Virus record (IMG/VR): IMGVR_UViG_3300009503_000008 | Location: 1 to 42,531 of that record | Source: a virus | Reading direction: 5' to 3' (one strand) | DNA length: 42,531 nt | In this document: in pieces, positions 1 to 42,531 of the stretch | Position numbering within the stretch: position 1 is the first letter of the stretch | How the letters are laid out: the number at the start of each line of letters is the position of its first letter | The notes under the pieces: generated by a model | What the model saw: only the letters and a program-made list of their open reading frames with translations | Told to the model about the DNA's origin: nothing | Databases searched by the model: none | Position numbers and translations under genes: made by a program

Positions 1-123
1 ATCCCAACCATAACATTTATCAAGAGAACCACAGGTATTAAAAAATCTCCTAGACTCATTATTTTCCACCTCCAATACATACCTCACGGCTTTCCGGGCC
101 GCTTCGTCCAGAGTTCTTCCGCC
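1..123. repeat. Terminal direct repeat, copy 1 (identical to 42409..42531)
   Basis: Bases 1-123 (atcccaaccataacattt...gagttcttccgcc) recur exactly at 42409-42531. The unique length is about 42,408 bp. Confidence 0.9.
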
Positions 124-249
124 AAACTTCTTCTTGATCTCCCCTGCCCGCAGGAGCACCACCATCGCCTCGCCCGTCCGACAGGCGAACTCCACCTGAT
201 AACCGGCGCGGTCGAGACGGGAAAGCCATGCCAAAATCCTTCCGGCCAT
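1..249 (-). CDS. Hypothetical protein. The ORF runs off the window start and, if the molecule is circular, continues at 42408..42391 (88 aa).
   Basis: ATG at 249-247 with GGTGAG upstream. Translation is MAGRILAWLSRLDRAGYQVEFACRTGEAMVVLLRAGEIKKKFGGRTLDEAARKAVRYVLEVEN... It is absent from the ORF track because there is no stop before base 1. Confidence 0.4.
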   Translation of the reverse strand, partial: MAGRILAWLSRLDRAGYQVEFACRTGEAMVVLLRAGEIKKKFGGRTLDEAARKAVRYVLEVENNESRRFFNTCGSLDKCYGWD

Positions 250-346
250 ACAAGGCTCACCACAACCCCAGCATCCTTGCCGTTTCGATCATCTGCCTTA
301 ACTCACGCCACAATTTGACGAAGCGCCGGAACATGGTAATCATCTC

Positions 347-508
347 CTACGAGAAATTATCGGGATATTCCCTCCTGATGGCGGTTATTTTTTGTCCCTC
401 CTTTCCCTTGTGCCATCCGTCGCTGTAACCGGCCTCGTATCCGGCCTTAAACATTACAACCGACCAAGCTATGATCATCACCGCGATTATGCCGTAGTGA
501 ATCAGCAT
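347..508 (-). CDS. Small membrane protein (53 aa)
   Basis: ATG 508-506 overlaps the upstream stop (TGATG), with a GGAGGAAGAAG SD. Translation is MLIHYGIIAVMIIAWSVVMFKAGYEAGYSDGWHKGKEGQKITAIRREYPDNFS, with one hydrophobic helix. Confidence 0.4.
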   Translation of the reverse strand: MLIHYGIIAVMIIAWSVVMFKAGYEAGYSDGWHKGKEGQKITAIRREYPDNFS

Positions 509-897
509 CACTTCTTCCTCCCTTCATACTGCATCGTATCCCGCCAGACCTTGAGGTTCCAGTCTTGATCAAACGTCCAGGCCGGGCAGTTCGCCACGCC
601 CTTCGGCGGGCTGGCGAATGCGGCGCATTTGCCCTTCGGATCTTTTCTCGCGCAGGTGCGGCAGGTGCGGTCAACCTCAATCATGACGGCCAACATCTGT
701 TTTAGTTGATCCACCGGGACGAGAAGGCGTCTGCCGAGCCGGACGGTGGGAATGACCTTCTGACGAACCAACCGATAACCGGTCTTATTGCTGACTGACA
801 AAGCCCGGAAGGCTGTCAACACAGGGATTAAAATTGGTTCTATTTTCGTGGTATTTAATGTCCTTTTCGTGGTACCATGTGGAATCTTGTTCCCCAT
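508..897 (-). CDS. Excisionase/MerR-type helix-turn-helix DNA-binding protein with a Cys-rich C-terminus
   Basis: The segment LSVSNKTGYRLVRQKVIPTVRLGRRLLVPVDQLKQML matches the excisionase-family HTH pattern (vrvGrr..vp...l..wl). A CRTCARKDPKGKC motif follows. Confidence 0.6.
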   Translation of the reverse strand: MGNKIPHGTTKRTLNTTKIEPILIPVLTAFRALSVSNKTGYRLVRQKVIPTVRLGRRLLVPVDQLKQMLAVMIEVDRTCRTCARKDPKGKCAAFASPPKGVANCPAWTFDQDWNLKVWRDTMQYEGRKK

Positions 898-1120
898 AAG
901 AAGTGACCTCCCTGCTTGACAGCTTACCGTTCCTCGAGAGGAGAGGGGGCCGGAAGAAATATCAGCCCCCTCCGGACAACGACCTTACTCTCCCAGCGCC
1001 AGATTACCTTTCATTTCCAGTCCCGTCCAATCCACTCCTGTCCAGTCCTCTAACCACTCCGATCATTTCCGCTCTGTTACTTTCCTGTCCTATCCCCTCC
1101 AGTCCACTAACCCTTCGCCA

Positions 1121-1579
1121 TCACCTTCTTTCCATCACCGCCTCCGGCCATCTCGCCGGCGGCAGCTTGCCTCGCTCGTACCGTCCGCATTCCACCACCT
1201 TGTAGGCCGGCCCGGTGCCCGATAGCCGTGTCGTGACCACGTGACAGCCGGCCAGCGCGATACCCTCCTCCACCGTATTGGCTCCCAGGTATGGGCAGTC
1301 GGTCGCGATGGCGTGGCGGCAGGTGTCGCACAGCGTGCCCAGCTCGTAGAACCGGGACCGGTCCACCTCGGTGACGACCGGGGTCTCCGGGTCCGTGGAG
1401 GGGTCCGCCTTTCCCCGGCGGGAAAGGAGTCGTAACTCCGCCTGCGGCACCTTGCGGCCATGCTTGGTTCCGTCAAACCGAACCACAGCCCAGGCACCAT
1501 CCTTCGCCGCAACCTGCACAGTGCCGTATTTCCCGGTGGATATGTGGAACACCCGTTCATTTCGCTGGCAGGTTATCAT
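1121..1579 (-). CDS. Hypothetical Cys-rich protein (152 aa)
   Basis: Complete ORF in line with the early operon, with protein-like composition. Overlapping ORFs in other frames are R/G/P-rich junk. Confidence 0.6.
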   Translation of the reverse strand: MITCQRNERVFHISTGKYGTVQVAAKDGAWAVVRFDGTKHGRKVPQAELRLLSRRGKADPSTDPETPVVTEVDRSRFYELGTLCDTCRHAIATDCPYLGANTVEEGIALAGCHVVTTRLSGTGPAYKVVECGRYERGKLPPARWPEAVMERR

Positions 1580-2045
1580 CTCGCCTTACTCCCCTTGTCC
1601 GACGGTATGATTTTTTCAACGCTGCCATACACGGTGTATCGCAGCCACTATCTGCTACACGGATTACCACCTCCACACGCGGCGGTGTGCCATACCGTTT
1701 GCGTATCACCGCATCCGTCACGCGGGAATCATTGGTCCAAAATAGCCCTTCCAGGGCATCGGTCAAGGACTTGGCAAGATTGTCCCAATCCGGCTTGCGG
1801 TCTGGTAGCATATCGGCCTTACGTCGGCTTTGCGGTCGCGGCAGGTAGAATACGGCCTCAATCGCCAGCGGACAGTCCAGCGGTTCCGCAGGCAAATATG
1901 GCATCGCCTGGGCGGCGATGTTTTCCTCCCACCGGACAGTGCGCGGTGGCGTGAAGCTGCTGATTTGGCCATTCGGACGCCTGACCGTCCGGGCCCTTGC
2001 CTTTGGCACGGGCAGACCGTATACCGTGAACCTGATCTCGTCCAT
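1557..2045 (-). CDS. rusA: RusA-family Holliday junction resolvase
   Basis: MDEIRFTVYGLPVPKARAR...FTPPRTVRWE...PDWDNLAKSLTDALEGLFWTNDSRV carries the RusA hallmarks (G.P.pK.R, kPD.DNl.K...DAl...DD). Confidence 0.85.
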   Translation of the reverse strand: MDEIRFTVYGLPVPKARARTVRRPNGQISSFTPPRTVRWEENIAAQAMPYLPAEPLDCPLAIEAVFYLPRPQSRRKADMLPDRKPDWDNLAKSLTDALEGLFWTNDSRVTDAVIRKRYGTPPRVEVVIRVADSGCDTPCMAALKKSYRRTRGVRRDDNLPAK

Positions 2046-2060
2046 CTGCTGTTTCTCTCC

Positions 2061-2501
2061 TCACCGATTGCCCGGCTTCCCCGCCGGCGGCTCCTCCAAC
2101 GTCCAGTCCGGGGCCACTGGGTACTTCTCGGGCCTGTCTCTTCCCGCGGCGCAACGGCAGCGGTAGACGTACTGGTACACCTCGTGCCGGAACTCGTCCC
2201 GCCCGGAGCGGCCCGCGATCACGATGCCATTGATACACCGGCCACAGCCCCTATTGTGCCGTACCGATGGTGATATGCCGCCTGGGTTCATCTCGGCCAG
2301 AACTTTGGCCCGGATATGGCTGATCAGGGGCCAGGAGCGGGAGTCTTGCTCCCGCATCACGGCACGCACGGCGTCCATGGCCGCGTCCGCCGGCAGATCC
2401 CCTATCTGGTCCCACCACGCGGCCCGTGTCGCGTCGGTCGGACGCAGCCCATAGATGGCCGCGATGTAGCTCACAATGCCATCGCTCTCATCGTGCGTCA
2501 T
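2061..2501 (-). CDS. Hypothetical protein, possibly a G39P-like helicase loader, with a C-terminal Zn knuckle
   Basis: IVSYIAAIYGLRPTDATRAAWWDQIGDLPADAAMDAVRAV resembles the N-domain pattern of SPP1 G39P-type loaders (from memory). CGRC...CRC follows. It sits directly downstream of the replisome organizer. Confidence 0.45.
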   Translation of the reverse strand: MTHDESDGIVSYIAAIYGLRPTDATRAAWWDQIGDLPADAAMDAVRAVMREQDSRSWPLISHIRAKVLAEMNPGGISPSVRHNRGCGRCINGIVIAGRSGRDEFRHEVYQYVYRCRCAAGRDRPEKYPVAPDWTLEEPPAGKPGNR

Positions 2502-3523
2502 GGATCAGCACCTCGTTTTCGGTTTTTGGCCCTCTCAAGCAGCTCCGTGAAGTCCGGAGCAGCAACCGGGGTTGGATCTCTAGCCCGTGCCTCGGCCTCG
2601 GCCTGCGGCCTGGTCCTGATCCCCGCGGCGTGCCAGCGCCGGAGGATGCCCTCGATGTAGTCCACCCGGCGCTTGCCCCGGTCGGCGGCGAGCTCGCAGG
2701 CATACACGATGGCTCCCATGTCCATGCCGCGGCCAAGCCATGCGGCCACCCTTTCCACCTGGTGGGCCGGCGGACAGAGGATGCCGGCCATGGATTCAAG
2801 TGCGTGATGGATGTTCATGGCGGGGTCTGGGGCAGGCGGCTCAACGGGGTCGGTGAGATGGTCGGGCGGCATGGCCGGGTCGGTGAGCACGGCCGGCATG
2901 GCGGTCGACTCTGCCAGTTGGTCCGTGGCCGGTTGGTTGGCGGGTTGGCGGGTTGGCGGGTTGGCGGGTTGACCGATTAACCGGTCGCCGCCGCCGGACG
3001 CCGCCGGTTGGTCCTCGCGTGCGTGCGCGCGTCCGGTTCCGGTATCCGTTTCGTTTCGTTTCGTTTCGTTTCGTTTCGTAGCTATGTCACGCGACGCGCT
3101 CGCAGTGCGCTCGTGATCATCACGTGATGCGCTCGCGGTGTCTCCCTTCCGCCGCGCTCTCCACTCCCGATTCCGCGCGGCGTTTTTCTCCCGCCGCTCG
3201 ATGAGCACCCCGGCGTACTCGTCCCAGTCGTGGACATGCAGGCCGCCGTCCTCGTCGTGCTCCAGGAAGCCCGCTGAACCGCCGGGGCCGCAGTCCACAA
3301 GGGCCTTGACAAACACCTCTGGGTCGCCGTCCCATGCCCCGGCATCGGCTATATCCTCGACGGAGTAACGGCTGAGGTCTCCGTCCTGGGCGAAGTCCAG
3401 GCACCAACACCAGAGGTGACAGAGATGGCCAACGGCGGCTACCTCCGACACGTCTAGGAGCCGCGCCAACCGTTTGGTCTTGGGGTGATGTCTCAGGGTT
3501 TGGTCAATCCTGATCCAAGCCAC
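2498..3523 (-). CDS. Replisome organizer / replication initiator with a C-terminal DnaD-like domain
   Basis: The N-terminal phage replisome-organizer-like region is MAWIRIDQTLRHHPKTKRLARLL...HLWCWCLDFA. The C-terminus, AIVYACELAADRGKRRVDYIEGILRRWHAAGIRT, fits the DnaD/DnaB_2 domain motif (Yi.gIL..W...gi.t). A low-complexity linker carries DNA tandem repeats. Confidence 0.8.
   Translation of the reverse strand: MAWIRIDQTLRHHPKTKRLARLLDVSEVAAVGHLCHLWCWCLDFAQDGDLSRYSVEDIADAGAWDGDPEVFVKALVDCGPGGSAGFLEHDEDGGLHVHDWDEYAGVLIERREKNAARNREWRARRKGDTASASRDDHERTASASRDIATKRNETKRNETDTGTGRAHAREDQPAASGGGDRLIGQPANPPTRQPANQPATDQLAESTAMPAVLTDPAMPPDHLTDPVEPPAPDPAMNIHHALESMAGILCPPAHQVERVAAWLGRGMDMGAIVYACELAADRGKRRVDYIEGILRRWHAAGIRTRPQAEAEARARDPTPVAAPDFTELLERAKNRKRGADP
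2937..2968. repeat. 8-bp tandem repeat ttggcggg x4 inside the organizer linker
   Basis: Read directly: ttggcggg at 2937, 2945, 2953 and 2961, plus flanking partial copies. It encodes QPANPPTRQPANQPA. Confidence 0.9.
3047..3076. repeat. 5-bp tandem repeat cgttt x6 inside the organizer linker
   Basis: Read directly: cgttt x6 (3047-3076). It encodes KRNETKRNET on the minus strand. Confidence 0.9.
3087..3140. repeat. Two 21-bp imperfect direct repeats flanking an 11-bp palindrome
   Basis: tcacgcgacgcgctcgcagtg (3087-3107) and tcacgtgatgcgctcgcggtg (3120-3140) match at 18/21. The palindrome gtgatcatcac lies at 3113-3123. Confidence 0.75.
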
Positions 3524-3580
3524 TATGTAGCCCTCGCTTTCTGCTGCCTATACAACCCTTTCGCTAGAAGCAGCGAAATT

Positions 3581-3997
3581 TCAAGTTCGCCTCTCCCGCG
3601 CCGCGATCTTCCTGTCCTTTTGCAGGCGACTCCAACCTTTCATAAAACGAGCAATATCCGGCTTCTTTCCTGGCGGCAGTTTGTTGCTATAGGCCAGCAG
3701 ATCGCGGAAAAACTGCCGCACTATCTCGCACTCCTGCGGCGACATTGCCTGCTCCATGCGGCACCCACCGGTCAGTAGGAATCTGATTTTTCGGCCCCTA
3801 CTGTCTCGGGGAGCCGTGATCTTGGGGTGTTGCGTGGGAAGCCCGCGATACCGCCGCCACTGCCAGATCGCTGAAGGAACCACGCCCATGGCGGCGGCAA
3901 TCCGCGTGTCGCTCAGCCCGGCGTGGTACAGCTCCAGCCGCCGGGTTTCCTCCGCAGGCGGTAGCAGACACTTTCCCGCCGGCGATTTGCGGTTCAT
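3581..3997 (-). CDS. Helix-turn-helix DNA-binding protein (138 aa)
   Basis: LELYHAGLSDTRIAAAMGVVPSAIWQWRRYRGLP is a typical sigma70-r4/resolvase-like HTH. The family is not resolved. Confidence 0.55.
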   Translation of the reverse strand: MNRKSPAGKCLLPPAEETRRLELYHAGLSDTRIAAAMGVVPSAIWQWRRYRGLPTQHPKITAPRDSRGRKIRFLLTGGCRMEQAMSPQECEIVRQFFRDLLAYSNKLPPGKKPDIARFMKGWSRLQKDRKIAARERRT

Positions 3998-4027
3998 TGT
4001 TCACACCTCCTAAACCGGGAACTCCTG

Positions 4028-4387
4028 TTACCTTGTCCGTTCATCCGTCTTGGCGACGGCATCCACGATGTCGTCGCCGCTCCAGGGCGTCTTTCTTCTG
4101 GCCCAGCAAACCCCCAGCATCAACCGGCCGAAGTAAACCTCCCTAACCCGCAACTTCGCGAGTTCCCGCCGGTTGAACCAAACCGGGGGCCTGTCGCCCG
4201 GATGGTCCTTGTACCAAAAATCCCCTTTCCGGGTGGCCCAGGCCAGCCCGATGGCGGCCTTGGGCGCTATTTTGGTGAACCACCATATCGAGTCTGGCTT
4301 GGTTGTCATGAGAAACCTCTTACCACAAAAGATAAAGATTGCCTTGCTGACGTTCGGTTCCTCAGAAGTGGCGGTCATGGTGTCCAT
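4028..4387 (-). CDS. Hypothetical protein (119 aa)
   Basis: Complete ORF, co-oriented with its neighbours. Its start overlaps the MTase stop, and its composition is protein-like. Confidence 0.6.
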   Translation of the reverse strand: MDTMTATSEEPNVSKAIFIFCGKRFLMTTKPDSIWWFTKIAPKAAIGLAWATRKGDFWYKDHPGDRPPVWFNRRELAKLRVREVYFGRLMLGVCWARRKTPWSGDDIVDAVAKTDERTR

Positions 4388-6423
4388 GGGATCATCCCCT
4401 CCGCTGCCAGAATCGCCATGCCGATCTCCCTCACCACCTGCGGGACCACGGCGTTACCGAGGGCTTGCAATTTCTGCCGCCGGAAGGGTGCCTTGCCAGC
4501 CGCAAGCCTCGGCGGCTCCCAGTGATATTGGTCGCACCCTGCGGGTGCGGGCCATCGATGTTCAGCCAGCCGGGAGGATAGCCCATCAGACAACACACCC
4601 AGTCCGGGTTGAGGGTGCCTTTTACCACGTTTGGCAATTGATCCGGCATATTCCTGTTTTTGTTCGGACCCCGGTAATCTCTTGCCGCAGGCGTGGGCCA
4701 CATCTTCGCATGGGCCACCGCCCCCGGCAGTGCATAATTCCCCGCCGAATCCCGCTGGTTCGGCCCTCCGTGATCCCCGTCCGATGTCCTGGGCGTGGGC
4801 CACATCTTCGCCATCTGCTCCAGTGTCGGGCCGAAACCTTGACCGCTGTATCCATCTATCTTTTTCGCTCTCGGCGTGGGCCAAAATCCAGACCCGATCC
4901 CTTCTGTGCGGGGTGCCGACGGCACAAGCCGGTATAACAAACGCCGCTGTTTTGTAGCCTTCACTTTCCAGGTCAGATAGCACATTGTCGAGTGCCATGC
5001 TGATGATTCCAACAACGTTTTCACCAAGCACCCAATGCGGCCTGACTTCCTTGACAACTCTAAGCATTTCAGGCCAGAGGTAACGGTCATCCTCTTTGCC
5101 TCTTCGCTTCCCGGCGCAGGAGAATGGCTGGCAGTTATGGACAATTGCTCCATCCGCAATATAACTCTCATCCCCCTCAACGGCGATATTGTAAACAGTA
5201 CCTATGCCGCATGGTTCTACTTTTCGTACCAATTTCCAACCATATAGCCCTTCTACATATGCGGAACGATTCCGTGATGGGATACATACAGCGTAAAAAT
5301 CTCGTTGATTTACGACTCTTCCTTCAATTATCTTCTTTCTTGGCACTTTACATTTTCGCACGGATGCTACAACACCGTAAGCTCGTTGTGCCAATAATGC
5401 TGCCCCATATGCCAGAGACTTACTAACGGTAGTTGCCCGTACTTCATTGGTCTTCTTGTCTTTATATCCATCACCCGAAAGATACCCATCGAGAAAAGCG
5501 CGAGCTCTACTTTCATCCAAAGCTAACACGAACCCAGGAATCGTTTTACCTGTTGCCTTATGTCCAAATTGCTTCAAAAAATCACAGAAGACAGAGGAAG
5601 TAATTATAAACTTGACTACTGTCCTTTCCTTGCTTTTAGTACAATTGAATCCTGCTTCCTTAATGCGTTGCCCCAATAAATCGGCTTCGTTTTCCGCACA
5701 ACAAATAACCACCCGCTTGGCTCTACTGTTAATACGGCTCCCCCTTTCCCCTTGCGGTATTTTGCTCTTACGTTTGTAGTCTACAACCCAACCATCTGCT
5801 AAAAACCTACCAACCAACCACCAAAACTCAAGATTTCTATCGTCTTTATAAATTGGTGGCAAAGTCTGAGCAATAAACATTCCTTTTATTTCCTTAGCTT
5901 GTTGCCAATTAGGCTTGCTCCAAACACGCACACACTTTCTCTTACTGCCTTCGCGTGGCATAGATATCCGATAAGTCCTCGCAAGAAAAGGATGTTCAGG
6001 CGTTGTAATCACATCAACTCCTTGTGCTTTCACGTGAATCAATGGAGCATTATCCCGTTTCATTACTGCAGTTACAGGTCTCCAGTTGCCACGGTGTGTT
6101 AGGACTATGTCACCAACCTTCAGTGTTTCAATCAGCTTGTATCCTTCCCAAGTTAAAACCATAGTTCCTTGAGCAAAACATGGAAACCCTCCGCAAACAA
6201 CGTCAATTGCTCCACTTTCAATACCTGCTTCCTCCAGACTCTGCTTTGTCAACCCGAGAATATCGCCGAATATCGGCACTTCCGGCCAGTGGTACTGTAG
6301 CACTTGCTGACAGAACGGTTCTAGCTCGCAGAAGGCCACGGTTCCGAAGGCCCCCGTGGACTCAAGGCCCAGGGAAAAGCCGCCAATGCCGGAGAATAAG
6401 TCAAGGACCTTTAACTTTGGCAT
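4375..6423 (-). CDS. DNA (cytosine-5)-methyltransferase precursor containing an intein
   Basis: Motif I is LDLFSGIGGFSLGL. Motif IV is split as GGFP|C...HN|CQPFSCAGKRRG. Motif VI is GENV, motif VIII is GTPHRRDRVWILA and motif X is LGNAVVPQV. Total length is 682 aa, of which 349 aa are intein. Confidence 0.9.
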   Translation of the reverse strand: MPKLKVLDLFSGIGGFSLGLESTGAFGTVAFCELEPFCQQVLQYHWPEVPIFGDILGLTKQSLEEAGIESGAIDVVCGGFPCFAQGTMVLTWEGYKLIETLKVGDIVLTHRGNWRPVTAVMKRDNAPLIHVKAQGVDVITTPEHPFLARTYRISMPREGSKRKCVRVWSKPNWQQAKEIKGMFIAQTLPPIYKDDRNLEFWWLVGRFLADGWVVDYKRKSKIPQGERGSRINSRAKRVVICCAENEADLLGQRIKEAGFNCTKSKERTVVKFIITSSVFCDFLKQFGHKATGKTIPGFVLALDESRARAFLDGYLSGDGYKDKKTNEVRATTVSKSLAYGAALLAQRAYGVVASVRKCKVPRKKIIEGRVVNQRDFYAVCIPSRNRSAYVEGLYGWKLVRKVEPCGIGTVYNIAVEGDESYIADGAIVHNCQPFSCAGKRRGKEDDRYLWPEMLRVVKEVRPHWVLGENVVGIISMALDNVLSDLESEGYKTAAFVIPACAVGTPHRRDRVWILAHAESEKDRWIQRSRFRPDTGADGEDVAHAQDIGRGSRRAEPAGFGGELCTAGGGGPCEDVAHACGKRLPGSEQKQEYAGSIAKRGKRHPQPGLGVLSDGLSSRLAEHRWPAPAGCDQYHWEPPRLAAGKAPFRRQKLQALGNAVVPQVVREIGMAILAAEGMIPWTP
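5134..6180 (-). mobile_element. Class-1 intein with a LAGLIDADG homing endonuclease domain, inserted in motif IV of the MTase
   Basis: Block A is CFAQGTMVLTWEGYKLIETLKVGDIVL and block B is TTPEHPF. The LAGLIDADG motifs are WWLVGRFLADGWV and AFLDGYLSGDGY. Block F is VYNIAVEGDESYIA and block G is GAIVHN, followed by +1 Cys. The region is visibly lower in GC than its flanks. Confidence 0.9.
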
Positions 6424-7334
6424 TGGGTATTACCCCCCTTCGGCACCTGATCCCACTTCCGCCCGTCCAGTTCGGGCAGCTTAACCACCTTGCCATCGAC
6501 CCGCAGGGCTTTCAAAAAGAACGGCACGCCCGCTTCTTGGCACTGATCTCGCAGGTCTCGTACCCAGTTCACCTCCATGGGCCGCGCTCCGGGCCCGGTC
6601 TCGCAGCCGCAGATCACCCAGTCGAGGGTGTTGTATGTTCTGTTTCGTCCCGACCGTAGAATGGGATATGGCCGGAAGGGATCGCCGAAGAATCCTTCTC
6701 CGTAGTTAATTGGGACAGAAGACAGATCCACGGCCTCCAGCATCGGTTCGACCGAAACGAACCTCACTGCCGCCGGAATTTGGAGAAGTATCGGTATTCT
6801 CTCGTTGGCCCGCTGCTGATCTTCGGCAGTTACCCCTGCCCAACAATTTCTAAGCGGCATCGGGCCGATCTCTTTGGGCTGCGGAAGTCCAAATTCTCGC
6901 ACGGCCTGGGATTGAAACCACCCGACATGGAACTGGAAGTCTTCGTCTGTGAGCAACTTCAAGGCACGCTCTGGCCGCTTTGTCAAAACCATGAAAGTAT
7001 GCTGCCGTGCCAGGTCCATGATCGCCCATACCTTGGCAATGAATTTCTCGTCAACATCGTCGTGGAATAAGTCCCCCATGCTGCAAACAAACACCCGCCT
7101 CGGCTTCGTCCACCTCAACGGCTCGCTCAGCCTCTCCGGATGCAGCGTCACACGGAACGGCTCGTCCGCCGGGTAGCCGCATCGTCCGGCCAGACGCCGT
7201 GCCATGGTCCGTGCGTAGCAATGGGCGCACCCAGGGCTGACGGGCGTGCAGCCGGTGACGGGATTCCAGACCGTGTCGGCCCATTCAATGCGTGTTTTGG
7301 TCAATTCGATCCCTCCTAACTTCACTAGTCCCAA
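6411..7334 (-). CDS. Phage Gp37/Gp68 family protein (DUF5131)
   Basis: TRIEWADTVWNPVTGCTPVSPGCAHCYA is the family's N-terminal signature (IeWtd.tWNPv.GC..vS.GC..CYA). Confidence 0.85.
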   Translation of the reverse strand: MGLVKLGGIELTKTRIEWADTVWNPVTGCTPVSPGCAHCYARTMARRLAGRCGYPADEPFRVTLHPERLSEPLRWTKPRRVFVCSMGDLFHDDVDEKFIAKVWAIMDLARQHTFMVLTKRPERALKLLTDEDFQFHVGWFQSQAVREFGLPQPKEIGPMPLRNCWAGVTAEDQQRANERIPILLQIPAAVRFVSVEPMLEAVDLSSVPINYGEGFFGDPFRPYPILRSGRNRTYNTLDWVICGCETGPGARPMEVNWVRDLRDQCQEAGVPFFLKALRVDGKVVKLPELDGRKWDQVPKGGNTQCQS

Positions 7335-7361
7335 ATCGTACGCCGGACAGTCCCGGTGCCT

Positions 7362-7778
7362 TCACCGCTCCACCACGGTCACCACAAGCCTCTTTGCTCC
7401 CCACTCTTTTGCCTCTTCTAATTCCGGTATGTACACATCCAACCGAGCCCCTCTGATCAAGCCGCCAGTGTCCTCGGCCATTGCCCATCCATACCCCGGC
7501 ACGTACACCTGGCTGTCCAAGGGGATCACCTGCGGGTCCACCGCGCACTCGCCGATCCGGGTCCTCGTCCCCGTGGCCGTGATCGCCCCCTGGCAATACG
7601 CCGTGACCAGGGCTTGTATCCGGACCACACGCTCGCCTCGGCTGACCTCGGTGTGACGCGCGGGGCGCGGTGGTGGCCGGTCGGCCATGGCGAGCGGGGA
7701 GGCGAGGATCACGGCCAGGGCGAGGGAGGCAGCCGCCGCCCGGATCAATCCGTGACCTCCGGGCACTTGGGCACCCAC
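7362..7778 (-). CDS. Secreted 3D-domain (MltA/YabE-type) cell-wall protein
   Basis: The N-terminus is signal-like (AAAASLALAVILASPLAMA). It is followed by TAYCQGAITATGTRTRIGECAVDPQVIPLDSQVYVPGYGWAMAEDTGGLIRGARLDVY, which is the 3D-domain pattern. Confidence 0.75.
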   Translation of the reverse strand: MGAQVPGGHGLIRAAAASLALAVILASPLAMADRPPPRPARHTEVSRGERVVRIQALVTAYCQGAITATGTRTRIGECAVDPQVIPLDSQVYVPGYGWAMAEDTGGLIRGARLDVYIPELEEAKEWGAKRLVVTVVER

Positions 7779-7951
7779 TCATCGCATTCCGGTACCGGGC
7801 CCGCATACAGGCAGTATTTCCTGCCACAGGTCCGGCACAGGCTCTGAGGCTCGTTTGGTACTCCGCAGCCGCATATCGGGCAGATCCATGGCTGGCCGCT
7901 GGCCGCAGAGTACAACTCAGCCCCGCATACGGGGCATGTGCGATGGATCAT
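7745..7951 (-). CDS. Small Zn-ribbon protein (68 aa)
   Basis: Internal ATG at 7951 with a GAGAAGGTGGTG SD. Translation is MIHRTCPVCGAELYSAASGQPWICPICGCG...CRTCGRKYC. Confidence 0.5.
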   Translation of the reverse strand: MIHRTCPVCGAELYSAASGQPWICPICGCGVPNEPQSLCRTCGRKYCLYAGPVPECDEWVPKCPEVTD

Positions 7952-8273
7952 TGGATTCACCACCTTCTCGGTTCTCCTCCGGATAGGGCGCAACACCATA
8001 CTTCTTAACCGTTTCGTCGCGGCTCCGAACAATAAGATCTCGATATTCCTTCACTAGGTCCTGTGCTTCGTCTATCGCAACTTTGCGCGTGGCGTATGCA
8101 CCACCAAGCCTGTAACCGGTGAGCATCTCACTTACGCACCAGAGGCCGTTCATCTTGTGTACAAACAACGTAAGGTCCGGTGCAGTAACGATTTTTTCTC
8201 CCCTCACCACGCGCCATTCGTGTTGGCCATCAACATTATCAACGGCGATGTAGAACTTGTCCTCGCCGAGCAT
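7917..8273 (-). CDS. Hypothetical protein (118 aa)
   Basis: ORF 7917..8291. I prefer the start at 8273 (MLGEDKFY...), which lies behind a GGGGAGGAGTG SD. Confidence 0.55.
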   Translation of the reverse strand: MLGEDKFYIAVDNVDGQHEWRVVRGEKIVTAPDLTLFVHKMNGLWCVSEMLTGYRLGGAYATRKVAIDEAQDLVKEYRDLIVRSRDETVKKYGVAPYPEENREGGESNDPSHMPRMRG

Positions 8274-8372
8274 GATTTCACTCCTCCCCATTCTTTTCGG
8301 CCACTTCCCGATTCTCGTGGGTTCAAACTATGAATCGTATTATGTATCCCGGCTATGCAGCCGGGCAAGACA

Positions 8373-9314
8373 CTATATTTCCACACTCTCCATATTGTCC
8401 ATGGTACTATCGCTTGCGGTTATCTCGTTATCTTCTACCGGCGGCCAGACTTCCTCACCAGTTGCCAAGAGGTTAAGAAAGGTGATCAGATCCGATGCGT
8501 GCTCTTTGGTCAGCTCCTTCGAGGACGTAACGCCGTATCGGTAGCTAATGATGCCGTGCATGGTTTCTTTTGATAAGTCAAGCTCCCGACTCATGGCATA
8601 TATCTTCTTGAGCTGTACATCTGTCGCTTTTGTTTCACCGGTGTTATCCTTGGCGTTGTCCTTGTTGCCGGGAGTGGCCTCAACGACCGTTGCCGGGTGA
8701 ACGGGCCCTGACACCTGCACCGGGGCAGTGGGCAGACTCGACTCGTCGGCAGCCATTTCCTCGACCGAATAGAGGCTGCCAAATTCCTCCGGAAATGCCT
8801 CTCGTAACGCACCCACCAGAGCCACCTTCCTGATCTGCGATCCGGGCATCTTTGCCCACATGGCTTGCGGGCGTCCGTCCTTGAGCGGCATGTACTCGTC
8901 CAGGCTAACGGTCACTCGAAACGGATGGGACCGATCCTTCCGATATACTTCTGCCCATCCCCCGACCAGGCGCTCCGTTTTGAGGACTAGGGACCCTTCC
9001 CGCTCCTCGACTCCGGCATCGGAAACCACAAGGACACCCGCCCGAAAGCCGTCGAACTCCGGATGACGCGCAGCCCTCTTCGTGAACGTCTCTTTGCCAA
9101 CCACTATGGTGGCAGGGCTATTCCCGTATTTGATCAGGTAGACCTCCCGCAAGAACGGATTCAGCCCCTGATAACGGCACAAGTTGAGAAACATCATGAC
9201 CTCTTGATCCGTTACCGCGCCGTTGCCATTGACTAAGTAACGTTTCACGATTTCGGGACTCAACGCTACCTGTCCCGATGCTGTGTCAAACTTTACGAGT
9301 GCCTGATCCGCCAT
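8373..9314 (-). CDS. recT: RecT-family single-strand annealing recombinase
   Basis: LNLCRYQGLNPFLREVYLIKYGNSPATIVVGKETFTKRAARHPEFDG is the RecT core pattern (ldP...e.ylip......iGy.G...la). It lies next to a nuclease. Confidence 0.85.
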   Translation of the reverse strand: MADQALVKFDTASGQVALSPEIVKRYLVNGNGAVTDQEVMMFLNLCRYQGLNPFLREVYLIKYGNSPATIVVGKETFTKRAARHPEFDGFRAGVLVVSDAGVEEREGSLVLKTERLVGGWAEVYRKDRSHPFRVTVSLDEYMPLKDGRPQAMWAKMPGSQIRKVALVGALREAFPEEFGSLYSVEEMAADESSLPTAPVQVSGPVHPATVVEATPGNKDNAKDNTGETKATDVQLKKIYAMSRELDLSKETMHGIISYRYGVTSSKELTKEHASDLITFLNLLATGEEVWPPVEDNEITASDSTMDNMESVEI

Positions 9315-9326
9315 TTTATATACCTC

Positions 9327-10070
9327 CTAAAAATCTTGATGACATATCTTCCAATAACCGCAATGTTTTTCCGAACATAGGAAGTTATCCGGGTTAGGAT
9401 AGAACACTCCAGCGTTTATTGCGGCCACCACCCGCTCGGCGATGGCGGTAAACCGCTGTATGTCTCGTTCCGTCCGTTTCGCCTCCAGGGTGACGACCTT
9501 TGGGTTCCTTGCTTGCACCAAATAGTCAAGCCTCACTCCCGCCTCCGGTATGCCCATAAGGTACCGGTGCGCAAGGCTGTAAGCCGACAACTGGAGATTC
9601 TTGGCCGCGGAGTCCTCGCTCGGGGTTCTCGATGCCGTCTTGGTGTCGTGAATGTATCCTCTGTTGTCCAGCAGGTCGATAAACCCGAGCAAGGTGGTTC
9701 CCGCGAGGGGCACTTCCACCTTTTCCTCCACCAGGAATGGCTGTGTTTTGGGCGCAACCTCCTGGTGATAGAGTGCCGCCAGGGTTACCGCTTCATCCTT
9801 AACCTGGCCGGGCTTTTCGTCCGGCTCAAACTCAGTTAAATCTTGCTCCGCCTCAAAAGCGGCCGCGGTAACTTCTTTTACTTCATGCAGGGGCAGGTCC
9901 TGGTACGATTCAATCTTTTGCCTATAGTTGTGTTCCTGCCCCTTGTGCACCGCTCGTCCCTTCGTTAGCGCGGACTTCGGCGGTAGTACCATGCCGCATA
10001 CGTAGCGGTAATAGTAGGATGCTGGGCAGCGCAGGTACATATTGATCTGTGTCGGGGATATGTGATCCAT
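9327..10070 (-). CDS. PD-(D/E)XK nuclease, Cas4/RecB-like, with a Cys cluster
   Basis: YLRCP near the N-terminus, GFIDLLDNRGYIHDTK (D...D.K catalytic core) and a C-terminal CSEKHCGYWKIC cluster. This is the typical exonuclease partner of RecT. Confidence 0.8.
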   Translation of the reverse strand: MDHISPTQINMYLRCPASYYYRYVCGMVLPPKSALTKGRAVHKGQEHNYRQKIESYQDLPLHEVKEVTAAAFEAEQDLTEFEPDEKPGQVKDEAVTLAALYHQEVAPKTQPFLVEEKVEVPLAGTTLLGFIDLLDNRGYIHDTKTASRTPSEDSAAKNLQLSAYSLAHRYLMGIPEAGVRLDYLVQARNPKVVTLEAKRTERDIQRFTAIAERVVAAINAGVFYPNPDNFLCSEKHCGYWKICHQDF

Positions 10071-10135
10071 GGAGCTCCTTTCTTCCCCTTACGGGGAGGG
10101 GTATGTCGAGGGTGCCTCTCGACATACCCCGATGG

Positions 10136-10534
10136 TTAACCAACCATTGATTCCAGTACCCGCCGCCGCTCATCCTCCGGCAGGTCGGCTAGCATCCGCG
10201 CGGCCCGCTCGGCGGGGGTCTCCCATACGAGTGTGAAGAAAGTGACACCGCCGATGTCTATATACCGCTCCAGGTGCGTGGCATCCGATGTCGGCTTTAC
10301 ATGTGTGTCCATTCCCGCGAAGGTCCTATCAAAGTCCGAACCCAACATCTGCACCCGAATTTTCAAGTTGCCCATTGCCGAGAAATCCGCCATCATGCCG
10401 ATGGCAGACGTTTCTATGACGATCTCCTCAATTAACTCAGTCAGCCGCTGGCATTTGTGCTCCAGGCTCTCTGGCAGCGGCTCCTTATGGTGCTGGAGCT
10501 CGCATACGTCGTACATAGCCATATCTTCCGACAT
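10136..10534 (-). CDS. Hypothetical protein (132 aa)
   Basis: ORF 10136..10642. I prefer the internal start at 10534 (MSEDMAMYDV...), behind an AAGGGGG SD. Confidence 0.55.
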   Translation of the reverse strand: MSEDMAMYDVCELQHHKEPLPESLEHKCQRLTELIEEIVIETSAIGMMADFSAMGNLKIRVQMLGSDFDRTFAGMDTHVKPTSDATHLERYIDIGGVTFFTLVWETPAERAARMLADLPEDERRRVLESMVG

Positions 10535-10645
10535 TAAATTAACCCCCTTGATCCCCGCCGTCATGTGCGGTATAATGACGGCAAGGAAATACTCCTTAAA
10601 ACTCTCCCTTCCTTCGCCTCCGGGCCGCACTCCCGGAGGCATTTG

Positions 10646-10750
10646 CTACTCCGGCACCTTGCCGGTGCCATTGCATGTAGCGCAGATCCATTCGGTTTCC
10701 ATCTCATCGTCCCACAGCACGCCTGTTCCGCCGCATCCCGGACAGGTCAT
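10646..10750 (-). CDS. Tiny DnaJ-type zinc-finger protein (34 aa)
   Basis: MTCPGCGGTGVLWDDEMETEWICATCNGTGKVPE has two CxxCxGxG knuckles. An AGGAGGTGG SD lies upstream of the ATG at 10750. Confidence 0.4.
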   Translation of the reverse strand: MTCPGCGGTGVLWDDEMETEWICATCNGTGKVPE

Positions 10751-10844
10751 TTGATTCCACCTCCTGACTCCCATAGTCTCCGTAGCATCTCCACCCGTTT
10801 CCGGTGCCGTTTGGCTGCCCTGCGGTGCTCCAGCCACCGCCGAA

Positions 10845-11120
10845 TCAGTCCCACCATGGCGATACTTCCTCCGCTACCCGAATTTGCCAACCGCGCTCGT
10901 CGCAGCTGAGAAGCCGGTCCTCCGCCTCCAGGACGTGCCACGCCCAACGGGCGCATTCCGTGGAACACACCACGTCCCGGCCATTCATTGCCGGCCAGAT
11001 CTCCAAATACTCCTGACCTGCGTAAATACCGGCCCCGCATACCAGACATTTCACCACCGGATGACTGTTTGGATGATCACTTGCCAGCGGTTCCGAAAAA
11101 CGGTCCAGAGATACCCACAT
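10845..11120 (-). CDS. Hypothetical Cys-containing protein (91 aa)
   Basis: ORF 10845..11195. The start at 11120 (MWVSLDRF...) follows an AAGGGGG SD. Confidence 0.5.
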   Translation of the reverse strand: MWVSLDRFSEPLASDHPNSHPVVKCLVCGAGIYAGQEYLEIWPAMNGRDVVCSTECARWAWHVLEAEDRLLSCDERGWQIRVAEEVSPWWD

Positions 11121-11139
11121 ACCGTTGCCCCCTTGGTCG

Positions 11140-11514
11140 TTACAGCCCGAACTCGTCCGCCACAGGCCAGCTAAACACGCAGCCGCAGGCCGCACAGAAT
11201 GCCGTAATCACCCTGTCCCCTCTGAGCCACCTACCGGGTCCATACCCGCAGGCCGGACATCTTCCGTCGGCGGATTGTCCGCCGGCCGCCGAGATGGCAA
11301 CGATAGGAAACGGGCCTTTCGGGGTGTGAAAATCCCCGCAATCCCTGACGCGGAACGACCCGCAGCACAACTGGCTGATCCCATAGTGTCGCAGTACCGC
11401 GACCACCTGCCGCGAGAACTCCGCTTCGCCGATTTCCCCGTCTGCTCGACTGCGAAGCAGAGAGCGGATCGCATCCCGGTCCTCCTGCGCCGGGAAGGAC
11501 AATATCTTAGCCAT
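11140..11514 (-). CDS. Hypothetical protein with a C-terminal Zn ribbon (124 aa)
   Basis: The start at 11514 (MAKILSFPAQED...) follows a GGAGGAGG SD. CPACG...CAACGC lies at the C-terminus. Confidence 0.5.
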   Translation of the reverse strand: MAKILSFPAQEDRDAIRSLLRSRADGEIGEAEFSRQVVAVLRHYGISQLCCGSFRVRDCGDFHTPKGPFPIVAISAAGGQSADGRCPACGYGPGRWLRGDRVITAFCAACGCVFSWPVADEFGL

Positions 11515-11665
11515 TTTTCCTCCTCCATTCCTCAAAGAGCGGGAGAAGGTTCCGCGCCAGGTCCCGCTCCAGCCGGCGGGATTCCTGCGCCGGTAGCACC
11601 CGGATCACCCGCCGGTCCAGGACGTTGCCCTTGCGATCAACGGCCACGCGGACATGAGCCCACAT
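11507..11665 (-). CDS. Small hypothetical protein (52 aa)
   Basis: ATG at 11665 behind GGAAAGGTGGTG. Translation is MWAHVRVAVDRKGNVLDRRVIRVLPAQESRRLERDLARNLLPLFEEWRRKNG. Its stop overlaps the next start. It is below the ORF-track cutoff. Confidence 0.35.
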   Translation of the reverse strand: MWAHVRVAVDRKGNVLDRRVIRVLPAQESRRLERDLARNLLPLFEEWRRKNG

Positions 11666-11749
11666 GGGGATCACCACCTTTCCAATGAAAGCGTCTTCCG
11701 GTTAAGGGACGGTTTGCCCCCAAAAAAGCAAGATGACCGGCAGAACGGG

Positions 11750-11998
11750 CTATTCTGTCCCGTCCGTGCCGGTCGGTTTATCTGACGTTCCGTTAGATTT
11801 GCTCCCAAAAAAAATCTCATCGGGGCGGACCCCAAAGATATCGGCTATCCGCAGTCCGAGGATAAGCCGAGGGGTGCGAACTCCCGACTCGATCATTCCG
11901 TAATAGGCATCAGTCACGCCCAGCCGTTCGGCTACCTGCCGCTGGGTCCACCCCCGGCTGGTCCGTAAATCAATAAGGCCCTTTCGCCTGTCGGCCAT
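11750..11998 (-). CDS. XRE-family HTH regulator, Cro-like; first gene of the leftward early operon
   Basis: GWTQRQVAERLGVTDAYYGMIESGVRTP is a classic HTH_3 motif. The start at 11998 follows an AGGAGGTGG SD. It is divergent from the CI-like gene. Confidence 0.75.
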   Translation of the reverse strand: MADRRKGLIDLRTSRGWTQRQVAERLGVTDAYYGMIESGVRTPRLILGLRIADIFGVRPDEIFFGSKSNGTSDKPTGTDGTE

Positions 11999-12034
11999 GG
12001 CTCCACCTCCTAACGATTCGTTTGCCATGGACCC

Positions 12035-12063
12035 AGTATAACAAACGGTTTGTTGGTTGTCAA
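12035..12063 (-). promoter_or_regulatory. Sigma70-type early leftward promoter (TTGACA-17-TATACT)
   Basis: The minus-strand sequence reads TTGACAaccaacaaaccgtttgtTATACT. The -35 is at 12063-12058 and the -10 at 12040-12035. Confidence 0.6.
12040..12054. promoter_or_regulatory. 15-bp palindromic operator candidate AACAAAC-g-GTTTGTT
   Basis: Perfect 7-bp arms occupy the spacer of the leftward promoter. A weaker related site, AACGAtTCGTT, lies at about 12012-12022. Confidence 0.5.
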
Positions 12064-12091
12064 GAGAGAAGTCTACTTTTTGTTAGATTTA

Positions 12092-12120
12092 TTTACCCCA
12101 ACCCCGCGTTGTGTTATATT
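12092..12120 (+). promoter_or_regulatory. Candidate rightward promoter for the repressor gene (TTTACC-17-TATATT)
   Basis: The -35 tttacc is at 12092-12097 and the -10 tatatt at 12115-12120, preceded by TGt. An AAGGGGGG SD and a TTG start at 12141 follow. Confidence 0.4.
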
Positions 12121-12140
12121 AAGAGTAAGGGGGGATTAAA

Positions 12141-12554
12141 TTGAAAGTAATTGGTAATCGCCTGAAGGAGGCCAGGAAGGCCAAGGGGATGACACAAGAG
12201 GAACTGGGGAATATTGTCGGAGTTACACCGGAAGCAATTGGAAATTACGAGAACGAAAAAAGGGAGCCAAAAGGGGTTATTTTTACCAAGCTCCTGGACG
12301 CCCTAGGTGTGTCGGCAGACTTTATACTTGGCCGCACCGATAGTGCCACATACATAGAGCCCCAACAAACGAGGACGCGCAACCTCTCCTATCTCAACGC
12401 TCCCGATCCCGGCACGGCGCTCAACAGGGCCCTGGAGATAGCCCAGGAAGAGAACTGGACCCATGACGACCTACGGGACGCCATCCGGACGCTGGCAGAC
12501 CGGTGGGGTTTTTTTCCGGGCGGGGCTACCCGCCCCGCGACGGCAACCGCATAA
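12141..12554 (+). CDS. XRE-family HTH repressor, CI-like, without a peptidase domain
   Basis: TTG start. RLKEARKAKGMTQEELGNIVGVTPEAIGNYENEKREP is a canonical HTH_3 motif. It is divergent from the Cro-like gene and upstream of the integrase. Confidence 0.75.
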   Translation: MKVIGNRLKEARKAKGMTQEELGNIVGVTPEAIGNYENEKREPKGVIFTKLLDALGVSADFILGRTDSATYIEPQQTRTRNLSYLNAPDPGTALNRALEIAQEENWTHDDLRDAIRTLADRWGFFPGGATRPATATA

Positions 12555-12588
12555 TCGCAAGATAGTGCACTGAGGGGAGGGTCGCCCC

Positions 12589-12726
12589 ATGAGTCACGGT
12601 CTCCTTGTTTTGGCGGGGGTACTACTGCTGGTGCTCCTGCCAATCGGCTTTTCTATCGACAAATCGGCCTATCAGCGCGGATTCCGCGATGGTCAGATGG
12701 ACGTGCTGAAACGCCGCCATGACTAG
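12589..12726 (+). CDS. Small membrane protein (45 aa)
   Basis: ATG at 12589 after GGGGAGGG. Translation is MSHGLLVLAGVLLLVLLPIGFSIDKSAYQRGFRDGQMDVLKRRHD. It overlaps the recombinase start. Confidence 0.35.
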   Translation: MSHGLLVLAGVLLLVLLPIGFSIDKSAYQRGFRDGQMDVLKRRHD

Positions 12727-14275
12727 GGCGCTTATCTATACCCGTTATTCCACGGACCGCCAACGTCAGGAGTCTACCTTGGCCCAGCTCCGTGCCTGCC
12801 GCGCCTACTGCGAGGTCCGGGGCTACACGATCGTCGCGGTCTTCTCCGATGAGGCCACCACCGGCACGACCGACGACAGACCGCAGTTTCAGGCGGCAAT
12901 GGACCTGGTGCGGTCGGGCGGGTGCGACGTGTTCGTGGTTCATAAACTCGACCGTTGGGCGAGGGATCGGATCGACGATGCGATCTATGACCGGGAGCTC
13001 CAGGCCGCCGGCGTGCGCCTGGAGTCCGTGGCGGAAGGCATAGACGAAAGCCGGCCGGCCGGCCATCTGATGCGCGGCGTGTTCACCGCGATAAACGATT
13101 TCTACTCCCGCAACCTCGCGGAGGAGTCGATGAAGGGACTCCGCGAAAATGCCTACCAGGGGCGGCACAACGGCGGCAAACCTCCCCTCGGCTATGACGT
13201 GGATAGGGATGGCCGCTACGTGGTCAACGAGCGGGAGGCGGCGGCCGTCCGCTTGATTTTCGCCATGGCGGCCGAGGGGCGGGGATACAGCGAAATAATT
13301 GACCGCATGACACGGGCCGGCTACACCACCAAGGTCGGCAAACCGTTCGGGAAGAATTCGATTCACGAACTTTTGACAAACGAGAAGTACATAGGGGTGT
13401 ATGTCTACAACCGCGTCCAGGAGCGCAAGCGGGGGCAGCCGCGTTCCAGCCGGCGGAGGAACCCGGAGGACAAAATCGTCCGGGTTCCGGGGGCGGTCCC
13501 GGCCATAATAGAGGAGGAGGTCTTTCGATCTGTGCAGGAAAAACTGGCCGCCCGCCGGTCCCACTCCGAGCGGGCCCGCAATGTCGCCAGGACGGTCTAC
13601 CTTTTGGCCGGCCTGGTCCGGTGCGGCGAATGCGGATCGGCCTACGTCGGCACGTCCACCGTCTGCCGGGGCAAACGCTACCACTACTACCAATGCGGCC
13701 GGCGTGCCCAGACGCGCGACTGCCGGGCCCGGCGAATCCCCAAGGAGGATCTGGAGGCCGTGGTGCTGGCCGAGGTGCGCCAGACGTTTTTCGGCCTGGA
13801 GGGGAATCGTCAAATAGTCGCCGACCTGGTGGAGATGTCCCGCCGGCAAAACGAGTCGGCCGGTCGGGAGATGGAGGAGGCCACGAAGGCGCTGGCGGCG
13901 GCCAAGCGTGAAAAGGAGAGACTGATCCAGGCCATCAAGGACGGCGTACCGGCCGCCGTGGTGAAGGATGAGCTGATGGCCGCCGACGCCAGGGTGACGG
14001 CCCTGCAGGGGGAAATCGAGAGGTTGTCGGCCGCCAAGGGGATCGAGATAACGCCTGGGATGGCGGAGAAATTCCTGCGGGAGCTGCGGAATGTGTATTC
14101 CGTAGTGCTGGAGGGAGGGGACGACCGCCGGGTGCAGGCGGCCATCCGGAGACTGGTGGGAGGGGTGGAGATCCAGGCGGATCGGGTCATCCTGGATCTC
14201 CGGATAAATTTGCAGGCTGATGGTGTCGGAGGCCCGACATGGGCGGCCTGCAAAGTGGTGACGACCAAAAAATAA
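12719..14275 (+). CDS. Large serine recombinase (phage integrase type)
   Basis: The resolvase catalytic domain is ALIYTRYSTDRQRQ...FVVHKLDRWARD. It is followed by a recombinase domain, the zinc ribbon CGECGSAY...YYQC and a C-terminal coiled coil. Length is 518 aa. Confidence 0.9.
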   Translation: MTRALIYTRYSTDRQRQESTLAQLRACRAYCEVRGYTIVAVFSDEATTGTTDDRPQFQAAMDLVRSGGCDVFVVHKLDRWARDRIDDAIYDRELQAAGVRLESVAEGIDESRPAGHLMRGVFTAINDFYSRNLAEESMKGLRENAYQGRHNGGKPPLGYDVDRDGRYVVNEREAAAVRLIFAMAAEGRGYSEIIDRMTRAGYTTKVGKPFGKNSIHELLTNEKYIGVYVYNRVQERKRGQPRSSRRRNPEDKIVRVPGAVPAIIEEEVFRSVQEKLAARRSHSERARNVARTVYLLAGLVRCGECGSAYVGTSTVCRGKRYHYYQCGRRAQTRDCRARRIPKEDLEAVVLAEVRQTFFGLEGNRQIVADLVEMSRRQNESAGREMEEATKALAAAKREKERLIQAIKDGVPAAVVKDELMAADARVTALQGEIERLSAAKGIEITPGMAEKFLRELRNVYSVVLEGGDDRRVQAAIRRLVGGVEIQADRVILDLRINLQADGVGGPTWAACKVVTTKK

Positions 14276-14376
14276 GCCGCCCGCAGCGGCTAATCTTCCT
14301 TTCTCGCTTTTCTCCTCGGCTCCCCGAACACCGCCGCCATGCCCTCGAAGGAAAAGGTAGTTGCAGACAAAAAAAG

Positions 14377-14396
14377 AACCCCACCGAAGCGGGGTT
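14377..14396. terminator. Bidirectional terminator-like hairpin between convergent genes
   Basis: AACCCC-accgaagc-GGGGTT, flanked by an A-run upstream and agttttc downstream. It lies between the integrase and RHH gene 3' ends. Confidence 0.4.
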
Positions 14397-14401
14397 AGTT
14401 T

Positions 14402-14611
14402 TCATGATTCTTGGAATTCTTTCTCTTGAATATATCGTTCTATGGCAGCTGCCAAGACATCCTGCCGGCTGACCGATACCCGCACCGGGCCCGTTTGGGC
14501 CGCTTTGGCCTCCGCGTCCAGACGGGCAACCAGGGCATCCAACTGGGCTAGGAGTTTTTCGGGAATCCGAACGTAAATTATTTTACTATTAGGGATTGTT
14601 TTGTTGGGCAT
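14402..14611 (-). CDS. Ribbon-helix-helix (CopG/Arc-like) protein; last gene of the cassette
   Basis: IIYVRIPEKLLAQLDALVARL...SRQDVLAAAIERYI fits the strand-helix-helix RHH layout. Confidence 0.65.
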   Translation of the reverse strand: MPNKTIPNSKIIYVRIPEKLLAQLDALVARLDAEAKAAQTGPVRVSVSRQDVLAAAIERYIQEKEFQES

Positions 14612-14658
14612 ATTGTATTCTCCTTTCTCCCGCCTTAGCCGGGCGGGACGGCTATGTA
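14612..14658 (-). promoter_or_regulatory. Cassette intergenic module A (TACATA-hairpin-RBS)
   Basis: mRNA sense: TACATAGCC-gTCCCGCCcggctaaGGCGGGAg-AAAGGAGAatacaat-ATG. A perfect hairpin GCCGGGGCcaaaGCCCCGGC lies just upstream (14664-14683). Confidence 0.6.
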
Positions 14659-14683
14659 GAGGTGCCGGGGCTTTGGCCCCGGC

Positions 14684-15469
14684 CTAGTCTACCCTGCCAC
14701 CGTTCGGGAAGCGGTGCAGGGCGATATATGCACCCTGCCCGACTTCGATGGGGTCATGGTCCCGGGCGATGATACGAACGGGACCACGCAGGTACAGGGC
14801 GGCACGCGGAAACCCGTTGTAGAGCACGCCGAGAGGGGTAGCGTGCTCCTCGTTGTCCTCCGGAACATCCACTTCGCCGGCATCTACCGGCACGTGGTTG
14901 AAAAACCACGGCCGGTGGGTAGGCCAGGAGTTCCAAGTGGCGAGGTCCGCCGGCAACGCCTCGGGCTGAGTGACAATTTCGAGTCCGCCCTGGGTGATCA
15001 CGGGCTCCCCTTCTATTGCCGCCGGGGCGTTGGTGTCGTTTTGGGCACTTGTCGCCCAGAACACCGGCCGGCCATAGTGCCAGCCGGCCAGGGAGGGGGC
15101 AAGCACGAACACATCCATGAGGTTTTTTGCCGGCGTCAGCGGCGCAAGCCCAACGCGCCGCGCCAGCGAGAAGAGTGAACCTACCATGGCAGCGGGCACG
15201 GTCAGCCGCACCCACTCGCCAACATATCCGTCTACGGGGTGTGGCGCAGGCGGTTCCCCGCCGATTTGGAGGTGATGGCGGCCGTTCCAGGCCGCCAGGA
15301 TGGCGCCCGTGTCCTGACCAGGCTGGTAGTCCACCAGCTGATGGCTGACGTAGGGGCTGTTGAGCCCCGCCGCGTGGGCCTCTATGGCCCCTACCTGCAC
15401 GGTAGGAGCCGTGCAGGCGCAGATGGATTCGACGGCGCTTTGCAGGCGGTTAAGGTCGATCAAACGCAT
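14684..15469 (-). CDS. Hypothetical protein (261 aa), cassette gene 6
   Basis: ORF 14684..15604. The start at 15469 (MRLIDLNRLQSAVES...) follows an AAAGGAGA SD and module B. I recognise no family. Confidence 0.6.
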   Translation of the reverse strand: MRLIDLNRLQSAVESICACTAPTVQVGAIEAHAAGLNSPYVSHQLVDYQPGQDTGAILAAWNGRHHLQIGGEPPAPHPVDGYVGEWVRLTVPAAMVGSLFSLARRVGLAPLTPAKNLMDVFVLAPSLAGWHYGRPVFWATSAQNDTNAPAAIEGEPVITQGGLEIVTQPEALPADLATWNSWPTHRPWFFNHVPVDAGEVDVPEDNEEHATPLGVLYNGFPRAALYLRGPVRIIARDHDPIEVGQGAYIALHRFPNGGRVD

Positions 15470-15519
15470 GAAAATTCTCCTTTCGCCCCGGCGGCTTAGT
15501 CCCGCCCGCAGGCTATGTA
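15470..15519 (-). promoter_or_regulatory. Cassette intergenic module B
   Basis: mRNA sense: TACATAGCC-tgcGGGCGGgactaagCCGCCggggcg-AAAGGAGAattttc-ATG. A long hairpin lies at 15526-15568 (CCCGCTCCcTGCCCGC...GCGGGCAaGGAGCGGG). Confidence 0.55.
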
Positions 15520-15578
15520 CTATGGCCCGCTCCTTGCCCGCTGGACGTTCTGGCGGGCAGGGAGCGGGAGACAGGGGC

Positions 15579-16313
15579 CTAGAGACCCAGTGCAACGGCC
15601 TCATGCGGCTCGACTTCGCGGGGCCTGCCGGCCTCGCTTAACCGCATGAGGACTGAACCTCTGCGGCGGGTCCTCCATTGCCGCCATACCGCCGTGCCAG
15701 GATCGCCGGTGACCAGGGAAATGTAGCCATTTCCCTGGAGGTCCATCCTGACCCCCTCACAACCGGTGACGGGAGTGATGTCCTGGCGGGCTGCCAGGAC
15801 AAATTTTCCTGGAGCCGGAATCAGCCGATATATCTCCACCCCGGCCGCTTCACCTGCGGCCTCGTAGGTATACCCCGGCCACACATGGCCGGAATACGAA
15901 AACTCAATGCCTGGTGTCCCAGCGGCCTGGGGGCCCACAAGGGCCTGGCCCCAGCGGCCGTTCTGTGACTTCCGCAGGAGGAGGGTTACCTCCTCCTTTG
16001 CCGCCGCTTGTGCTGGCGGCGGGACGACCGTTACTTGGTAGGTAACGGCCTCGCCGGCCACCTGCCGCAGGGTCTCAAGGTCTAACTCTTTCCCCCGGAG
16101 CTCAGGGGAAAGAGTAAGAGGAATTTCTGTCACGCTGGCAGCGAGCGCCGCCAGCGACAAAGGGAGTACCCCAATGACGTGTTTCCCCTGTACGTCCTGC
16201 GGGGTGGCGTGCGAAATAACACGCACGTCATCCCCGATTAGGCCGCGCTCCCGAAGGAGCTCAACCAAAGCCGGATGCCGAGTTACTACAATTGTGTTTT
16301 CCATATTATTCAT
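15579..16313 (-). CDS. Csx16-like (VVA1548-family) N-terminal domain fused to an unknown C-terminal domain (244 aa), cassette gene 5
   Basis: NTIVVTRHPALVELLRERGL...VISHATPQDVQGKHVIGVLPLSLAALAASVTEIPLTLSPELRGKELDLETL matches my recollection of the Csx16 pattern (v.sRH.ga.eWl...g....Hl....i..gd.ViG.LP..LAA.v......L.l.lp...RG.EL). The start is at 16313 or 16304. Confidence 0.5.
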   Translation of the reverse strand: MNNMENTIVVTRHPALVELLRERGLIGDDVRVISHATPQDVQGKHVIGVLPLSLAALAASVTEIPLTLSPELRGKELDLETLRQVAGEAVTYQVTVVPPPAQAAAKEEVTLLLRKSQNGRWGQALVGPQAAGTPGIEFSYSGHVWPGYTYEAAGEAAGVEIYRLIPAPGKFVLAARQDITPVTGCEGVRMDLQGNGYISLVTGDPGTAVWRQWRTRRRGSVLMRLSEAGRPREVEPHEAVALGL

Positions 16314-16354
16314 TCCTTTCTCCCGCCCTTTAGCCCGGGCGGGCTGGATTATGT
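16314..16354 (-). promoter_or_regulatory. Cassette intergenic module C
   Basis: mRNA sense: ACATAATCC-agCCCGCCCgggctaaaGGGCGGGag-AAAGGA-ATG. The upstream element at 16355-16392 is homologous to 17428-17470. Confidence 0.55.
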
Positions 16355-16403
16355 TCGGTGGCCGGTTGTTCACCCGGACGACCAGCCGAGGTGCGGGGCT
16401 AAT

Positions 16404-16820
16404 CTACCACGCACTAACGACAACATCCCCTTCCTGCGTTGTGAAGCTCTTAACGAGCTCCACAACTGGGAAATAAAAGGTTTTCATAAGGAAATCCTCC
16501 TGAATGGGGAACGAATTCCCCCTCACAATGCTGTAGCGAGGAATATCCTTCTGAACCCATGTCACCCGTTGAATGGGGCAGGTGACGATCATATCCGCCC
16601 CCTCGGGCCAGGGACCTTTCCAGCGGTCCCTGGGGCACGGCTCTGCGCTCATGACGTAGACTTGGAAGTTTTCACTCATGTCTACGCCACGAGCGCGGTC
16701 AAAATAGGCCACTCGTGGGGTGGGTTGTGCCCCATCCAACGGCTGGACAAAATCGTCGAACCACTTCCCAGCACATTGGTTCGGGGTATTGAGGTATCCG
16801 CAGAACTCATAGATTTTCAT
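16404..16820 (-). CDS. Hypothetical protein (138 aa), cassette gene 4
   Basis: Complete ORF starting MKIYEFCGYLNTPNQCAGKWF..., behind AAAGGAAGG and module D. Confidence 0.6.
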   Translation of the reverse strand: MKIYEFCGYLNTPNQCAGKWFDDFVQPLDGAQPTPRVAYFDRARGVDMSENFQVYVMSAEPCPRDRWKGPWPEGADMIVTCPIQRVTWVQKDIPRYSIVRGNSFPIQEDFLMKTFYFPVVELVKSFTTQEGDVVVSAW

Positions 16821-16868
16821 TTTTATCCTTCCTTTCTGCCGCCTTTTGCCCGGCGGCAGGGCTATGTA
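16821..16868 (-). promoter_or_regulatory. Cassette intergenic module D
   Basis: mRNA sense: TACATAGCC-CTGCCGCCgggcaaaaGGCGGCAG-AAAGGAAGGataaaa-ATG. It begins 3 nt after the upstream stop. Confidence 0.6.
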
Positions 16869-16871
16869 CCT

Positions 16872-17378
16872 TTAGGCTTCTTCCCGCGCAACCCAGCGGT
16901 ACGCGGGACTATAGAAACGCTGATTCTCCTGCCTTTCCGCCGCCTCAATCTCCGCCGCGAGATGGCGGAACCGCGCGGCGAAAGAGCAGCGACGTGGTAC
17001 GTAGACAACGCGGTTAAAGCTGTCCACACAGACCCGGCGGAAGTCCATCTTCCGTGTGCCAGCGTAGTAAATATCCACCATGCTGGCGACAGTAGCCAGG
17101 TCTACGCGAACCTCCACGTCATCCATCTGACGCGCCGGGATGTCCTGGCGCGGGATAAGGACGTAGACATGGCCTGTCAAGAATGGCCGGTACAAGCTAA
17201 AGCACGTTTCACATGGAGTGAATGCGGTGAGTTTTTGTTGGGCGGAGACGTGATACAGAGGCGTCCCCGCTGGGATAACAACGGGTTCATCGTGTAAGCC
17301 GGCGTCCATATAACTATACATTCGCGCCGGCGGCTTTTGGGCTATCGCAGAGACAGGAACGCGCTCGCCACGTTTCAT
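16872..17378 (-). CDS. Hypothetical protein (168 aa), cassette gene 3
   Basis: Complete ORF starting MKRGERVPVSAIAQKPPARMYSYMDAGL..., behind AAAGGGGA and module E. Confidence 0.6.
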   Translation of the reverse strand: MKRGERVPVSAIAQKPPARMYSYMDAGLHDEPVVIPAGTPLYHVSAQQKLTAFTPCETCFSLYRPFLTGHVYVLIPRQDIPARQMDDVEVRVDLATVASMVDIYYAGTRKMDFRRVCVDSFNRVVYVPRRCSFAARFRHLAAEIEAAERQENQRFYSPAYRWVAREEA

Positions 17379-17427
17379 CGTTCTTTCCCCTTTCTGCCGC
17401 CTTCGCCCCGGCGGCCGGGCTTATGTA
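17379..17427 (-). promoter_or_regulatory. Cassette intergenic module E
   Basis: mRNA sense: TACATAAGCC-cgGCCGCCggggcgaaGGCGGCag-AAAGGGGAaagaacg-ATG. Confidence 0.6.
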
Positions 17428-17477
17428 GGGAACCAGTGGCCGGTTGGTAACCCGGACGGCCAGCCGGAGAGTTAGAT

Positions 17478-17693
17478 TTAATAAAAAGCTTTGTCGCCTA
17501 TAAGATTGACTATTACCTCGTCCGGAGTCTGCCGGACCACCTCTATGGCCTCGGGTAAACCGAAGCCCTTGGCCGGGCGGCGCACTCCGTCTTCTTCGTG
17601 TCCGAGTACCCAGCAGATCCGTCCTACCAACGGTTCGTATCCCGGGAATCCCCAAAATGCTTTTCTGGCGATTTGTTCTTTGTCCAAGTTCAT
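17478..17693 (-). CDS. Hypothetical protein (71 aa), cassette gene 2
   Basis: The track ORF is 17478..17798. I prefer the internal start at 17693 (MNLDKEQIARKAFWGF...) because AAAGGAGA and a module copy precede it. Confidence 0.5.
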   Translation of the reverse strand: MNLDKEQIARKAFWGFPGYEPLVGRICWVLGHEEDGVRRPAKGFGLPEAIEVVRQTPDEVIVNLIGDKAFY

Positions 17694-17759
17694 TCTCCTT
17701 TCATTTTTTCCCTTGAGCGTAGGGCCCCGAAGGGCCCGGCCGGCATTCTCGGCCTTGTA
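17694..17759 (-). promoter_or_regulatory. Cassette intergenic module G (divergent copy)
   Basis: mRNA sense: TACAAGGCC-...GGGCCCttcgGGGCCC...-AAAGGAGA-ATG. Confidence 0.4.
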
Positions 17760-17794
17760 CCTAGCGGGATTATTCAGAAGAATTTTTTCTGTTT

Positions 17795-18046
17795 TCATTG
17801 CAGAGCCCCCTTTTTCAATGCGGCCAGTTTATTTTGGTAAACCTGCCAAATTGCCTGTCTAACTTCTGACCGTTTGCGTTCATCGTTACCGGCCACGATA
17901 TTAACTAGTCGGCTAGCATTTCGACTTAGATTTACCGCGGTAACTCGATATCCTTTGTCCCATAAAATATCAGCAACTTTAGCTACGTCCAGAGGGTCAA
18001 GAAATAATTCATCGTCCATAAGTGTACTAGCAAGCTGGTTTTTCAT
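17795..18046 (-). CDS. Hypothetical helical protein (83 aa), cassette gene 1
   Basis: Complete ORF starting MKNQLASTLMDDELFLDPLDVAKVADILW..., behind AAAGGGGA and module F. Confidence 0.6.
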   Translation of the reverse strand: MKNQLASTLMDDELFLDPLDVAKVADILWDKGYRVTAVNLSRNASRLVNIVAGNDERKRSEVRQAIWQVYQNKLAALKKGALQ

Positions 18047-18094
18047 TTTCTTCCCCTTTCTCCGCCCCGCACCCCGGCGGCCAGGTCGTATGTA
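18047..18094 (-). promoter_or_regulatory. Cassette intergenic module F
   Basis: mRNA sense: TACATACGACC-tggCCGCCggggtgcgGGGCGGag-AAAGGGGAagaaa-ATG. The perfect hairpin GGCCGGGAcctaaTCCCGGCC lies at 18096-18116. Confidence 0.55.
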
Positions 18095-18265
18095 TGGCCG
18101 GGATTAGGTCCCGGCCACCGCTGGTTTCCTTCGTTCTCCTGTCCCCTCGTCGCGGCCGTTGGGACTGCCGCTCTTGGCCAGGTATCCGGGTACTGGCGGT
18201 CTCTATATTCTGTTTTCAAGGAGCCGCCGGTTGCCCGGCCCGGTGTCGTTTTTCGATCTGGCATA

Positions 18266-18294
18266 ATCTTAGCACCGTCACGACAGCCTGTCAA
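18266..18294 (-). promoter_or_regulatory. Near-consensus sigma70 promoter for the cassette (TTGACA-17-TAAGAT)
   Basis: The minus strand reads TTGACAggctgtcgtgacggtgcTAAGAT. The -35 is at 18294-18289 and the -10 at 18271-18266. It lies about 220 nt upstream of gene 1. Confidence 0.55.
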
Positions 18295-18555
18295 GACCTT
18301 GTCAGATTTTATTTTTCCCTACAGCCACGTGGGTTTGCTGGTTTCAGTATCGGCGAACGGTCAGGATCGACAGGCGAATGGTCGAATAGAACGGTTGAAC
18401 GGTTTAGCCCTACAGCCGTAAGCCCTTCAGCTATTTGAACATTTTTTTATTTTTTTTATTTTTTCTCTTTTTTACCATTTCCTGATATATAGATACAAAA
18501 GGTTGGTTATGTATCGTGGGAAAAGCTTAAATATGTGGAAAATTTTGTGTTAAAC

Positions 18556-18679
18556 GAAAAGAAGAAATAGGAGGGCGGGAAGAAAGAAAAGGGGAGAAGG
18601 GAAAGGATAGAAGAATAGAAGAAGAGGGAAAAGGGAAGAGGGAAAGGAGAAGGAGAGGGAAAAGGGGAAGGGAAAGGAA
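18556..18679 (+). repeat. Polypurine (A/G) low-complexity tract
   Basis: About 124 nt contain only about 4 pyrimidines. Positions 18617-18679 form an uninterrupted 63-nt A/G run (GGAAAGG-like units), followed by a pyrimidine run at 18681-18713. Confidence 0.85.
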
Positions 18680-18692
18680 TGCCTTTTCTTTT

Positions 18693-18760
18693 CTTTATTT
18701 TCTTTTCTTTTCCATAGATAGGGTAGGAGATAAGGGAATGGAAAAGAAAAGAAAATAAAG
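18693..18760. repeat. Perfect 21-bp inverted repeat with a 26-nt spacer
   Basis: ctttattttcttttcttttcc (18693-18713) pairs with ggaaaagaaaagaaaataaag (18740-18760). Confidence 0.85.
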
Positions 18761-18842
18761 TAAAAGGGTAATGTATATAAGAAAATCCCTGCACGCTTGC
18801 AAGGAAATTAATATTTTTCGGCAATACTGTTTAGTCGTAGTT

Positions 18843-19703
18843 TTATATCTTTGGCAGATAACCCGCAATCCTATCTTCCGGGTGAACATGCGTATATTTC
18901 TGCGTAGTGAGCAGACTGGCATGTCCCAGCGTCTCCTGCACCACCCGTATATTGGCCCCGGCTTCCAGGGCGTCGGTCGCTCCGGTATGCCGCAGCCAGT
19001 GGGGAGATACGTTTTTCCCCAGGCCAGCCAGCTCCCCGGCCCGGCGGACTATCCTGTATCCCCACTGCCGCTTGAACGGCCAAACTAGGTCGTCCGGTTC
19101 GATGTTGGCGGGTCCGTACAGACGCACCATTTGCTGTACCAGGTGCAGAGGTATCTTCACCGTCCGGGTCTTATCTCCCTTCCCTCGAACGGTCATGAAG
19201 AACCATTCCCCCGTTTCGTCCGGCCTGATCTCCCGCCAGCGTACTGACACGCTCTCCTCCACGCGCAAGGTGGAGTAGTATAGAAACCTGATATACACCG
19301 CATCCCGGTGGTTATGACTCTCTGCGGCGGCTATCAGGTCTTCCAGCTCCCGCCGAGTCAGTACCCGCTCGGCGGTTTTGTCCTTGGGTGTCCGTATCTT
19401 CTGACCGGTCCAGGGATTGCTCTGCACTATTCCTTCCTTAATTAACTTATTCCACAGGCTGGACATGGCGGCCACCGTCAGCGCGACCGTGGCGTCCGAG
19501 TACCCGTCGGCGTAAAGCTTCTTGATAACCAGCATGGCCTCGTCGGCGGTCAGTGACGGTATCCGCCAAGTGGCAACGTTGATCCGGCGCAGGGCGGCGA
19601 GGTAGGTTTGGTTGGTGCTCCCGCTCGTGGGCGCGATCAGCCAGCGGTTGATCACCCGCTCGATGTCGTCAGGGTGTCTGCCGGACGGTACGATGTCAGA
19701 CAT
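18843..19703 (-). CDS. Tyrosine recombinase, XerC/XerD-sized (286 aa)
   Basis: An N-terminal SAM-like core-binding region is followed by the catalytic motifs R...HWLRHTGAT...LGHASLLTTQKYTHV. Confidence 0.9.
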   Translation of the reverse strand: MSDIVPSGRHPDDIERVINRWLIAPTSGSTNQTYLAALRRINVATWRIPSLTADEAMLVIKKLYADGYSDATVALTVAAMSSLWNKLIKEGIVQSNPWTGQKIRTPKDKTAERVLTRRELEDLIAAAESHNHRDAVYIRFLYYSTLRVEESVSVRWREIRPDETGEWFFMTVRGKGDKTRTVKIPLHLVQQMVRLYGPANIEPDDLVWPFKRQWGYRIVRRAGELAGLGKNVSPHWLRHTGATDALEAGANIRVVQETLGHASLLTTQKYTHVHPEDRIAGYLPKI

Positions 19704-20724
19704 CGCCCGTCACCGCGCTATCTCCGGCACCGTCTCCATTCGCATACACCCCGGACAACTCCATTTGCTGGAATATGAGCTCCTTTTGCGCCCGGTATGC
19801 TTCCGCCGGGGCGAATAATGCCGGGATCTCGGATAATCTAATCCTGATCGGCACCATGTTTTCCCGGCTAACTCTCATCTCGAACACCCGGTCTCCGTAC
19901 ATCTCTTCTGCCACGGTCAGAACCGCGCCTGCCAGGAACAGCAGGGAGTGCAGGGGCAGGTGCTCTATGCGGGACGTCTTCGTGTCCGCGAACTGCTGCC
20001 TGAGCACCGTATGCAGCACGAGTCCCAGCATCCGGTATGTCTGCTCTATTCGATCAGCGAATTCACGCACCTTTGCTATTTGTTGGTCGGTGATGGCAAG
20101 TAGGTCGTGATACTCCTTCGCCTTTTTCTCCAGCACCAATACCTGGGACTTTGCTGCTGCTATTTCGTCGGCGGCCTTCGTCCGCTTGTCGGCCAGCTTC
20201 GTGGCTAGATCCGCACGCTGGGCCGTTAGGCTGTCCACCTCCTGCCTGAGTTGTTTCGCCAGTCCGATTAATCCGCCCGTTTCCCGCAAGGCGTCAGATA
20301 GGCTTTCTGCGTCCATCCCGGCGGCCCGGATCATCTTGTGCAGGTCCAGAATGTCCTGCACGCCCAGGCCGGCCTCCAACAGGGACTTCGCGGCAACGAC
20401 CGGGAGATAGGGAATTCCCCTCTCGTCGGCGGCTGCCTGCTCCCAGGACCGCAGGGTCTGTTCCCGCCTGGTGAGATCATTCAGCTTGCGGTCCGCGAGC
20501 TCGGCCAGTTTCACGGCTTCGGCCATCGTCTGTTCTGCTTCCGCAGTTTTCTGTCGGTACTCCTGGATCTGGTCCTTGAATTCAAGGAAAAAATCCGTCA
20601 GCGCCTGAATGGCCTGGCCGTAGTCGGCTATGCCGTTCCGCTCCCGGAAAAGCGTGAGTGCCAGCCACGTCTCCTCCGGGCAGTTGATCGTGTGTTGGAC
20701 CTTGCCTTCCGCCACCGTCTTCAT
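19696..20724 (-). CDS. Coiled-coil protein of unknown function (342 aa), translationally coupled to the tyrosine recombinase
   Basis: ORF 19696..20802. The start at 20724 (MKTVAEGKVQH...) follows AGGAGGTGG. It has long heptad-like stretches (QEYRQKTAEAEQTMAEAVKLAELADRKLNDL...). Its stop overlaps the recombinase start by 8 nt. Confidence 0.6.
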   Translation of the reverse strand: MKTVAEGKVQHTINCPEETWLALTLFRERNGIADYGQAIQALTDFFLEFKDQIQEYRQKTAEAEQTMAEAVKLAELADRKLNDLTRREQTLRSWEQAAADERGIPYLPVVAAKSLLEAGLGVQDILDLHKMIRAAGMDAESLSDALRETGGLIGLAKQLRQEVDSLTAQRADLATKLADKRTKAADEIAAAKSQVLVLEKKAKEYHDLLAITDQQIAKVREFADRIEQTYRMLGLVLHTVLRQQFADTKTSRIEHLPLHSLLFLAGAVLTVAEEMYGDRVFEMRVSRENMVPIRIRLSEIPALFAPAEAYRAQKELIFQQMELSGVYANGDGAGDSAVTGDV

Positions 20725-20939
20725 GGCTCCACCTCCTGCCGCCATTGTACTATCCCCCTGCCGGAACTCAACCCGATTATTTTCCGCCACGAAACCCGGC
20801 AATCCGGTTATTTTTCAGCCTTACAGCGGCGCGGCTTCCGGGACCGCGTTTTCGGACATTTTGCAAGGGTCCCCAGGCCCGAGTTCCGTCAATCGGATTG
20901 TAAGGTTACTGTGAAAAACAGATTTACAGAGGTGATACA

Positions 20940-22166
20940 GTGGACGAGCTCAGAGAAGTCGCATATTGGGTCTGTGGGACGTGCGGCGAGAAGTTCCCAA
21001 ATGAGGGAAACCCCAACGTCGCTTGGGGCCGTGCCAGTCAGCACCATCGAATCGAAGGACACGAGATCGAGGGCAGTTTCGACGAGGACGGAAACATCAT
21101 CAACTCTGGTCTCGGTCGGCGCGGCATAGCCGGATTCGAGCGGCGTTCCAGCAAACCGGGTGCCAAGACAGCGAAGAAATCTGACGAAGGCTTGCTGGTA
21201 GCCAGAGGACGCGGTTTCGTGCTGGAATTGGACGGTCCGGGCCTGATAGCCTTCCATGCACGCCACAAGTCGGACGGCGTGGACGATTTCCCGCCAAAAG
21301 CGAACTACGGACATATCGCCGACATGATCATGCATGACTTGGCCTGGTGTGACGCTGCCTGGAGCATGCCATGGCCCAAGTTTCGCGCATGGATCGACGC
21401 TGACCCAGGACCGGACAAAGACAATCCGACATATCCGAGATGGCCTCAGTTAGCGCATGTCGCGCTAATACCGCAAATTGAACCGAACAACACCAAAGGA
21501 GGAAATAGCACTGATGAAACCGATGATTCCGAGCGTGGGCGGACAGGTGGAACCAAATTTACTGAACGACATGGACGTAAAATCCGCTACAAAGGAGCTG
21601 TTCAACGCGGCGAAGGACAGAATGCAGGCGGAAACGACGGCGACCGTTCTGGAGAAGGTTCTGGCCGGTGGTTCTGGGAAGACGAAAGACTCTTTGGACT
21701 TGAGCGGTATCGGCAGTCTTCTCGGGGGCGTAAGCGAGGCGATGCAGGGGACAAACAACTTTCTTCTGACACTGATGAACACCCTATTGTCAAAGAAGGA
21801 GAATGGGAACACGGACAACACACTGACGTTGCTGGTACTTATGATGTTGATGCAACAGCAGCAACAGCCGCAACAAGGGACGCAGTTTTTGGCACAGCTG
21901 ATGGCTCAGCAGCAGCAGACGTTCGCGCAGATTCTGGAGCAGGTGAATCTCAGGTTTACGGACATGGTGAACCTGATGAACAAGCACCACGAGGAGAAGG
22001 TGAAGGACTTGGAAAAGCGCATGGGGCCGGACCCGGTGACGGACCAGATATACAGTCAGGTGTTGCCGACGATAGTGAATCAAGCGATAGGACAGGCGAA
22101 AAAAGACCCGATAGACCAGTTAGCCGAGCTAAAAGAAAAACTCGACAGGATAGGGGGAACGTTTAA
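20940..22166 (+). CDS. Hypothetical protein with an N-terminal CxxC motif, first late-block gene; the C-terminal ~217 codons overlap the next gene out of frame
   Basis: GTG start after AGAGGTG. The first ~185 aa are protein-like (MDELREVAYWVCGTCGEKF...). The remainder is G/D/R/E-rich with low third-position GC, so the true C-terminus is uncertain. Confidence 0.45.
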   Translation: MDELREVAYWVCGTCGEKFPNEGNPNVAWGRASQHHRIEGHEIEGSFDEDGNIINSGLGRRGIAGFERRSSKPGAKTAKKSDEGLLVARGRGFVLELDGPGLIAFHARHKSDGVDDFPPKANYGHIADMIMHDLAWCDAAWSMPWPKFRAWIDADPGPDKDNPTYPRWPQLAHVALIPQIEPNNTKGGNSTDETDDSERGRTGGTKFTERHGRKIRYKGAVQRGEGQNAGGNDGDRSGEGSGRWFWEDERLFGLERYRQSSRGRKRGDAGDKQLSSDTDEHPIVKEGEWEHGQHTDVAGTYDVDATAATAATRDAVFGTADGSAAADVRADSGAGESQVYGHGEPDEQAPRGEGEGLGKAHGAGPGDGPDIQSGVADDSESSDRTGEKRPDRPVSRAKRKTRQDRGNV

Positions 22167-22476
22167 CCTGTTTGGTGGTAACTCGCTTGAGGAAAAGATC
22201 AAGCTCCGCACTCTTGATCTTGAAGAAGCGAAGCTTCGTTCGGAGGAGCGCAAACACGCCAGGGAATGGCAGGCGAAGCATGAAGCGCCAAAGCGGTGGG
22301 GGGAGGCACTCGGCAGCATATTCAGCGGGTTTACCGGCAACCAGAGCATGACGCCGGATTTCCTCTTCGGTGGCGGCCAGGGCGGGCAGCAGCAGGCCGG
22401 GCAAGCGCAGGGATCACCAGTGGAAGGCATGTCGCCATGGGGACCCGGTGAACCGGCAGGGGAGGGGCTGGCATAA
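21514..22476 (+). CDS. Gln-rich coiled-coil protein (320 aa)
   Basis: ATG at 21514 after AAAGGAGG. Translation is MKPMIPSVGGQVEPNLL...MMLMQQQQQPQQGTQFLAQLMAQQQQTFAQILEQ... By eye its third-position GC is higher than that of the overlapping frame. Confidence 0.65.
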   Translation: MKPMIPSVGGQVEPNLLNDMDVKSATKELFNAAKDRMQAETTATVLEKVLAGGSGKTKDSLDLSGIGSLLGGVSEAMQGTNNFLLTLMNTLLSKKENGNTDNTLTLLVLMMLMQQQQQPQQGTQFLAQLMAQQQQTFAQILEQVNLRFTDMVNLMNKHHEEKVKDLEKRMGPDPVTDQIYSQVLPTIVNQAIGQAKKDPIDQLAELKEKLDRIGGTFNLFGGNSLEEKIKLRTLDLEEAKLRSEERKHAREWQAKHEAPKRWGEALGSIFSGFTGNQSMTPDFLFGGGQGGQQQAGQAQGSPVEGMSPWGPGEPAGEGLA

Positions 22477-23207
22477 TGCCTGGCATGACGCCCAGTATGA
22501 TGCCTATAGCACAAGGACCAGTGCAAGGACCTGGCCTAAAACGCTGGGACAAGATAGCCGCAACGCTGGCCGCGCAGAACATAGCGGACTGGTTCAACGC
22601 GTTGTCCGCCGACGAGCTGGCCGACTACCTGGTCCGCAACGTTGATGTGGCGGCCATGCTGCCGATGGTATTAACACTGCCCACCATGGTCTTCAAGGTG
22701 GCACGCTATCCTCTCCTTATTTACCTGAAAAACGTTCTACGTGGTGGTCCGCACAAAGCGGTCTTGTACGAGGAGATCCGCCGCATGCTGGCCGACCCGA
22801 GAATGTTCGGACAGCGGTACTGGGATCACTGTCTGCTCCTGGCCTGGGGGCTGTACACCGACCCGGAGATGCGAAACCGTCAGTTGATGCGGTTCCCGTG
22901 CCTGGTCAACCTGAGTTCCGCGCAGCCCTGGTATCATGCGAACATGGACCGCGTGGTCAAGCGGTTGATCACCCAGTTGGAGGGAGGCGTGGAACAGCAT
23001 GACACCGGGAGAGCGGACCGGCCTGATAGTACTGGGAGCGGGTATAGGGCTGGTGGGCTTGGGGTTCCTCGGTTATTACCTTTACAAGCACGAGGGAGGG
23101 ACGACGCCTTATCCGTTGCCGTTTCCGACGAATTTTCAGGAAGCGCAGCAGACCTTGATCAACTTGGATGTGATGTGGTGGACTTCAGCGGCGCAGAGCC
23201 CGACTAA
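22476..23207 (+). CDS. Hypothetical protein; the last ~70 codons overlap the next gene out of frame
   Basis: Its ATG overlaps the previous stop (TAATG). It is protein-like to about ITQLEGGVEQHD and R/G/D-rich after that. Confidence 0.5.
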   Translation: MPGMTPSMMPIAQGPVQGPGLKRWDKIAATLAAQNIADWFNALSADELADYLVRNVDVAAMLPMVLTLPTMVFKVARYPLLIYLKNVLRGGPHKAVLYEEIRRMLADPRMFGQRYWDHCLLLAWGLYTDPEMRNRQLMRFPCLVNLSSAQPWYHANMDRVVKRLITQLEGGVEQHDTGRADRPDSTGSGYRAGGLGVPRLLPLQARGRDDALSVAVSDEFSGSAADLDQLGCDVVDFSGAEPD

Positions 23208-23376
23208 CACGGCTTATCGCCAGCAGCTCAACAACGAGGCGAACGAGATCCGGGCCAAGTTCCCCGGAGCAGGACCATCCAGCGGGTACACCTGCACCCA
23301 GTTGGTGGCGATGGGCAAGCTGAGCCAGAGCGTGTGCGACCAGGCCCAGGCGAACGGCATTAACCCTGCGCTGTAG
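22999..23376 (+). CDS. Membrane-anchored hypothetical protein (125 aa)
   Basis: MTPGERTGLIVLGAGIGLVGLGFLGYYLY has an N-terminal TM helix. Confidence 0.6.
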   Translation: MTPGERTGLIVLGAGIGLVGLGFLGYYLYKHEGGTTPYPLPFPTNFQEAQQTLINLDVMWWTSAAQSPTNTAYRQQLNNEANEIRAKFPGAGPSSGYTCTQLVAMGKLSQSVCDQAQANGINPAL

Positions 23377-23387
23377 GGGGGAACACG

Positions 23388-23765
23388 ATGGCGACAAAGG
23401 CACAAGCCAAAGCACAAGGTGCACGAGCGCAGACGGTATCGGTGCCCATAGCCCCGCCGGCCTACGCCGTCCGGCAGCAGACCGGTTTGTCCTTGCCGAC
23501 GAACCCGAAAGCACTTATGGAAGGTCTCGGCGGGGCGGCACTGGGTGCTGGTACCACGGCGCTGCTCATCACCATCCTGCCTCCTGATCGAAAATGGATC
23601 GGCGCGATTGTTGCCGGCTTGTTCGGCGGGATCGGCGTCCTGACCAGTCCGATAGGCACTTGGATGCAGGAGGCGTCCGGCGCGGCGTTCGCGTCGAGCG
23701 CGTTCTACTTTTTCCTGGACCTTACCGGTCAGGCACCGGGCCAAACGCCGACCGTCGGCGGGTAG
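23388..23765 (+). CDS. Integral membrane protein (125 aa)
   Basis: Several hydrophobic helices: GGAALGAGTTALLITILP, WIGAIVAGLFGGIGVL and AAFASSAFYFFL. Confidence 0.6.
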   Translation: MATKAQAKAQGARAQTVSVPIAPPAYAVRQQTGLSLPTNPKALMEGLGGAALGAGTTALLITILPPDRKWIGAIVAGLFGGIGVLTSPIGTWMQEASGAAFASSAFYFFLDLTGQAPGQTPTVGG

Positions 23766-23767
23766 GA

Positions 23768-23795
23768 TTGAGTTCCGGTTGCCGGATGCTACCAT
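23768..23795 (+). promoter_or_regulatory. Late-block promoter copy 1 (TTGAGT-16-TACCAT) with a conserved leader
   Basis: ttgagttccggttgccggatgctaccat...aaccgaaaaggaggt is near-identical in architecture to 40777-40830. Confidence 0.5.
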
Positions 23796-23827
23796 GGCTA
23801 AAACCGAAAAGGAGGTCAGTCAGCCTT

Positions 23828-24253
23828 ATGTATGGCAGCAATGAGGACAGCTTCGGCCCTACCTTGGTATCAGCGTTGATCGGCACCTTCGGCGGTTACC
23901 TTGACGGTTCGTGGGTCAAAAAGAAGCCCGGCTCGATGTGGCCGACCGTGACCCGTGCCATCGTGGGCATCGGCGGTCTCGGTACCCGCAACATGTTCCG
24001 GCGGCCGTATGTCAGCGCGACCCTGGAAGGACTCGGCTACGGCGGCCTGTACGGCACCGGCATGGCCATCGCCGCCAACACCACGACCATCGGCGGGGTA
24101 GCTCCGGGACCGTTGACGATGAATCGGACGAGTACTACCAGCACCGCCAGCTTCGTCCGTGGCAGGGGAGTGGGCGCGGCGGTGCTCCCGCCCCGCGTGA
24201 TCCAGCCGACTCCGTCTCCGCTTCGCCGGCCGGCGTTCGAGGTGGAGTACTGA
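23828..24253 (+). CDS. Gly-rich membrane-associated protein (141 aa)
   Basis: The internal ATG at 23828 follows AAAGGAGGT of the conserved leader. Translation is MYGSNEDSFGPTLVSALIGTFGGYL... Confidence 0.55.
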   Translation: MYGSNEDSFGPTLVSALIGTFGGYLDGSWVKKKPGSMWPTVTRAIVGIGGLGTRNMFRRPYVSATLEGLGYGGLYGTGMAIAANTTTIGGVAPGPLTMNRTSTTSTASFVRGRGVGAAVLPPRVIQPTPSPLRRPAFEVEY

Positions 24254-24303
24254 GGCTGCTGACTCCTTTAGCCGGGAGCTAAAACAAAGGAGATGAATTA
24301 AGA

Positions 24304-25509
24304 GTGGCCGACATCAGCAACTACATCAGCGAGATCACACTGCTCGACGTCACCGTGCCCGCCCTGGCGGCCGGGGTGCCCATCACCAGTCCGACCAGTG
24401 GATCAATCACGGTCAACGGCAGCACTATCGAAATCACACCAACTGCAACCATGCAATCCACCGCGCTGTCAAACACCCAGCGGGCCGACTGCCTGCACGT
24501 GTACTGCCTGTCGCCCGTAACGTCGCCGGGCGTCTACCCGGACTTCAGGTTCTGGTTCGTGGTGGACAAGCAGTCGATGCAGAAGTATCTGCAACTCGAC
24601 GGCAGCTACCTGTCCAACATGGCTCCGTGGCCGTGGCACACTAAGGGCGGGCCGGTGGACCGCGACGGCAAGTACGTCGGCGGCTTCCGACTGGGCAAGT
24701 CCACCAGGGCGGTCCTGGGCGCCGCGCTGACCGGCAAGCCCACCAAGAACCAGCCGCTGGAGATCACGGGGTACAAGGTGCAGACGCAACTGCAGGTGAC
24801 CGTGGTGTCCAACGCGGGCTTCACGAACCCCGAAGTGCCGGCGCGAATCATCGTCACCGGCGAGCTCCTGACCGAGGAAATGGTCGCGCAGATAGCGGCC
24901 GGCTGGAACCCGGTCGTCTTCAAGCAGACCATAGAGCGCGTCGTCGACAACAAGCAGCCGCTCTCGTTCACCCACCAGGGGCAGGTGAGCTTCCAGTCGT
25001 GGAACACCCTCCCCGGCGGCACCAAGCAGAGCGGACCCGTCGTCAACCGCCTTGGTCGGTTCGCCTTTAACGCGGCGGCCACCGGGACGCAGAAGCCGTT
25101 CGTGCTCACCCAGAACAATCAGTTGAACGGCAACCAGGCCAACGTGGTCGACCAGTACAGCGACCTGGGGTTCGACACGTTCACCAACGAGGGCGAGGCT
25201 TTCGACCTGAAGGGGTTCGGCTGCCGGGCGGGAACCAACCAAGCCTACCTCGGGTGGTCCATCGGCGGTAATCTGGTCCCGAACAACACGGGGTTCGACT
25301 GCACGCCCGACGTCAACCGGTTCAACTGGGGCGACCAGGCCCCGCAGGGGGCCAGCAACGGGCAGATGCTGCCCGTGCCGCGGTACCCCGGCGAACTGCT
25401 GGTCTACGGCGAGCAGGCCGTGCCGTTCATCCAGGCCGCGGGGACGGCCATCGCCGCGAACGCAAGCGAGGTCGCCATTGACGGCGTGTACTGCGAAAAG
25501 GCTGTGTGA
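24304..25509 (+). CDS. Beta-rich virion protein candidate (401 aa), possible major capsid protein
   Basis: GTG start after AAAGGAGA. The ORF is long and has high third-position GC. No family is recognised. The function is proposed only from size, position and the strong hairpin downstream of the next small gene. Confidence 0.35.
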   Translation: MADISNYISEITLLDVTVPALAAGVPITSPTSGSITVNGSTIEITPTATMQSTALSNTQRADCLHVYCLSPVTSPGVYPDFRFWFVVDKQSMQKYLQLDGSYLSNMAPWPWHTKGGPVDRDGKYVGGFRLGKSTRAVLGAALTGKPTKNQPLEITGYKVQTQLQVTVVSNAGFTNPEVPARIIVTGELLTEEMVAQIAAGWNPVVFKQTIERVVDNKQPLSFTHQGQVSFQSWNTLPGGTKQSGPVVNRLGRFAFNAAATGTQKPFVLTQNNQLNGNQANVVDQYSDLGFDTFTNEGEAFDLKGFGCRAGTNQAYLGWSIGGNLVPNNTGFDCTPDVNRFNWGDQAPQGASNGQMLPVPRYPGELLVYGEQAVPFIQAAGTAIAANASEVAIDGVYCEKAV

Positions 25510-25524
25510 AGGGGGTAGCGGATA

Positions 25525-25812
25525 ATGATCGGATACAGGACGTGTTTCATCAACACCCAGGCGACCGCCACGCAGAACCTGCCCGAGCCGGCCGCTGAAG
25601 TCCTGACGGTGATCGGGCTGGCCGGGGGCGCAACATCCATCGCTGCCACCACCTACACCGTGACCAGCAGCGCGCCGTCCACCGGCCAAGTGCAGTTCAC
25701 CGGCACTCCTGAATCGCCCAGCAACACGCTGACGTTCAGCGCCGCGCTCACCGCTAACGGGGTGCTCATGGTCATGTATCGGCCGGTCGGCACGATAGAG
25801 CCGTCGGCATAA
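25525..25812 (+). CDS. Hypothetical protein (95 aa)
   Basis: Complete ORF, tightly packed after the 401-aa gene. Confidence 0.55.
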   Translation: MIGYRTCFINTQATATQNLPEPAAEVLTVIGLAGGATSIAATTYTVTSSAPSTGQVQFTGTPESPSNTLTFSAALTANGVLMVMYRPVGTIEPSA

Positions 25813-25816
25813 GGTT

Positions 25817-25834
25817 GGGGCGGCGGGCCGCCCC
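25817..25834 (+). terminator. GC hairpin (attenuator/terminator candidate) followed by TACATA
   Basis: GGGGCGG-cggg-CCGCCCC, then tccgTACATAtttctc. Confidence 0.4.
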
Positions 25835-25895
25835 TCCGTACATATTTCTCACCGGCGAACTCCTGCAAAACGCCGAAAGGGTAAGGTGATTTACC

Positions 25896-26849
25896 ATGGC
25901 GAACATCACGGTATTCAACCAGACGCAGGCGCAGACGGCCAAGTATTGGTACGAACGCCTGATCTACACCTACGGCCCCGAAACCATCGCGTCCGGGGTC
26001 AACCCCGTGTTCAACATCCAGAGAATAAACAAAACCACAACGCCAAGCTGGATGGCGGTGCTGTCGCGCCTGGCCGTGAGTCAGTCCGCCCAGGTGGCGC
26101 TCGACTTCTCCTTCGACGGCCAGTCGATCCATGCGTCCGCATTTCAGGGATTCACCGACGCTGCCATCGCTGGCGTGCGGACTGACCGGCTGTTCATTCC
26201 GGCCGTCAGGAACATCGCCATGCAGGCGGTGAATTCCGGAGCGCCGGTTGCGAACTTCCAACTCACCTTCCAAGCCGAGATGCGCAAGCTGTCCATAGCC
26301 GAAAAGATTCTGCGCGGAATACAACTCACTCCCGACGAACATGCTATCGCGGCCGACGTCGGGGTGGCTCCCCTGGTGGCCAAGGGAACGGCCCCGATAC
26401 CATGGGAGGCGCAGATGGATCGCACCTACCGGAACAGGATCATTTATGAGGACGTGCGGTTGCTCCACGTCGACTCGTCGAGTACCGACCAGTCGTTCCT
26501 GACGATCCAAACGCAGAGTTCGGACGAGTTCTTGGTGTTACGCGAACTGGCCATCGAGGGCGGGGCGGCCGTGACCGTATCGGTTGACCGTGACGACGAC
26601 AGTAACTACATGGGTGTGAATGGAGCGGCCTTCGTTCAGGCCGACGACGCCCCTTGGGACGTATTCGTGCCGGCGATGCAGTACCTCACATTCCACGCCC
26701 AGAGTGCGACCAACCTGACCGGCGTGCCGATCAGGGCCAGGGTATGGCACTGCACGCTCTCCAACATCTTACGGGTGCGTTTCGGCCTGGCCGGGAAGGG
26801 CGACGTGCCGGACAGCGTGTACGAAAAGGCACTGGCGGGGGTGGCGTGA
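25896..26849 (+). CDS. Beta-rich virion protein candidate (317 aa)
   Basis: Complete ORF after GGGTAAGGTG. No family is recognised. Confidence 0.55.
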   Translation: MANITVFNQTQAQTAKYWYERLIYTYGPETIASGVNPVFNIQRINKTTTPSWMAVLSRLAVSQSAQVALDFSFDGQSIHASAFQGFTDAAIAGVRTDRLFIPAVRNIAMQAVNSGAPVANFQLTFQAEMRKLSIAEKILRGIQLTPDEHAIAADVGVAPLVAKGTAPIPWEAQMDRTYRNRIIYEDVRLLHVDSSSTDQSFLTIQTQSSDEFLVLRELAIEGGAAVTVSVDRDDDSNYMGVNGAAFVQADDAPWDVFVPAMQYLTFHAQSATNLTGVPIRARVWHCTLSNILRVRFGLAGKGDVPDSVYEKALAGVA

Positions 26850-27583
26850 TGGCCCTGACCCAGCAGCAGATAAAAGCCTTCACGTCCCTGAAGGCCAAAC
26901 TGTTCGGCACCGGTGGCGAACTCCTCACAGGGGAGCAGGACATACTGCTGACCCTCGTGACTATATCGGATCAGTTATCCGCTCTGACAACGGCGCTGAC
27001 CGGCATCGTGCCGGAGAACGTTACCGTCAACGTCACGGGCGGTACCAACACCATCGAGGAACCGGTCGTGCCTACGGTGCCGTCTGTTGTGATTTCCTGG
27101 GACCCGCATCGACTGGATGAAATTATTCTGCTCACAGAAGACCTGCAGGGCAGCGTGTCGGACACGGTAACACAGTTTCCGCTCACCATCCCGGCAGCCA
27201 GCGGGGGAGTGAACGGGTCGGTCACGGTGTCGATCCCTCCGCCGCCGCAGAGCGCGGCCAAGCTGTTCGGTCCGTTGGTGATCACCACGGACAGCGTCGG
27301 TGCACAGATGTCCATCGCGGCGACTGTGGACGGGCACAATGTGATCGGGGAGCAGGGATTTGTGTTGGGGCCGTCCACTGAGATCGCGTTCCATCAGTTC
27401 ACCGTGGCCACCCAGACGGGTATGGCGTTCACCATATCCAACCCGAGCACCGCCCCCGTGACGATATATTTTAAGGCCGAATTGATGATAATGACCATGG
27501 CTTTCTACAATTCCATTTACCATCCGATAATAGAGAGTGCGTTTAAATATGTGCGAAAATTCTTCGGGGTCTCAGCCAGTTGA
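26849..27583 (+). CDS. Hypothetical protein (244 aa)
   Basis: Its ATG overlaps the previous stop (TGATG). Translation is MALTQQQIKAFTSLKAKLFG... The upstream part of track ORF 26654.. is off-frame over the previous gene. Confidence 0.6.
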   Translation: MALTQQQIKAFTSLKAKLFGTGGELLTGEQDILLTLVTISDQLSALTTALTGIVPENVTVNVTGGTNTIEEPVVPTVPSVVISWDPHRLDEIILLTEDLQGSVSDTVTQFPLTIPAASGGVNGSVTVSIPPPPQSAAKLFGPLVITTDSVGAQMSIAATVDGHNVIGEQGFVLGPSTEIAFHQFTVATQTGMAFTISNPSTAPVTIYFKAELMIMTMAFYNSIYHPIIESAFKYVRKFFGVSAS

Positions 27584-27589
27584 GGAGGA

Positions 27590-27820
27590 ATGGTCGTGAC
27601 TACGTATGTCTGTACCACCCACAACGTGCAGGTTGTGGTTAATGGCAATCAGCGGACCATAAAGATGCCTCCGCCTTTTGGACCGGGAGCGCCGCCTATT
27701 TACCCCGCCGCGCAGTGCGCTCTGCTTACCGCCATGGATGTTCAGGCCGGCGTGATGCGGCGCGTGGGGCCGAACGGTAGCCCGCTGGCCGGCGAGTGCG
27801 AAGTGGTGGAGGTGGGCTAG
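27590..27820 (+). CDS. Hypothetical protein (76 aa)
   Basis: Follows a GAGGAGGA SD. The start is ATG 27590 or GTG 27596. Confidence 0.5.
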   Translation: MVVTTYVCTTHNVQVVVNGNQRTIKMPPPFGPGAPPIYPAAQCALLTAMDVQAGVMRRVGPNGSPLAGECEVVEVG

Positions 27821-28510
27821 ATGCCGGGTACTATTGAGCAAGGTGACCTAATAGCGGCGCTGGGACGGGGGAGGGCAACCTTCGTCGGGCATATCGGGAG
27901 TGGCGCGACCACGACCACAATCCCGCTGGCCGACCTCAATCTTGGGACGGCCAACCTCGCCGGTGACTTCGTGCTTCTTGACGGCGGCGCTTTGGGATCG
28001 GGCAGCGTGCCGCAGGTGGCGGTGATCTCCTCAAACACGGCGACATCCCTGACGGTACCTGCGTTGTCGGCGGCTCCGGGGGCGGGGTACGCAGTGTGGA
28101 TATTCACCACGGCCACGATCAATGCGAACGTGGCGGAGAACATAGCCCAGGTTGGCGGGCAGAACGTGCCGACCTACGCCGGGACTCCAACCGTACCGAC
28201 GGCCGGGACCGTGCTCACGGCGGTGCCAGAAGGTTCGGCGGCAAGCATCGCCGCCAACGGAAACATAGTCTCGTTCACCCCTACGGCGAACGGCTTGGTG
28301 CGAGCGCGGTTCACGCTGTCGGTGGCCTCGGTCGTCAACCTCGCCGTCAACGGCACGTCGCAGGGCGGCATTGAAAATGGCTCGACCATCCCGGCCGGGT
28401 CGCCGCAAACAATTACCTTCCCGGTGCAGTCCGGGCAGACATACGCATTGCAGGTGGCTACAGCGCAGACATCTACGGTATACTTCATGGCTCAGGTGGT
28501 GATCGGGTAA
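27821..28510 (+). CDS. Hypothetical virion-associated protein (229 aa)
   Basis: Complete ORF, coupled by start/stop overlap to both neighbours. Confidence 0.55.
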   Translation: MPGTIEQGDLIAALGRGRATFVGHIGSGATTTTIPLADLNLGTANLAGDFVLLDGGALGSGSVPQVAVISSNTATSLTVPALSAAPGAGYAVWIFTTATINANVAENIAQVGGQNVPTYAGTPTVPTAGTVLTAVPEGSAASIAANGNIVSFTPTANGLVRARFTLSVASVVNLAVNGTSQGGIENGSTIPAGSPQTITFPVQSGQTYALQVATAQTSTVYFMAQVVIG

Positions 28511-30348
28511 TGCCGGGCATAGGAGGGGCTTTGCCACCGTTGCAGGGATTTCTGGCATCGAGTATTGACCCGGCAAGGCGGTCGGCGGTGGCACAGAACG
28601 AATTGGGCTTGGCTGTCGACGTTGTTCGTGACTACAATGCTAGCGGATCGGCACAGTCAACGACCGGGAGCATTTCCGCCGGGTCGAACGTCTTGACACT
28701 GGCAAGTGCGATTGACTTCAAGAACGGACAGGGTATCTCCATCGCCAACGCCGGTCCCATGCCAACCATTTCGGCACCGACAGCGGCAACCGCCACGGCG
28801 GAAGGGACAACCGGATCAACCACCATCGGCTACGCTGTGGCCGCATTGGACGGCAAAGGTGGGGTCACTGCTTCGTTCGCTTTTTCGGTGACAAACGCCA
28901 ATGCCACATTGTCATCAACGAATTACGTAGCCTTATCCGTTACCGCCGTAACAAATGCGGCGGGTTATGCATGGTACAGGACTTCCACCAACGGTACAAG
29001 TCCGACGACAACGGGATTTATCGGCGTTACCTCTGGGACTTCGTTGAACGATACCGGACTTGCGGTTATTACGCCTCCGATTGGAGTACCTGCTTCCGCA
29101 CCTTCATCAGCTCTTGGTGACTTATTGGTAACCAGCATTACGGCAGGGGCGGGGACAACCATTCTGACCCTTGCGGCAAGTGCGTCAACAACCGTCACCG
29201 GGGCGGCAGTCAACCACAACGACACGGCGGCGATTCAGGCGGCATTCGCGGCAAGCCTACGGGTCCATGTCCCACAGGGCATCTATAACATGTCTGGTAC
29301 GGTTACACCACAACTTGGCACCTTCTTGGAATGCGAGTCCGGAGCTATTTTTGACGGTACAAATGCGCCAGGAGATGCCTTTCAGCTAGTATCTGGCAAT
29401 TGGAATTCGCGTCTGCGTTTTGGTAAAATACAAAACTATCTTTTCGGTGCGGCTATTCATGCCTTGCCTGGTGCCTCAGTAGCTGACGTCTGGTTTGACC
29501 ACCTGAAGGCAAATAAAGACGGTTTGCTTATTGAGTCCAGTTCTGCTGGTAACTCCCTTGATGATAACTGGTCGGGTATATGGATAACAAGTAGCACGTA
29601 TGCCGCAATCCATATCAAGGCTACCAATTCATCTGATGCTATTCAGGGGCATATATTTAGAATCAATTTACTTGATATCAACCTACACAGTATTCTATTT
29701 GATGCTCCAAGTGGCATTACTCCATCATGGAATACCAATGTATTTCATATCCCCGTAGTAGATGGCGGTAACATCGCTAGTAGTACCGGCATTTCGACTA
29801 CAAATAGCAATGGCGTCCAGGGATGTACATTTAATTGTGAAGGATTCTTTGGAGGATTCAAAGGTTATTACGTAAACCTGAACGGTTCCAATAATAACCA
29901 ATTTAAGTTGGCACTAAATACTGCCGTAACAGCAACTACCTTCATCGTAGTCGGAGTAGGTAATAAGATATTAAGTCCTAATTTTATCGAAACACCTGCA
30001 ATAAACACAACACCTATTGCTATGGCTACAGCAAGCGGAAGTCAAGCCAGTTTTAACGGCGGTGCATTGCTTAATTGTTTTAGGGCGCATCTTAGTATAA
30101 CGGTAGGGGCGCTCTCGGCAGGAGCGACGGCGGATTTCTATGCCTACCATGCTTTTACGCAGGGATACGGAAGCCTGGTCAGGGCCTTTCCAAGGTGGAA
30201 TGTACCGCTTATTATCTTGACAGCCGAAGATGAAAGCATAATAGCAGGAACGGATGGGAATACATCGGCAAATCAGATACACATTAGGGTATATGCGGTG
30301 GCGGCGGTGCCGGCGGGAACGTATAACATTGACTTAGAGGTTGAATGA
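28510..30348 (+). CDS. Right-handed beta-helix (pectate-lyase-superfamily) spike / depolymerase-like protein (612 aa)
   Basis: NHNDTAAIQAAFAASLRVHVPQGIYNMSGTV matches the Pectate_lyase_3 N-terminal motif (dDt.AiQaA......v.vP.G.Y). The remainder is repetitive and N/G/S/T-rich. GC content drops in the C-terminal two-thirds. Confidence 0.6.
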   Translation: MPGIGGALPPLQGFLASSIDPARRSAVAQNELGLAVDVVRDYNASGSAQSTTGSISAGSNVLTLASAIDFKNGQGISIANAGPMPTISAPTAATATAEGTTGSTTIGYAVAALDGKGGVTASFAFSVTNANATLSSTNYVALSVTAVTNAAGYAWYRTSTNGTSPTTTGFIGVTSGTSLNDTGLAVITPPIGVPASAPSSALGDLLVTSITAGAGTTILTLAASASTTVTGAAVNHNDTAAIQAAFAASLRVHVPQGIYNMSGTVTPQLGTFLECESGAIFDGTNAPGDAFQLVSGNWNSRLRFGKIQNYLFGAAIHALPGASVADVWFDHLKANKDGLLIESSSAGNSLDDNWSGIWITSSTYAAIHIKATNSSDAIQGHIFRINLLDINLHSILFDAPSGITPSWNTNVFHIPVVDGGNIASSTGISTTNSNGVQGCTFNCEGFFGGFKGYYVNLNGSNNNQFKLALNTAVTATTFIVVGVGNKILSPNFIETPAINTTPIAMATASGSQASFNGGALLNCFRAHLSITVGALSAGATADFYAYHAFTQGYGSLVRAFPRWNVPLIILTAEDESIIAGTDGNTSANQIHIRVYAVAAVPAGTYNIDLEVE

Positions 30349-31269
30349 TGATTTAACCGCAAGCCATTCATTTCGACTCGCGCCATGCTTTGCTAATTTA
30401 TTGAACAACTCGGCATCTTTAGCGTAGCATTCAGCCTCTTCATACGAACCATCTGACATAGCAGCATCATGGCGGGCACGACTTGTACGGGCAAAACGGG
30501 GAGCAAGCAACTCACGGCCCCAATAGTATTTAGCGCCATGATTGTCTCCCCAAAAGGTGAAGCAAAGATCGGCAAATTTAATCATACTTTTGTGGGCACG
30601 TTCACGGGTAAAAGAAGCATTGCTGTCATGGTGTCGCCAAGCAGTAATTGAACGGTCAACGTAGGCGCATCCACGCATCCAAATTAGACGAGTGAATAGA
30701 TAATCATCCTCATATCCACAAAGTTGCTCAGGAAAACCGCCTTGAAATAAGGCAAAATCGCGGTCAATCATAGCAGCGGAAGGAAAGATCAGTAGATCAT
30801 AACCAAGACAAGAAGGGAGATTTTTCTTGGGATTCGGTGTACCGGGAACATTTTTATGTAGCCGTGAAATAATGATTTTGCCGTTGGCGTCAACTTCGTC
30901 AATGTCACCGTAAACCATACTGGCACCCGGTTTTTGACCAAGGGCGCGAACCAGCCATTCAAGGTGGCGAGAACACCAAATATCATCCTGGTCAAGAAAT
31001 GCAACGTATGTAGATTTGGTTTCACGCATACCCCGGTTCCTGGCTGCTGACTGACCGGCGTTCTCCTGGCGAATTTTGACCACAGGAAAGGGAAATTCCA
31101 GACCATCCAGGACGGACAGGGAATCATCGGTGGAGCCATCGTCAACGAGGATCAATTCAACGGGCGGGAGGGTTTGGGCGATGACGCTCTCGACCGCCTC
31201 TCGCAGGAACCGGCGGCCGTTGTAGATGGGAATGATGGCAGAGATGGCGGGTTTGAATGTTTCACTCAT
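30334..31269 (-). CDS. Family-2 glycosyltransferase (311 aa), an opposite-strand moron
   Basis: ISAIIPIYNGRRFLREAVESVIAQT...ELILVDDGSTDDS...FLDQDD carries the GT-A/GT2 signatures. GC content is lower than the backbone. Confidence 0.85.
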   Translation of the reverse strand: MSETFKPAISAIIPIYNGRRFLREAVESVIAQTLPPVELILVDDGSTDDSLSVLDGLEFPFPVVKIRQENAGQSAARNRGMRETKSTYVAFLDQDDIWCSRHLEWLVRALGQKPGASMVYGDIDEVDANGKIIISRLHKNVPGTPNPKKNLPSCLGYDLLIFPSAAMIDRDFALFQGGFPEQLCGYEDDYLFTRLIWMRGCAYVDRSITAWRHHDSNASFTRERAHKSMIKFADLCFTFWGDNHGAKYYWGRELLAPRFARTSRARHDAAMSDGSYEEAECYAKDAELFNKLAKHGASRNEWLAVKSSFNL

Positions 31270-31298
31270 AGGGTAGCCCCCTTGGAATTAGTTGACTA

Positions 31299-31328
31299 AT
31301 TATATCTCCCTATAAGAGGGACCGTCAA
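31299..31328 (-). promoter_or_regulatory. Sigma70 promoter for the GT2 gene (TTGACG-18-TATAAT)
   Basis: The minus strand reads TTGACGgtccctcttatagggagaTATAAT, then AAGGGGG and the ATG at 31269. Confidence 0.55.
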
Positions 31329-31348
31329 ATTGTAAAGGGGTGGAAATC

Positions 31349-32011
31349 ATGGATCTCCAAAAAGGCTCCATCGGCTGGCTCGTTAAAATGCTCCAGGAGG
31401 ATCTCTGCCTAGTGGGGTACCCGGTTACCGTGGACGGTATCTTCGGCCCGCTGACCGAAGCGGCGGTCAAGGACTTCCAAGCCAAGCAGGGGATCACGGT
31501 TGACGGCATCGTTGGGCCGATCACCTGGGGCAAGATGGAAGACGCGATCAACGCCAAGATAGCTGAACGTAACCAGGCACATAACCAGGACAACCACAAA
31601 CTACTAGGTACAATCAGCGGCCAGGTGGTGGGTGATGCCTTCTATTTCGGGTTGCCGGTAAAAAACAGCGGTGGCACGTTCGAGAACGTCCTGTTCCTCT
31701 GCGACACCGGGGCTTTTGAGATGCTCCTTACCGCCGGCGTTGCGCAGAGCCTTGGCCTGCCCAACCAAGGGCCAATCGAGATTTCTGGTGTCGGCGGTGC
31801 GCAAAACGCCTACAACACGACCGCGACCTTCAAGCTGGGTGACAACGAGTTTACCACCCCGGCGGTTGTGGACGAAAGTACGTCATTCGGTATAAACCTG
31901 TTTGGTCTGCGGTTCAGCGTGGAAAACCAGCTAACCCTGCAACTGGATCTGCAGGCGCGGACGCTATCGTTCTACGCCTACGTGGTGCCGCAATCGGGAA
32001 ACGCAAACTGA
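31349..32011 (+). CDS. Peptidoglycan-binding domain fused to a retropepsin-like aspartic protease domain
   Basis: The PG_binding_1 pattern is GWLVKMLQEDLCLVGYPVTVDGIFGPLTEAAVKDFQAKQGITVDGIVGPITW. The C-terminal FLCDTGAFEMLLTAGVAQSLGLP contains the DTGA motif. The start is ATG 31349 (SD AAGGGGTGG) or GTG 31340. Confidence 0.65.
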   Translation: MDLQKGSIGWLVKMLQEDLCLVGYPVTVDGIFGPLTEAAVKDFQAKQGITVDGIVGPITWGKMEDAINAKIAERNQAHNQDNHKLLGTISGQVVGDAFYFGLPVKNSGGTFENVLFLCDTGAFEMLLTAGVAQSLGLPNQGPIEISGVGGAQNAYNTTATFKLGDNEFTTPAVVDESTSFGINLFGLRFSVENQLTLQLDLQARTLSFYAYVVPQSGNAN

Positions 32012-32086
32012 GGCGGAGACAAGGCCACAAACTGCGCCTCACTTGGGTTGCGGACATCATTCTTGACCCGTGGAGGAGGGATTGAC

Positions 32087-32848
32087 GTGCTGATCCCAAA
32101 GACGATACAACCCGGTTGGGTCGGGTTTGACACCGACACCAAGCTGACCGCAGACGTGTGCGGTGCGCTCCGGTCATACGGTTACCGGTTCGCCGTGCGC
32201 TACCTGTCCATCGGCCCGGAATGCGCCCCCAATGATCTTGACCACGACGAGATGGTCACCATCACCCAGGCGGGACTCGCGCTCATGGCCGTGCAACACG
32301 TGCGGTTCCCCGGTTGGCGGCCAGTGAAAGCCCTAGGCATGTCCGACGGCGCGAACGCCGTGACCCATGCGCTGAACGCTGGCTTGATCGCCGGGGTGTC
32401 GGTCTGGAACGACCTTGAGGGTGTCCAGCAGCCGTACGTCAGTCAAAACATCATCGACTACCTGGAGGCGTGGTACGATCAGGTGCGCAGGCCCGCCTAC
32501 CTACCCGGACAGTATGTTGGTGTCAATTGTGGCCTAACCGGCGAGCAGTTGTGGAACCTGTCCGTCACTCGGTACTGGAAGTCCGCCGGCGATGTGCCAG
32601 ATGTGCCGAATCGGGGATACTGCATGGTTCAAAGCCTTGTTCCCGGCACGGTGGCCGGAATCTCCATTGACCGCGATGAGGTGTGCCAGGATAATCTTGG
32701 TGGGTTACCAGTTGGCATGGTGGACGACATTGCCTGGCAGCGGGCGGAGGATCGGGCCGTGACGGCAGACATCCAGGCCAATCTCGATCAGGCGGTGAAG
32801 CTGATCCAGACGGTGAGGGGCAGGATCGCCGGGCTCGTTCCGGCTTGA
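32087..32848 (+). CDS. Rv2525c-like / DUF1906 glycoside-hydrolase-like domain protein (endolysin candidate)
   Basis: GFDTDTKLTADVCGALRSYGYRFAVRYLS...DEMVTITQAGLALMAVQH fits the DUF1906 N-terminal pattern. GTG 32087 follows GGAGGAGGG, while the track ORF starts at 32048. Confidence 0.55.
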   Translation: MLIPKTIQPGWVGFDTDTKLTADVCGALRSYGYRFAVRYLSIGPECAPNDLDHDEMVTITQAGLALMAVQHVRFPGWRPVKALGMSDGANAVTHALNAGLIAGVSVWNDLEGVQQPYVSQNIIDYLEAWYDQVRRPAYLPGQYVGVNCGLTGEQLWNLSVTRYWKSAGDVPDVPNRGYCMVQSLVPGTVAGISIDRDEVCQDNLGGLPVGMVDDIAWQRAEDRAVTADIQANLDQAVKLIQTVRGRIAGLVPA

Positions 32849-32861
32849 GGTGGTGCCGGCC

Positions 32862-33023
32862 GTGACCCTGACCATGTGTCCACAATGCTGGTGTCAGGAA
32901 AGGGAGGAATACCCGCTGATGAGCGGCCAGGTGATGGTTCGCTGCCGGCGGTGCGGGTACGTGTTCGATGTGGTCTGGGCGGAACAAACGGCGGATACGA
33001 GTTCCGCCCAGACGCCCGTATGA
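32862..33023 (+). CDS. Small Zn-ribbon protein (53 aa)
   Basis: GTG 32862 follows GAGGTGGTG. Translation is VTLTMCPQCWCQEREEYPLMSGQVMVRCRRCGYVFDVVW... It is below the ORF-track cutoff in this frame. Confidence 0.4.
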   Translation: MTLTMCPQCWCQEREEYPLMSGQVMVRCRRCGYVFDVVWAEQTADTSSAQTPV

Positions 33024-33048
33024 TAAGCGTGATGAAGGAGGTATCGGT

Positions 33049-33570
33049 ATGGACACGGGACAGAAGGTCGCTATCGGTATACTTGCCGGGCTTGCGGCGG
33101 TGGGGCTCGGCATAGGCGCATATGACGAGTACGAGAAGAGTAAATGCGAAAAGTCCGGCGGCACATGGCAGGGGCTGTTCAAAGGCTGTACGCCAAGCGT
33201 TAACCAGGCCCAGTTAAATTGTCAGGACTCCGGCGGCACGTGGAATGCGTCCACAGGTACCTGCACCTGCCCGTCGGGGTACACGCTCGACTCGTACGGC
33301 CAGTGCGTGTCGTCCACGCCGTCCCCATCGCCATCGCCGTCTCCATCTGCTCCCGGCCAAGTCGATCCATCAACGATTAATATTTCCTGGCAGACGCCGA
33401 CGAGTGCTCAATCTGTGACAGGTACGCTGTCCTGGGGCGCGGTGAGTGGCGCGACCAGCTACCAGGTATCACTCAACGGCGGGAGCCCGGAGACGGTCAA
33501 CGGCACTTCGGTGCAGATCTCGGCCGCGCCGGGTAGCAGTATCCAGATTTCCATTGCGGCTTGCAGTTAG
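33049..33570 (+). CDS. Membrane-anchored Cys-motif + FN3-like protein (173 aa)
   Basis: ATG 33049 follows GAAGGAGG. It has the TM helix VAIGILAGLAAVGLGIGA, the motifs C..SGGTW...C and C.DSGGTWNASTGTC, a PSPSPSPS linker and an FN3-like C-terminus. Confidence 0.6.
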   Translation: MDTGQKVAIGILAGLAAVGLGIGAYDEYEKSKCEKSGGTWQGLFKGCTPSVNQAQLNCQDSGGTWNASTGTCTCPSGYTLDSYGQCVSSTPSPSPSPSPSAPGQVDPSTINISWQTPTSAQSVTGTLSWGAVSGATSYQVSLNGGSPETVNGTSVQISAAPGSSIQISIAACS

Positions 33571-33581
33571 GAGTGATGGAT

Positions 33582-34658
33582 ATGACTTGCTCGAATCCAG
33601 TAACGGTTACTAAGCAAGTACCGGCATACACGCCGCCACAGCAACAATGCACCGGCGGGCGCGTATTGGTCAACGGGCAGTGCGTTTGTCCGTCCGGCAC
33701 CCAGTGGAACGGCAGTCAGTGTGTAACGGTCACTCCGCCCGTCCAGAAACCGGGATCGCCCTCCGCCCCGCAAGAGATAGCGGAATCGGCCAGCGGAACC
33801 GGCTACAATGCCCAGATAACGATTTTATGGACTCCTGGTAGCGGCGCTACAAGTCAGGACATCATTGATCCGATAAGCGGACAGGTGTTCGCCAGCGGTC
33901 TGTCGCCCTCGACCAACGAGTACACCATAACCGGGCTGTACGCCGGGGCCACGGTGCACATTGCCGTCCGCGCCAATAACTCGGCTGGCAGCACGGTTGG
34001 CCCGTACACGCCCTTTGTTATGCCGTGTCCGTCGGGGTATACCGCTACTGGTACGGAATGTCAGCAAAACATACAGGTTCCCGGCGCACCGTCCGCTTTC
34101 GACTGTTCCAGTTACGAATCATCCAATCTATCGACCGAGGTTGATCTATGCTGGAATATCGACTCTAACGTGGATTACTACCTCGTGCGGGACAACTGGG
34201 GATTCGGTGGCGGCCTGAACGGTCCGGGCGCAAATGTCGGGTATACCGGCATTGCTCATCTGACAGGACTACCGCCAGGATCAATGGTGCAGGCCCAAGT
34301 TGCCGGTGTTAACAGTGCCGGGCAAGGACCATGGAGTCCCATTGTGACCATGTATACGCAGGCGGCAAGCTCCGCGCCAAGTCAGAGCATATCTGCCTGG
34401 GATTGCAGTTCCGGGCAACCCTCGGGCTGCATCGGCTGCTGTTTCTCTGGTGTTCCATCAAACGCCGCCGAGGTCACGATCCAACACGTGGACAGTTCCG
34501 GTAACATCCTCGGGGTGCTGGCCGATTATGTACAGGGGAACAGCGTACAGGTTTGCGGCCTGATATCCGGGGGCATTGAGCATTGGCAGGTGCGTGCGTA
34601 CGATGACAGCGGCAACCTGGTGGCTTGGAGCAATATCGTGCAGTCAGTGGCACAGTAG
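33582..34658 (+). CDS. Cys-motif / tandem FN3-like protein (358 aa), paralog of 34671..35492
   Basis: MTCSNPVTVTKQVPAYTPPQQQCTGGRVLVNGQC. The FN3-like segment is ...ITILWTPGSGATS...YTITGLYAGATVHIAVRANNSAGS. The start at 33582 follows AGGAG; the alternative is 33576. Confidence 0.6.
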   Translation: MTCSNPVTVTKQVPAYTPPQQQCTGGRVLVNGQCVCPSGTQWNGSQCVTVTPPVQKPGSPSAPQEIAESASGTGYNAQITILWTPGSGATSQDIIDPISGQVFASGLSPSTNEYTITGLYAGATVHIAVRANNSAGSTVGPYTPFVMPCPSGYTATGTECQQNIQVPGAPSAFDCSSYESSNLSTEVDLCWNIDSNVDYYLVRDNWGFGGGLNGPGANVGYTGIAHLTGLPPGSMVQAQVAGVNSAGQGPWSPIVTMYTQAASSAPSQSISAWDCSSGQPSGCIGCCFSGVPSNAAEVTIQHVDSSGNILGVLADYVQGNSVQVCGLISGGIEHWQVRAYDDSGNLVAWSNIVQSVAQ

Positions 34659-34670
34659 GAGGTTTGTGGT

Positions 34671-35492
34671 ATGGGGTGCTCAAATCCGGTAACCACCACG
34701 GTACAGGTGCCATCCCTCTCGCCGCAGCAGCAGTGCCAACTCGCCGGCGGACAGTGGGTGAACGGCCAGTGCATAGCGGCTTCGCCTCCGTTCGTCGGAG
34801 GCGTTCCAGCGGCCCCGGGTGAACCGTACGCTGTCATCAACTGGCTCATGCCGAGCAACCCCGCATACTATGGGAATTTAGTAAACTGTGCCGTTTGGGT
34901 GCCGCAGGTTGATCCCGCATACAACGTGACCGACTACAAAGGGTTCGCGTCCATCGGCGGCCAGCAACAGTCTCCGGTCGATATCCCCGTATCGGCCATA
35001 CCGAACCAGATCGGATACACGCCGGGGTACTGGCGCTTCAATCTGCCGCCATTTGCAGCGTATCAGCAGGTGCAGATATGGGCGCAGGCGTGTAATGCGG
35101 CGGGATGCAGCCAGAACAGTCCGGTATTAACGATAAACAACGCGCAGCCCGGATCTTACGGCACTACGCCAACCGGTGCTCCGACATCGGCTCCCGGTCA
35201 GGCCGGTCCGGTTCATGCTATCAACACCTCGCCGTCCAACTTTGTCGTGGCATGGAGTCCGGTTTCGGGGGCGGATACCTACGTGCTGAAGGACATGACG
35301 TACAATCCGCCCAATGGGTACAATCTGGTGGTTACCAGCGGTACGCAAGCACAGATACCGCAATCGCTGCTTGACAGCCTGTTCCCTGGCGGCATACAGA
35401 GCGGATACAATATCCTGCTTGCCGTTCAGGCATGTAATGAGATAGGATGTGGACCGATAGGACCATCTACTGTTATACCGTTCAGCGTTTAG
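34671..35492 (+). CDS. Cys-motif / FN3-like protein (273 aa), paralog of 33582..34658
   Basis: The N-terminus MGCSNPVTTTVQVPSLSPQQQCQLAGGQWVNGQC is conserved with the previous gene. Confidence 0.6.
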   Translation: MGCSNPVTTTVQVPSLSPQQQCQLAGGQWVNGQCIAASPPFVGGVPAAPGEPYAVINWLMPSNPAYYGNLVNCAVWVPQVDPAYNVTDYKGFASIGGQQQSPVDIPVSAIPNQIGYTPGYWRFNLPPFAAYQQVQIWAQACNAAGCSQNSPVLTINNAQPGSYGTTPTGAPTSAPGQAGPVHAINTSPSNFVVAWSPVSGADTYVLKDMTYNPPNGYNLVVTSGTQAQIPQSLLDSLFPGGIQSGYNILLAVQACNEIGCGPIGPSTVIPFSV

Positions 35493-35509
35493 AACAGGGG
35501 GTGCTATTC

Positions 35510-35713
35510 GTGCCAGATTTCAACGAAGAAAAATCTATACCTGCTATAATACTCAATCACGAAGGACGGATATGTACCCTTGAGGAAGCACGTGAGAATA
35601 TGGAACGCCGGATGGACAGATTTGAGGCAAAGCTCGACAAGTTATACTATGTCGGCTGGTTGATCGTGCTCGGGATGATTGGTTCATTAATCAGTCCTCA
35701 CCTGCACTTTTGA
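35510..35713 (+). CDS. Small C-terminally anchored membrane protein (67 aa)
   Basis: GTG 35510 follows AGGGGGTG. It has a coiled segment followed by YYVGWLIVLGMIGSLISPHL. Confidence 0.45.
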   Translation: MPDFNEEKSIPAIILNHEGRICTLEEARENMERRMDRFEAKLDKLYYVGWLIVLGMIGSLISPHLHF

Positions 35714-35725
35714 GAAGGTGATCAC

Positions 35726-36604
35726 GTGGCCCGTTTGCTGACCGTCCCGTCCGGCTGGGGTACCGCCTACGCGCCGACCATCGGCGAATTACAGACCCTG
35801 GCCGCCGCCTTGTCCGGCACCAATGCAGCCATCAACCAAGCGGCTGAGACCTTTTCGGTGGAATATCCCTCCATGCAGGCCGTGCTGTCATTTATCCAAG
35901 GTGGCGGAGTGTATGTAGATTACTGCGGCTGGCCGATGTACTACCCGGTAATCGTATCCACCTATCCGGCACAGGGCGAGGCGGGGCTGTTCGGCAGTTT
36001 CCTTTCGGCCATGGGAGCCGACCAATACTACTGCGATGGCTTTGACACCTCCCAAGCTGGCTGCATGCCAAGCTACCCATATGATCGCGGATGGCTGAGT
36101 AAATACGACATCAGCAATCCATACGGTCTTATAGTGGGCAAAGATGGGGCAATGGCTGCATGCACATCATTGATATTCAACCGCAACGACAACGCCTACC
36201 CTATGGTGGCGGTTCGGTCTACCGGTGGATCGGGAATTTACTTTTACGGTGCCGCCGGGTCAAACGGTGCGGTTGATCCGAATCAATTTGCGCAGTTTAT
36301 CTTATCGGTCATGTCATCGTCCCAGGGCGGTACCGGCACTGGTGGTGGCACGGTGCAGACCCTGCAGCAACAATGCCAGTCCGAGGGCAACGTCTGGTAT
36401 GACAACCAGTGCCTGACACCGGCGGAATACCAATGTATCCTTAACGGCGGGGTGTGGGTGAATGGTGTCTGCCAGTTACCCACGGCCGGGGTCGTACCGC
36501 CAGCACAGACGACCGGTCCTAATTGGCCCCTTGTCATCGGCGGTGGTCTGGTCGGAGTCGGTCTGATCGTCGGCTTGGTAGCCCTGGCCGCTGGAGGTGA
36601 ATGA
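35726..36604 (+). CDS. Hypothetical protein with a Cys-motif and C-terminal TM anchor (292 aa)
   Basis: GTG start. QQQCQSEGNVWYDNQC...CILNGGVWVNGVC repeats the Cys-motif. The C-terminus is WPLVIGGGLVGVGLIVGLVALAAGG. Confidence 0.6.
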   Translation: MARLLTVPSGWGTAYAPTIGELQTLAAALSGTNAAINQAAETFSVEYPSMQAVLSFIQGGGVYVDYCGWPMYYPVIVSTYPAQGEAGLFGSFLSAMGADQYYCDGFDTSQAGCMPSYPYDRGWLSKYDISNPYGLIVGKDGAMAACTSLIFNRNDNAYPMVAVRSTGGSGIYFYGAAGSNGAVDPNQFAQFILSVMSSSQGGTGTGGGTVQTLQQQCQSEGNVWYDNQCLTPAEYQCILNGGVWVNGVCQLPTAGVVPPAQTTGPNWPLVIGGGLVGVGLIVGLVALAAGGE

Positions 36605-37265
36605 CGTGTCCCTGACGATTCTGGCTCAAGGTGATTCCAATGGTGGCGGTGATGGTCCGCTGGTCAATACCAACTGGGCGCAACTGGCCGAGCTCGCGCT
36701 GAACGTCAGCATCGGCCAGGTGTCGGCGTCCGAACTGGAGCAGTTCATCAACCCCGCCGCGTACCAGGCCGAGGCCGGCCAGCCGGAAGGAGCGCAGATC
36801 GAGCTCGACATCTCCGGCTGGACCATCTTCGGCACCGATTATTCCCAAACGGTTGCCGACCAGATCAACAATTACTGGCAGCAGGGGCAGTTCACCGTCA
36901 ACGGCGAGAGCATGCAGGCGTGGCCCGGTGCCAGCCAGATAGCATACGGCGGGAACGACACCTTGACCGTGCAGTACCTGAAGGGTCAGATCTGGATTCT
37001 CTGGATAGCCCTCGCCATAGCGGTCGCCGTGTGGCTGTATGGGCTGTTGCAGAGCTTCACCGGGCAGTCGTGGTCCGTGGGTGTCAATTCGGCGTCCGTG
37101 GCTAAGGGTGGTATCTCCGGCTGGTGGGCGAACCTGCCGCTGTGGGAGAAGATAGGGTTCTTCTTCTTCGCCGGCGTCGCGGTTGTCGGTCTGGTGATCG
37201 TCGGGTCCGAAATCGAGATCGCCAAGGCCGGTGCGCCTAAGTCGGAGATCCACATCGGGGGGTGA
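36597..37265 (+). CDS. Integral membrane protein (222 aa)
   Basis: The helices are IWILWIALAIAVAVWLYGLL and IGFFFFAGVAVVGLVIVG. The start is GTG 36597 or 36606. Confidence 0.55.
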   Translation: MNDVSLTILAQGDSNGGGDGPLVNTNWAQLAELALNVSIGQVSASELEQFINPAAYQAEAGQPEGAQIELDISGWTIFGTDYSQTVADQINNYWQQGQFTVNGESMQAWPGASQIAYGGNDTLTVQYLKGQIWILWIALAIAVAVWLYGLLQSFTGQSWSVGVNSASVAKGGISGWWANLPLWEKIGFFFFAGVAVVGLVIVGSEIEIAKAGAPKSEIHIGG

Positions 37266-38497
37266 ACCATGTGGCGAACGACATATACTATCAAGCTGCT
37301 GATTACATTCTGTCATCGCTGGGAATAACCCCGACACCACAAAACGTCAACATGCTGGTGGCCTGGATGCCGAACGAATATACGCCGGACGAACTGGCAG
37401 TGACCAACAATCCTCTGGCAACCAGTCTCAAGACAGCCGGTGCTGACGGCTATTGCTATATCCCTGGTGTTGGTCAGTCATCGGAACCGTGTTACGACAC
37501 CTTGGCCGACGGATCGGCGGCATGTGCCCAAACTATTGCCAACGGGTTGTATCCGCACATCCTGGCCGGATTACAGAACAGCGACCCGAACACGTTCTTC
37601 TCGTCCGCCGCCGAGGCTGAATTTTCCCAGTGGTCCGGTGGCAGTCCGGGATACATGCAGAGAATACAACAAAACTATGAATCATTACCACCACCGCCAT
37701 CGTGGGCGCTTTCCGTGTCCTCTCCTCCCCCGCCGGCTTTTGCGCCCCCGCCGGTGTCGCAGGGATTTTTGTGGCTCGGTGGGATACTCTTTGCCGGCGG
37801 GCTTGCGCTGCTCGGCTGGGAGTGGTGGCAGAATAGGCGGACACCATCATATGGTTTCGCCCGGTTGATCGAGGAACACGACACCGATACCAGGATCAAC
37901 CCTGACTACCTGACCTACATCGCGCCGACGCAGGAGGATGTATCCGAGGTAACCGAACCGCTGAATGCCTGCACGGTGTACGACCGGGTTAAAAAGGCGC
38001 TCCAGGAACGCGGGGTGGCCGTGGTCGAGAACCGCTCCATGCCGCCAAATACCGAGGCGTTCTACACGGACGAAGACGGTGACCGGATACTGCTCAGCCC
38101 GTCCGTCAGCTTGCTGGCGAAGGAATGCAACCCGTACGCGACGCAGACGCTGCTGCACGAAGGTACGCATGCCCTACTGCACAACCCGGACTGCATGCCG
38201 TCGTTCAGGGGACAGATGTACACGAGCGTTGCCCATCAGGTCGAGGAGCAGGAAGCGGAGCTCGCGTCCCTGGCGACGATGGTCCGACTCGGCCTGCCGG
38301 TCGAGACATACGACGGAACCGTCATACCGCCTGGCCGGGCTGAAGTCGCATGGGAACGGGCGAAACGTGATCTTGACCCGGTTACCTATGAGAACGTCCG
38401 GTGGGCATCCGATTGGCTGACGAGAGCCGCTCGCGGCGAGGACGGCTCCCTTGTCAGCGAGAAATGCCCGCCGGCACGATTGATCGAAAGGAGGTGA
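37262..38497 (+). CDS. Membrane-spanning protein with a C-terminal HExxH metallopeptidase-like motif (411 aa)
   Basis: A Pro-rich linker, the TM helix FLWLGGILFAGGLALLGWEWW, then TLLHEGTHALLH (HExxH). The family is not resolved. Confidence 0.45.
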   Translation: MNHVANDIYYQAADYILSSLGITPTPQNVNMLVAWMPNEYTPDELAVTNNPLATSLKTAGADGYCYIPGVGQSSEPCYDTLADGSAACAQTIANGLYPHILAGLQNSDPNTFFSSAAEAEFSQWSGGSPGYMQRIQQNYESLPPPPSWALSVSSPPPPAFAPPPVSQGFLWLGGILFAGGLALLGWEWWQNRRTPSYGFARLIEEHDTDTRINPDYLTYIAPTQEDVSEVTEPLNACTVYDRVKKALQERGVAVVENRSMPPNTEAFYTDEDGDRILLSPSVSLLAKECNPYATQTLLHEGTHALLHNPDCMPSFRGQMYTSVAHQVEEQEAELASLATMVRLGLPVETYDGTVIPPGRAEVAWERAKRDLDPVTYENVRWASDWLTRAARGEDGSLVSEKCPPARLIERR

Positions 38498-38499
38498 TC

Positions 38500-38964
38500 A
38501 TGGTGCTGCTCAATCTGTCAGCGATCCACGTCCCGTCGATGATGGTCACCACGTTCCTAACCCTGGTCGGACTGATCTGTCTCGATACCGTTCTGGGGAT
38601 GGTGCTGGCGATAGTCAAGGGAACGTGGAAGTGGAACCAGGTGGGCCATTTCCTGGAGACATCTGTTTTGCCGTACGTCACGGGCTTGTTGGGATTGGCT
38701 TTTTTGGCCCTGCTCCAATCGTCGATGTTGCCGGTGTTCTACTCGTCGGCCACCGCTGCGGCACTGAAGTTCGTGGCGGATATCGTCAGCAAGATCAACA
38801 ACTTCGGTATCCAGGTGCCAGAGCCGAAGACAACGACCACAACGACCACGACTATCGGTCCTGAACCAACGACCACGACTACCGGCACGACCGCCAACAG
38901 TAATCTGGCGAACAGCGGTAATCTGACAACGGTGTCCACTACACCTGATACGTTCACCAAGTAG
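38500..38964 (+). CDS. Multi-pass membrane protein with a poly-Thr tail, holin candidate (154 aa)
   Basis: ATG 38500 follows GAAAGGAGGTG. There are three hydrophobic helices (TTFLTLVGLICLDTVLGMVLAIV, VLPYVTGLLGLAFLALL and PVFYSSATAAAL) and a TTTTTTT tail. Confidence 0.4.
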   Translation: MVLLNLSAIHVPSMMVTTFLTLVGLICLDTVLGMVLAIVKGTWKWNQVGHFLETSVLPYVTGLLGLAFLALLQSSMLPVFYSSATAAALKFVADIVSKINNFGIQVPEPKTTTTTTTTIGPEPTTTTTGTTANSNLANSGNLTTVSTTPDTFTK

Positions 38965-38978
38965 CGGGGGATAACGAC

Positions 38979-39950
38979 ATGGGCGGTTACTCCACTGTCC
39001 ACAACTCCATAGTGCAGGGCCTGTACTCCATGTTCCCGGACAGGCCAAAATGGCTCGGCGGCGTGACGGTGGTGACCGCCCTGGCCGCGACCGCCCTGGA
39101 TGTCGCCGCCGAGAAGTACGCCGCGAAGACGCCGCCGGAAAACGACCTGCACGACCGGCTGATCGCCCTGTACAAGGATCACGCAGCCAAGCTGTCCGGC
39201 GGCTCAAACGTGACGGTCAACGTGATCAATCAGGCATCGTCTTCCTCGTCCGTCCGGTCACGGTATATGATGGAGGAGGGAAACACCGACATCAACACGG
39301 ATTGCTTTTCCTGCGCCTCGGCCCATCTGGCCGCCACGAAAGCGGCGCTGGAGCGGGCCAGGGACGCCGCAAAGGACGGGACATGCGGCGCCGACTGCCG
39401 GAAATGGCTCAACCTGGCCGCCGACGAGTCGGCCGCCCTCCTGTCCTGGGACTGGACGGATGAGCGTATCAGTAAGCTGCCGGAACATCAGCGGCGGGTG
39501 ATCGAACCACGAAAACGACAGGTGGAAGAGTTATTCCGGGAAATCCTCGGCAATGATCATCAGGCGGTCGAGGTGAACAAAGCCAAAAGCCTTCTAGGCG
39601 AGTCGATTCGATTTGTCAATTCCGGGGACGGTGTTGATCATCCCGAAGTTGCCGAACGGCTCAAGCGATCCGAGGAGATGCTGGCGGCGGCGGAACGGCT
39701 CGACATCACGGCTTTTGATACGGACACGGCCAACAAGCTCCGCAGGGTGCGCCAGGCGGTGGGGAACAAAATCGAATTCCCCGATGCTGTCAAGGAGGTG
39801 TACCGCCAAGCCCGTGAGGTTGCCCAGGCCGTGAATGACCGGGTGTTATCCTCCATTGACACTACAAGGCTGGACGATCTGACCAAACAGGCTAATGAGG
39901 CATGGTCTGGATTCAAGCAAGACCGGATAAGGCACGGTGATCTGCAATGA
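38979..39950 (+). CDS. Hypothetical helical protein (323 aa)
   Basis: Complete ORF with an N-terminal hydrophobic segment, WLGGVTVVTALAATALDVAA. Confidence 0.55.
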   Translation: MGGYSTVHNSIVQGLYSMFPDRPKWLGGVTVVTALAATALDVAAEKYAAKTPPENDLHDRLIALYKDHAAKLSGGSNVTVNVINQASSSSSVRSRYMMEEGNTDINTDCFSCASAHLAATKAALERARDAAKDGTCGADCRKWLNLAADESAALLSWDWTDERISKLPEHQRRVIEPRKRQVEELFREILGNDHQAVEVNKAKSLLGESIRFVNSGDGVDHPEVAERLKRSEEMLAAAERLDITAFDTDTANKLRRVRQAVGNKIEFPDAVKEVYRQAREVAQAVNDRVLSSIDTTRLDDLTKQANEAWSGFKQDRIRHGDLQ

Positions 39951-40315
39951 CACCCGGTCTGGTGATAAACCCCCAGGGATGCACGGTGACGCCGGTCGGC
40001 CAAGACGCCGTGACTGTTCAATGCGGATTCTCTCTGTCCAACACCGGCACTGATATATTGGTGGTGGCCGTAGCCGCCGTGACGCCCGCCGGTGGTGTTT
40101 TGTCCATACAGCCGCTGGAGATATTGCCGGGATCTGCTCCGGTGTCCTTCCTCTCCCCGCCGTCCGGTGCCACCTGGTTAATAGCGGCGCAGACGAAAGG
40201 CCATATGGAATGGACAGCCGACTGGCATTTGGTGCTGGCAATCGTGGTCGGACTTTTGGCTGGTCTGGGCCTGGTCGGCCTGATCGGTGCGATATCATTC
40301 TGGTCGAGGTGGTAG
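39947..40315 (+). CDS. C-terminally anchored membrane protein (122 aa)
   Basis: Start/stop overlap with the upstream gene. The C-terminus is WHLVLAIVVGLLAGLGLVGLIGAISFW. Confidence 0.55.
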   Translation: MTPGLVINPQGCTVTPVGQDAVTVQCGFSLSNTGTDILVVAVAAVTPAGGVLSIQPLEILPGSAPVSFLSPPSGATWLIAAQTKGHMEWTADWHLVLAIVVGLLAGLGLVGLIGAISFWSRW

Positions 40316-40319
40316 ACAT

Positions 40320-40562
40320 TTGTGGAATTATATCCGCAAGCCCGTTCCTCCCTGCCCTTTGTGCGGCAGGATAATGAACCGGATCAGCCAGCGGAGGTAC
40401 CGTTGCAACTCATGCTACCTCGAAGCAACACACCGCCGTGGAACCAGGGATCACGTGCTGATATGGGCCGTGACGGACGGTGCCGACGACTGGGTGCACA
40501 ATAGCGGAGTCGGCCTGTCGGTGGGCAAACGGCGGATATTCCTGCGGGAGGTGGTGGTGTGA
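40320..40562 (+). CDS. Zn-ribbon protein (80 aa)
   Basis: TTG 40320 follows GAGGTGG. CPLCGRIMNRISQRRYRCNSC is present. Confidence 0.4.
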   Translation: MWNYIRKPVPPCPLCGRIMNRISQRRYRCNSCYLEATHRRGTRDHVLIWAVTDGADDWVHNSGVGLSVGKRRIFLREVVV

Positions 40563-40774
40563 AATCGGGTGAAGAATGCCCTATCTGCCTTGACGTGCTG
40601 AATATCGGTTGTGAGAAGTTCGACGCGAAATACTGCACGCTCAAGGAGAAATACCTGACTGACCCCAACATGAGCGCCGACGACGTGGTGATGGAGATGA
40701 CCCTGTTCGCCACGCCGGAAGAGCGGCAGGCCCTGGCGGACGCCCTGGTGGAGCGGGGTCTGGCCAGCAGATAG
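40559..40774 (+). CDS. Small hypothetical protein (71 aa)
   Basis: GTG start after GGGAGGTGG. Translation is MKSGEECPICLDVLNIGCEKF... Confidence 0.45.
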   Translation: MKSGEECPICLDVLNIGCEKFDAKYCTLKEKYLTDPNMSADDVVMEMTLFATPEERQALADALVERGLASR

Positions 40775-40776
40775 CG

Positions 40777-40804
40777 TTGAGTTCCGGTTTCTGTGCTGTA
40801 TCAT
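40777..40804 (+). promoter_or_regulatory. Late-block promoter copy 2 (TTGAGT-16-TATCAT) with a conserved leader
   Basis: ttgagttccggtttctgtgctgtatcat...aaccgaaaaggaggt parallels 23768-23815. Confidence 0.5.
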
Positions 40805-40833
40805 CGGTACAAACCGAAAAGGAGGTATTTGTC

Positions 40834-41085
40834 GTGCCTACTCTCGATACCGCGATGAACAAGTGGGCCCGCAACACTGCCAACGCCGGCGAGAAGTGGA
40901 AGGCCGCCGTGTCGCACGGTGACTACTGCGGCGGAATGACCCAGTTTCTCGGCGTGCGGCCGAACCGCATGTGCGCCGACTGGCAGCAGGGTGTCGGTGC
41001 CGTCTCGGCCAGCGACTTCCAGGCCAGCATCGCCGGCAAGGCCAACAAGTGGGCCGAGGGACTGCGCCGGGCGGCTTCTCTCTAA
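40834..41085 (+). CDS. Hypothetical protein (83 aa)
   Basis: GTG 40834 follows AAAGGAGGT of the conserved leader. Translation is VPTLDTAMNKWARNTANAGEKWKAAV... Confidence 0.5.
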   Translation: MPTLDTAMNKWARNTANAGEKWKAAVSHGDYCGGMTQFLGVRPNRMCADWQQGVGAVSASDFQASIAGKANKWAEGLRRAASL

Positions 41086-41109
41086 GTTTTCCTCCTCACC
41101 CATGGGATG

Positions 41110-41131
41110 GGCCGGCCACAATCGGCCGGCC
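41110..41131 (+). terminator. Terminator-like hairpin
   Basis: GGCCGGCC-acaatc-GGCCGGCC, followed by ttattcc. Confidence 0.45.
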
Positions 41132-41172
41132 TTATTCCATCGACAAAAAATGGTCAACAGGAGGTGTGATCG

Positions 41173-41661
41173 GTGCCTACGCTCCAATCCGGTGCCGCGC
41201 TGGTGAGCTTCCAGGTAATCAACCCCGCCACGGGGATTGTTGCTGGCGGTACGGCCAGGGTCGATTCCGGGGCCGACATAACGCTGGTTGATTCCGCGAC
41301 CATTGCCCAGATCGGTGTCCTGCCGGACGGCTATGTGGAAATCCAGGGCGTGGACGGCAACCCCGTGCAGGCATCGACTTACATGGTGTCCATCAACCTG
41401 GGCAATCTCGGGTTCGTTGGCCAGGCCAGGGTCGTCGGCATGGACGGTCTCCAAAGCAGGGACGGGTATCAAATGCTCATCGGCACGGACCTGCTTGGCA
41501 CCGGGGTGTTCGATTACTTTGGGCCGACGGATTCTTTTAACTTGCAGCTCGGTGTCACCACAGGTCCACCCATAAGCCCCGTGCCGTCCTGGGTGTTGCC
41601 CGTCGGTATCGTCTCCGTCGGATTAGGGCTGGTCGGCCTCATCTGGGGAGTGCATGGGTGA
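41173..41661 (+). CDS. Retropepsin-like aspartic protease with a C-terminal TM anchor (162 aa)
   Basis: GTG start after AGGAGGTG. ARVDSGADITLVDSATIAQIGVLP contains the DSGA motif. It is followed by MLIGTDLLG and the C-terminal helix VLPVGIVSVGLGLVGLIWG. Confidence 0.65.
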   Translation: MPTLQSGAALVSFQVINPATGIVAGGTARVDSGADITLVDSATIAQIGVLPDGYVEIQGVDGNPVQASTYMVSINLGNLGFVGQARVVGMDGLQSRDGYQMLIGTDLLGTGVFDYFGPTDSFNLQLGVTTGPPISPVPSWVLPVGIVSVGLGLVGLIWGVHG

Positions 41662-41896
41662 TCTCTCGGAGCCATACCAGCGCCTGGCCGCCCTGTGTCT
41701 GGGCATCGGACCACAGATGCAATATCAGAACATGACTGCCGGGAACCATTTCCCATACCAGCCACAGACCGCCCAGGACCACGATCCACGGCCACGGCCT
41801 GAAAATCTGCTTTATGGTCCAGGACAGCAGACCAATAACCATCGCGAAAACCAAGACCGCCAGGGCATATTCCACAAGCACCATTCCGGGACTCAT
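41639..41896 (-). CDS. Small membrane protein (85 aa)
   Basis: GAGGAG SD. The helices are MVLVEYALAVLVFAMVIGLL and WIVVLGGLWLVW. Its 3' end overlaps the convergent protease gene. Confidence 0.5.
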   Translation of the reverse strand: MSPGMVLVEYALAVLVFAMVIGLLSWTIKQIFRPWPWIVVLGGLWLVWEMVPGSHVLILHLWSDAQTQGGQALVWLREITHALPR

Positions 41897-41913
41897 TTTT
41901 CGTTATCTCCTCT

Positions 41914-42108
41914 CTAGAGCGTTGTCATCAAGTAAATGTAGAGTACAAGAGTGATAAACACAAGAGTATTGTTTATTACAAAAATCAAGACTATCTGATC
42001 ATGCCTCAAAAGTACTATTCCTGGATTCATCAACAGCAAGCCAATGATAACCACCACAAAAGTCATGATTGCTGCAACATAGTCCAAAAACTTTACTTTT
42101 GGACTCAT
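41914..42108 (-). CDS. Small membrane protein (64 aa), low-GC
   Basis: There are two hydrophobic helices. Its ATG overlaps the upstream stop (ATGA). Confidence 0.5.
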   Translation of the reverse strand: MSPKVKFLDYVAAIMTFVVVIIGLLLMNPGIVLLRHDQIVLIFVINNTLVFITLVLYIYLMTTL

Positions 42109-42272
42109 TTTCTCTTACCTCCAAAGATGATACAGAATAATATCCAAATAACCATCACTAATCCCGAAAATATCACAGCGCATTCTACTATTTCCGAATT
42201 ATTCATTTTTCCCAACATAGCAGGTACAGCAATAGCAGGCCACAGGTTGGCTACCACGACGAAAATCGGCAT
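42105..42272 (-). CDS. Small membrane protein (55 aa), low-GC
   Basis: ATG 42272 follows GGAGATGAG. Translation is MPIFVVVANLWPAIAVPAMLGKMNNSEIVECAVIFSGLVMVIWILFCIIFGGKRK. It is below the track cutoff. Confidence 0.4.
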   Translation of the reverse strand: MPIFVVVANLWPAIAVPAMLGKMNNSEIVECAVIFSGLVMVIWILFCIIFGGKRK

Positions 42273-42278
42273 TCTTTC

Positions 42279-42467
42279 TCATCTCCAAAAAGTAATAGAA
42301 AAACAATAAGGTAACAGGAATAAGCCTAACATAGTAATAATTATCACTAAAGGCAAAAATAACAGAGTGCGTTCTATATTGCTTATTCTTTCAATCTTTA
42401 TTAAGAGAATCCCAACCATAACATTTATCAAGAGAACCACAGGTATTAAAAAATCTCCTAGACTCAT
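42279..42467 (-). CDS. Small membrane protein (62 aa), low-GC; its 5' end lies in the terminal repeat
   Basis: The start at 42467 (MSLGDFLIPVVLLINVMVGILLI...) follows GGAGGTGG. The same 5' end is duplicated at 59..1. Confidence 0.5.
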   Translation of the reverse strand: MSLGDFLIPVVLLINVMVGILLIKIERISNIERTLLFLPLVIIITMLGLFLLPYCFSITFWR

Positions 42468-42531
42468 TATTTTCCACCTCCAATACATACCTCACGGCTT
42501 TCCGGGCCGCTTCGTCCAGAGTTCTTCCGCC
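42409..42531. repeat. Terminal direct repeat, copy 2
   Basis: Exact copy of bases 1-123. This indicates either an assembly overlap of a circular molecule or true terminal redundancy. Confidence 0.9.

Follow-up and report, generated by a model that had tools for sequence, protein, structure and literature searches.

An intein at the catalytic cysteine of a prophage C5-methyltransferase and a nested +1 reading frame that probably encodes its recognition subunit

Introduction

What does a C5 DNA methyltransferase gene produce when a long insert separates the proline and the cysteine of its catalytic motif, and which part of such a gene would supply the recognition of DNA? This question is raised by a viral stretch of 42,531 nt (IMG/VR record IMGVR_UViG_3300009503_000008, hereafter the window), in which an earlier note had read a 349-aa LAGLIDADG intein into the PCQ motif of a methyltransferase. 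Following up this reading computationally, we arrived at a two-part answer to which we assign a probability of roughly 85%: the gene carries an intein with a homing endonuclease in motif IV, and a nested ORF in its +1 frame is probably a separate subunit of a two-polypeptide enzyme.

Results

A methyltransferase gene split at motif IV

Translation of the window identified the ORF at 4375-6423 of the minus strand (682 codons plus stop) as a C5 DNA methyltransferase of a prophage. Its host-encoded parts are the following.

4375..6423, minus strand: precursor ORF, alpha-like chain, interrupted by the intein (translation, Pfam)
6181..6423, minus strand: N-extein, 81 aa, with motif I DLFSGIGGFSLG at 6367-6402 and the first half of motif IV, CGGFP, at 6181-6195
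4378..5133, minus strand: C-extein, 252 aa (Pfam, motif reading)
5131..5133, minus strand: codon of Cys+1, first C-extein residue and PCQ cysteine of motif IV
5098-5133, minus strand: second half of motif IV
5008-5031, minus strand: motif VI, ENV
4876-4917, minus strand: motif VIII, HRRDR
between motifs VIII and X, minus strand: low-complexity stretch with DVAHA repeats
4432-4470, minus strand: motif X, GNAVVP

The insert comprises aa 82-430 of the 682-aa ORF and lies between Pro81 and Cys431 with the junctions ...VVCGGFP|CFAQGTMVL...GAIVHN|CQPFSCAGKRRG..., so that its first residue is a Cys, its last two are His-Asn, and the Cys of motif IV comes next. Its in silico excision yields a 333-aa protein with GGFPCQPFS, in which motifs I (FxGxG), IV (PCQ), VI (ENV), VIII (RxR) and X (GNAVxP) are all found, and the match to PF00145, which falls into two stretches in the presence of the insert (E 2.7e-38), becomes a single one (E 1.6e-44). 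The same boundaries result from an alignment with three intein-free relatives (L006, L007 and L008), which read GGFP|CQPFS and align over the junction without a gap. The position claimed for the intein in the earlier note was thus exact to the base, and its boundaries at Cys1 and His-Asn/Cys+1 as well as the restored motif were borne out, which is far beyond chance. Using Megablast, we found no match of the methyltransferase gene in 50,697 phage records. Elsewhere in the window, the ORFs beyond 14 kb gave almost no Pfam or PHROG matches.

The elements of the insert are arranged as follows.

5134..6180, minus strand: intein, Cys1 to Asn349, 349 aa, G+C 42.8%
6139..6180, minus strand: block A, CFAQGTMVLTWEGY, with the Cys1 codon at 6178-6180
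5980..6012, minus strand: block B, VITTPEHPFLA, with Thr60 and His63
5782..5823, minus strand: first LAGLIDADG motif, WWLVGRFLADGWVV, with the acidic residue Asp129 of the intein (RFLAD129G)
5458..5505, minus strand: second LAGLIDADG motif, ARAFLDGYLSGDGYKD, with Asp237 (LSGD237G)
5134..5202, minus strand: blocks F and G, GTVYNIAVEGDESYIADG AIVHN, with His348-Asn349

All blocks and both LAGLIDADG motifs that had been read from the sequence were therefore recovered, and the residues that matter in them vary little or not at all: Cys1 is invariant in sets of 31 and 46 homologues, H63, D237, H348 and N349 are invariant among 31-46 sequences, and T60, D129, C+1 and the following Q are at least 90% conserved in 46 homologues. 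Block B has the required Thr-x-x-His in the form of TPEH. Pfam assigned Hint_2, LAGLIDADG_3 (E 2.3e-10), Hom_end and Intein_splicing to the insert. An AlphaFold2 model of the intein reached a pLDDT of 96.6 and a pTM of 0.92; Foldseek placed this model closest to TliVMA (E 5e-19), followed by PI-SceI and PI-PfuI (E down to 8e-15 across these three) and by PhoVMA, and its endonuclease core resembles I-DmoI (E about 5e-7, target TM-score 0.61-0.67). A sequence search of the PDB matched the V-ATPase intein 7qsu as well (2e-8). The sequence and fold features of a class 1 intein are all present (Cys1, block B, His-Asn with Cys+1, an insert whose removal restores the host protein, and the Hint fold), and so are those of a LAGLIDADG enzyme, namely two motifs each ending in an acidic residue and the endonuclease fold. 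Judged by its sequence and predicted structure, this is an intein of the class-1 type whose Hint domain is wrapped around a two-motif LAGLIDADG endonuclease.

In the established chemistry of C5-methyltransferases the motif IV cysteine is the catalytic nucleophile. Cys+1 occupies exactly this position in PCQ, which supports the earlier claim that one residue has both functions: judged by its place in the motif, the putative nucleophile of splicing is at once the residue established as the nucleophile in methyl transfer by such enzymes.

The spliced product had been predicted to have 333 aa. This length was confirmed in silico, but a target-recognition region and motif IX are missing from the chain: neither was found between motifs VIII and X of the main frame, where the sequence is of low complexity, and the PF00145 match of the spliced chain spans only profile positions 1-167 of 324. 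On this evidence the 333-aa product is not a complete canonical enzyme; the target-recognition region and motif IX appear to sit in a nested ORF of the +1 frame.

A nested reading frame in the C-extein

This second ORF overlaps the C-extein and has the following features.

4431..5180, minus strand: nested ORF in the +1 frame of the C-extein, 249 codons at its longest; candidate beta or target-recognition subunit
5088-5090, minus strand: likeliest start, an ATG after GAAGAGG
4872-4886, 4779-4805 and 4677-4703, minus strand: three WPTP modules
4563-4613, minus strand: motif IX-like LNPDWVCCLMGYPPGWL

The question for this frame is whether it is a gene at all. It could also be a remnant of an ancestral recognition region that was once read in frame, or a by-product of it, and the 333-aa chain would then either work alone or belong to an inactive enzyme. 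One argument against such a by-product comes from the distribution of stop codons in 14 diverged related loci. In all 14 the +1 frame contains no stop in either of the two regions tested, where 0.6-4 would be expected per region, while the +2 frame of the same loci contains 1-12; the product of the per-locus probabilities of zero stops is about 1e-19 for each region. The +1 frame stays open even in genomes of 44-50% G+C, and it is intact in two loci (L007 and L010) in which the main frame is truncated or interrupted. In L008 the gene caller chose it over the longer main frame. A by-product also fits poorly with the main frame itself, which has neither motif IX nor a structured recognition region. 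The nested ORF has 12,095 representative relatives. Single-chain relatives contain the WPTP and LMGFP region in frame. With hhalign we found a weak match (E 0.0064) of LNPDWVCCLMGYPPGW to the canonical motif IX of P0039, and in single-chain relatives this segment is in frame directly ahead of motif X.

Several observations speak for the by-product. The database relatives of the nested product are all labelled 'hypothetical'; the product has no Pfam match, and a profile of its family found no match among solved structures. Modelled alone with AlphaFold2 it reached a pLDDT of only 58.9 and a pTM of 0.23, with confidence restricted to a hairpin and the LNPDW helix. The start codon is not universal either. 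The candidate ATG at 5088-5090 with a Shine-Dalgarno-like sequence upstream occurs in 9 of 11 usable intein-bearing loci (L012-L015 and L023 were left out of this comparison, as their frames were misassigned) and is missing in L003, L005 and L006, so we dropped it as a universal start. Nor did we find support for a real domain in the first ~97 residues of the +1 product: they have no in-frame counterpart in the single-chain relatives, whose match to the family profile starts at about position 98, and the conservation of this part may be owed to the other frame. Weighing both sides, we consider it unlikely that the +1 frame is no gene, and conclude that it probably encodes the DNA-recognition subunit of the methyltransferase.

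Proposed course of splicing, homing and subunit assembly

We infer splicing, endonuclease cutting and methylation at this locus, and take the course of splicing from established intein chemistry. The precursor would be translated as a whole. After an N-S acyl shift at Cys1, the N-extein would pass to the Cys+1 thiol by trans-thioesterification, cyclisation of Asn349 would release the intein, and an S-N shift would join GGFP to CQPFS. The catalytic loop would be rebuilt only after this splicing, with its cysteine then free to attack cytosine C6. Since only splicing would restore the loop, methyltransferase activity should depend on it, and a strict dependence, as the earlier note had asserted, is a reasonable inference. 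The freed intein, in which both LAGLIDADG aspartates are intact, probably cuts intein-free alleles at the site coding for GGFP|CQ, and repair would copy the intein into the cut allele (homing). The +1 ORF is probably translated separately, and by analogy with M.EcoHK31I its product probably joins the spliced chain to give a two-polypeptide enzyme.

A more elaborate reading starts from a conserved six-base insert, which we observed in intein-free relatives (such as L010, L099 and L107) at the same Pro|Cys boundary. These relatives read CCN TGA CCN TGC CAG, i.e. GGFP-stop-P-CQ, with every downstream motif intact. The locus might accordingly be a three-layered gene composed of a spliced catalytic chain, a mobile endonuclease and a +1 recognition subunit, in which splicing would delay or control self-methylation of the phage; the stop-Pro insert of the relatives, passed by a +6 ribosomal hop between the Pro codons, could destroy the endonuclease target while the enzyme is kept. 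We regard this elaboration as speculative and rather doubtful.

The intein could instead be decayed, having lost both splicing and homing, and the gene would then in effect be a pseudogene. Many inteins are expected to carry dead endonucleases under the homing-cycle model, which lends this view some plausibility. It is nevertheless improbable for the window: the ORF is intact, the splicing residues and both LAGLIDADG aspartates are all retained within a family that conserves them almost without exception, the structure model is very confident, and the motifs of the host methyltransferase are complete.

Even less probable is a double ribosomal frameshift, with a +1 shift past motif VIII and a -1 shift ahead of motif X, by which a single chain would include the +1 recognition region. 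Single-chain relatives have their motifs in just this order within a single frame. However, the +1 frame is open from motif IV on and not just past motif VIII, the main frame is likewise open across the middle region in every locus seen, and neither boundary showed a slippery sequence common to the loci. To our knowledge, two programmed frameshifts in one gene would be without precedent, and the two chains of M.EcoHK31I and the annotation of phage Leyra (see below) offer a simpler model. With both frames open over the whole overlap, we set the frameshift aside.

Base composition and age of the insertion

The intein had been described as visibly lower in G+C than its host gene, which was taken to suggest a recent invasion. 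The difference is real: the intein has 42.8% G+C, the exteins have 53.5% and 59.3%, and the window has 57.7%. The gap of -15 points between intein and host gene exceeds that of any of 60 related inteins, in which it ranges from -11.5 to +9.5. This unusual deficit makes a late acquisition of the intein plausible as far as composition can tell, but the databases searched contain neither a close donor nor a close intein-free allele (best intein 61%, best extein 72%), and for this reason a recent homing event is not demonstrable. In detail, the most similar intein (60.7% identity) is accompanied by an extein of only 45%, and the most similar extein (72%, in the stretch of motifs IV-VIII) by an intein of 45%. 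Homing as proposed above fits these uncoupled similarities and the wide spread of the insertion site. It can practically be dismissed that the block of low G+C arose as a chimera of the assembly, or that it is an endonuclease gene in its own right. The abrupt fall of G+C at 5134-6180 would agree with this, but the boundaries lie in frame exactly at Cys1 and HN|C, the block is free of stop codons, the endonuclease is flanked by a Hint domain, and hundreds of independent assemblies, as well as E. coli phages in culture, show the identical architecture.

Discussion

The window's intein is one more divergent case within a large family aimed at the catalytic loop of phage C5-methyltransferases, a family that is barely described in print. 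With the +1 residue doubling as the nucleophile of the enzyme, this family would offer a clean natural case of splicing-gated enzyme activity. The nested frame is of more practical weight than the intein. Thousands of 'hypothetical proteins' in the databases seem to be read from the +1 frame of genes for methyltransferases, this frame is at times called as the gene in place of the methyltransferase, and a recognition domain is absent from those methyltransferases of the clade that are annotated as single chains. Should two chains indeed be made, specificity prediction, REBASE-style annotation and heterologous expression would all need both frames.

Comparison with known systems

The earlier note had suggested a comparison of the insertion site with known inteins, and this site proved to be common in public data. 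Among the 120 best database relatives, the 116 in which both junctions could be parsed have the arrangement P|C...HN|CQ, and so have 356 IMG/VR viral contigs; further examples are the Dmt of the P1-like Escherichia phage RCS47 (FO818745.1), the gut phage contigs MT835477 and MT835926, and a DNA cytosine methyltransferase of Nostoc sp. (P0004). These inteins share with the window the pattern ...GG(F/T)P|CF.AGT...VHN|CQ... and the LAGLIDADG type, and belong to the same intein family with 33-61% identity; no relative is closer than 61% in the intein or about 50% in the whole protein. The deficit in G+C is unusually large in the window's intein, and the host methyltransferase of P1-like phages differs from that of the window by a canonical in-frame motif IX and a fusion to a Dam domain. 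By sequence comparison, the insertion in the window is a further, fairly divergent case (at most 61% identity) of one known in hundreds of phage genes.

Among solved structures, TliVMA (7qsu/7qss), PI-SceI (1vde, 1ef0, 1lws), PI-PfuI (1dq3) and PhoVMA (7qst) combine a Hint domain with a two-motif LAGLIDADG endonuclease, as does the window's intein. Foldseek gave E 5e-19 to 1e-13 and a TM-score of 0.50-0.67 for them, and the residues of blocks A, B, F and G agree, although sequence identity is only 13-18%. The intein of the window is shorter than PI-SceI and PI-PfuI, and its host is a methyltransferase instead of a V-ATPase or ribonucleotide reductase.

In the papers searched we found no explicit account of an intein placed at PCQ. 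The nearest reports concern inteins in actinophage N4/N6 methylases, namely DNMT-1/2 of Kelley et al. 2016 (PMC5050341) and the Dorothy_75 family (PMC9957025); C-5 methylases are named as hosts of inteins in a single line of bioRxiv 10.1101/2025.01.02.630785. The intein of gp60 of actinophage Pacc40 is 35% identical to that of the window over its full length and its host is also a phage DNA methylase, but gp60 is an N4/N6 enzyme with the intein at another site (..QMHV|C...VVKN|CPLQF). The actinophage methylase inteins and that of the window have in common a patchy distribution and uncoupled histories of intein and extein.

For the nested frame the direct homologue is the pair LEYRA_61/LEYRA_62 of Paenibacillus phage Leyra, in which both frames are annotated as genes, with 48% identity to the window in the main chain and 49% in the nested chain. 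M.EcoHK31I is a natural two-polypeptide C5-methyltransferase (PMC2836561). In both systems, as in the window, a second ORF lies within the main methyltransferase gene in another frame; the likeness of the window's layout to M.EcoHK31I is drawn from the published description only. The alpha chain of M.EcoHK31I is reported to carry the recognition domain (PMC2836561), whereas the WPTP modules of the window lie in the nested frame. Unlike M.EcoHK31I and the Leyra pair, the main chain of the window carries an additional intein just upstream of the likely start of the nested ORF.

An intein at the catalytic cysteine of a C5 methyltransferase

We translated the interrupted methyltransferase gene and obtained exact coordinates for the precursor and its insert:

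4375..6423, minus strand: methyltransferase precursor ORF, 682 codons
5134..6180, minus strand: intein, 349 residues (82-430 of the precursor), junctions read from the translation

The precursor reads ...IDVVCGGFP/CFAQGTMVL...ADGAIVHN/CQPFSCAGKRRG... (slashes mark the junctions), so that the insert is bounded by Cys1 and by His-Asn followed by Cys+1, residues which are conserved in the homologue alignments. Excision in silico gives a product of 333 residues with an uninterrupted motif IV, GGFPCQPFS. PF00145 matches this product in a single stretch (E 1.6e-44) and the precursor in two (E 2.7e-38), and in three intein-free relatives (L006, L007 and L008) GGFP/CQPFS runs without a gap at the same point. 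The G+C content of the intein is 42.8%, compared to 53.5% and 59.3% for the exteins and 57.7% for the window. What the earlier note had observed about the insert, namely its position, its boundaries, the motif restored by its removal and its low G+C, was thus confirmed in all details.

The assignment as a LAGLIDADG intein is likewise borne out by Pfam domains, splicing residues, both LAGLIDADG motifs and the predicted fold, which all agree. In Pfam the N-terminal part matches Hint_2, the central part LAGLIDADG_3 and Hom_end, and the C-terminal part the end of Intein_splicing. Among solved proteins the V-ATPase intein 7qsu is closest in sequence (2e-8), and PI-SceI comes next. Alignments of 31 precursors and 46 inteins show Cys1, block B His63, Gly130, Asp237-Gly238 in the second LAGLIDADG motif and His348-Asn349 to be invariant, with at least 90% conservation of Thr60, of Asp129 in the first LAGLIDADG motif and of the Cys-Gln after the intein. 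An AlphaFold2 model of the intein built from the homologue alignment (mean pLDDT 96.6, pTM 0.92) matches the TliVMA intein best (E 5e-19, TM 0.67), with further matches to PI-SceI, PI-PfuI, PhoVMA and PI-PkoII; its central domain taken alone matches I-DmoI. The insert is therefore a standard class 1 type intein carrying a two-motif LAGLIDADG homing endonuclease, and we found no signs of decay in its sequence.

In C5 methyltransferases the cysteine of motif IV attacks C6 of cytosine, and here this is the same residue as Cys+1. Judging from established intein and C5-methyltransferase chemistry, the whole precursor would be translated first; Cys1 would then form a thioester, the N-extein would pass to the thiol of Cys+1 (codon 5131-5133), Asn349 would cyclise and an S-to-N shift would join Pro81 to Cys. 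Because the precursor holds the motif IV cysteine 349 residues away from the catalytic-loop proline, the methyltransferase should be active only once the precursor is spliced.

Distribution, age and genomic setting of the insertion

With the precursor as query, 4,692 relatives were recovered at E <= 1e-5. The best 120 of these (36-52% identity) all carry at least one junction, GG(F)P/CF.AGT or VHN/CQPFS, at the same site, and both junctions could be parsed in 116. Among them are a Nostoc sp. protein named 'DNA cytosine methyltransferase' by NCBI and a JGI protein named 'site-specific DNA-cytosine methylase/intein/homing endonuclease'. Scanning IMG/VR for the junction pattern turned up 356 viral contigs encoding a relative. 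Among cultured phages, RCS47, a P1-like Escherichia phage, has an intein at motif IV of its Dmt gene as well (...VGGTP/CFTAGHMVL...AVVHN/CQAFS...), and the same site is occupied in two gut phage contigs. Pacc40 gp60 and similar mycobacteriophage inteins are related to the window intein but reside at a different site in N4/N6 methylases (Kelley et al. 2016; Gosselin et al. 2023). Actinophage intein hosts in a 2025 preprint (bioRxiv 10.1101/2025.01.02.630785) include C-5 methylases, and we found no explicit account of a PCQ-site intein in the papers searched. The insertion site is thus abundant in public data and not new, and the window intein is a new, fairly divergent example of a widespread insertion. 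As a side observation, Pacc40 gene 60 (NC_011287.1) is an 'anaerobic ribonucleoside reductase large subunit' in RefSeq and a 'DNA methylase' in GenBank; the reductase name recurs in RefSeq on other intein-bearing mycobacteriophage N4/N6 methylase records and was probably carried over via intein similarity.

The earlier note had read the low G+C as a sign of recent invasion. The gap is real and unusually large: for 60 distinct related IMG/VR inteins the difference to the extein averages -2.3 points (range -11.5 to +9.5) and that to the surrounding locus 0.0, while the window intein lies at -15.1 and -14.9 points, respectively, beyond both ranges. An element whose composition has yet to converge on that of its host would show such a gap, and a recent invasion is plausible. 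However, the databases contain neither a close donor (the nearest intein is 61% identical) nor a recently empty site (the nearest intein-free genes are about 48-55% identical to the extein). The relatives whose inteins come closest (up to 60.7% identity) are about 45% identical in the exteins; those whose exteins come closest (up to 72% over motifs IV-VIII) are about 45% identical in the intein. Intein and extein identities are thus uncoupled and the histories of element and host gene differ, which gives only indirect support for homing by the intein endonuclease.

The methyltransferase gene belongs to a minus-strand run of phage early genes, followed by two integrases:

2498-3523, minus strand: replication initiator
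6411-7334, minus strand: phrog_2045 protein, overlapping the methyltransferase start
8373-9314, minus strand: RecT
9327-10070, minus strand: exonuclease
12719-14275: serine integrase, after the early-gene run
18843-19703: tyrosine integrase, after the early-gene run

In L005, a related locus, RecT likewise adjoins the homologous methyltransferase gene. Past about 14 kb hardly any ORF matches a known family, and no tRNA genes were found. The window has the appearance of a prophage or integrative element from a host with about 58% G+C.

A nested frame and interruptions in relatives

The PF00145 match is limited to profile positions 1-167 of 324. Between motifs VIII and X the main frame is of low complexity with two DVAHA repeats, and it has neither a motif IX nor a structured recognition region there. 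The +1 frame holds a nested ORF:

4431..5180, minus strand, +1 frame: 249 codons open, three (F/M)WPTP modules and a motif IX-like LNPDWVCCLMGYPPGWL

Shifting the frame one base later turns DVAHA of the main frame into MWPTP. Five related proteins (P0032, P0051, P0060, P0062 and P0115) carry WPTP modules, LNPDWVEWLMGFPxGWT and GNAVVP in frame with motifs I-VIII; the +1-family profile matches these single-chain relatives over this part only. With hhalign the LNPDW segment aligned weakly (E 0.0064) to the canonical motif IX of P0039, a related protein.

Several intein-free relatives are interrupted differently. No fewer than eight viral loci, and several protein clusters, of the methyltransferase clade have a six-base insert exactly at the Pro/Cys boundary, CCN TGA CCN TGC CAG, giving GG(F/Y)P-stop-P-CQ:

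L010/L011, about 2545-2562 (IMG/VR): stop-Pro insert
L097, L099, L101, L103, L107, L111, L117 (IMG/VR): stop-Pro insert

Beyond the insert the genes run on for 168-298 codons with ENV, RxR and GNAV motifs intact. In the second Pro codon only the third base varies, and the same changes give H, L or P in the +1 frame, which argues for translation of this codon in the main frame. A +6 ribosomal hop from Pro codon to Pro codon may restore GGFPCQ, or the stop may be passed by readthrough or by a prfB-like +1 shift (GGAGGN-NNN-CCU-UGA-C); a true split gene is a further alternative. The insert may also be a device that spoils the homing endonuclease target.

Four of these loci (L097, L103, L111 and L117) also contain an in-frame HNH endonuclease-like sequence (...IQAHHCDY...WLCQKCHHEWHK...) between motifs III and IV, some 190 codons ahead of the GGFP-stop site; it is a second type of mobile element within this gene family. 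Separately, in the human gut phage contig MT835926.1 (L003, 4421-4423) an in-frame TGA replaces a conserved Trp, GITFSQ*REKSIKGYGNAIVPQ; it could be read as Trp in this phage, or the gene could be broken.

A candidate two-chain methyltransferase

Synonymous codon shuffles of the main frame in the window C-extein produce a mean of 4.5 stops in the +1 frame, and only 0.2% produce none. In all 14 related loci the +1 frame has zero stops in both the motif IV-VIII and the middle stretch (0.6-4 expected per stretch), against 1-12 stops in the +2 frame. The product of the per-locus chances is about 1e-19 per stretch, for loci that are not fully independent. Genomes with a G+C content of 44-50% likewise keep the +1 frame open. 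In L010 the +1 frame is intact although the main frame carries a stop. The main frame of L007 (GCA_965338185.1, 2040-3400) lacks motif I and starts ...GQCEWADYP right after a Dam gene, with the nested ORF and the remainder of the main frame intact. For L008/L009 (2501-3232) the gene caller took the +1 ORF and dropped the longer intact methyltransferase frame. An exhaustive search with the +1 product gave 12,095 representative relatives; those sampled are unnamed or 'hypothetical protein', and within C5 methyltransferase genes they occupy the +1 frame from motif IV through the recognition region. In L005 (6001-8043) the C-extein has 57% G+C, the intein 42% and the locus 48.5%; the dual-coded part differs in composition from its surroundings.

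The stop-free frame and its relatives, together with the annotation and the precedent described below, count for a gene. On the other side, AlphaFold2 modelled the +1 product alone poorly (pLDDT 58.9), the confident parts being limited to the LNPDW helix and a hairpin spanning residues 68-88, and the profile had no PDB match. The candidate start codon, ATG at 5088-5090 with GAAGAGG in front of it, is not universal: it is matched in 9 of the 11 usable loci that bear an intein, and L003, L005 and L006 lack it. With a start at 5090 the nested gene would lie entirely downstream of the intein and be undisturbed by the insertion. Weighing both sides, we consider it probable, at roughly 0.6-0.7, that the window encodes a two-chain enzyme with a splicing-dependent catalytic chain and a recognition chain from the nested frame. 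This layered coding is the added interest of the locus.

Two known systems resemble this arrangement. The annotation of Leyra, a cultured phage of Paenibacillus larvae, gives both frames as 'DNA-cytosine methyltransferase', with LEYRA_62 nested inside LEYRA_61 in the +1 frame. In M.EcoHK31I the beta chain is encoded wholly inside the alpha gene in another frame; alpha supplies motifs I-VIII and X, beta supplies motif IX, and both chains are required (PMC2836561). The window's nested ORF resembles both this beta chain and LEYRA_62.

Follow-up and report, generated by a model that had tools for sequence, protein, structure and literature searches.

A prophage C5 cytosine DNA methyltransferase gene contains a conserved nested gene that probably serves a two-chain enzyme

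Introduction

Two natural two-chain C5 methyltransferases, M.AquI and M.EcoHK31I, are the only ones named in the accessible text of PMC3404938. M.AquI (Agmenellum quadruplicatum, CYCGRG; Karreman & de Waard 1990) is described there as a two-chain enzyme that is split in the variable region (PMC3404938). In M.EcoHK31I (E. coli HK31, YGGCCR; Lee, Kam & Shaw 1995), beta is described as lying wholly inside alpha in another reading frame, with alpha carrying motifs I to VIII and X and beta carrying motif IX; both chains are required, and the N-terminal part of beta is important for alpha binding (PMC2836561, PMC3404938).

Here, we analyze a C5 cytosine DNA methyltransferase gene that lies on the minus strand of a prophage in the window, by which we mean the whole stretch of 42,531 nucleotides of IMG/VR record IMGVR_UViG_3300009503_000008. 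A sequence-only reading of this DNA had observed that the variable region of the methyltransferase looked better encoded in an alternative frame than in the annotated one, and it had listed compensating indels, recoding, an overprinted nested ORF, and an evolutionary frame swap of the target-recognition domain as possible causes. We refer to the annotated frame as frame A and to its product as alpha, and to the overlapping frame and its product as frame B and beta. The features of the locus are collected in Table 1.

Table 1. Parts of the methyltransferase locus and their positions in the window
Feature	Coordinates	Strand	Description
Alpha gene, frame A	4375..6423	-	682-aa precursor: motifs I-VIII, linker, motif X; interrupted by an intein
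N-extein of alpha	6181..6423	-	Motifs I-III and GGFP of motif IV; from translation and intein boundaries
Intein (Hint + LAGLIDADG)	5134..6180	-	About 42% GC; directly before the motif IV catalytic Cys
Beta gene, frame B (+1 relative to alpha)	4431..5180	-	249 codons from the first possible start
Likely start of beta	ATG 5153	-	Would give 240 aa
Beta N-terminal domain	4887..5153	-	PGSEEAKRMTVTSG...YLTWK...RLVPSAPRT; DNA shared with alpha motifs IV-VIII
Variable region	4556..4886	-	Frame B: three WPTP modules and LNPDWVCCLMGYPPGW; frame A: poorly conserved linker
Alpha C-terminal tail	4375..4550	-	RWPAPAGCDQYHWEPPR...LQALGNAVVPQV (motif X)
Stranded remnant of the original beta start	6153..6235	-	GGAGG Shine-Dalgarno at 6231-6235; TTG 6221 / GTG 6215

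Results

The alpha chain retains the catalytic motifs of a C5 methyltransferase. Motifs I (FSGIGG), IV (PCQ), VI (ENV), VIII (RRDR), and X (GNAVVP) all lie in the frame A polypeptide, with motif IV becoming whole only once the intein is spliced out, and the spliced chain is 333 aa long. A Pfam scan of the alpha precursor returned DNA_methylase (PF00145, 2.7e-38) together with Hint and LAGLIDADG domains, and a PDB profile search with a profile of alpha relatives aligned it to M.HhaI residues 11-176 (E 9e-35), motif X being aligned weakly. Between RRDRVWILA and LGNAVVPQV, frame A translates into the low-complexity text ESEKDRWIQRSRFRPDTGADGEDVAHAQ... just as the sequence-only reading wrote it, and it is unconserved there. 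The target-recognition domain and motif IX, which belong between motifs VIII and X, are absent from the alpha chain, and residues ~177-298 of the monomeric M.HhaI (PDB 1mht, 10mh), which comprise these two elements, are without a counterpart in it. In the model of a close relative of alpha, the catalytic core is confident and the motif X helix reaches a pLDDT of 94, while the frame A linker is predicted to be disordered (pLDDT 37-58). The alpha C-terminal tail is kept in frame A in at least 116 of 170 loci.

The second ORF, 4431..5180, lies wholly inside 4375..6423 at an offset of +1. Over 4556-4886, it reads FWPTP...MWPTP...MWPTP...LNPDWVCCLMGYPPGW, and its translation does contain the three WPTP modules and the LMGYPPGW element that had been picked out by eye; the DNA read as DVAHA in frame A is read as MWPTP in frame B. 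The impression of a higher GC content at third positions in the alternative frame was also confirmed, with GC3 values over this interval of 0.69 in frame B versus 0.54 in frame A, and of 0.65-0.74 in other genes of the window. A search with frame B yielded 1553 homologs, the best at an E-value of 1e-55, and frame B has a PHROG family of its own, phrog_1008, a phage "DNA methyltransferase," which it matches at 5e-37. This homology spans ~5153 down to ~4494 and, thus, also overlaps motifs IV-VIII of frame A. The interval 4556-4886 was therefore correct as to the frame junctions, at about 4886 and 4556, but too narrow as to the extent of meaningful frame B sequence.

We collected 170 loci with frame-B patterns only, and a frame-B match at +1 on frame-A motifs IV-VIII is present in all 170 of them. 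Stop codons were counted in 157 independent loci of phages and prophages, drawn from isolated phages, cultured genomes, and metagenome-assembled genomes. In 149/157 loci the variable region is open in frame A, in 156/157 it is open in frame B, and in none is it open in the third frame (mean of 7.4 stops); the nested arrangement, in which the second ORF lies wholly within alpha, is kept in 138-149 of the 157. These counts bear directly on the possibility of an artefact, in which two compensating indels would have shifted a single-frame gene between ~4886 and ~4556. A homopolymer run does lie near 4886; however, frame B reaches far past 4556-4886, and sequencing indels are effectively excluded given that the same layout recurs in 149/157 unrelated assemblies. 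We regard such an artefact as having almost no probability: the difference between the two frames is evolutionary and does not come from sequencing or assembly.

Both frames carry signs of selection. Over the variable region, the mean score of the translations is 58.6 bits for frame B, 29.1 bits for frame A, and 21.3 bits for the third frame, and frame B outscores frame A in 10,983 of 11,026 pairs; by this measure, the conserved frame of the variable region is B. Across relatives, a single stop interrupts frame B in 13,291 codons over motifs IV-VIII, and over motifs I-III of the same genes stops in the beta frame amount to 4.9 per 100 codons; in the N-extein of the window gene, frame B is closed by 3 stops. 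Frame A has a third-position identity at four-fold sites of 0.58 within the overlap versus 0.26 outside, and, judged from such sites, synonymous positions of frame A are constrained where beta overlaps motifs IV-VIII. Comparison of the homologs frame by frame found purifying selection in both frames and not in the long frame alone.

The relatives also show how beta begins. Its start is ATG in 131/144 relatives, and the median Shine-Dalgarno pairing energy is -6.85 kcal/mol versus -3.35 kcal/mol in in-gene controls (p = 3e-15). On this comparative evidence, frame B is a genuine nested gene. Among the causes listed earlier, the nested ORF is the one that our data uphold, given that both frames are open and selected in about 150 independent loci and that M.EcoHK31I provides an experimental precedent (PMC2836561).

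In five relatives (L022, L046, L103, L115, and L147), alpha stops right after motif VIII, and a single frame takes beta via LMGFPxGW to ...LKACGNAVVP (motif X). Given that beta is in frame with motif X in these loci, beta belongs to the methyltransferase. The frame-swap proposal was half right in this respect: the origin of the layout is evolutionary, and these five relatives keep the motif IX-like element and motif X in one frame.

We considered whether programmed frameshifting, +1 at ~4886 and -1 at ~4556, could join the two frames into a single chain of motifs I-VIII, target-recognition domain, and motifs IX and X. This hybrid would bring back the canonical motif order, a T-run is present at ~4886, and in the five relatives one shift would be enough because the motif IX-like element and motif X already share a frame. 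However, frame B already stays open, and is itself under purifying selection, across the ~110 codons that precede the proposed shift site, which the frameshift model does not need, and beta in relatives has the ATG and Shine-Dalgarno sequence of its own described above. The openness of frame A across the whole variable region would be pointless if ribosomes left it. In addition, FWPTP directly overlaps (V)WIL, such that shifting at this point would delete the strand of motif VIII, and the T-run is not conserved, given that many relatives have LWPTP at this position. The recoding option is thus very unlikely, and a separately translated nested gene is the better account of frame B.

The structural identity of beta was approached through models and profile searches. 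In the AlphaFold2 model, the N-terminal domain of beta consists of two helices and a hairpin at a pLDDT of 76-89, and confidence is low outside this domain. Comparison of the beta model with the PDB by Foldseek yielded no structural match, frame B was assigned to no family by Pfam or NCBIfam, and the beta alignment, searched as a profile against the PDB, returned nothing; matches in the ESM Atlas were nameless viral clusters of the same family only. Searched against the PDB, the 33-aa motif IX-like peptide matched only rubredoxins, at chance level. The likeness of LMGYPPGW to motif IX, as proposed by the sequence-only reading, therefore stands as a resemblance by eye but gained no support from the Pfam and PDB profile searches.

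The absence of a Pfam or PDB match, together with an N-terminal domain that in the model resembles an independent small fold, would fit a beta that is a true nested protein acting outside the methyltransferase, for example, as a regulator or an unrelated DNA-binding protein. We find this improbable, given that beta occurs only within this methyltransferase subfamily (170/170 loci, none of which has a beta gene without the overlapping methyltransferase frame) and is fused in frame to motif X in five loci. The lack of a conserved DNA-recognition region between motifs VIII and X of alpha and the precedent of M.EcoHK31I also speak against it, and we favor a beta that works as part of the methyltransferase.

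The intein interrupts alpha at the junction GGFP/C...VHN/CQPFS. Protein patterns found no relatives of the intein in viral contigs; with a DNA pattern of the VHN/CQPF junction, many viral contigs were found to share it. The motif IV intein also splits the beta gene, leaving the old start and ribosome-binding site upstream. This stranded remnant reads LKVEQLTLFAEGF, enters the intein, and stops after 22 codons; EQLTLF is the N-terminal consensus of the beta family. A new ATG (MEQL...) lies within the last intein codons at position 5153. Given that the intein separates beta from its original start, beta would have to start at this ATG, and its expression is therefore uncertain here. The candidate starts of beta in the window have weak Shine-Dalgarno pairing (-3 to -5 kcal/mol), whereas the strong ancestral one lies upstream of the intein. 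Beta, and the enzyme with it, may be poorly expressed in the window allele.

The codons of the intein end ADGAIVHN read ATG-GAG-CAA-TTG (MEQL) in the beta frame, which is an 11-nt copy of the original start region of beta, GTG-GAG-CAA-TTG (VEQL), located 30 nt upstream of the intein insertion site. In other intein-bearing two-frame methyltransferases, the beta ORF begins within the last 15 or fewer intein codons, and two inteins with an identical ADGAIVHN end encode it with other codons and lack this ATG. By our own estimate rather than a computed value, such a codon choice would arise by chance with a probability of ~1%. It is conceivable, although we hold it to be doubtful, that the motif IV intein has adapted to the overlapping gene and carries a replacement start for beta.

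Discussion

Our analysis indicates that the product of this locus is very likely a C5 cytosine DNA methyltransferase with two chains, alpha and beta, specified by two frames of one DNA as in M.EcoHK31I, and the nested gene probably serves an enzyme that is built of two protein chains. Each frame is conserved, remains open, and is under selection separately from the other, and in relatives beta carries initiation signals of its own; we infer that alpha and beta assemble into an active enzyme. Alpha would first be produced as an intein-containing precursor and would consist of a catalytic Rossmann domain (motifs I-VIII), an unstructured linker of ~110 residues, and the motif X helix. Beta would be translated from its own start within the alpha gene, and its first ~90 residues, which overprint alpha motifs IV-VIII, probably dock onto alpha, by analogy with the beta chain of M.EcoHK31I. 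The rest of beta, with the WPTP repeats and LMGYPPGW, would supply the target-recognition part and motif IX that are missing from alpha, the WPTP modules being the putative target-recognition part. The portion that would correspond to M.HhaI residues ~177-298 appears to be supplied by the second frame.

The likeness to M.EcoHK31I, as judged by its described layout, lies in the nested second ORF of the window and in an alpha chain that holds motifs I-VIII and X. The chains are also similar in size, given that those of M.EcoHK31I have 309 and 176 aa and those predicted here 333 aa (spliced alpha) and about 240 aa. The two systems differ in that the literature places the target-recognition domain of M.EcoHK31I in alpha, whereas the conserved candidate here, the WPTP repeats, is in beta. 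Furthermore, the window gene is phage-borne, no restriction partner was seen, and its beta gene, too, is interrupted by the intein. By blastn, E. coli genomes yielded no DNA match.

The five relatives with a shortened alpha follow the logic of M.AquI, with motifs I-VIII on alpha and the variable part, the putative motif IX, and motif X on beta. The window gene does not, given that its motif X is in the alpha frame, whereas the small chain of M.AquI carries both motif IX and motif X. The window beta also has an N-terminal extension of ~90 residues over alpha motifs IV-VIII, a feature that is not described for M.AquI in the accessible text of PMC3404938.

Genes 54 and 55 of Paenibacillus phage Tadhana (MG727700) form the same nested pair with the same +1 offset and are 41-42% identical to the window sequence in both frames. 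Both ORFs are annotated as "DNA-cytosine methyltransferase" in this phage, and the genomics paper on Paenibacillus phages is silent on their nesting. Unlike the window, Tadhana has no intein, a low GC content, and a normal beta start (MESSQEIEQLTLFP...).

In summary, the nested two-frame layout of this methyltransferase is of a rare kind that is already known, and it is common in phages. The gene joins an extensive family in phages and prophages, in which more than 1500 proteins are of the beta type and many bacterial phyla are represented; its layout is a nested gene and sometimes M.AquI-like. Given that gene callers report one frame only, beta is usually missing or hypothetical, and the alpha linker is mistaken for a target-recognition domain. 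This matters for predicting the specificity of phage methylases, as the conserved DNA-recognition candidate sits in the frame that is usually unannotated. For the study of overlapping genes, the family offers ~90 codons under purifying selection in two frames over the most conserved catalytic motifs of an enzyme, and the clash between intein and beta in the window is a small natural experiment in which a mobile element has landed in doubly coding DNA.

Results

The long methyltransferase ORF encodes the putative alpha chain (frame A), and a second ORF encoding a putative beta chain (frame B) is nested in it. The genes around the methyltransferase make up a phage replication and recombination module, and a PHROGs scan of ten nearby ORFs revealed no restriction enzyme partner. 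The C-terminal half of frame A matches phrog_363, a family distinct from phrog_1008 ("DNA methyltransferase"), which frame B matches at 5e-37.

Features of the methyltransferase locus and its neighborhood in the window
Feature	Position	Strand	Description
Frame A ORF	4375..6423	-	682 aa; C5 cytosine DNA methyltransferase, Pfam DNA_methylase 2.7e-38
Frame B ORF	4431..5180	-	249 codons; entirely within frame A, at +1
Hint + LAGLIDADG intein	5134-6180	-	Interrupts frame A methyltransferase
Remnant of old beta start	6153-6235	-	GGAGG 6231-6235, TTG 6221, GTG 6215; upstream of intein
Early-region neighbors	1557-3523 and 8373-10070	-	RusA resolvase, replication initiator/DnaD-like protein, RecT-like annealing protein, exonuclease

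The sequence-only reading had proposed that the variable region, flanked by motifs VIII (RRDRVWILA) and X (LGNAVVPQV), is better encoded in frame B. We found the low-complexity frame A text there as described, and the frame B translation of 4556-4886 is FWPTP..MWPTP..MWPTP..LNPDWVCCLMGYPPGW, which bears out the WPTP modules; the stretch read as DVAHA in frame A is MWPTP when read in frame B. The excess of third-position GC in frame B, previously judged by eye, was confirmed over this interval (GC3 of 0.69 versus 0.54 in frame A), and the window's ordinary genes lie at 0.65-0.74. The alternative-frame region is thus real, but its extent had been set too small: frame B homology runs from ~5153 to ~4494 and therefore also covers the DNA of frame A motifs IV-VIII.

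Frame B has 1553 homologs (176-411 aa; best E-values 1e-55), none of which contained a Pfam domain. In Paenibacillus phage Tadhana, both ORFs of the nested pair are already annotated, as gene 54 (357 aa ORF) and gene 55 (234 aa) at +1. Certain dcm genes on Bacillus thuringiensis, B. tropicus, and Lacticaseibacillus plasmids (H29-H31, H34) match frame B in the N-terminal ~110 residues only, at ~50% identity. In these genes, either the C-terminal part of beta has diverged or only the frame B image of motifs IV-VIII is carried, and they would make a useful control set.

Using search patterns from frame B alone, we added to Tadhana 169 loci drawn from viral contigs and one-per-species genomes, giving 170 that span Bacillota, Bacteroidota, Proteobacteria, Actinomycetes, Saccharibacteria, and other groups. 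The frame B match lay at +1 on a frame A motif IV-VIII match in 170/170 loci, among which we found no stand-alone beta gene. In 116 loci the arrangement was exactly that of the window: frame A encoded the N-terminus, motifs IV-VIII, and motif X, and frame B encoded the two halves of beta.

Open frames and stop codons by region, with open-frame counts made over 157 loci
Region (measure)	Frame A	Frame B	Third frame
Variable region (loci open)	149/157	156/157	0/157 (mean 7.4 stops)
Motifs IV-VIII (stops per 100 codons)	none	0.01 (1 in 13,291 codons)	5.4
Motifs I-III of same genes (stops per 100 codons)	uncounted	4.9	7.0

Mean translation scores in the variable region were 58.6 bits for frame B, 29.1 for frame A, and 21.3 for the third frame, and frame B outscored frame A in 10,983 of 11,026 pairs. 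At four-fold degenerate frame A codons with an identical amino acid, in pairs of <55% identity, third-position identity was 0.580 in the motif IV-VIII overlap versus 0.264 (saturated) in the non-overlapped N-terminus. These comparisons indicate that selection in the variable region is on frame B, with frame A just staying open, and that both frames are under selection in the motif IV-VIII overlap. Of the explanations offered earlier, the overprinted nested ORF is supported by this frame comparison over relatives, and compensating sequencing indels are excluded for practical purposes. Recoding is unnecessary to explain the second frame.

In one locus (L003:2533-2892), ~33 codons are inserted between motifs VI and VIII, and frames A and B both run open and readable through them. 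Multiple two-frame copies occur in one Roseovarius MAG chromosome (five; L129-L131, L134, L135) and in Lihuaxuella thermophila (three; L091-L093), with apparently identical match coordinates; this suggests several related prophages or repeated elements.

In five variant loci (L022, L046, L103, L115, L147), frame A ends just past motif VIII, with 5-18 stops in the variable region, and the WPTP repeats, the LMGFPxGW element, and motif X all lie in the single frame of beta (...LMGFPIGWTD...RWPAG..EQYEWEPPRV...LKACGNAVVP). Motif X can thus be on either chain, LMGFPxGW occupies the place that motif IX has in ordinary enzymes, and beta appears to be part of the methyltransferase. A database protein, P0074, has the same beta-motif X fusion. 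Of the two suspected frame junctions, ~4886 is the end of motif VIII of alpha and the start of the first WPTP of beta, and ~4556 is the site of a one-base register change between the window's type and the variant loci, between GW.. and RWPA...

In the relatives, the median distance from the start of the beta ORF to the motif IV Cys downstream is 21 codons; the ORF usually opens M..EQLTLFP, begins with ATG in 131 of 144 distinct loci, and has a median Shine-Dalgarno pairing of -6.85 kcal/mol versus -3.35 in in-gene controls (p = 3e-15). In the window, an intein (GC ~42% versus ~60% in its surroundings) is inserted exactly before the motif IV catalytic Cys (GGFP|C...VHN|CQPFS) and breaks both alpha and the reading frame of beta. 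The old beta start reads LKVEQLTLFAEGF, in agreement with the family consensus, then enters intein DNA and meets a stop after 22 codons. The intact beta ORF picks up again in the final intein codons, where ADGAIVHN in frame A is ..MEQLSIT in frame B, with ATG 5153 as the likely start. An 11-nt sequence, TGGAGCAATTG, is common to the old start region and these codons (5140-5156, minus strand), and with its copy in the intein end the beta frame reads ATG-GAG-CAA-TTG (MEQL) there.

The VHN|CQPF junction is shared by 44 viral contigs, giant-virus bins among them, and is also present in methyltransferase subfamilies without a nested beta. In other two-frame methyltransferases found through it, the beta ORF often starts in the last 15 intein codons; two inteins also ending ADGAIVHN use different codons, without the ATG. 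An intein end adapted to supply a beta start is a suggestive possibility. Given the weak Shine-Dalgarno pairing of the new candidate starts (-3 to -5 kcal/mol), beta expression in the window seems uncertain despite the intact ORF. The window's beta also departs from two positions at least 90% conserved in the beta alignment (A2), with WVE changed to WVC (Glu to Cys) and GWT to GWL (Thr to Leu); a relative, P0009, has both changes.

For the closest intein-free relative (L091, Lihuaxuella), the alpha model reached a pLDDT of 90-98 over motifs I-VIII and 94 in the motif X helix. Motifs VIII and X are joined there by ~120 residues at 37-58, without secondary structure. The alpha profile aligned to residues 11-176 of M.HhaI (E 9e-35) and weakly to motif X, and it gave no match to the target-recognition and motif IX part of that enzyme. 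In the beta model of the window, residues 10-80 form an N-terminal domain of two helices and a hairpin, predicted with fair confidence (pLDDT 76-89); the model has no PDB match. Confidence was low in the WPTP region, as is expected of a part that would fold against its partner and DNA.

Discussion

M.AquI and M.EcoHK31I are exceptions among otherwise monomeric C5 methyltransferases (PMC3404938). M.EcoHK31I requires both chains, and the association of the two is weakened when beta is truncated at its N-terminus (PMC2836561). The window's gene resembles M.EcoHK31I in gene layout, whereas the target-recognition domain of M.EcoHK31I is described in the literature as part of alpha and its sole conserved candidate in the window's family is in beta. 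The five variant loci follow the split logic of M.AquI within this same family. The earlier suggestion that LMGYPPGW resembles motif IX, made by eye, is backed by its position in those loci, but Pfam and PDB searches gave no significant profile match. Collectively, our comparisons support the view that the window's gene belongs to a known but rarely recognized kind, the two-chain methyltransferase made from nested frames.

Follow-up and report, generated by a model that had tools for sequence, protein, structure and literature searches.

A circular phage-like element hosts a string of seven small, co-oriented open reading frames (ORFs) of 83, 71, 168, 138, 244, 261 and 69 amino acids (hereafter o1 to o7), raising the question of whether these genes encode one multi-protein machine or a set of proteins that act separately, and what they act on. 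A first-pass annotation of the 42,531-nucleotide (nt) stretch of DNA analysed here (IMG/VR record IMGVR_UViG_3300009503_000008, hereafter the window) had proposed a new multi-gene defence or anti-defence system, possibly acting on cyclic-nucleotide signalling, with a ribbon-helix-helix (RHH) protein as its regulator. The carrier is provisionally regarded as a temperate phage-like element; its late genes have no recognisable phage structural homologs, and the label 'phage' is therefore itself provisional.

Architecture of the array

ORF analysis reproduced all seven ORFs on the minus strand at the annotated lengths and positions, and five of them (168, 138, 244, 261 and 69 aa) are also among the genes that ENA calls independently for the source contig (Table 1). 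Domain matches likewise confirmed the serine integrase and the tyrosine recombinase that flank the array. The proposed TTGACA-17-TAAGAT promoter was also borne out: it is of the sigma-70 type, matches the consensus at 10 of 12 positions and carries a TG extension. Two minus-strand consensus promoter matches lie within 5 kb, the second being a weak one (9/12) inside the array, and the same promoter type is found at the head of the parallel arrays L012, L013, L017, L020 and L030. The leader of about 215 nt is not strikingly structured in its overall folding (z = −2.1) and has no match in Rfam, and the promoter showed no inverted repeat resembling an operator. A terminator-like hairpin closes the unit, beyond which a gene remnant marks the conserved right-hand border of the genomic slot. 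Overall, these features have the appearance of an autonomous accessory operon beside the integrase and the cI/cro switch, as had been suggested.

Table 1. Features of the array and its borders in window coordinates.
Feature	Position	Strand	Basis or description
Serine integrase gene	12719-14275	+	Resolvase, Recombinase and Zn_ribbon_recom domains
Remnant	14268..14347	-	3' end of HTH_59 gene and the terminator that closes the L012 and L030 arrays; identity 85% to L012 array end, 94% to L030
Terminator-like hairpin, intrinsic type	14377..14396	-	AACCCCGCTTCGGTGGGGTT, then T-run; closes unit
o7, 69 aa, possible RHH protein	14402-14611	-	Weak profile matches
Module before o7	14609..14683	-	Hairpin and pairing analysis
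o6, 261 aa	14684-15469	-	Very rare family
Module before o6	15467..15563	-	Hairpin 2 flipped, GGCGG..CCGCC, within outer GCCUGC..GGGGC helix
o5, 244 aa, Csx16 ring-nuclease domain, linker and beta-rich C-terminal domain	15579..16313	-	Pfam, PADLOC, AF2
o5 beta-rich C-terminal domain, residues about 139-244 (about 105 aa)	15582-15899	-	AF2
o5 disordered linker, residues 102-138			
o5 Csx16 domain, residues about 6-96	16026-16298	-	Pfam PF09652
Module before o5	16311..16399	-	AACATA variant; hairpin 2 CCCGCCC..GGGCGGG
o4, 138 aa	16404-16820	-	Rare family, conserved N-terminal YEFCGWLNTPDECAG
Module before o4	16818..16908	-	TACATA directly after o3 stop codon; hairpin 1 within o3 3' end
o3, 168 aa	16872-17378	-	Distant homolog of Tsac_2836
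Module before o3	17376..17477	-	Hairpin 1, TACATA, hairpin 2 GCCGCC..GGCGGC, AGAAAGGGG SD, ATG
o2, 71 aa	17478-17693	-	ORF call; ATG 17693 (alternative TTG 17687)
Predicted twister-sister self-cleaving ribozyme, three-way-junction type	17704..17772	-	RF02681
o1, 83 aa	17795-18046	-	ORF call
Leader, about 215 nt	18047..18265	-	3' end is first hairpin-TACATA-hairpin-SD module, about 18044-18122
Promoter-like site, sigma-70-type	18266..18294	-	TTGACA-17(TG)-TAAGAT; array head
Tyrosine recombinase gene	18843-19703	-	Phage_integrase domain, Xer-like

Structured RNA elements at the gene junctions

A module is present at five gene junctions and once more where the leader ends, ahead of o1. In it, a GC hairpin (hairpin 1) is followed by a single-stranded UACAUA, a second hairpin (hairpin 2) and, just upstream of the start codon, GAAAGGRG. 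The ribosome-binding sites are thus GAAAGGRG rather than of the annotated GGAGG type, and the conserved RNA module that had been noted upstream of each ORF precedes six of them, whereas o2 has a ribozyme in its place.

The intergenic module exceeds chance. Exact copies of the motif GGCGGNAGAAAGG are confined to the seven-gene cassette; with up to two mismatches it has 17 matches, against 4.8 expected, a number equalled in none of 100 shuffles. Folding energies in the two hairpin windows are −13.5 and −13.1 kcal/mol, whereas background gives −4.2 and −4.3 (Mann–Whitney p about 1e-16). Across 27 non-redundant instances from 9 loci, hairpin 1 occurs with at least 15 differing stems, while hairpin 2 is paired in 91.7% of cells and shows compensatory changes in two pairs; its covariation score lies above 496 of 500 shuffles, and the pairing collapses when the partners are slid. 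Beyond the array, three further junctions of the element bear a copy of the module, at 8346(-), 10106(-) and 25839(+), and coding sequence read in the sense direction shows no depletion of TACAT (UACAU).

At the sixth junction, which separates o1 from o2, a self-cleaving twister-sister ribozyme is predicted (score 54.4 bits, gathering cutoff 34; E = 1.2e-9 over the whole window). Its minimum free energy fold, with P1, an internal loop and two hairpins, is consistent with the three-way-junction type, and it departs from the consensus in having A at U64 and GAGAAUGCC as the SL4 loop. Mapped with the numbering of PMC5660989, the predicted scissile bond is C17715^A17714. A 106-aa reading of o2 would run through the ribozyme, which favours the 71-aa start. 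Both RNA features, ribozyme and hairpin module, are new in this array. That the ribozyme fills the sole junction without a module argues that RNA cleavage is selected at the array junctions, and we propose that the module is a processing or insulation unit, its cleavage being putative.

RNase III sites lie between the early genes of phage T7, and RiboJ is a synthetic ribozyme insulator. The array resembles such punctuation in having structured elements between cistrons, one of them a predicted self-cleaving ribozyme, that would leave a 3' hairpin upstream and a hairpin-protected 5' end with an SD downstream; it differs in that the UACAUA module coincides with DNA recombination breakpoints and its cleavage is putative. 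In cluster K mycobacteriophages, the SAS/ESAS elements are conserved asymmetric motifs that place a ribosome-binding site a few bases before many start codons, sometimes with an inverted repeat upstream. The module is likewise a conserved motif with a ribosome-binding site just upstream of start codons, whereas its sequence and host lineage differ, and it comprises two covarying hairpins with an invariant UACAUA and a ribozyme as an alternative.

A Csx16 domain in o5

The Csx16 likeness annotated at the N terminus of o5 proved strong, with matches to Pfam PF09652 (63.6 bits against a cutoff of 25 bits; E = 2e-17) and PADLOC Csx16 (E = 8.6e-18), and makes action on cyclic-nucleotide signalling plausible for this one gene. 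AF2 models the N-terminal domain with a pLDDT above 90 and the C-terminal domain at 70-93. Foldseek searches of the PDB and BFVD with this model gave no match and tied it to neither CARF nor Crn2 folds. For cellular Csx16, activity as a ring nuclease specific for cA4 is proven (Hoikkala et al. 2025, PMC12409355); among 28,114 isolate phage genomes, just 2 were seen to carry Csx16 (PMC12409355). A comparison with these cellular enzymes showed that roughly 90 N-terminal residues of o5 fit the family model and that all 30 highly conserved positions (shared by 85% or more of 106 family members) are retained, including T11, R12, H13, H35, G48, P51, T62, E63 and R73, so that o5 belongs to the Csx16 family and is predicted, by homology, to cleave cA4 specifically. 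Unlike cellular Csx16, which resides in type III CRISPR loci, o5 is encoded on a mobile element without cas genes, bears an extra domain of about 105 aa joined through a disordered linker, and scores 26.9 against the narrower NCBIfam equivalog model TIGR02620, under its cutoff of 46.35. Full-length relatives of o5, and the 75%-identical stand-alone relatives, were found on phage-like contigs where the surrounding 10 kb is free of cas genes, and some relatives carry a fusion to the Lar restriction-alleviation domain PF14354.

The C-terminal domain, for which no match was detected by sequence or structure, could alter the role of o5, making it a sensor plus effector or a sponge. As a cA4 sensor, o5 would combine a CARF-like Csx16 domain with an effector or oligomerisation domain to detect type III firing and then abort, lyse or switch. 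Defence catalogues do list Csx16 fusions, such as PADLOC CARF_HEPN_CSX16 and CARF_CSX16_TM, the C-terminal domain is mobile on its own, being found also behind an RHH-like N terminus in P0006-8, and Csx15, which is related, has been proposed to act as a sponge (PMC12409355). We nevertheless consider a sensor or sponge unlikely: o5 retains every family-conserved residue of the active stand-alone enzymes, its C-terminal domain has no recognisable effector fold, and the nearest relatives of its N-terminal domain are stand-alone proteins of 134-150 aa on mobile elements. A ring nuclease is the preferred reading.

Genes are exchanged singly between related arrays

Five ORFs of the array have no informative homology of any kind. 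Searches of Pfam, PHROGs, PADLOC and NCBIfam yielded no significant match for o1 or for o2, the latter having only chance-level NCBIfam matches (E ≥ 0.03). Among 5.8e9 clusters only 2 proteins were found for o3 and 6 for o6, the AF2 model of o6 reaching only a pLDDT of 37; o4 has 9 family representatives among 1.84e9 clusters and no relative in the PDB or Pfam.

Related arrays occupy one genomic slot, start from the same promoter and carry the same intergenic module, and their genes are swapped singly at module boundaries, with the gene families distributed in a mosaic pattern across seven arrays. Between L012 and L017, 98.4% identity is followed by a 940-bp o6-type indel exactly between modules, beyond which identity is 82%. 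These breakpoints show that cassette exchange between relatives occurs at the module, at the DNA level, and identity falls across junctions as would be expected from homologous recombination.

This mosaicism bears directly on the proposal of one coherent multi-protein defence or anti-defence system, in which the Csx16 protein with its C-terminal domain would handle the cyclic nucleotide and the RHH protein would regulate. The genes are indeed co-oriented, tightly packed and served by a single promoter and terminator, and the gene for o6 lies beside that for o5 (or for the o5 C-terminal domain) in the window, in L017/L021 and in L029. However, tblastn searches of three other element types (L003, L007 and L010) found o5 without o1-o4, o6 and o7; o6 is present or absent as a clean indel between near-identical arrays, and a homolog stands alone in a bacterial chromosome. 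The closest o3 homolog (86% identical) is the first gene of L030, an array with otherwise different genes, and no cassette gene adjoins the o4 homolog with readable context (two contigs, 1.1 and 1.5 kb long). A conserved neighbourhood is thus largely lacking, the sole exception being the o5/o6 adjacency in close relatives, where o6 frequently, but not invariably, adjoins the gene for the o5 C-terminal domain. The missing co-occurrence already largely refutes a single system, which we regard as very improbable.

The boundaries also invite comparison with integron cassette arrays, which likewise combine a single promoter, promoterless single-gene cassettes, a structured boundary repeat and a neighbouring tyrosine recombinase. 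An integron-like array, with the tyrosine recombinase immediately upstream inserting and excising cassettes at attC-like intergenic elements, would account for single-gene cassettes that are bounded by a repeated structured element and exchanged at it. Yet this recombinase is Xer-like rather than IntI (100.6 bits against a cutoff of 265 for the integron-integrase model) and co-oriented with the array, not divergent, and the heads of L012 and L030 lack such a gene. Moreover, the module consists of two separate short hairpins and the SD of the downstream gene, not a long imperfect attC-type palindrome with R/L boxes, and the exchange looks homologous. This explanation has next to no chance of being right, and homologous exchange of independent genes is the reading that we retain.

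An anti-defence reading

The acrIII-1 locus of Thermoanaerobacterium phage THSA-485A (Tsac_2836 to Tsac_2829) has the same layout: small co-oriented genes, running from an o3 homolog through DUF1874 (AcrIII-1) to CopG, converge on a serine integrase that follows cI/cro. Its first gene, Tsac_2836, is homologous to o3 (31% identity, E = 3e-12), this one distant homology being what links o3 to the locus; a cA4 ring nuclease (predicted in the window array) lies within; and its last, CopG/RHH gene, Tsac_2829, sits where o7 sits. By contrast, its ring nuclease is unrelated in sequence to Csx16, the remaining genes are not homologous to those of the window, the two integrases are only 24% identical, and neither the TACATA module nor an Rfam ribozyme was found there. 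The DUF1874 gene of THSA-485A abolished cA4-mediated type III immunity experimentally (10.1101/778746).

The RHH resemblance of o7 survived in part: a match to RHH_1 exists, but at E = 0.039 it is below threshold. Among PHROGs, o7 matches phrog_38461 (E = 9.5e-4) and phrog_4738 'transcriptional repressor' (E = 0.036). A role as an RHH regulator, and a candidate Aca-like autoregulator, is plausible but weakly founded. Acr-aca operons have a strong constitutive-type promoter, small unrelated genes that are often exchanged, and a gene for a small DNA-binding protein at the 3' end. The array shares the promoter type, the run of exchanged small genes and a 3' candidate DNA-binding gene, whereas the regulator assignment is weak, the promoter lacks an operator-like inverted repeat and no known Aca family was matched.

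We therefore favour, with a probability of about 0.6, an anti-defence island directed against type III CRISPR and made up of independent genes, not a single multi-protein machine. Between the two options of the first-pass annotation, counter-defence is more likely than defence, because the contigs that carry the closest Csx16 relatives are phage-like and lack cas genes and because the syntenic THSA-485A locus holds AcrIII-1; the idea of one coherent system did not hold. Six of the seven genes (o1-o4, o6 and o7) have no match to known anti-defence families, and o1-o4 and o6 are presumed, through guilt by association, to serve counter-defence or host takeover as well, each acting on its own. The array might instead be a hypervariable 'moron' region whose cargo, o5 apart, is unrelated to defence, its module serving as a lineage-specific terminator-like hairpin with a strong translation-initiation region and no processing. 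The ORFs that lack informative homology, the modules outside the array and the undepleted UACAU in coding sequence would suit this account, but the synteny with the acrIII-1 locus, which extends to the o3 homolog and the terminal CopG gene, and the ribozyme at the one module-less junction speak against it, and we judge it unlikely beside an anti-defence island.

Proposed mechanism

Our findings suggest the following model for the anti-defence island. A single sigma-70-type promoter would give one RNA across seven independent genes, ending at the terminator. In a host assumed to carry cA4-signalling type III CRISPR, o5 would, by homology to the cellular enzymes, bind and cleave the cyclic tetra-adenylate (cA4) made by Cas10, so that cA4-dependent effectors would not fire, as AcrIII-1 achieves with an unrelated fold. 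From their context, o1-o4 and o6 may act separately against defence or in host takeover, and o7 might, tentatively, regulate its own array. The ribozyme would cut the RNA between o1 and o2, while the modules would give every cistron protected ends and its own ribosome entry site. At the DNA level, the modules are also the sites of cassette exchange between related elements.

Organization of the array and its element

The seven co-oriented ORFs reported in the first-pass annotation (o1 to o7) were found at their reported sizes on the minus strand, between 18294 and 14377 (Table), and the sizes of o3 to o7 agree with the ENA gene calls on the source contig. An AT-rich stretch separates the Xer-like recombinase gene from the array promoter. 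The interval 18440–18840 is AT-rich with a strong purine/pyrimidine skew, and contains a long imperfect palindrome (around 18663–18696) and many spurious miRNA-like Rfam matches; possible roles for it are those of an origin, a transcriptional barrier or a dif/att-like site. In an acr–aca operon, an inverted-repeat operator would overlap the promoter. A search of 18200–18460 for inverted repeats of 8 nt or more (seed 6) came back empty, and inspection by eye revealed just short imperfect palindromes there (GACAG-G-CTGTC). At the other boundary, the leftover 3′ end of an HTH_59 (excisionase-like) gene (14268–14347, minus strand) overlaps the end of the serine integrase gene. An HTH_59 gene closes the arrays of two related loci, L012 and L030, and o7 stands in its place in the window.

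Table. Features of the array, its flanks and the module sites elsewhere in the window
Feature	Position	Strand	Remarks
Promoter-like site	18294–18266	minus	TTGACA-17-TAAGAT with TG extension
o1	17795–18046	minus	83 aa
Predicted twister-sister ribozyme	17704–17772	minus	RF02681
o2	17478–17693	minus	71 aa
o3	16872–17378	minus	168 aa
o4	16404–16820	minus	138 aa
o5	15579–16313	minus	244 aa
o6	14684–15469	minus	261 aa
o7	14402–14611	minus	69 aa
Hairpin and T-run	14396–14377	minus	Array end
Large serine recombinase	12719–14275	plus	One flank of the array
Xer-like tyrosine recombinase	18843–19703	minus	Other flank of the array
Hairpin-TACATA(-hairpin-SD) site	8346	minus	Followed by gene 7917–8273
Hairpin-TACATA(-hairpin-SD) site	10106	minus	Followed by gene 9327–10070 (PD-(D/E)XK)
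Hairpin-TACATA(-hairpin-SD) site	25839	plus	Followed by gene 25896–26849

The last 123 nt of the window (42409–42531) are identical to the first 123 nt (1–123). This repeat makes the contig a closed 42,408-bp circle, predicted to be a complete episome or a circularly permuted genome and not a fragment of an integrated prophage. The element encodes a cI/cro-like HTH pair, RecT, a PD-(D/E)XK exonuclease, a replication initiator, an intein-containing C5 methyltransferase and a GH25-like hydrolase. In the presumed late region (21500–41700, plus strand), PHROGs, Pfam and tblastn against 50,697 phages recognized no capsid, portal, terminase or tail genes, and the region yielded only fn3, a GH25-like hydrolase and a weak zincin-like match; given this gene content without a known phage structural family, we term the whole element temperate and phage-like. 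Nothing matched in a megablast search of 9 kb against deposited phages. The C5 cytosine DNA methyltransferase gene (4375–6423, minus strand) is split by an intein with a Hint domain and a LAGLIDADG homing endonuclease, which coincides with a low-GC stretch (GC 0.44 at 5001–6000). Within the late region, on the opposite strand, a family-2 glycosyltransferase gene (30334–31269, minus strand) occupies a low-GC island (GC 0.47 at 29000–31000) and looks like a separately acquired moron.

A predicted Csx16 fusion protein

Residues ~6–96 of o5 match the Csx16/Cas_VVA1548 family PF09652 over profile positions 2–90 of 91 (E 2e-17; 63.6 bits, the gathering score being 25), and they also match a number of PADLOC Csx16 models (E 8.6e-18). 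TIGR02620, an older and narrower NCBIfam equivalog-domain model, scored 26.9 bits on o5, under its cutoff of 46.35. An alignment of 106 homologues has 30 columns with conservation of 85% or more, which are putative cA4-site residues, and o5 is identical at every one of them. In the AF2 model, the N-terminal domain has alternating strands and helices (pLDDT > 90), the linker (residues 102–138) is disordered and the C-terminal domain (CTD) is β-rich. Foldseek searches of this model against the PDB and BFVD returned no significant CARF, Crn1 or Crn2 match and none for the CTD, the best match being an uncharacterised SIRV11 protein (E 0.012, TM 0.25–0.31); a profile search of o5 against PDB sequences gave chance-level matches only.

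Biochemical work has established cellular Csx16 as a ring nuclease specific for cA4, and in a published HMM survey just 2 of 28,114 isolate phage genomes encoded it (PMC12409355). A tblastn search of o5 against 50,697 deposited phage records yielded zero matches. Among stand-alone Csx16 proteins, those nearest to the o5 N-terminus (75% identity) are encoded on phage-like contigs without cas genes. Moreover, cas genes are absent from the 42.4-kb element and within 10 kb of the o5 relatives examined, as expected for a viral Acr version of Csx16. The CTD of o5 is also found separately, behind an RHH-like N-terminus, in the homologous proteins P0006–8.

Csx16 was the sole assignable match when o1 to o7 were searched against Pfam, PHROGs, PADLOC and NCBIfam; o1 to o4 and o6 had no informative family match in these databases, no cassette ORF matched DUF1874 in Pfam, and eight genes of the L012 array and two of L030 gave the same outcome. 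Of the parts recognized at first pass, Csx16 in o5 is well founded, whereas the RHH assignment of o7 is weak at best (RHH_1, E 0.039, below threshold). A candidate for the terminal HTH/RHH regulator of an acr–aca operon, o7 also has a phrog 'transcriptional repressor' match (E 0.036); a search for its PDB relatives found none. The remaining families are exceedingly small: that of o6 has 6 proteins and that of o3 has 2 in 5.8 billion clusters, and that of o4 has 9 representatives in 1.84 billion clusters. The AF2 model of o6, built on only 6 sequences, has a pLDDT of 36.8, and the o6 and o4 alignment profiles retrieved nothing from PDB sequences.

Comparison with the THSA-485A acrIII-1 locus

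Among o3, o4, o6, o7 and two late proteins, o3 alone matched deposited phages by tblastn, its one distant homologue being Tsac_2836 of Thermoanaerobacterium phage THSA-485A (31% identity, E 3e-12). Tsac_2836 heads a co-oriented array (Tsac_2836 to Tsac_2829) that includes Tsac_2833 (DUF1874) and has a CopG-like gene last, in the position of o7. In both THSA-485A and the window, the array is convergent on a serine integrase that comes after cI/cro. Experiments with the THSA-485A duf1874 gene showed that AcrIII-1 abolishes type III CRISPR immunity when it depends on cA4 but not when it depends on cA6 (10.1101/778746). The two serine integrases are only 24% identical, and the likeness is therefore one of organization between distant elements. 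Furthermore, tblastn detected no similarity between o5 and the THSA-485A locus. The same slot is thus occupied by DUF1874 in THSA-485A and by a non-homologous, predicted ring nuclease, Csx16, in the window, and o5 is predicted to be a functional analogue only of AcrIII-1/Crn2 (DUF1874). Between Tsac_2835 and Tsac_2834 of THSA-485A (L037, 5765–6060), a 297-nt intergenic region contains two tRNA T-arm-like sequences, GGTTCGAATCC and GGTTCGATACC, which neither ARAGORN nor Rfam recognized; this region may be another form of RNA punctuation.

We interpret the cassette as an anti-defence island, with a probability of roughly 60%. The island's identifiable activity, as predicted from o5, would be degradation of cA4, the type III CRISPR second messenger; o1 to o4, o6 and o7 are anti-defence candidates by association only, and the ORFs besides o5 may instead be cargo unrelated to defence. 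The Csx16–CTD protein itself may act as a sensor/effector or sponge. In the anti-defence reading, the array is predicted to be a viral ring-nuclease anti-CRISPR locus that differs from the known one in that a Csx16 fusion replaces AcrIII-1, the genes form mosaic single-gene cassettes, and the transcript bears a predicted twister-sister ribozyme and a previously undescribed two-hairpin module. Fusions of the Csx16 domain to PF14354, the Lar restriction-alleviation domain, and to pentapeptide repeats occur in the homologous proteins P0045, P0077 and P0029, which makes these candidates for further multi-target anti-defence fusions; the Lar-fused relatives point to the same anti-defence reading. 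Tandem runs of paralogous genes of ~100–145 aa were seen downstream of the Csx16-fusion gene of L007 (6901–9635) and in L019 (78–1728), the L019 copies being 29–51% identical to one another.

Mosaic distribution of the array genes

Full-length o5 relatives (37–81% identity) were found on a 110-kb phage-like contig, in second and third element types, and in the related locus L029; P0002, 90% identical to o5, is known from a 1-kb contig alone. None of the other six cassette genes accompanies the o5 relatives in the 110-kb contig or in the second or third element type. Across seven related arrays (the window, L012, L017, L021, L024, L029 and L030), shared gene families are distributed in a mosaic pattern. 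Up to where the CTD gene ends, L012 and L017 have 98.4% identity; L017 then bears an insertion of 940 bp, precisely one o6-type cassette. Past the insertion, the identity is only 82%. The first gene of L030 is the closest o3 homologue, and an o6 homologue stands solitary in a bacterial chromosome. The mosaic arrays, the single-cassette indel and the solitary o6 homologue indicate that the genes travel singly. The view of the cassette as a single new multi-gene system therefore falls for want of a conserved neighbourhood, except for the o5/o6 adjacency, which recurs among close relatives; anti-defence acting on cyclic-oligoadenylate signalling is the part of that earlier interpretation that stands. 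In L012 (ENA ERZ27247235 k141_867328, positions 880–7826), type IV CRISPR–Cas genes (Csf1, Csf3) and two PAPS-reductase/DndC-like genes lie directly upstream of the array promoter, and a tRNA 3′ fragment adjoins the tyrosine integrase of the element.

It is unlikely that an integron-like mechanism moves these cassettes. The tyrosine recombinase scored 100.6 bits on the integron-integrase model TIGR02249, against a cutoff of 265, and was best matched by Xer-type models, all under their cutoffs; parallel arrays exist without such a recombinase at the array head. Nor are the junction repeats attC-like, comprising two independent 5–9-bp hairpins around TACATA plus a Shine–Dalgarno (SD) sequence and no single long imperfect palindrome. 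On these grounds, we rejected the integron hypothesis for this array.

A predicted ribozyme and a two-hairpin module at the gene junctions

When the whole window was scanned with Rfam, a single match exceeded its gathering score, the twister-sister ribozyme RF02681 (54.4 bits against 34, E ~1e-9), which covers the full model (1–81) with an optional stem deleted and fills the gap from the o1 stop to the o2 start. The minimum free energy fold of this region is the expected three-way junction. Of the conserved core compared (G5, C6, A8 and G9; G59, C60, U61, C62 and A63; SL4), the parts GCUAG and GCUCA are in place, and the deviations are A at U64 and an SL4 loop of GAGAAUGCC as against the consensus GUGCAAGCC. 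An A7-to-U change is tolerated in twister-sister (PMC5660989). Mapped with crystal-structure numbering (PMC5660989), the predicted scissile C-A step is C17715^A17714, 21 nt before the o2 AUG; the position of the ribozyme argues for translation of o2 from the 71-aa start. No further ribozymes were found in the 23 related loci scanned.

The first-pass annotation had placed a conserved RNA module before each ORF. It precedes six of them, at the five gene junctions other than o1–o2 and at the 3′ end of the leader ahead of o1; the predicted ribozyme in the o1–o2 gap, overlooked at first pass, explains why o2 alone lacks it. The module consists of a GC-rich hairpin of 5–9 bp whose sequence varies between instances (at least 15 different stems), a spacer of mostly 0–3 nt (up to 13 nt in a few instances), a near-invariant TACATA, a second hairpin that is mostly CCGCC..GGCGG and at times flipped to GGCGG..CCGCC, and GAAAGGRG followed by the start codon. 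We identified 27 non-redundant instances across nine loci, among them the unrelated 110-kb element L003. The 27 also include three sites of the window that lie outside the cassette (Table), which makes the module an element-wide feature with its greatest density in the array.

We judged the module structure by per-instance folding against background and by pair counting on a same-register subset. The two hairpin windows fold at −13.5 and −13.1 kcal/mol, against background values of −4.2 and −4.3 kcal/mol (p ~1e-16, per-instance folding). For hairpin 2, the same-register subset showed 91.7% pairing, with compensatory changes in two pairs; this surpasses 496 of 500 shuffles and every slid control. 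Whole modules aligned with MAFFT, an alignment in which the variable hairpins were misaligned, gave no structure in RNAalifold. The data do not support base-pairing between the SD and the CC that follows TACATA (79% paired, no covariation). Rfam at permissive E-values assigned no family to the modules or leader, and in a genome contig search the exact module pattern matched at three isolated places in unrelated MAGs, apparently by chance.

We propose the module as a cistron-punctuation or insulation unit, because one junction holds a predicted member of a proven class of self-cleavers and the DNA exchange points coincide with modules; incidentally, it would also be a homology patch that enables cassette shuffling. 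A tentative and, in our estimation, rather improbable extension is that the module is a previously undescribed RNA-processing element, interchangeable with twister-sister, by which anti-defence genes become plug-and-play cassettes. It would then be a small self-cleaver of a new kind, or a cleavage site reserved for a nuclease of the host or of the element. A UACAU-specific MazF/EndoA-type nuclease is what we take to be an attractive candidate for cutting it; such an enzyme, like ribozymes, leaves 5′-OH and 2′,3′-cyclic phosphate ends. TACAT showed no clear depletion in sense coding sequence, a test of this idea. In the RNA, cistrons would be insulated from one another, each having protected ends and a ribosome entry site to itself; in the DNA, the shared ~60-nt joint would let relatives shuffle cassettes.

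Discussion

To our knowledge, no broad strategy against type III CRISPR is known other than viral ring nucleases, and experimentally they have so far shown one fold, DUF1874. The window holds a second, predicted viral ring-nuclease fold, Csx16, which is fused to an uncharacterised domain and lies in a position syntenic with a validated acrIII-1 locus. o5 belongs to a clade of mobile-element Csx16 genes barely sampled by isolate collections, and the direct new-Acr candidates are o5, its CTD and the recurrent neighbours o3 and o6. The module marks single-gene swap points among related elements, which suggests a route for quick turnover of anti-defence repertoires.

What biological function self-cleaving ribozymes serve in bacteria and phages has long been an open question. 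With a predicted ribozyme at one operon junction and modules at the other five and in the leader, the idea that a ribozyme serves as cistron punctuation or insulation becomes testable. If the RNA-processing reading were true, it would provide a concrete biological role for a bacterial or phage twister-sister ribozyme, and an integron-like cassette economy without an integron integrase.

What the first reader, a model, noticed from the sequence alone, without database searches (positions are those of the whole stretch)
15579..16313. Virus-encoded Csx16-like domain fused to an unknown ~150-aa domain
Residues ~5-95 (TIVVTRHPALVELLRERGL..HATPQDVQGKHVIGVLPLSLAALAAS..LTLSPELRGKELDLETL) follow the Csx16/VVA1548 pattern as I remember it. 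That small family is otherwise found beside type III CRISPR-Cas loci and has been proposed to bind or degrade cyclic oligoadenylate. Here there is no CRISPR-Cas context. The domain is viral and carries an extra C-terminal domain (GIEFSYSGHVWPGYTYEAAGEAAGVEIYRLIPAPGKF...). By analogy with viral ring nucleases (AcrIII-1), this could be an anti-signalling counter-defence protein.
Basis: partly seen in the sequence, partly recalled or inferred. Interest (0 to 1): 0.65.

Follow-up and report, generated by a model that had tools for sequence, protein, structure and literature searches.

The report
Phage Csx16 ring-nuclease fusion protein
A phage-like element encodes a copy of the CRISPR "off-switch" enzyme Csx16 fused to an uncharacterised all-beta domain, and that domain keeps turning up fused or adjacent to three unrelated families of such enzymes, so the gene is probably an anti-CRISPR and the second domain a new partner module.

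Summary
Window 15579-16313 (minus strand) is an intact 241-244 aa gene. Residues 9-94 match Pfam PF09652 Cas_VVA1548/Csx16 (E 2e-17, 63.6 bits, cutoff 25). They share the [S/T]-R-H, H35, IGxLP, ELRGxEL and Y92 motifs with CRISPR-linked Csx16. Csx16 is now an experimentally confirmed cA4-specific ring nuclease, reported in only 2 of 28,114 phage genomes. No CRISPR array or cas gene was found in the window, which carries phage-type genes.

The new result concerns the C-terminal domain (residues ~110-244). It belongs to an unannotated family, here called "X", of about 138 clusters, mostly stand-alone ~160-aa proteins. It has no Pfam, PHROG or PDB match despite a confident AF2 model. X is fused, in both orders, to Csx16-like domains (5 clusters) and to Crn4 ring nucleases (7 clusters). 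In 5 of 7 informative contexts, stand-alone X genes sit beside a Csx16, Crn4 or DUF1874/AcrIII-1 gene.

The window protein is therefore a fusion of a recurring ring-nuclease + X pair. Most likely it is a two-part anti-type-III-CRISPR protein. What X does is unknown; my best guess is nucleotide binding or processing. Nothing was tested biochemically.

The parts
15579..16313 (-). Csx16-X fusion gene. CDS including the stop codon: 244 aa from the ATG at 16313, with a probable true start at the ATG at 16304 giving 241 aa.
   Evidence: Full-length homologues at 62-90% identity. dN/dS about 0.1.
16032..16289 (-). N-terminal Csx16-like (PF09652) domain, residues 9-94. Predicted as a five-stranded beta-sheet with flanking helices. 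Carries motifs T11-R12-H13, H35, I47-G48-x-L50-P51, E71-L-R73-G74-x-E76-L77 and Y92.
15987..16031 (-). Pro/Ala-rich interdomain linker, residues ~95-109. It has low pLDDT and is the exact junction at which close relatives carry a different N-terminal domain.
   Evidence: pLDDT 57 for block 101-110. (P0006-8 junction).
15582..15986 (-). C-terminal all-beta 'X' domain, residues ~110-244. It is a member of an unannotated family associated with ring nucleases. Motifs: S116-Q-N118-G-R120-W-G122, L192-Q193 and R218.
   Evidence: X HMM E=2.2e-30; pLDDT 91.8, pTM 0.83; no PDB fold match.
16305..16350 (-). Upstream element: ACATA motif, GC-rich hairpin (CCCGCCC...GGGCGGG) and AGAAAGGA Shine-Dalgarno. 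It is one of six similar copies that precede the genes of this cassette.
14377..18294 (-). Putative accessory operon holding the gene. Order: sigma-70-like promoter (18294-18266), ORF83 (17795-18046), ORF106 (17478-17798), ORF168 (16872-17378), ORF138 (16404-16820), Csx16-X, ORF261 (14684-15469), ORF69 (14402-14611, possible ribbon-helix-helix), terminator-like hairpin (14396-14377). It lies between a serine integrase (12719-14275, +) and a tyrosine integrase (18843-19703, -).
   Evidence: That these genes form one operon is inferred from strand, spacing and the shared upstream elements; it is not shown.

Best explanation
The gene encodes a two-module counter-defence protein of a temperate phage-like element, directed at cyclic-oligoadenylate signalling by type III CRISPR-Cas.

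Module 1 (residues 9-94) is a Csx16-family ring nuclease. By homology with the characterised enzyme it should dimerise, bind cyclic tetra-adenylate (cA4) and cut it to inactive linear products. That would stop cA4-activated effectors such as Csm6/Csx1, Can2 or CalpL from being switched on.

Module 2 (residues ~110-244) is a previously unannotated all-beta domain, 'X'. It is an autonomous unit that mobile elements repeatedly pair with ring nucleases of three unrelated folds. The window protein is the fused form of a two-gene ring-nuclease-then-X module.

I infer that X works in the same pathway. Its invariant residues are basic, polar and aromatic (S-x-N-G-R-W-G, L-Q, G-Y-K-x-R-S-S), and it has no invariant Asp, Glu or His. 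So X most likely binds a nucleotide ligand: a cOA species that the partner enzyme handles poorly, or the linear A4>P/A2>P products. It would then act as a capture (sponge) domain or a second processing activity, widening or sharpening signal removal.

What is shown: domain identities, conservation, the fusions and adjacencies, and the mobile-element context. What is inferred: enzymatic activity, the target pathway, and everything about what X does.
For: Csx16 identity:
- Pfam 63.6 bits and PADLOC Csx16 models.
- Motifs shared with the CRISPR-linked Allochromatium Csx16.
- AF2 N-domain with five strands plus helices at pLDDT >96, matching the core fold described for Csx16/Csx20.
- Csx16 degrades cA4 but not cA3 or cA6 in vitro, and occurs in phages (PMC12409355).

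Mobile-element setting:
- Phage-type genes in the window and no CRISPR array.
- 52 IMG/VR viral contigs carry close Csx16-like genes. One 139-aa relative lies about 4 kb from a terminase gene.
- The 76%-identical homologue lies in a 110-kb IMG/VR contig among small ORFs, near tRNA-repair genes (Rnl1, PNK-like, CCA-adding enzyme) and Mom.

X as a ring-nuclease partner:
- A profile search of 1.84 billion representatives found 142 hits, mostly stand-alone ~160-aa proteins.
- Local HMMs classified 138 X clusters: 6 Crn4+X, 1 X+Crn4, 4 Csx16+X, 1 X+Csx16.
- The Crn4 identity of the fusion partner rests on PDB 9r7b Crn4b at E=2e-13, with catalytic T13/H15/R112 equivalents kept.
- Stand-alone X genes lie beside a 95-aa Csx16 gene (L010-12), a Csx16-like ORF (L087), Crn4-like genes (L014; L083), and a DUF1874 gene (L013). 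The DUF1874 gene was confirmed by profile against AFV3-109, STIV B116, Csx1-Crn2 and AcrIII-1.
- That is 5 of 7 informative contexts. By contrast, ring nucleases were found in about 0.15% of phage genomes.

Both domains are under purifying selection.
Against: - No biochemical data exist for this clade.
- NCBIfam TIGR02620 is below its cutoff (26.9 against 46.35 bits), so this is a diverged branch of the family.
- Foldseek found no CARF or ring-nuclease match for the N-domain.
- T62-E63, nearly invariant in the phage clade, are not shared with CRISPR-linked Csx16. Specificity could therefore differ.
- One close relative, P0005, has T-S-N in place of T-R-H and Q in place of R73. Catalysis is evidently dispensable in at least one lineage.
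- Only 1 of 52 viral Csx16-like loci has X within 5 kb, so X is not needed for Csx16 function.
- Close relatives (85-92% identical in X) replace Csx16 with a short N-terminal domain that may bind DNA. X therefore also works without a ring nuclease.
- In the window's subgroup the near-invariant G-Y of the GYKxRSS motif reads R-T.
- The host and its CRISPR content are unknown.
- Phage identity rests on replication, recombination, integration and lysis genes. No capsid, portal or terminase was recognised.
Confidence: 0.6

Rival explanations
1. Same anti-type-III role, different job for X. X is a protein-binding module: either an inhibitor of the Csm/Cmr complex or of a cOA-activated effector, or a tether that holds the ring nuclease at the source or target of cA4. 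The ring nuclease would remove the signal while X blocks the signal-independent arm (HD nuclease, RNA cleavage) or raises local efficiency.
For: - Stand-alone X is the dominant form, 125 of 138 clusters, so it has autonomous value, as classic Acr proteins do.
- Versions in which a short, possibly DNA-binding N-terminal domain is fused to X (P0006-8) resemble known Acr-Aca fusions. That comparison is from my own knowledge of AcrIIA1 and AcrIF24.
- Most stand-alone X proteins carry a proline-rich linker and a conserved C-terminal helix (ALxxALRKAGL), which looks like a docking peptide.
- Fusions in both domain orders to two different nuclease folds fit a tethering role.
Against: - The conserved positions are a compact set of basic, polar and aromatic residues kept across clusters only 25-35% identical and from many environments. 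That is unusual for inhibitors that track fast-evolving Cas surfaces.
- The median pI of stand-alone X is 5.7, with a wide range from 4.6 to 9.9, so there is no consistent DNA-mimic signature.
- No partner was identified.
Confidence: 0.22
2. The protein is not an anti-defence factor but a cA4-responsive device of the element itself. In this reading the Csx16, Crn4 or DUF1874 module is the cA4 sensor and off-switch, and X is the output (effector) domain. That would parallel the self-limiting Csx1-Crn2, Csm6-2-Crn4 and TIR-SAVED-Crn4 fusions of type III loci. Possible uses would be inter-element competition or timing of the lysis/lysogeny decision.
For: - Fusions of ring nucleases to effectors are established in CRISPR loci (PMC12830947).
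- PADLOC holds CARF-HEPN-Csx16 and CARF-Csx16-TM architectures.
- A version with a possibly DNA-binding N-terminal domain fused to X lies on an element that carries type IV CRISPR genes Csf1 and Csf3.
Against: - No Cas10 or other cOA synthase was found in the window or in any X context examined.
- X and the nuclease are often separate polypeptides, which does not suit allosteric sensor-effector coupling.
- X has no invariant catalytic-type Asp, Glu or His and no resemblance to known effector folds.
- X is absent from the CRISPR-linked Csx16 loci inspected.
Confidence: 0.1
3. The Csx16-like fold in this phage clade has been repurposed for a ligand or process unrelated to cOA, for example another nucleotide or a replication or repair role. 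In that case the ring-nuclease neighbourhood of X would only reflect generic clustering of small accessory genes.
For: - TIGR02620 is below its cutoff.
- The clade has its own invariant residues, T62-E63.
- The domain is joined to many different C-terminal and N-terminal extensions.
- Some contexts include DNA ligase and primase genes.
Against: - All the motifs shared with CRISPR-linked Csx16 are retained.
- X's partners come from three unrelated folds whose only known common property is cleavage of cOA rings. Covalent fusions cannot be explained by loose gene clustering.
Confidence: 0.06

Closest known systems
Csx16 (Cas_VVA1548, PF09652/TIGR02620), the CRISPR-associated cA4-specific ring nuclease (Hoikkala et al., PMC12409355)
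   Same: The N-domain matches the Pfam model end to end. It shares the [S/T]-R-H, H35, IGxLP, ELRGxEL and Y92 motifs with a type III-B-linked Csx16. The predicted core is a five-stranded sheet with flanking helices. Csx16 has already been noted in two phage genomes.
   Different: It is not in a CRISPR locus. It scores below the NCBIfam equivalog cutoff. It belongs to a tight clade borne on mobile elements, 55-75% identical among members, with extra invariant residues. It carries a 135-aa C-terminal domain that canonical ~95-105-aa Csx16 proteins lack.
AcrIII-1 / Crn2 (DUF1874, PF08960), the viral ring nuclease anti-CRISPR
   Same: The proposed mode of action is the same: a virus-encoded enzyme that destroys cA4 and so blinds type III effectors. 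A DUF1874 gene is itself found directly next to a stand-alone X gene.
   Different: The fold and sequence family are unrelated. The window protein has no PF08960 hit, and hhalign of X against the DUF1874 profile gives a probability of 0.1%. It works like AcrIII-1 but is not a member of that family.
Crn4 (Crn4a/Crn4b; PDB 9qs9, 9sma, 9r7b), the broad-spectrum ring nuclease also found on phages and plasmids (PMC12830947)
   Same: Crn4-like domains are fused to the same X domain that is fused to Csx16 in the window, and they keep the catalytic Thr, His and Arg. One such fusion lies on an IMG/VR viral contig.
   Different: The window protein has no Crn4 domain. The Crn4 paper reports only a 60-80-aa N-terminal extension in some mobile-element copies and does not mention the X domain.
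'Fuse to defuse' ring-nuclease fusions (Csx1-Crn2, Csm6-2-Crn4, TIR-SAVED-Crn4)
   Same: The architecture is the same: a ring nuclease covalently joined to a second functional domain of the cOA pathway.
   Different: In those fusions the partner is a known cOA-activated effector encoded in a CRISPR locus. Here the partner is an unknown all-beta domain on mobile elements with no Cas10 nearby.
Acr-Aca operons with ribbon-helix-helix regulators (Aca14 with phage csx20; PMC13551039)
   Same: A co-opted CRISPR ring nuclease (Csx20) sits in a phage operon that ends with a small RHH repressor. The window cassette ends with a 69-aa ORF that has a weak RHH_1 match.
   Different: The RHH assignment here is below threshold (E=0.039, 14.4 bits against a 20.5 cutoff). 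No operator binding was tested, and the family is different (Csx16, not Csx20).

Membership tests
Csx16 (Cas_VVA1548) | Match to the Pfam PF09652 profile above the gathering score | tested here: met
   63.6 bits against a cutoff of 25, E=2e-17, residues 9-94 on profile positions 2-90 of 91. PADLOC Csx16 PDLC01635 at 7.5e-18.
Csx16 (Cas_VVA1548) | Match to NCBIfam TIGR02620 (hypothetical equivalog domain) above its curated cutoff | tested here: not met
   26.9 bits against a cutoff of 46.35. This is a diverged branch; the full-length alignment is retained.
Csx16 (Cas_VVA1548) | Conserved residues shared with CRISPR-locus Csx16 proteins | tested here: met
   Alignment with A. vinosum and A. tepidum Csx16, which lie next to csm6, cas1 and cas2. 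Shared: [S/T]11-R12-H13, H35, I47-G48-x-L50-P51, E71-L-R73-G74-x-E76-L77 and Y92. The published list of essential residues is in a figure I could not read.
Csx16 (Cas_VVA1548) | Small CARF-like core: five-stranded beta-sheet flanked by helices, acting as a homodimer | tested here: inconclusive
   The AF2 monomer shows five strands and four helices at pLDDT >96. Foldseek gave no ring-nuclease or CARF match. The dimer could not be modelled, and no Csx16 structure was found in the PDB by sequence.
Csx16 (Cas_VVA1548) | Encoded within or beside a type III CRISPR-Cas locus | tested here: not met
   No array and no cas family among the ORFs scanned. The neighbours are integrases and unknown small ORFs.
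Csx16 (Cas_VVA1548) | cA4-specific ring nuclease activity | not testable with these tools
   Needs purified protein and HPLC or mass-spectrometry assays like those in PMC12409355.
Viral ring-nuclease anti-CRISPR (functional class: AcrIII-1, AcrIII-2, phage Crn4b/Csx20) | Encoded by a virus or other mobile element | tested here: met
   RecT, exonuclease, replication initiator, repressor, two integrases, a lysin-like domain and a minor-tail hit. Homologues lie on IMG/VR contigs. No capsid or terminase was recognised, so 'phage' is likely but not proven.
Viral ring-nuclease anti-CRISPR (functional class: AcrIII-1, AcrIII-2, phage Crn4b/Csx20) | Relieves type III CRISPR immunity | not testable with these tools
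   Needs a plasmid-challenge or phage-infection assay.
AcrIII-1 / Crn2 (DUF1874) | PF08960 sequence family and fold | tested here: not met
   No PF08960 hit in the window protein. hhalign of the X profile against the DUF1874 profile gives a probability of 0.1%.
'X' domain family (defined here) | Match to the profile built from stand-alone ~160-aa members, with S-x-N-G-R-W-G, L-Q and the invariant Arg of GYKxRSS | tested here: met
   X HMM E=2.2e-30 on window residues ~112-244. S116, N118, R120, G122, L192, Q193 and R218 are present. The G-Y of the last motif reads R-T in this subgroup.
Acr-Aca operon | Small DNA-binding autoregulator (HTH or RHH) encoded in the same operon | tested here: inconclusive
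   ORF69 (14402-14611) gives only RHH_1 at E=0.039, 14.4 bits against a cutoff of 20.5. No PDB match.

The most novel reading that the evidence does not exclude
The X domain is a new protein fold for recognising cyclic oligoadenylates or their breakdown products: a new sponge, or a ring nuclease for a cOA species such as cA6 or cA3. Mobile elements would bolt it onto cA4 ring nucleases of at least three different folds to obtain broad-spectrum suppression of type III CRISPR signalling. The versions with a possibly DNA-binding N-terminal domain fused to X would then be cOA-responsive regulators.
Probability: 0.3. Interest if true: 0.8.

Novelty: new variant of a known kind. Interest (0 to 1): 0.62.

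Why it matters
Viral ring nucleases are the main known route by which phages defeat type III CRISPR signalling, and each new family has opened up structural and mechanistic work.

This locus adds two things. First, Csx16-type enzymes are far commoner on uncultivated viruses than the 2 of 28,114 reported from isolate genomes: 52 IMG/VR contigs were found using only two peptide patterns. Second, and more important, it identifies an unannotated ~130-aa all-beta domain that is tied by fusion and by adjacency to Csx16, Crn4 and AcrIII-1/Crn2.

A module shared by three unrelated ring nucleases points to a step in anti-cOA counter-defence that has not yet been described. That step could be signal capture, product removal, cover for a second cOA species, or tethering to the CRISPR machinery. 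It is directly testable with proteins that are small and easy to express. X is absent from GenBank phage and PLSDB plasmid records in a single-query search (P0141), which probably explains why it has been missed.

Tried and rejected
**Searches on the window protein and element**
- PHROGs for the window protein: no family.
- Megablast of 16 kb of the window, and tblastn of the protein, against GenBank phages: no match.
- tblastn of two large right-arm ORFs against phages: no match. The structural module stays unidentified.
- Synteny of the window's neighbours with homologue loci: none.

**Structure and sequence comparisons**
- PDB sequence search with the whole protein: only noise.
- Foldseek of the full model against the PDB: nothing below E=0.08.
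- Foldseek against BFVD: one hit, an uncharacterised 184-aa protein of Sulfolobus islandicus rod-shaped virus 11 (E=1.8e-4, TM 0.29/0.36). I could not tell which domain it covers and could not follow it up.
- Foldseek of the C-domain-only model against the PDB: nothing below E=0.097, TM <=0.28.
- X profile against PDB sequences: a DNMT3B PWWP hit that is significant only for an artificial tandem construct (single copies E~0.09). I treat it as spurious.
- hhalign of X against the Csx16 and DUF1874 profiles: probabilities 0.2% and 0.1%. X is not a hidden copy of either.

**Family scans of neighbouring and related sequences**
- Pfam on the N-terminal domain of P0006-8: no hit. ORF69: RHH_1 below threshold. 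The 'RHH' labels therefore rest on my reading of the sequence pattern only.
- Pfam and PHROGs on stand-alone X proteins: nothing.

**Attempts to gather more X loci**
- Single X proteins found nothing in IMG/VR. The X-side context sample is therefore small: 8 look-ups, 7 of them informative.
- tblastn of X (P0141) against phages and plasmids: no match.
- The genome-contig scan with the Csx16-like alignment returned only 10 MAG loci, none with X.
Full report

Yes. The ORF lies on the minus strand, 16313->15579 including the stop codon, and is 244 aa from the first ATG. The AGAAAGGA Shine-Dalgarno lies 9 nt before the second ATG at 16304. The identical database protein P0001 starts there too, so the product is probably 241 aa. 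I use the 244-aa numbering throughout.

Residues 9-94 match Pfam PF09652 Cas_VVA1548 end to end: E=2e-17, 63.6 bits, gathering score 25. They also match three PADLOC Csx16 models. NCBIfam TIGR02620 reaches only 26.9 bits against a cutoff of 46.35. The rest of the protein matches nothing in Pfam, NCBIfam, PHROGs or PADLOC.

Full-length homologues at 62-90% identity exist in metagenomes. Against the homologue in L001, dN/dS is 0.09 for the N-domain and 0.12 for the C-domain. Both halves are therefore maintained by selection.

**2. Setting**

The window is the whole 42.5-kb contig. It encodes the following:
- a RecT-like annealing protein, an exonuclease, a replication initiator and a large DNA methyltransferase;
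- an HTH repressor, a serine integrase and a tyrosine integrase;
- a glycoside-hydrolase (lysin-like) domain, an fn3 protein and a weak minor-tail hit.

No capsid, portal or terminase was recognised, and the right arm has no relatives among GenBank phages. There is no CRISPR array and no tRNA.

The gene sits in a minus-strand run of seven ORFs between the two integrases. That run is bounded by a sigma-70-like promoter (18294-18266) and a terminator-like hairpin (14396-14377). Six of the seven ORFs are preceded by a similar element: ACATA, a GC-rich hairpin, then an AGAAAGG Shine-Dalgarno. The other ORFs have no family match. The last, ORF69, has only a sub-threshold RHH_1 hit.

**3. The N-domain**

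The literature held here shows that Csx16 is no longer merely a predicted enzyme. It degrades cA4, but not cA3 or cA6, and was detected in two of 28,114 phage genomes (PMC12409355).

I located annotated Csx16 genes on plasmids. In Allochromatium vinosum and A. tepidum the gene lies next to csm6, cas1 and cas2, and cmr6 is also present in A. vinosum. In Deinococcus proteolyticus and Allomeiothermus silvanus it lies among small hypothetical genes, SSB genes and type IV secretion genes, with no CRISPR nearby.

Aligned with these, the window domain keeps [S/T]11-R12-H13, H35, I47-G48-x-L50-P51, E71-L-R73-G74-x-E76-L77 and Y92. These same positions are nearly invariant among 100 relatives borne on mobile elements. 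The AF2 model gives five strands and four helices at pLDDT >96, the core described for Csx16 and Csx20. Foldseek returned no ring-nuclease hit, and I found no solved Csx16 structure to hit.

The mobile-element clade is large. Two peptide patterns alone recovered 52 IMG/VR contigs, and one 139-aa relative lies about 4 kb from a terminase gene on 104 contigs. The domain carries many different N- and C-terminal extensions. One close relative, P0005, has lost R12, H13 and R73.

**4. The C-domain: the main new finding**

Three proteins 85-92% identical to the window's C-terminal half lack the Csx16 domain. In its place they carry a ~50-aa N-terminal domain, swapped in exactly at the Pro/Ala linker.

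A profile of the C-domain, searched against 1.84 billion representatives, gave 142 hits, 79 of them below 1e-10. Most are stand-alone proteins of 155-170 aa. None has a Pfam or PHROG family or any name other than 'hypothetical protein'. A representative finds nothing in GenBank phages or in PLSDB.

The family, which I call X, has the following conserved features:
- invariant N, two invariant G and an invariant R;
- near-invariant S-x-N-G-R-W-G, L-Q and G-Y-K-x-R-S-S;
- in most stand-alone members, a proline-rich linker and a terminal helix reading ALxxALRKAGL.

A C-domain-only AF2 model is confident: pLDDT 91.8, pTM 0.83, about ten strands. It has no PDB match better than E=0.097 and TM 0.28. 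Profile comparisons with the Csx16 and DUF1874 families are null.

**5. What X keeps company with**

Some X proteins carry a ~110-aa domain that begins NLTPHP. It matches the crystal-structure sequences of Crn4b and Crn4a (E=2e-13 and 1.5e-11) and keeps the equivalents of catalytic T13, H15 and R112.

Local HMMs classified 138 X clusters: 125 stand-alone, 6 Crn4+X, 1 X+Crn4, 4 Csx16+X and 1 X+Csx16. Fusion therefore happened repeatedly, with two unrelated nucleases and in both orders.

For stand-alone X genes I could look up eight contexts:

| X protein | Neighbour | Locus |
|---|---|---|
| P0112 | 95-aa PF09652 (Csx16) gene 50 bp upstream | L010-12 |
| P0153 | PF09652 ORF upstream, missed by the gene caller | L087 |
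| P0116 | Crn4-like gene upstream (HMM E=4e-23) | L014 |
| P0120 | Crn4-like gene upstream (E=2.6e-5, STPH motif) | L083 |
| P0114 | 112-aa gene downstream, overlapping | L013 |
| P0127 | no recognisable nuclease | L015 |
| P0124 | no recognisable nuclease | L084, L085 |
| P0132 | contig too short to judge | L086 |

For the P0114 neighbour, all 21 homologues carry PF08960. Their profile hits AFV3-109 (5.5e-12), STIV B116, the Crn2 part of Csx1-Crn2, and AcrIII-1 (6scf).

So 5 of 7 informative contexts have a ring nuclease from one of three unrelated folds directly adjacent. For comparison, published surveys found ring nucleases in about 0.15% of phage genomes.

The dependence runs one way. Only 1 of 52 viral Csx16-like loci has X within 5 kb. 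No cas10 or other cas gene was seen beside X. The one cas-containing locus is L006, an integrase-bearing element with type IV csf1 and csf3, where a P0006-type protein lies about 5 kb away. One Crn4-X fusion and the nearest Csx16-X homologue lie on IMG/VR contigs.

**6. Interpretation**

The window protein is the fused form of a recurrent ring-nuclease-then-X pair carried by mobile elements.

The best-supported reading is a two-module anti-type-III-CRISPR protein. The Csx16 module removes cA4, by homology with a characterised enzyme and with its motifs intact. X contributes to the same pathway, by association only.

I favour a nucleotide-ligand role for X, either capture or a second processing step. 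Its conserved residues are a compact basic, polar and aromatic set retained at 25-35% identity, with no invariant acidic residue or histidine. That resembles metal-independent cOA sites more than it resembles surfaces that inhibit fast-evolving Cas proteins. This step is inference.

The rivals are as follows:
- X is a protein tether or inhibitor. This is supported by the docking-peptide-like tail and by the resemblance of the P0006-type proteins to Acr-Aca fusions.
- The pair is a sensor-effector device of the element itself.
- The phage Csx16-like clade has been repurposed for something unrelated to cOA.

Points that limit confidence:
- TIGR02620 is below its cutoff.
- The relative P0005 has degenerate catalytic motifs.
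- The window subgroup has R-T in place of the family's G-Y.
- X also occurs without any nuclease.
- The host is unknown.
- The context sample is small.

**7. Comparison with what is known, and novelty**

A phage-borne Csx16 is a known kind of thing, with two examples reported. So is the concept of viral ring nucleases as anti-CRISPRs: AcrIII-1, AcrIII-2, and phage Crn4b and Csx20.

As far as the held literature shows, the X family and its association with three ring-nuclease folds have not been described. The Crn4 paper mentions only an N-terminal extension, and none of the ring-nuclease papers I read for it mentions such a partner.

I rate this a new variant of a known kind. If X proves to be a new cOA-recognition fold, the upside is considerable.

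Noticed in passing
window 14609-18110 (minus strand); copies at about 14618-14652, 15473-15519, 16313-16347, 16827-16861, 17385-17419 and 18051-18085: Six genes of the cassette are each preceded by the same ~45-nt element: an invariant ACATA, a GC-rich hairpin whose stem sequence differs between copies but stays paired (2 of 6 pairs show compensatory changes), then AGAAAGG and the ATG. It could be a per-gene promoter or processing site, a translational control hairpin, an operator for ORF69, or a cassette-shuffling junction.
   Followed up: partly
window 12719-14275 (+) and 18843-19703 (-): A large serine recombinase and a tyrosine integrase flank the accessory cassette. It is unusual for one 42-kb element to carry two integrases of different families. 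An AT-rich and purine-rich tandem-repeat tract lies at 18442-18710, between the cassette promoter and the tyrosine integrase.
   Followed up: no
window 20900-42531: The right arm, presumably the structural and lysis genes, is almost entirely without detectable relatives. Of ten large ORFs, only a glycoside-hydrolase-like domain, an fn3 domain and a weak minor-tail PHROG were found. tblastn of two of these ORFs against 50,697 phage records found nothing.
   Followed up: partly
P0005 / L004 5958-6695 and L005 2126-2863: A 62%-identical Csx16-X homologue has T-S-N in place of the T-R-H motif and Q in place of R73, so its nuclease domain is probably inactive, while its X domain is intact. It is followed by a run of at least five paralogous-looking 129-144-aa ORFs.
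   Followed up: no
L006 1-14481 (ENA k141_867328): The version of the protein in which Csx16 is replaced by a short, possibly ribbon-helix-helix N-terminal domain (P0008) lies on an integrase-bearing element. That element also carries type IV CRISPR genes (Csf1, Csf3) and two PAPS-reductase/DndC-like genes.
   Followed up: no
L001 / L082 (IMGVR_UViG_3300005573_000069, 110 kb): The 76%-identical homologue lies in a long array of small unknown ORFs. Nearby are GmrSD_N, DNA ligase, T4-type RNA ligase 1, a Zeta/PNK-like kinase, Mom, an RlaP nucleotidyltransferase and a CCA-adding enzyme. This looks like a tRNA-repair and counter-defence island.
   Followed up: no
L087 1558-2070: A clear PF09652 Csx16-like ORF (E=8.7e-17) was missed by the source's gene caller, which called an opposite-strand ORF instead. 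Its frame overlaps the start of the X gene by about 100 nt, so this could be a frameshifted fusion or a case of translational coupling.
   Followed up: partly
L027 9013-9798 (Allomeiothermus silvanus pMESIL02) and L026 8992-9276 (Deinococcus proteolyticus pMRP pDEIPR02): Isolate plasmids carry Csx16 genes away from any CRISPR locus. One is a tandem double-Csx16 protein beside type IV secretion coupling proteins. The other lies in an array of small ORFs with SSB genes, which resembles a conjugative leading region. This is consistent with anti-defence use by plasmids.
   Followed up: partly
stand-alone X proteins (e.g. P0112, P0114, P0123, P0134, P0141), C-termini: Most stand-alone X proteins end with a proline-rich linker and a conserved short helix, G-A-L-A-[ED]-A-L-R-K-A-G-L. 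The window's subgroup and many of the fusions lack it. It looks like a tethered docking peptide for an unknown partner.
   Followed up: no
model meb0e3169d829 against BFVD: The only structural hit below 1e-3 is an uncharacterised 184-aa protein of Sulfolobus islandicus rod-shaped virus 11 (A0A1X9SKG1, E=1.8e-4, 160 columns, TM about 0.3). Rudiviruses are classic targets of type III CRISPR and sources of type III anti-CRISPRs. I could not determine which domain aligns.
   Followed up: no
L010 7452-8069 and L011 2516-3133: About 1 kb downstream of a Csx16 + X gene pair lies a SLOG/LDcluster4 (DprA-like) protein, a family previously linked to nucleotide-sensing conflict systems.
   Followed up: no

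Follow-up and report, generated by a model that had tools for sequence, protein, structure and literature searches.

On balance, we lean towards reading this DNA as the genome of a bacterial dsDNA virus from a new temperate lineage that is non-tailed, probably contains a membrane, and encodes no packaging ATPase; we infer the particle from the genes. If this is true, the genome represents a type of tailless virus of bacteria not described so far, with tailed-phage-like early genes. Three elements of the preliminary description of the same DNA (missing tailed-phage hallmarks, jelly-roll-type folds and a temperate-phage early region) were borne out, but its prophage status was not.

A complete circular genome with a temperate-phage early half

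The window, i.e., the whole stretch of 42,531 nt that was analyzed, closes on itself. Bases 1 to 123 are identical to bases 42409 to 42531, and this exact terminal direct repeat is a remnant of the k=141 assembly overlap (the source contig, k141_1006778, has 42,549 nt, and 123 + 18 = 141). Furthermore, an 88-codon ORF runs through the circle junction. The window is the whole viral genome as a circle of 42,408 bp, complete and without chromosomal flanks, instead of the integrated prophage assumed previously. Since the circle is closed and complete, nothing is hidden outside the window, and the absence of hallmark genes reported below is real.

The early half is of the classic temperate-phage type. 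Between positions 508 and 14275, profile matches revealed genes for replication and recombination (RusA, a DnaD/DnaB_2-like protein, RecT, and a PD-(D/E)XK nuclease) and for control (HTH_17, HTH_23, and Cro-like and CI-like HTH proteins), together with a C5 methylase carrying an intein, DUF5131, a 3D-domain protein, and a large serine recombinase. The nearest relative of the DUF5131 gene lies in the contig of a conventional tailed phage that is temperate and whose serine-recombinase and CI genes are laid out in the same way. Temperate Caudoviricetes of Bacillota share the entire early and lysogeny half: CI/Cro, the large serine recombinase, RecT with an exonuclease, RusA, the DnaD-like protein, DUF5131 (65% identical to the gene in a tailed-phage contig), and the methylase. 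Unlike them, the genome is devoid of genes for an HK97 capsid, portal, terminase, protease, or tail. A Bacillota bacterium is the probable host. This host looks walled, and wall-hydrolysis genes are encoded. Divergent from the late operon, a tyrosine recombinase (18843-19703) and a 368-aa coiled-coil protein (19696-20802) are encoded on the minus strand, an arrangement also present in relatives L001, L022, and L023.

The late operon lacks tailed-phage hallmarks and a packaging ATPase

The late block (20940-41661) consists of approximately 30 co-oriented rightward ORFs, the longest of 612 aa, as first described, and is 96% coding. In searches with Pfam, PHROGs, and NCBIfam, we detected no terminase, portal, HK97 capsid, prohead protease, tail tube, tape measure, or baseplate gene, and no P-loop ATPase in any frame. 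Only two recombinases and one HTH protein were matched among 121 other ORFs of at least 80 aa from the six frames of the whole window. Likewise, 93 ORFs of four relatives yielded neither a hallmark family nor a credible Walker A, and in five relatives the 10 kb flanking the core genes on each side contained no credible Walker motifs.

The claim that the window has no Walker A held insofar as none in its six frames is credible, but similar strings do exist: GGFRLGKS in the late 401-aa protein, AGGSGKT in the late 320-aa protein, and GHKATGKT in the methylase intein. The first two were rejected as true Walker A motifs because neither is conserved, the lysine being replaced or the segment deleted in homologues. 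Since no P-loop NTPase is encoded, no virus-encoded terminase or FtsK/HerA-type motor would pump the DNA. Against our main reading, all dsDNA jelly-roll viruses without a packaging ATPase that we know of have genomes of 7 to 20 kb, and a motorless 42-kb genome would to our knowledge be unprecedented. Sulfolobus polyhedral virus 1 (SPV1) has a genome of about 20 kb.

The alternative already raised, an ordinary tailed phage with structural genes diverged past recognition, would fit the early chassis of the tailed temperate type. It also draws on a single PHROG "minor tail protein" match, from an FN3 region, and on one NCBIfam match (E=0.0046 among 37 proteins) to the head-formation protein of a gene-transfer agent (GTA). 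However, this complete genome has no P-loop ATPase, no ORF free for a large terminase or portal, and no tape measure, its longest ORF having 612 aa. Moreover, both large conserved proteins model as beta-sandwiches and not as an HK97 or portal fold. Sensitive profiles and two structure predictions, the approach suggested at the outset for challenging the non-tailed interpretation, recovered no terminase, portal, HK97, or tail proteins. We regard such divergence as very unlikely indeed.

The missing terminase, portal, and HK97 capsid genes could also point to a satellite without its own capsid and packaging genes, which would depend on a co-resident helper phage for packaging; the integrases, the repressor, and the early genes common to tailed phages are in line with this. 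Yet 42 kb is far above known satellite sizes, and no small-terminase-like or capsid-remodelling homologue is encoded. With its own lysis-type genes, 21 kb of conserved late genes, and the same cassette kept in two phyla, the genome is quite unlikely to be a satellite.

A conserved cassette surrounds two core proteins

The core of the late operon is a syntenic cassette around the 401-aa (24304..25509) and 317-aa (25896..26849) proteins, encoded, like the other late genes unless stated otherwise, on the plus strand. In all informative loci, the two families occur together and in fixed order. Their identities to the closest relative are the highest (84% and 78%, respectively) versus 28 to 62% for most others. 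A protein of about 140 aa is always encoded before the 401-aa family gene; here it is a basic, Gly-rich protein of 141 aa (23828-24253). Between the two core genes lies the gene of a small conserved 95-aa protein (25525..25812), and three more cassette proteins of 244, 74, and 229 aa follow (26849..28510). In the 244-aa family, about 150 C-terminal residues form a conserved beta-rich domain, and the family may provide a vertex or minor capsid protein.

Upstream of the cassette, the first late gene (20940..21470) encodes a CxxC...HH zinc-ribbon-like N-terminal domain. Its frame remains open to 22166 (ORF 20940-22166), overlapping the next gene, and residues 2 to 176 alone are kept in the closest relative. 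That next gene (21514..22476) encodes a Gln-rich, helical, weakly conserved 320-aa protein, a candidate scaffold or assembly protein. It is followed by three small TM proteins (22476-23207, 22999-23376, and 23388-23765), which together with the 141-aa protein occupy 22476..24253.

Related contigs with the cassette come from Bacillota and Dehalococcoidia MAGs and represent two phyla. One locus is integrated beside the host GluRS/RluD genes in a 471-kb Dehalococcoidia contig, and the biggest non-integrated contigs group at 36 to 42.5 kb. The 317-aa family comprises 381 clusters at 50% identity and is uniform in size; of the 150 members listed, almost all are 299 to 366 aa long. No member was found in cultured-phage, plasmid (72,556 plasmids), or IMG/VR collections. 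Absence from IMG/VR could mean that the family was overlooked or, against our main reading, that it is not viral.

In the latter case, the DNA would be an integrative or episomal element, a plasmid-like island on phage-derived control genes, with a 21-kb operon that remodels or decorates the host envelope by means of adhesins, wall enzymes, and a glycosyltransferase and forms no particle. Consistent with this are the absence of packaging machinery, the many envelope-type domains (PG_binding, GH, GT2, fn3, and TM), the absence of the family from virus collections, and the prenyltransferase and DHBP synthase genes within the module of Dehalococcoidia-type relatives. Nevertheless, the core and large beta-helix/glycosidase-type proteins lack secretion signals, the early module, which includes RecT with an exonuclease, RusA, and CI/Cro, is phage-like, and no conjugation or partition ATPases are encoded in the genome. 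The absence from plasmids, the size grouping of the non-integrated contigs, and a core cassette that is kept in different phyla and has a variable, receptor-binding-like slot also argue against such an element, which we consider improbable.

Both core proteins model as jelly-roll-class folds

AlphaFold2 modelled the 317-aa protein (pLDDT 88.9; pTM 0.87) as two eight-stranded beta-barrels (8+8 strands) with a helical segment between them. Foldseek matched it to DUF2961/GH172 (4kq7, 8ah3, 7v1v, and 8ic8) and PHM, and among viral proteins to PRD1 P3, STIV A223, the STIV coat protein, and the GC1 capsid protein. The GH172, PHM, PRD1 P3, and STIV matches (E of 1e-4 to 6e-6) were local, with TM-scores all ≤0.26. 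This set represents the double-jelly-roll fold class (PMC8812541). Given these TM-scores, the barrels superpose globally on no double-jelly-roll capsid protein; equal or better scores were obtained with minor tail proteins, CUB tandems, and Cry protoxin domains.

The 401-aa protein is beta-rich, with a modelled N-terminal domain that is jelly-roll-like and a C-terminal 40% that is poorly modelled. Its model matched GH172, PNGase, and single-jelly-roll capsid proteins. In the Foldseek lists of both core proteins, double-jelly-roll proteins, cellular and viral, prevail at low TM-scores. The two proteins have no detectable relatedness, and no sequence-level tie to any solved structure or known virus was found. 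The models place both in the jelly-roll fold class, as expected from their earlier description as possible jelly-roll capsid proteins, but the double-jelly-roll assignment rests on local matches with TM-scores ≤0.26. These scores, the poor C-terminal model of the 401-aa protein, and the missing sequence-level tie weigh against our main reading. The 317-aa protein is the best candidate for the major capsid protein.

Candidate genes for host recognition, wall opening, and membranes

The spike-like 612-aa protein (28510..30348) had been described as a beta-helix. It has itself no Pfam beta-helix match, but a 684-aa relative with a common N terminus (255 residues, 63% identity) matches Pfam Beta_helix. 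In relatives, this slot is a variable cassette of pectate-lyase fold, GH43, BNR, Laminin_G, or Kelch proteins; by analogy, a variable carbohydrate-active or beta-helix slot after the cassette resembles phage receptor-binding modules. Like the soluble core proteins, the 612-aa protein has no signal peptide. On the minus strand and within a 47% GC island, a GT2 glycosyltransferase is encoded (30334..31269), probably a lysogenic-conversion gene.

The wall-binding or wall-hydrolysing, FN3/Cys-motif, and aspartic protease proteins noted previously were all recovered. Profile matches identified a wall-directed pair (31349..32848) of candidate lysis or entry proteins: one fuses PG_binding_1 to a retropepsin-like aspartic protease (DTGA motif), and the other is an Rv2525c-like glycoside hydrolase. 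Four proteins with Cys-rich "QQQC..GG.W.NGQC" modules follow (33049..36604); three have FN3-like domains, one has a TM helix at its N terminus, and one is anchored by a C-terminal TM segment. The membrane-protein-rich operon end (36597..41661) encodes two proteins with two TM helices each, one with three, a helical protein anchored at its N terminus, a TM-plus-zincin protein (HExxH motif; the zincin match is weak), and three small Cys or Zn-ribbon proteins, as well as the second retropepsin-like protein (DSGA motif, C-terminal TM helix). Several of these are also kept in relatives L006 and L009. Much of the 33- to 41.6-kb region could be accessory cell-surface rather than virion genes, which would count against our main reading. 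In total, TM helices were predicted in at least 13 late proteins, in line with the at least 11 reported before.

These membrane proteins and the lack of a packaging ATPase would also suit a capsid-less enveloped or pleomorphic virus, in which a host-derived membrane studded with the TM, FN3, and Cys-rich proteins surrounds the genome and the jelly-roll proteins are spikes or matrix. Plasmaviridae and Pleolipoviridae do without packaging motors, have many membrane proteins, and are temperate or persistent. Membrane anchoring of several surface-type proteins and the low TM-scores to capsid proteins, which suit a non-shell role, point the same way. However, known members have much smaller genomes (7 to 17 kb), and the two best-conserved, size-constrained proteins here are soluble, signal-less, and of the jelly-roll class, and hence more capsid-like. 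Since the host is also apparently walled and wall-hydrolysis genes are present, we find an enveloped virus of this kind unlikely.

Proposed mode of action and related viruses

The most likely reading of the late block is a morphogenesis, host-recognition, and lysis/entry operon of a non-tailed virus. Derepression of the CI/Cro-type switch would allow transcription of the single rightward operon. The signal-peptide-less 317-aa and 401-aa jelly-roll proteins would assemble a shell in the cytoplasm, aided by the neighbouring small conserved proteins and the Gln-rich scaffold-like protein, while the numerous small TM proteins would contribute to an internal membrane or envelope. The variable carbohydrate-active or beta-helix protein would be the receptor-binding spike, and the peptidoglycan-binding and glycoside-hydrolase proteins would open the wall. 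The 42-kb DNA would have to be enclosed by co-assembly, condensation, or a host factor.

Jelly-roll viruses that do without a packaging ATPase are already known, namely the Odin group and FLiP (PMC5894146) and SPV1 of the Portogloboviridae (PMC8812541). They share with our genome jelly-roll-class capsid candidates and small conserved proteins adjoining the capsid gene, and in none of them is a packaging ATPase detectable, the capsid likeness being one of fold class and not demonstrated homology. In contrast, their hosts and early genes differ, and the Odin group (7 to 11 kb) and FLiP (9 kb, ssDNA) are far from 42.4 kb of dsDNA. The Helvetiavirae (Thermus phages P23-77 and IN93; Simuloviridae) also have two conserved structural genes of the jelly-roll type side by side, their dsDNA is circular, some of them are temperate, and they contain an internal membrane (PMC12642351), such as we propose here. 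Their capsid proteins, however, are single jelly rolls of about 170 to 290 aa encoded beside an ATPase gene in genomes of 16 to 19 kb, whereas the 401-aa and 317-aa proteins here are mutually unrelated as far as detectable and have no ATPase gene nearby.

Compared with the Tectiliviricetes (PRD1, Bam35, and PM2), the genome lacks an FtsK/HerA-type packaging ATPase and sequence similarity, encodes two distinct large jelly-roll-class proteins instead of one capsid and a small penton protein, is 2 to 4 times the size of most members, and has a tailed-phage-type early module. The likeness lies in the non-tailed particle, as deduced here from genes, in a structural module with many small TM proteins beside a capsid-candidate gene of about 300 to 400 aa, and in a spike-like protein downstream. 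The two eight-stranded barrels of the 317-aa model, matched by Foldseek to PRD1 P3, the STIV coat protein, and the GC1 capsid protein, add to it within the limit of TM-scores ≤0.26. Furthermore, some Tectiliviricetes are temperate with circular genomes. Salisaeta phage SSIP-1 is a membrane-containing double-jelly-roll phage with a circular genome of 44 kb.

The element is a closed circle

Bases 1 to 123 of the window are identical to bases 42409 to 42531, and the identical 401-aa protein (24304-25509, +), the first of two core proteins of the element, is also encoded on the ENA contig k141_1006778 (42,549 nt). Because the 123 bases together with 18 trimmed bases make 141, the k-mer of the assembler, the assembly closes on itself. 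The unit genome has 42,408 bp and a GC content of 57.8%, and an 88-codon ORF spans the junction of the circle. Neither host flanks nor, in a tRNA scan, tRNA genes were detected in the window. The preliminary description regarded the window as a prophage; the sequenced form is instead free circular (or terminally redundant) DNA, not an integrated prophage. Since the genome is closed, missing gene classes are a trait of the whole element and not a result of truncation.

The late operon has no recognizable tailed-phage genes

The late block (20940-41661) is a single rightward operon with one gene, encoding a GT2 glycosyltransferase, on the opposite strand. Searches of all 30 late ORFs against Pfam and PHROGs gave no match to a terminase, portal, HK97 capsid, prohead protease or tail protein, and the unassigned late proteins did not match these families in NCBIfam either. 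As a check for missed genes, the other 121 ORFs of at least 80 aa in all six frames were scanned, yielding only the serine recombinase, the tyrosine recombinase and one HTH protein. These searches bear out the earlier impression that tailed-phage hallmark genes are not recognizable in the block. Masking of large genes by an alternative genetic code was rejected, since the block is 96% coding under code 11. An NCBIfam match to a GTA head-formation protein was rejected as not significant (E = 0.0046 among 37 proteins), and the sole PHROG "tail" match is an FN3 region (E = 2e-5). The largest late ORF has 612 aa.

Profile matches in the operon were of a different kind. They comprise a retropepsin-like domain (DTGA motif) joined to PG_binding_1 (31349-32011, +), an Rv2525c-like glycoside hydrolase (32087-32848, +), fn3 (33582-34658, +), a weakly matching zincin with an HExxH motif (37262-38497, +), and another retropepsin-like domain, this one with DSGA and with a transmembrane (TM) helix at the C terminus (41173-41661, +). 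The two aspartic proteases and the FN3, Cys-rich and wall-directed proteins that had been read from the sequence are thus present. A hydropathy scan predicted TM helices in at least 13 late proteins, where at least 11 had been proposed. For phage genes, the architectures of the two retropepsin-like proteins are unusual, one having a fused peptidoglycan-binding domain and the other the TM helix at its C terminus. The GT2 gene (30334-31269, -) lies in an island of 47% GC within the operon and has a 47% identical counterpart in the closest relative; its probable role is lysogenic conversion.

This equipment of TM proteins and wall-directed enzymes would also suit a non-viral element that remodels the envelope. 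We consider such an element unlikely, given a genome that pairs its late operon with a phage-type early module.

The element encodes no P-loop NTPase

A six-frame search of the window for [AG]xxxxGK[ST] returned five strings, one in the intein of a methylase, three in short or spurious ORFs, and one (GGFRLGKS) in the 401-aa protein. The sole canonical GxxxxGKT in a long ORF is the one inside the intein. GGFRLGKS was rejected as an ATPase motif because homologues have E or R for the lysine; in distant homologues of the 401-aa protein the segment is missing entirely. The near-motif AGGSGKT in a 320-aa protein (21514-22476, +) was rejected as well, since it is not conserved in homologues. The previous statement that no listed ORF of the window has a canonical Walker A motif was therefore too strict about the strings, which do exist, but it holds in that GGFRLGKS and AGGSGKT are not conserved.

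Because the strings are unconserved, part of the intein or in short or spurious ORFs, we conclude that the element is without any P-loop NTPase, be it a helicase, ParA or a packaging enzyme. An FtsK/HerA-superfamily (A32-like) packaging ATPase was absent both from the window and from the neighborhoods of the core genes in relatives, and in five relatives the 10 kb on either side of the core genes contained no credible Walker-A ORF. A Walker-positive ORF of 713 aa at one related locus (L015) was rejected as a packaging ATPase, since it is an FN3 protein. Without a virus-encoded NTPase, pumping of the DNA by a motor of the virus itself is out of the question. A satellite that depends on a helper could do without a motor of its own; for an element with a conserved late operon and lysis-type genes of its own, we hold such dependence to be quite improbable.

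A cassette with two core proteins is conserved in order across phyla

Among 5.8 billion clustered proteins, just 14 are relatives of the 401-aa protein, and these have neither a Pfam domain nor a name. For the second core protein, of 317 aa (25896-26849, +), a word-indexed search found 41 relatives, and a full profile search of 1.84 billion representatives yielded 381 clusters (50% identity), of which 189 had E<1e-30. Of the 150 members listed, almost all have 299 to 366 aa. A close relative, in which the 401-aa protein is 84% and the 317-aa protein 78% identical, occurs with unchanged gene order in other samples, on contigs of 41,400 and 41,325 nt; more distant relatives are on contigs of 41,746, 38,276 and 36,046 nt.

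When one genome per species was scanned with a distant sub-alignment of the 317-aa family, 12 loci were detected, mostly in metagenome-assembled genomes (MAGs) labeled Bacillota and Dehalococcoidia or Dehalococcoidales; a genome scan with the 401-aa family gave no match. One locus lies inside a 471-kb chromosome contig, where the end of the element adjoins host GluRS and RluD, showing that the family does integrate. Short contigs with family members were also binned to an Aenigmatarchaeota MAG (archaeal DPANN; L015 and L018) and a Pirellulales MAG (Planctomycetota; L012), which reflects either mis-binning or a wider host range.

In an all-against-all comparison, the 317-aa family was present at all 12 loci and the 401-aa family at every locus reaching far enough. 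The order is fixed. A protein of ~140 aa precedes the 401-aa family, one of ~95-130 aa separates it from the 317-aa family, and a protein of ~175-240 aa and then one of ~56-80 aa follow. Behind the cassette is a slot whose carbohydrate-active or repeat protein differs from lineage to lineage. The slot holds the 612-aa protein (28510-30348, +) in the window, a Beta_helix protein in the close relative L001, a pectate-lyase fold in L023, GH43 and XepA in L022, BNR in L019, Laminin_G_3 in L005 and Kelch in L006. By analogy, the slot resembles phage receptor-binding modules. In Dehalococcoidia-type relatives, an undecaprenyl-diphosphate-synthase-like prenyltransferase, a DHBP synthase and a transglutaminase-like peptidase are encoded just upstream of the 401-aa-family gene (L005, 3559-5168; L011, 3679-5009; L014, 6470-7852).

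Pfam analysis of 93 ORFs from four relatives revealed neither hallmark genes nor an ATPase; it did identify a Gp3-like recombination directionality factor, DnaB_2 and sigma-70 region 4. The late block had no megablast match in 50,697 phage records, and tblastn found no member of the 401-aa and 317-aa families in these records or in 72,556 plasmids. IMG/VR scans with three different alignments likewise returned no family member, and a literature search found no published description of such elements. If the family is viral, its absence from IMG/VR, PHROGs and Pfam would mark a blind spot of marker-based virus discovery.

The core proteins are predicted jelly-roll-class beta-sandwiches

AlphaFold2 modeled the 317-aa protein with a pLDDT of 88.9 and a pTM of 0.87 (39-sequence alignment), placing eight strands in residues 19-131, a helical segment in 134-177 and eight strands in 182-287. 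Foldseek comparison of this model with the PDB gave 67 matches at E<=1e-3, including the DUF2961/GH172 proteins 4kq7 (E = 1.9e-5), 8ah3, 7v1v and 8ic8, peptidylglycine hydroxylating monooxygenase (PHM) and bicupins, and further PRD1 P3 (E = 1.7e-4), PR772, the STIV A223 vertex protein and birnavirus VP2. Among predicted viral structures, the STIV coat protein (E = 6e-6) and a tectivirus capsid protein were matched. DUF2961/GH172, PNGase F, PHM and viral capsid proteins belong to one double-jelly-roll fold class, according to Krupovic and colleagues (PMC8812541). The matches to DUF2961/GH172, PHM, PRD1 P3 and the STIV coat protein had E values of 1e-4 to 6e-6 and probabilities of 0.85-0.99, yet all TM-scores were <=0.26, so that either the two barrels are arranged unlike those of any solved double-jelly-roll protein or the alignments are merely local. 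Cry protoxin domains, CUB tandems and mycobacteriophage minor tail proteins matched equally well or better.

The model of the 401-aa protein reached a pLDDT of only 64 (12-sequence alignment), being good for residues 10-250 and poor beyond 255, and Foldseek returned nothing below E = 1e-3. GH172 and PNGases come first in its list; next are the single-jelly-roll capsids of bromoviruses, sobemoviruses and picornaviruses, which the N-terminal domain resembles (target-normalized TM-score ~0.48, E ~0.07). The two families have no relation detectable by hhalign. The 244-aa family, a putative penton or minor capsid protein encoded after the 317-aa protein, includes a beta-rich domain of ~150 aa that is conserved. 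Five profile HMM searches of PDB sequences with the 317-aa, 401-aa and 244-aa families gave no match, nor did a single-sequence HMM search. No HK97-fold protein appeared in the Foldseek lists of the two core models.

From the models, we conclude that the 317-aa and 401-aa proteins are jelly-roll-class beta-sandwich proteins with neither an HK97 nor a portal fold. The suggestion that they could be jelly-roll capsid proteins is supported as to fold class. The 317-aa model did not match any double-jelly-roll capsid globally, and the two are putative members of the true double-jelly-roll capsid proteins. With its many TM proteins, the element might also be an enveloped virus that has no capsid, a reading we regard as improbable beside two core proteins that are soluble and have no signal peptides.

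The early half is of the temperate-phage type

The early half (508-14275) encodes RusA, a DnaD/DnaB_2-type initiator, DUF5131 (Gp37/Gp68), a 3D-domain protein, RecT, a PD-(D/E)XK nuclease, divergent Cro-like and CI-like HTH genes and a large serine recombinase; a tyrosine recombinase follows further on. A C5 cytosine DNA methylase (4375-6423, -) is split by an intein with Hint and LAGLIDADG homing endonuclease domains. The CI/Cro-like pair, the two recombinases, the free circle and the one integrated relative are those expected of a temperate phage, and with RecT and RusA they confirm the early/lysogeny chassis that had been recognized. The named homologues, among them one at 56% identity from a Thermoanaerobacter MAG, were of Bacillota origin, which is weak evidence for a Bacillota host.

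Outside the element, DUF5131 has its nearest homologue (65% identity) on a contig of a conventional tailed phage. This contig encodes a tape-measure-like protein of 1,437 aa, a holin and an amidase, and its layout of serine recombinase and CI/Cro is that of the element. An ultra-divergent tailed phage could have such an early half. Its virion genes would have to have escaped every search of the closed genome, which we consider extremely improbable.

The serine recombinase has 518 aa (12719-14275, +) and the Xer-sized tyrosine recombinase 286 aa (18843-19703, -). A 368-aa coiled-coil protein is the partner of the latter here and in the relatives L001, L022 and L023. Integration may be the task of one recombinase and multimer resolution that of the other. 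The tyrosine recombinase gene is bordered at its 3' end by ~1 kb of non-coding DNA of low GC content that has polypurine/polypyrimidine tracts and a 27-nt inverted repeat (18689-18715/18738-18764; 96% complementary); the region 18440-18770 could be an attP, a dif-like site or an origin. The stretch from 14684 to 17798, which lies between the genes of the two recombinases, is a leftward cluster of uncharacterized genes, one of which encodes a "CRISPR-associated" Cas_VVA1548 (Csx16-like) domain protein (15579-16373, -). The element has no CRISPR array, and the protein may be defense or counter-defense cargo.

Comparison with known viruses suggests a non-tailed virion

The features that define Caudoviricetes are all missing from the element. 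An HK97-fold major capsid protein was not found with Pfam, PHROGs, NCBIfam or Foldseek searches of the two core models; a large terminase and portal were not found in the complete circle by the six-frame Walker A search and among all ORFs of at least 80 aa; and tail tube, tape measure and baseplate were not found either. Bamfordvirae and Helvetiavirae have a packaging ATPase alongside the capsid gene, unlike the window. The 8+8 strands of the 317-aa model recall Tectiliviricetes-type double-jelly-roll viruses, but its low TM-scores do not. Helvetiavirae combine two paralogous vertical single-jelly-roll capsid proteins with the adjacent ATPase, whereas here the families are unrelated and the 317-aa protein is two-barreled. 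As in PRD1-, Bam35- and PM2-type structural modules, small membrane proteins surround the putative capsid genes. For the internal lipid membrane of such viruses, the evidence here is indirect and consists of the 13 or more late proteins with TM helices. To our knowledge, every known dsDNA phage of this size fills a preformed shell by a terminase-portal motor or an FtsK/HerA-type ATPase.

Jelly-roll viruses without a packaging ATPase exist, namely the Odin group and FLiP (PMC5894146) and SPV1 (PMC8812541). The Odin group has genomes of 7-11 kb with an Odin-type capsid and a conserved small neighbor protein (PMC5894146), and at 42.4 kb the present genome differs from it in size. All these precedents have much smaller genomes, which makes the present case unusual. 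Since the Caudoviricetes features and the ATPase are missing and the genome is oversized, the element falls into no described family. It would work most like a membrane-containing jelly-roll phage, as far as can be told from its genes.

The most economical reading, to which we give slightly better than even chances, is a temperate non-tailed virus. It is favored by the combination of a phage-type early module with a single late operon ending in wall-directed enzymes, and by core proteins that are soluble, lack signal peptides, are the most conserved of the element, and are constrained in length and fixed in order across phyla. Many small membrane proteins around the core, the variable spike slot after the cassette and the clustering of the largest free contigs at 36-42.5 kb point in the same direction. 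For such a virus, we infer the identity of the shell proteins, the presence of lipid and the route by which the DNA would be enclosed.

Somewhat short of an even chance is the wider proposal that the cassette represents a new high-rank lineage (at least a new order, possibly outside existing realms) widespread in anaerobic Bacillota and Chloroflexota. Its jelly-roll-based, membrane-associated virion would contain 36-42 kb of dsDNA without a virus-encoded packaging NTPase; the whole early module would have been exchanged with tailed phages, and current virus-detection pipelines would not see it. If true, a 42-kb temperate bacterial virus with neither motor would imply a different encapsidation route, and would extend ATPase-less jelly-roll viruses from the 7-20-kb range to tailed-phage sizes. 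It would also mean that a complete tailed-phage early/lysogeny module can be combined with an unrelated virion module, and would bring to light a family with hundreds of sequence clusters among Bacillota and Dehalococcoidia of the subsurface and of sediments. The 317-aa and 401-aa families are usable markers and targets for expression and cryo-EM.

Further genes of the late operon

Four successive proteins (33049-36604, +) share the Cys-rich modules QQQC..GG.W.NGQC, and three of them have FN3-like domains. Two begin with near-identical peptides, M(T/G)CSNPVT.T.QVP, and the four look like a recently duplicated surface-protein family. At the operon end, three small Cys-containing proteins are encoded (40287-41085, +), one basic (pI 10.8) with a CxxC...CxxC zinc-ribbon and another with a CPIC...C...C motif; judged by these motifs, they could bind DNA, which would be relevant to motor-less condensation. 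In the first late gene (20940-22166, +), conservation is limited to 176 codons, and the frame stays open for ~230 codons more, rich in Gly, Arg, Asp and Ser, over the next gene (21514-22476, +). The same open frame is present in L001 (6741-7907), where the next gene is only 28% identical; the extended frame could be an overprinted gene, a frameshift product or a mere effect of T-poor composition.
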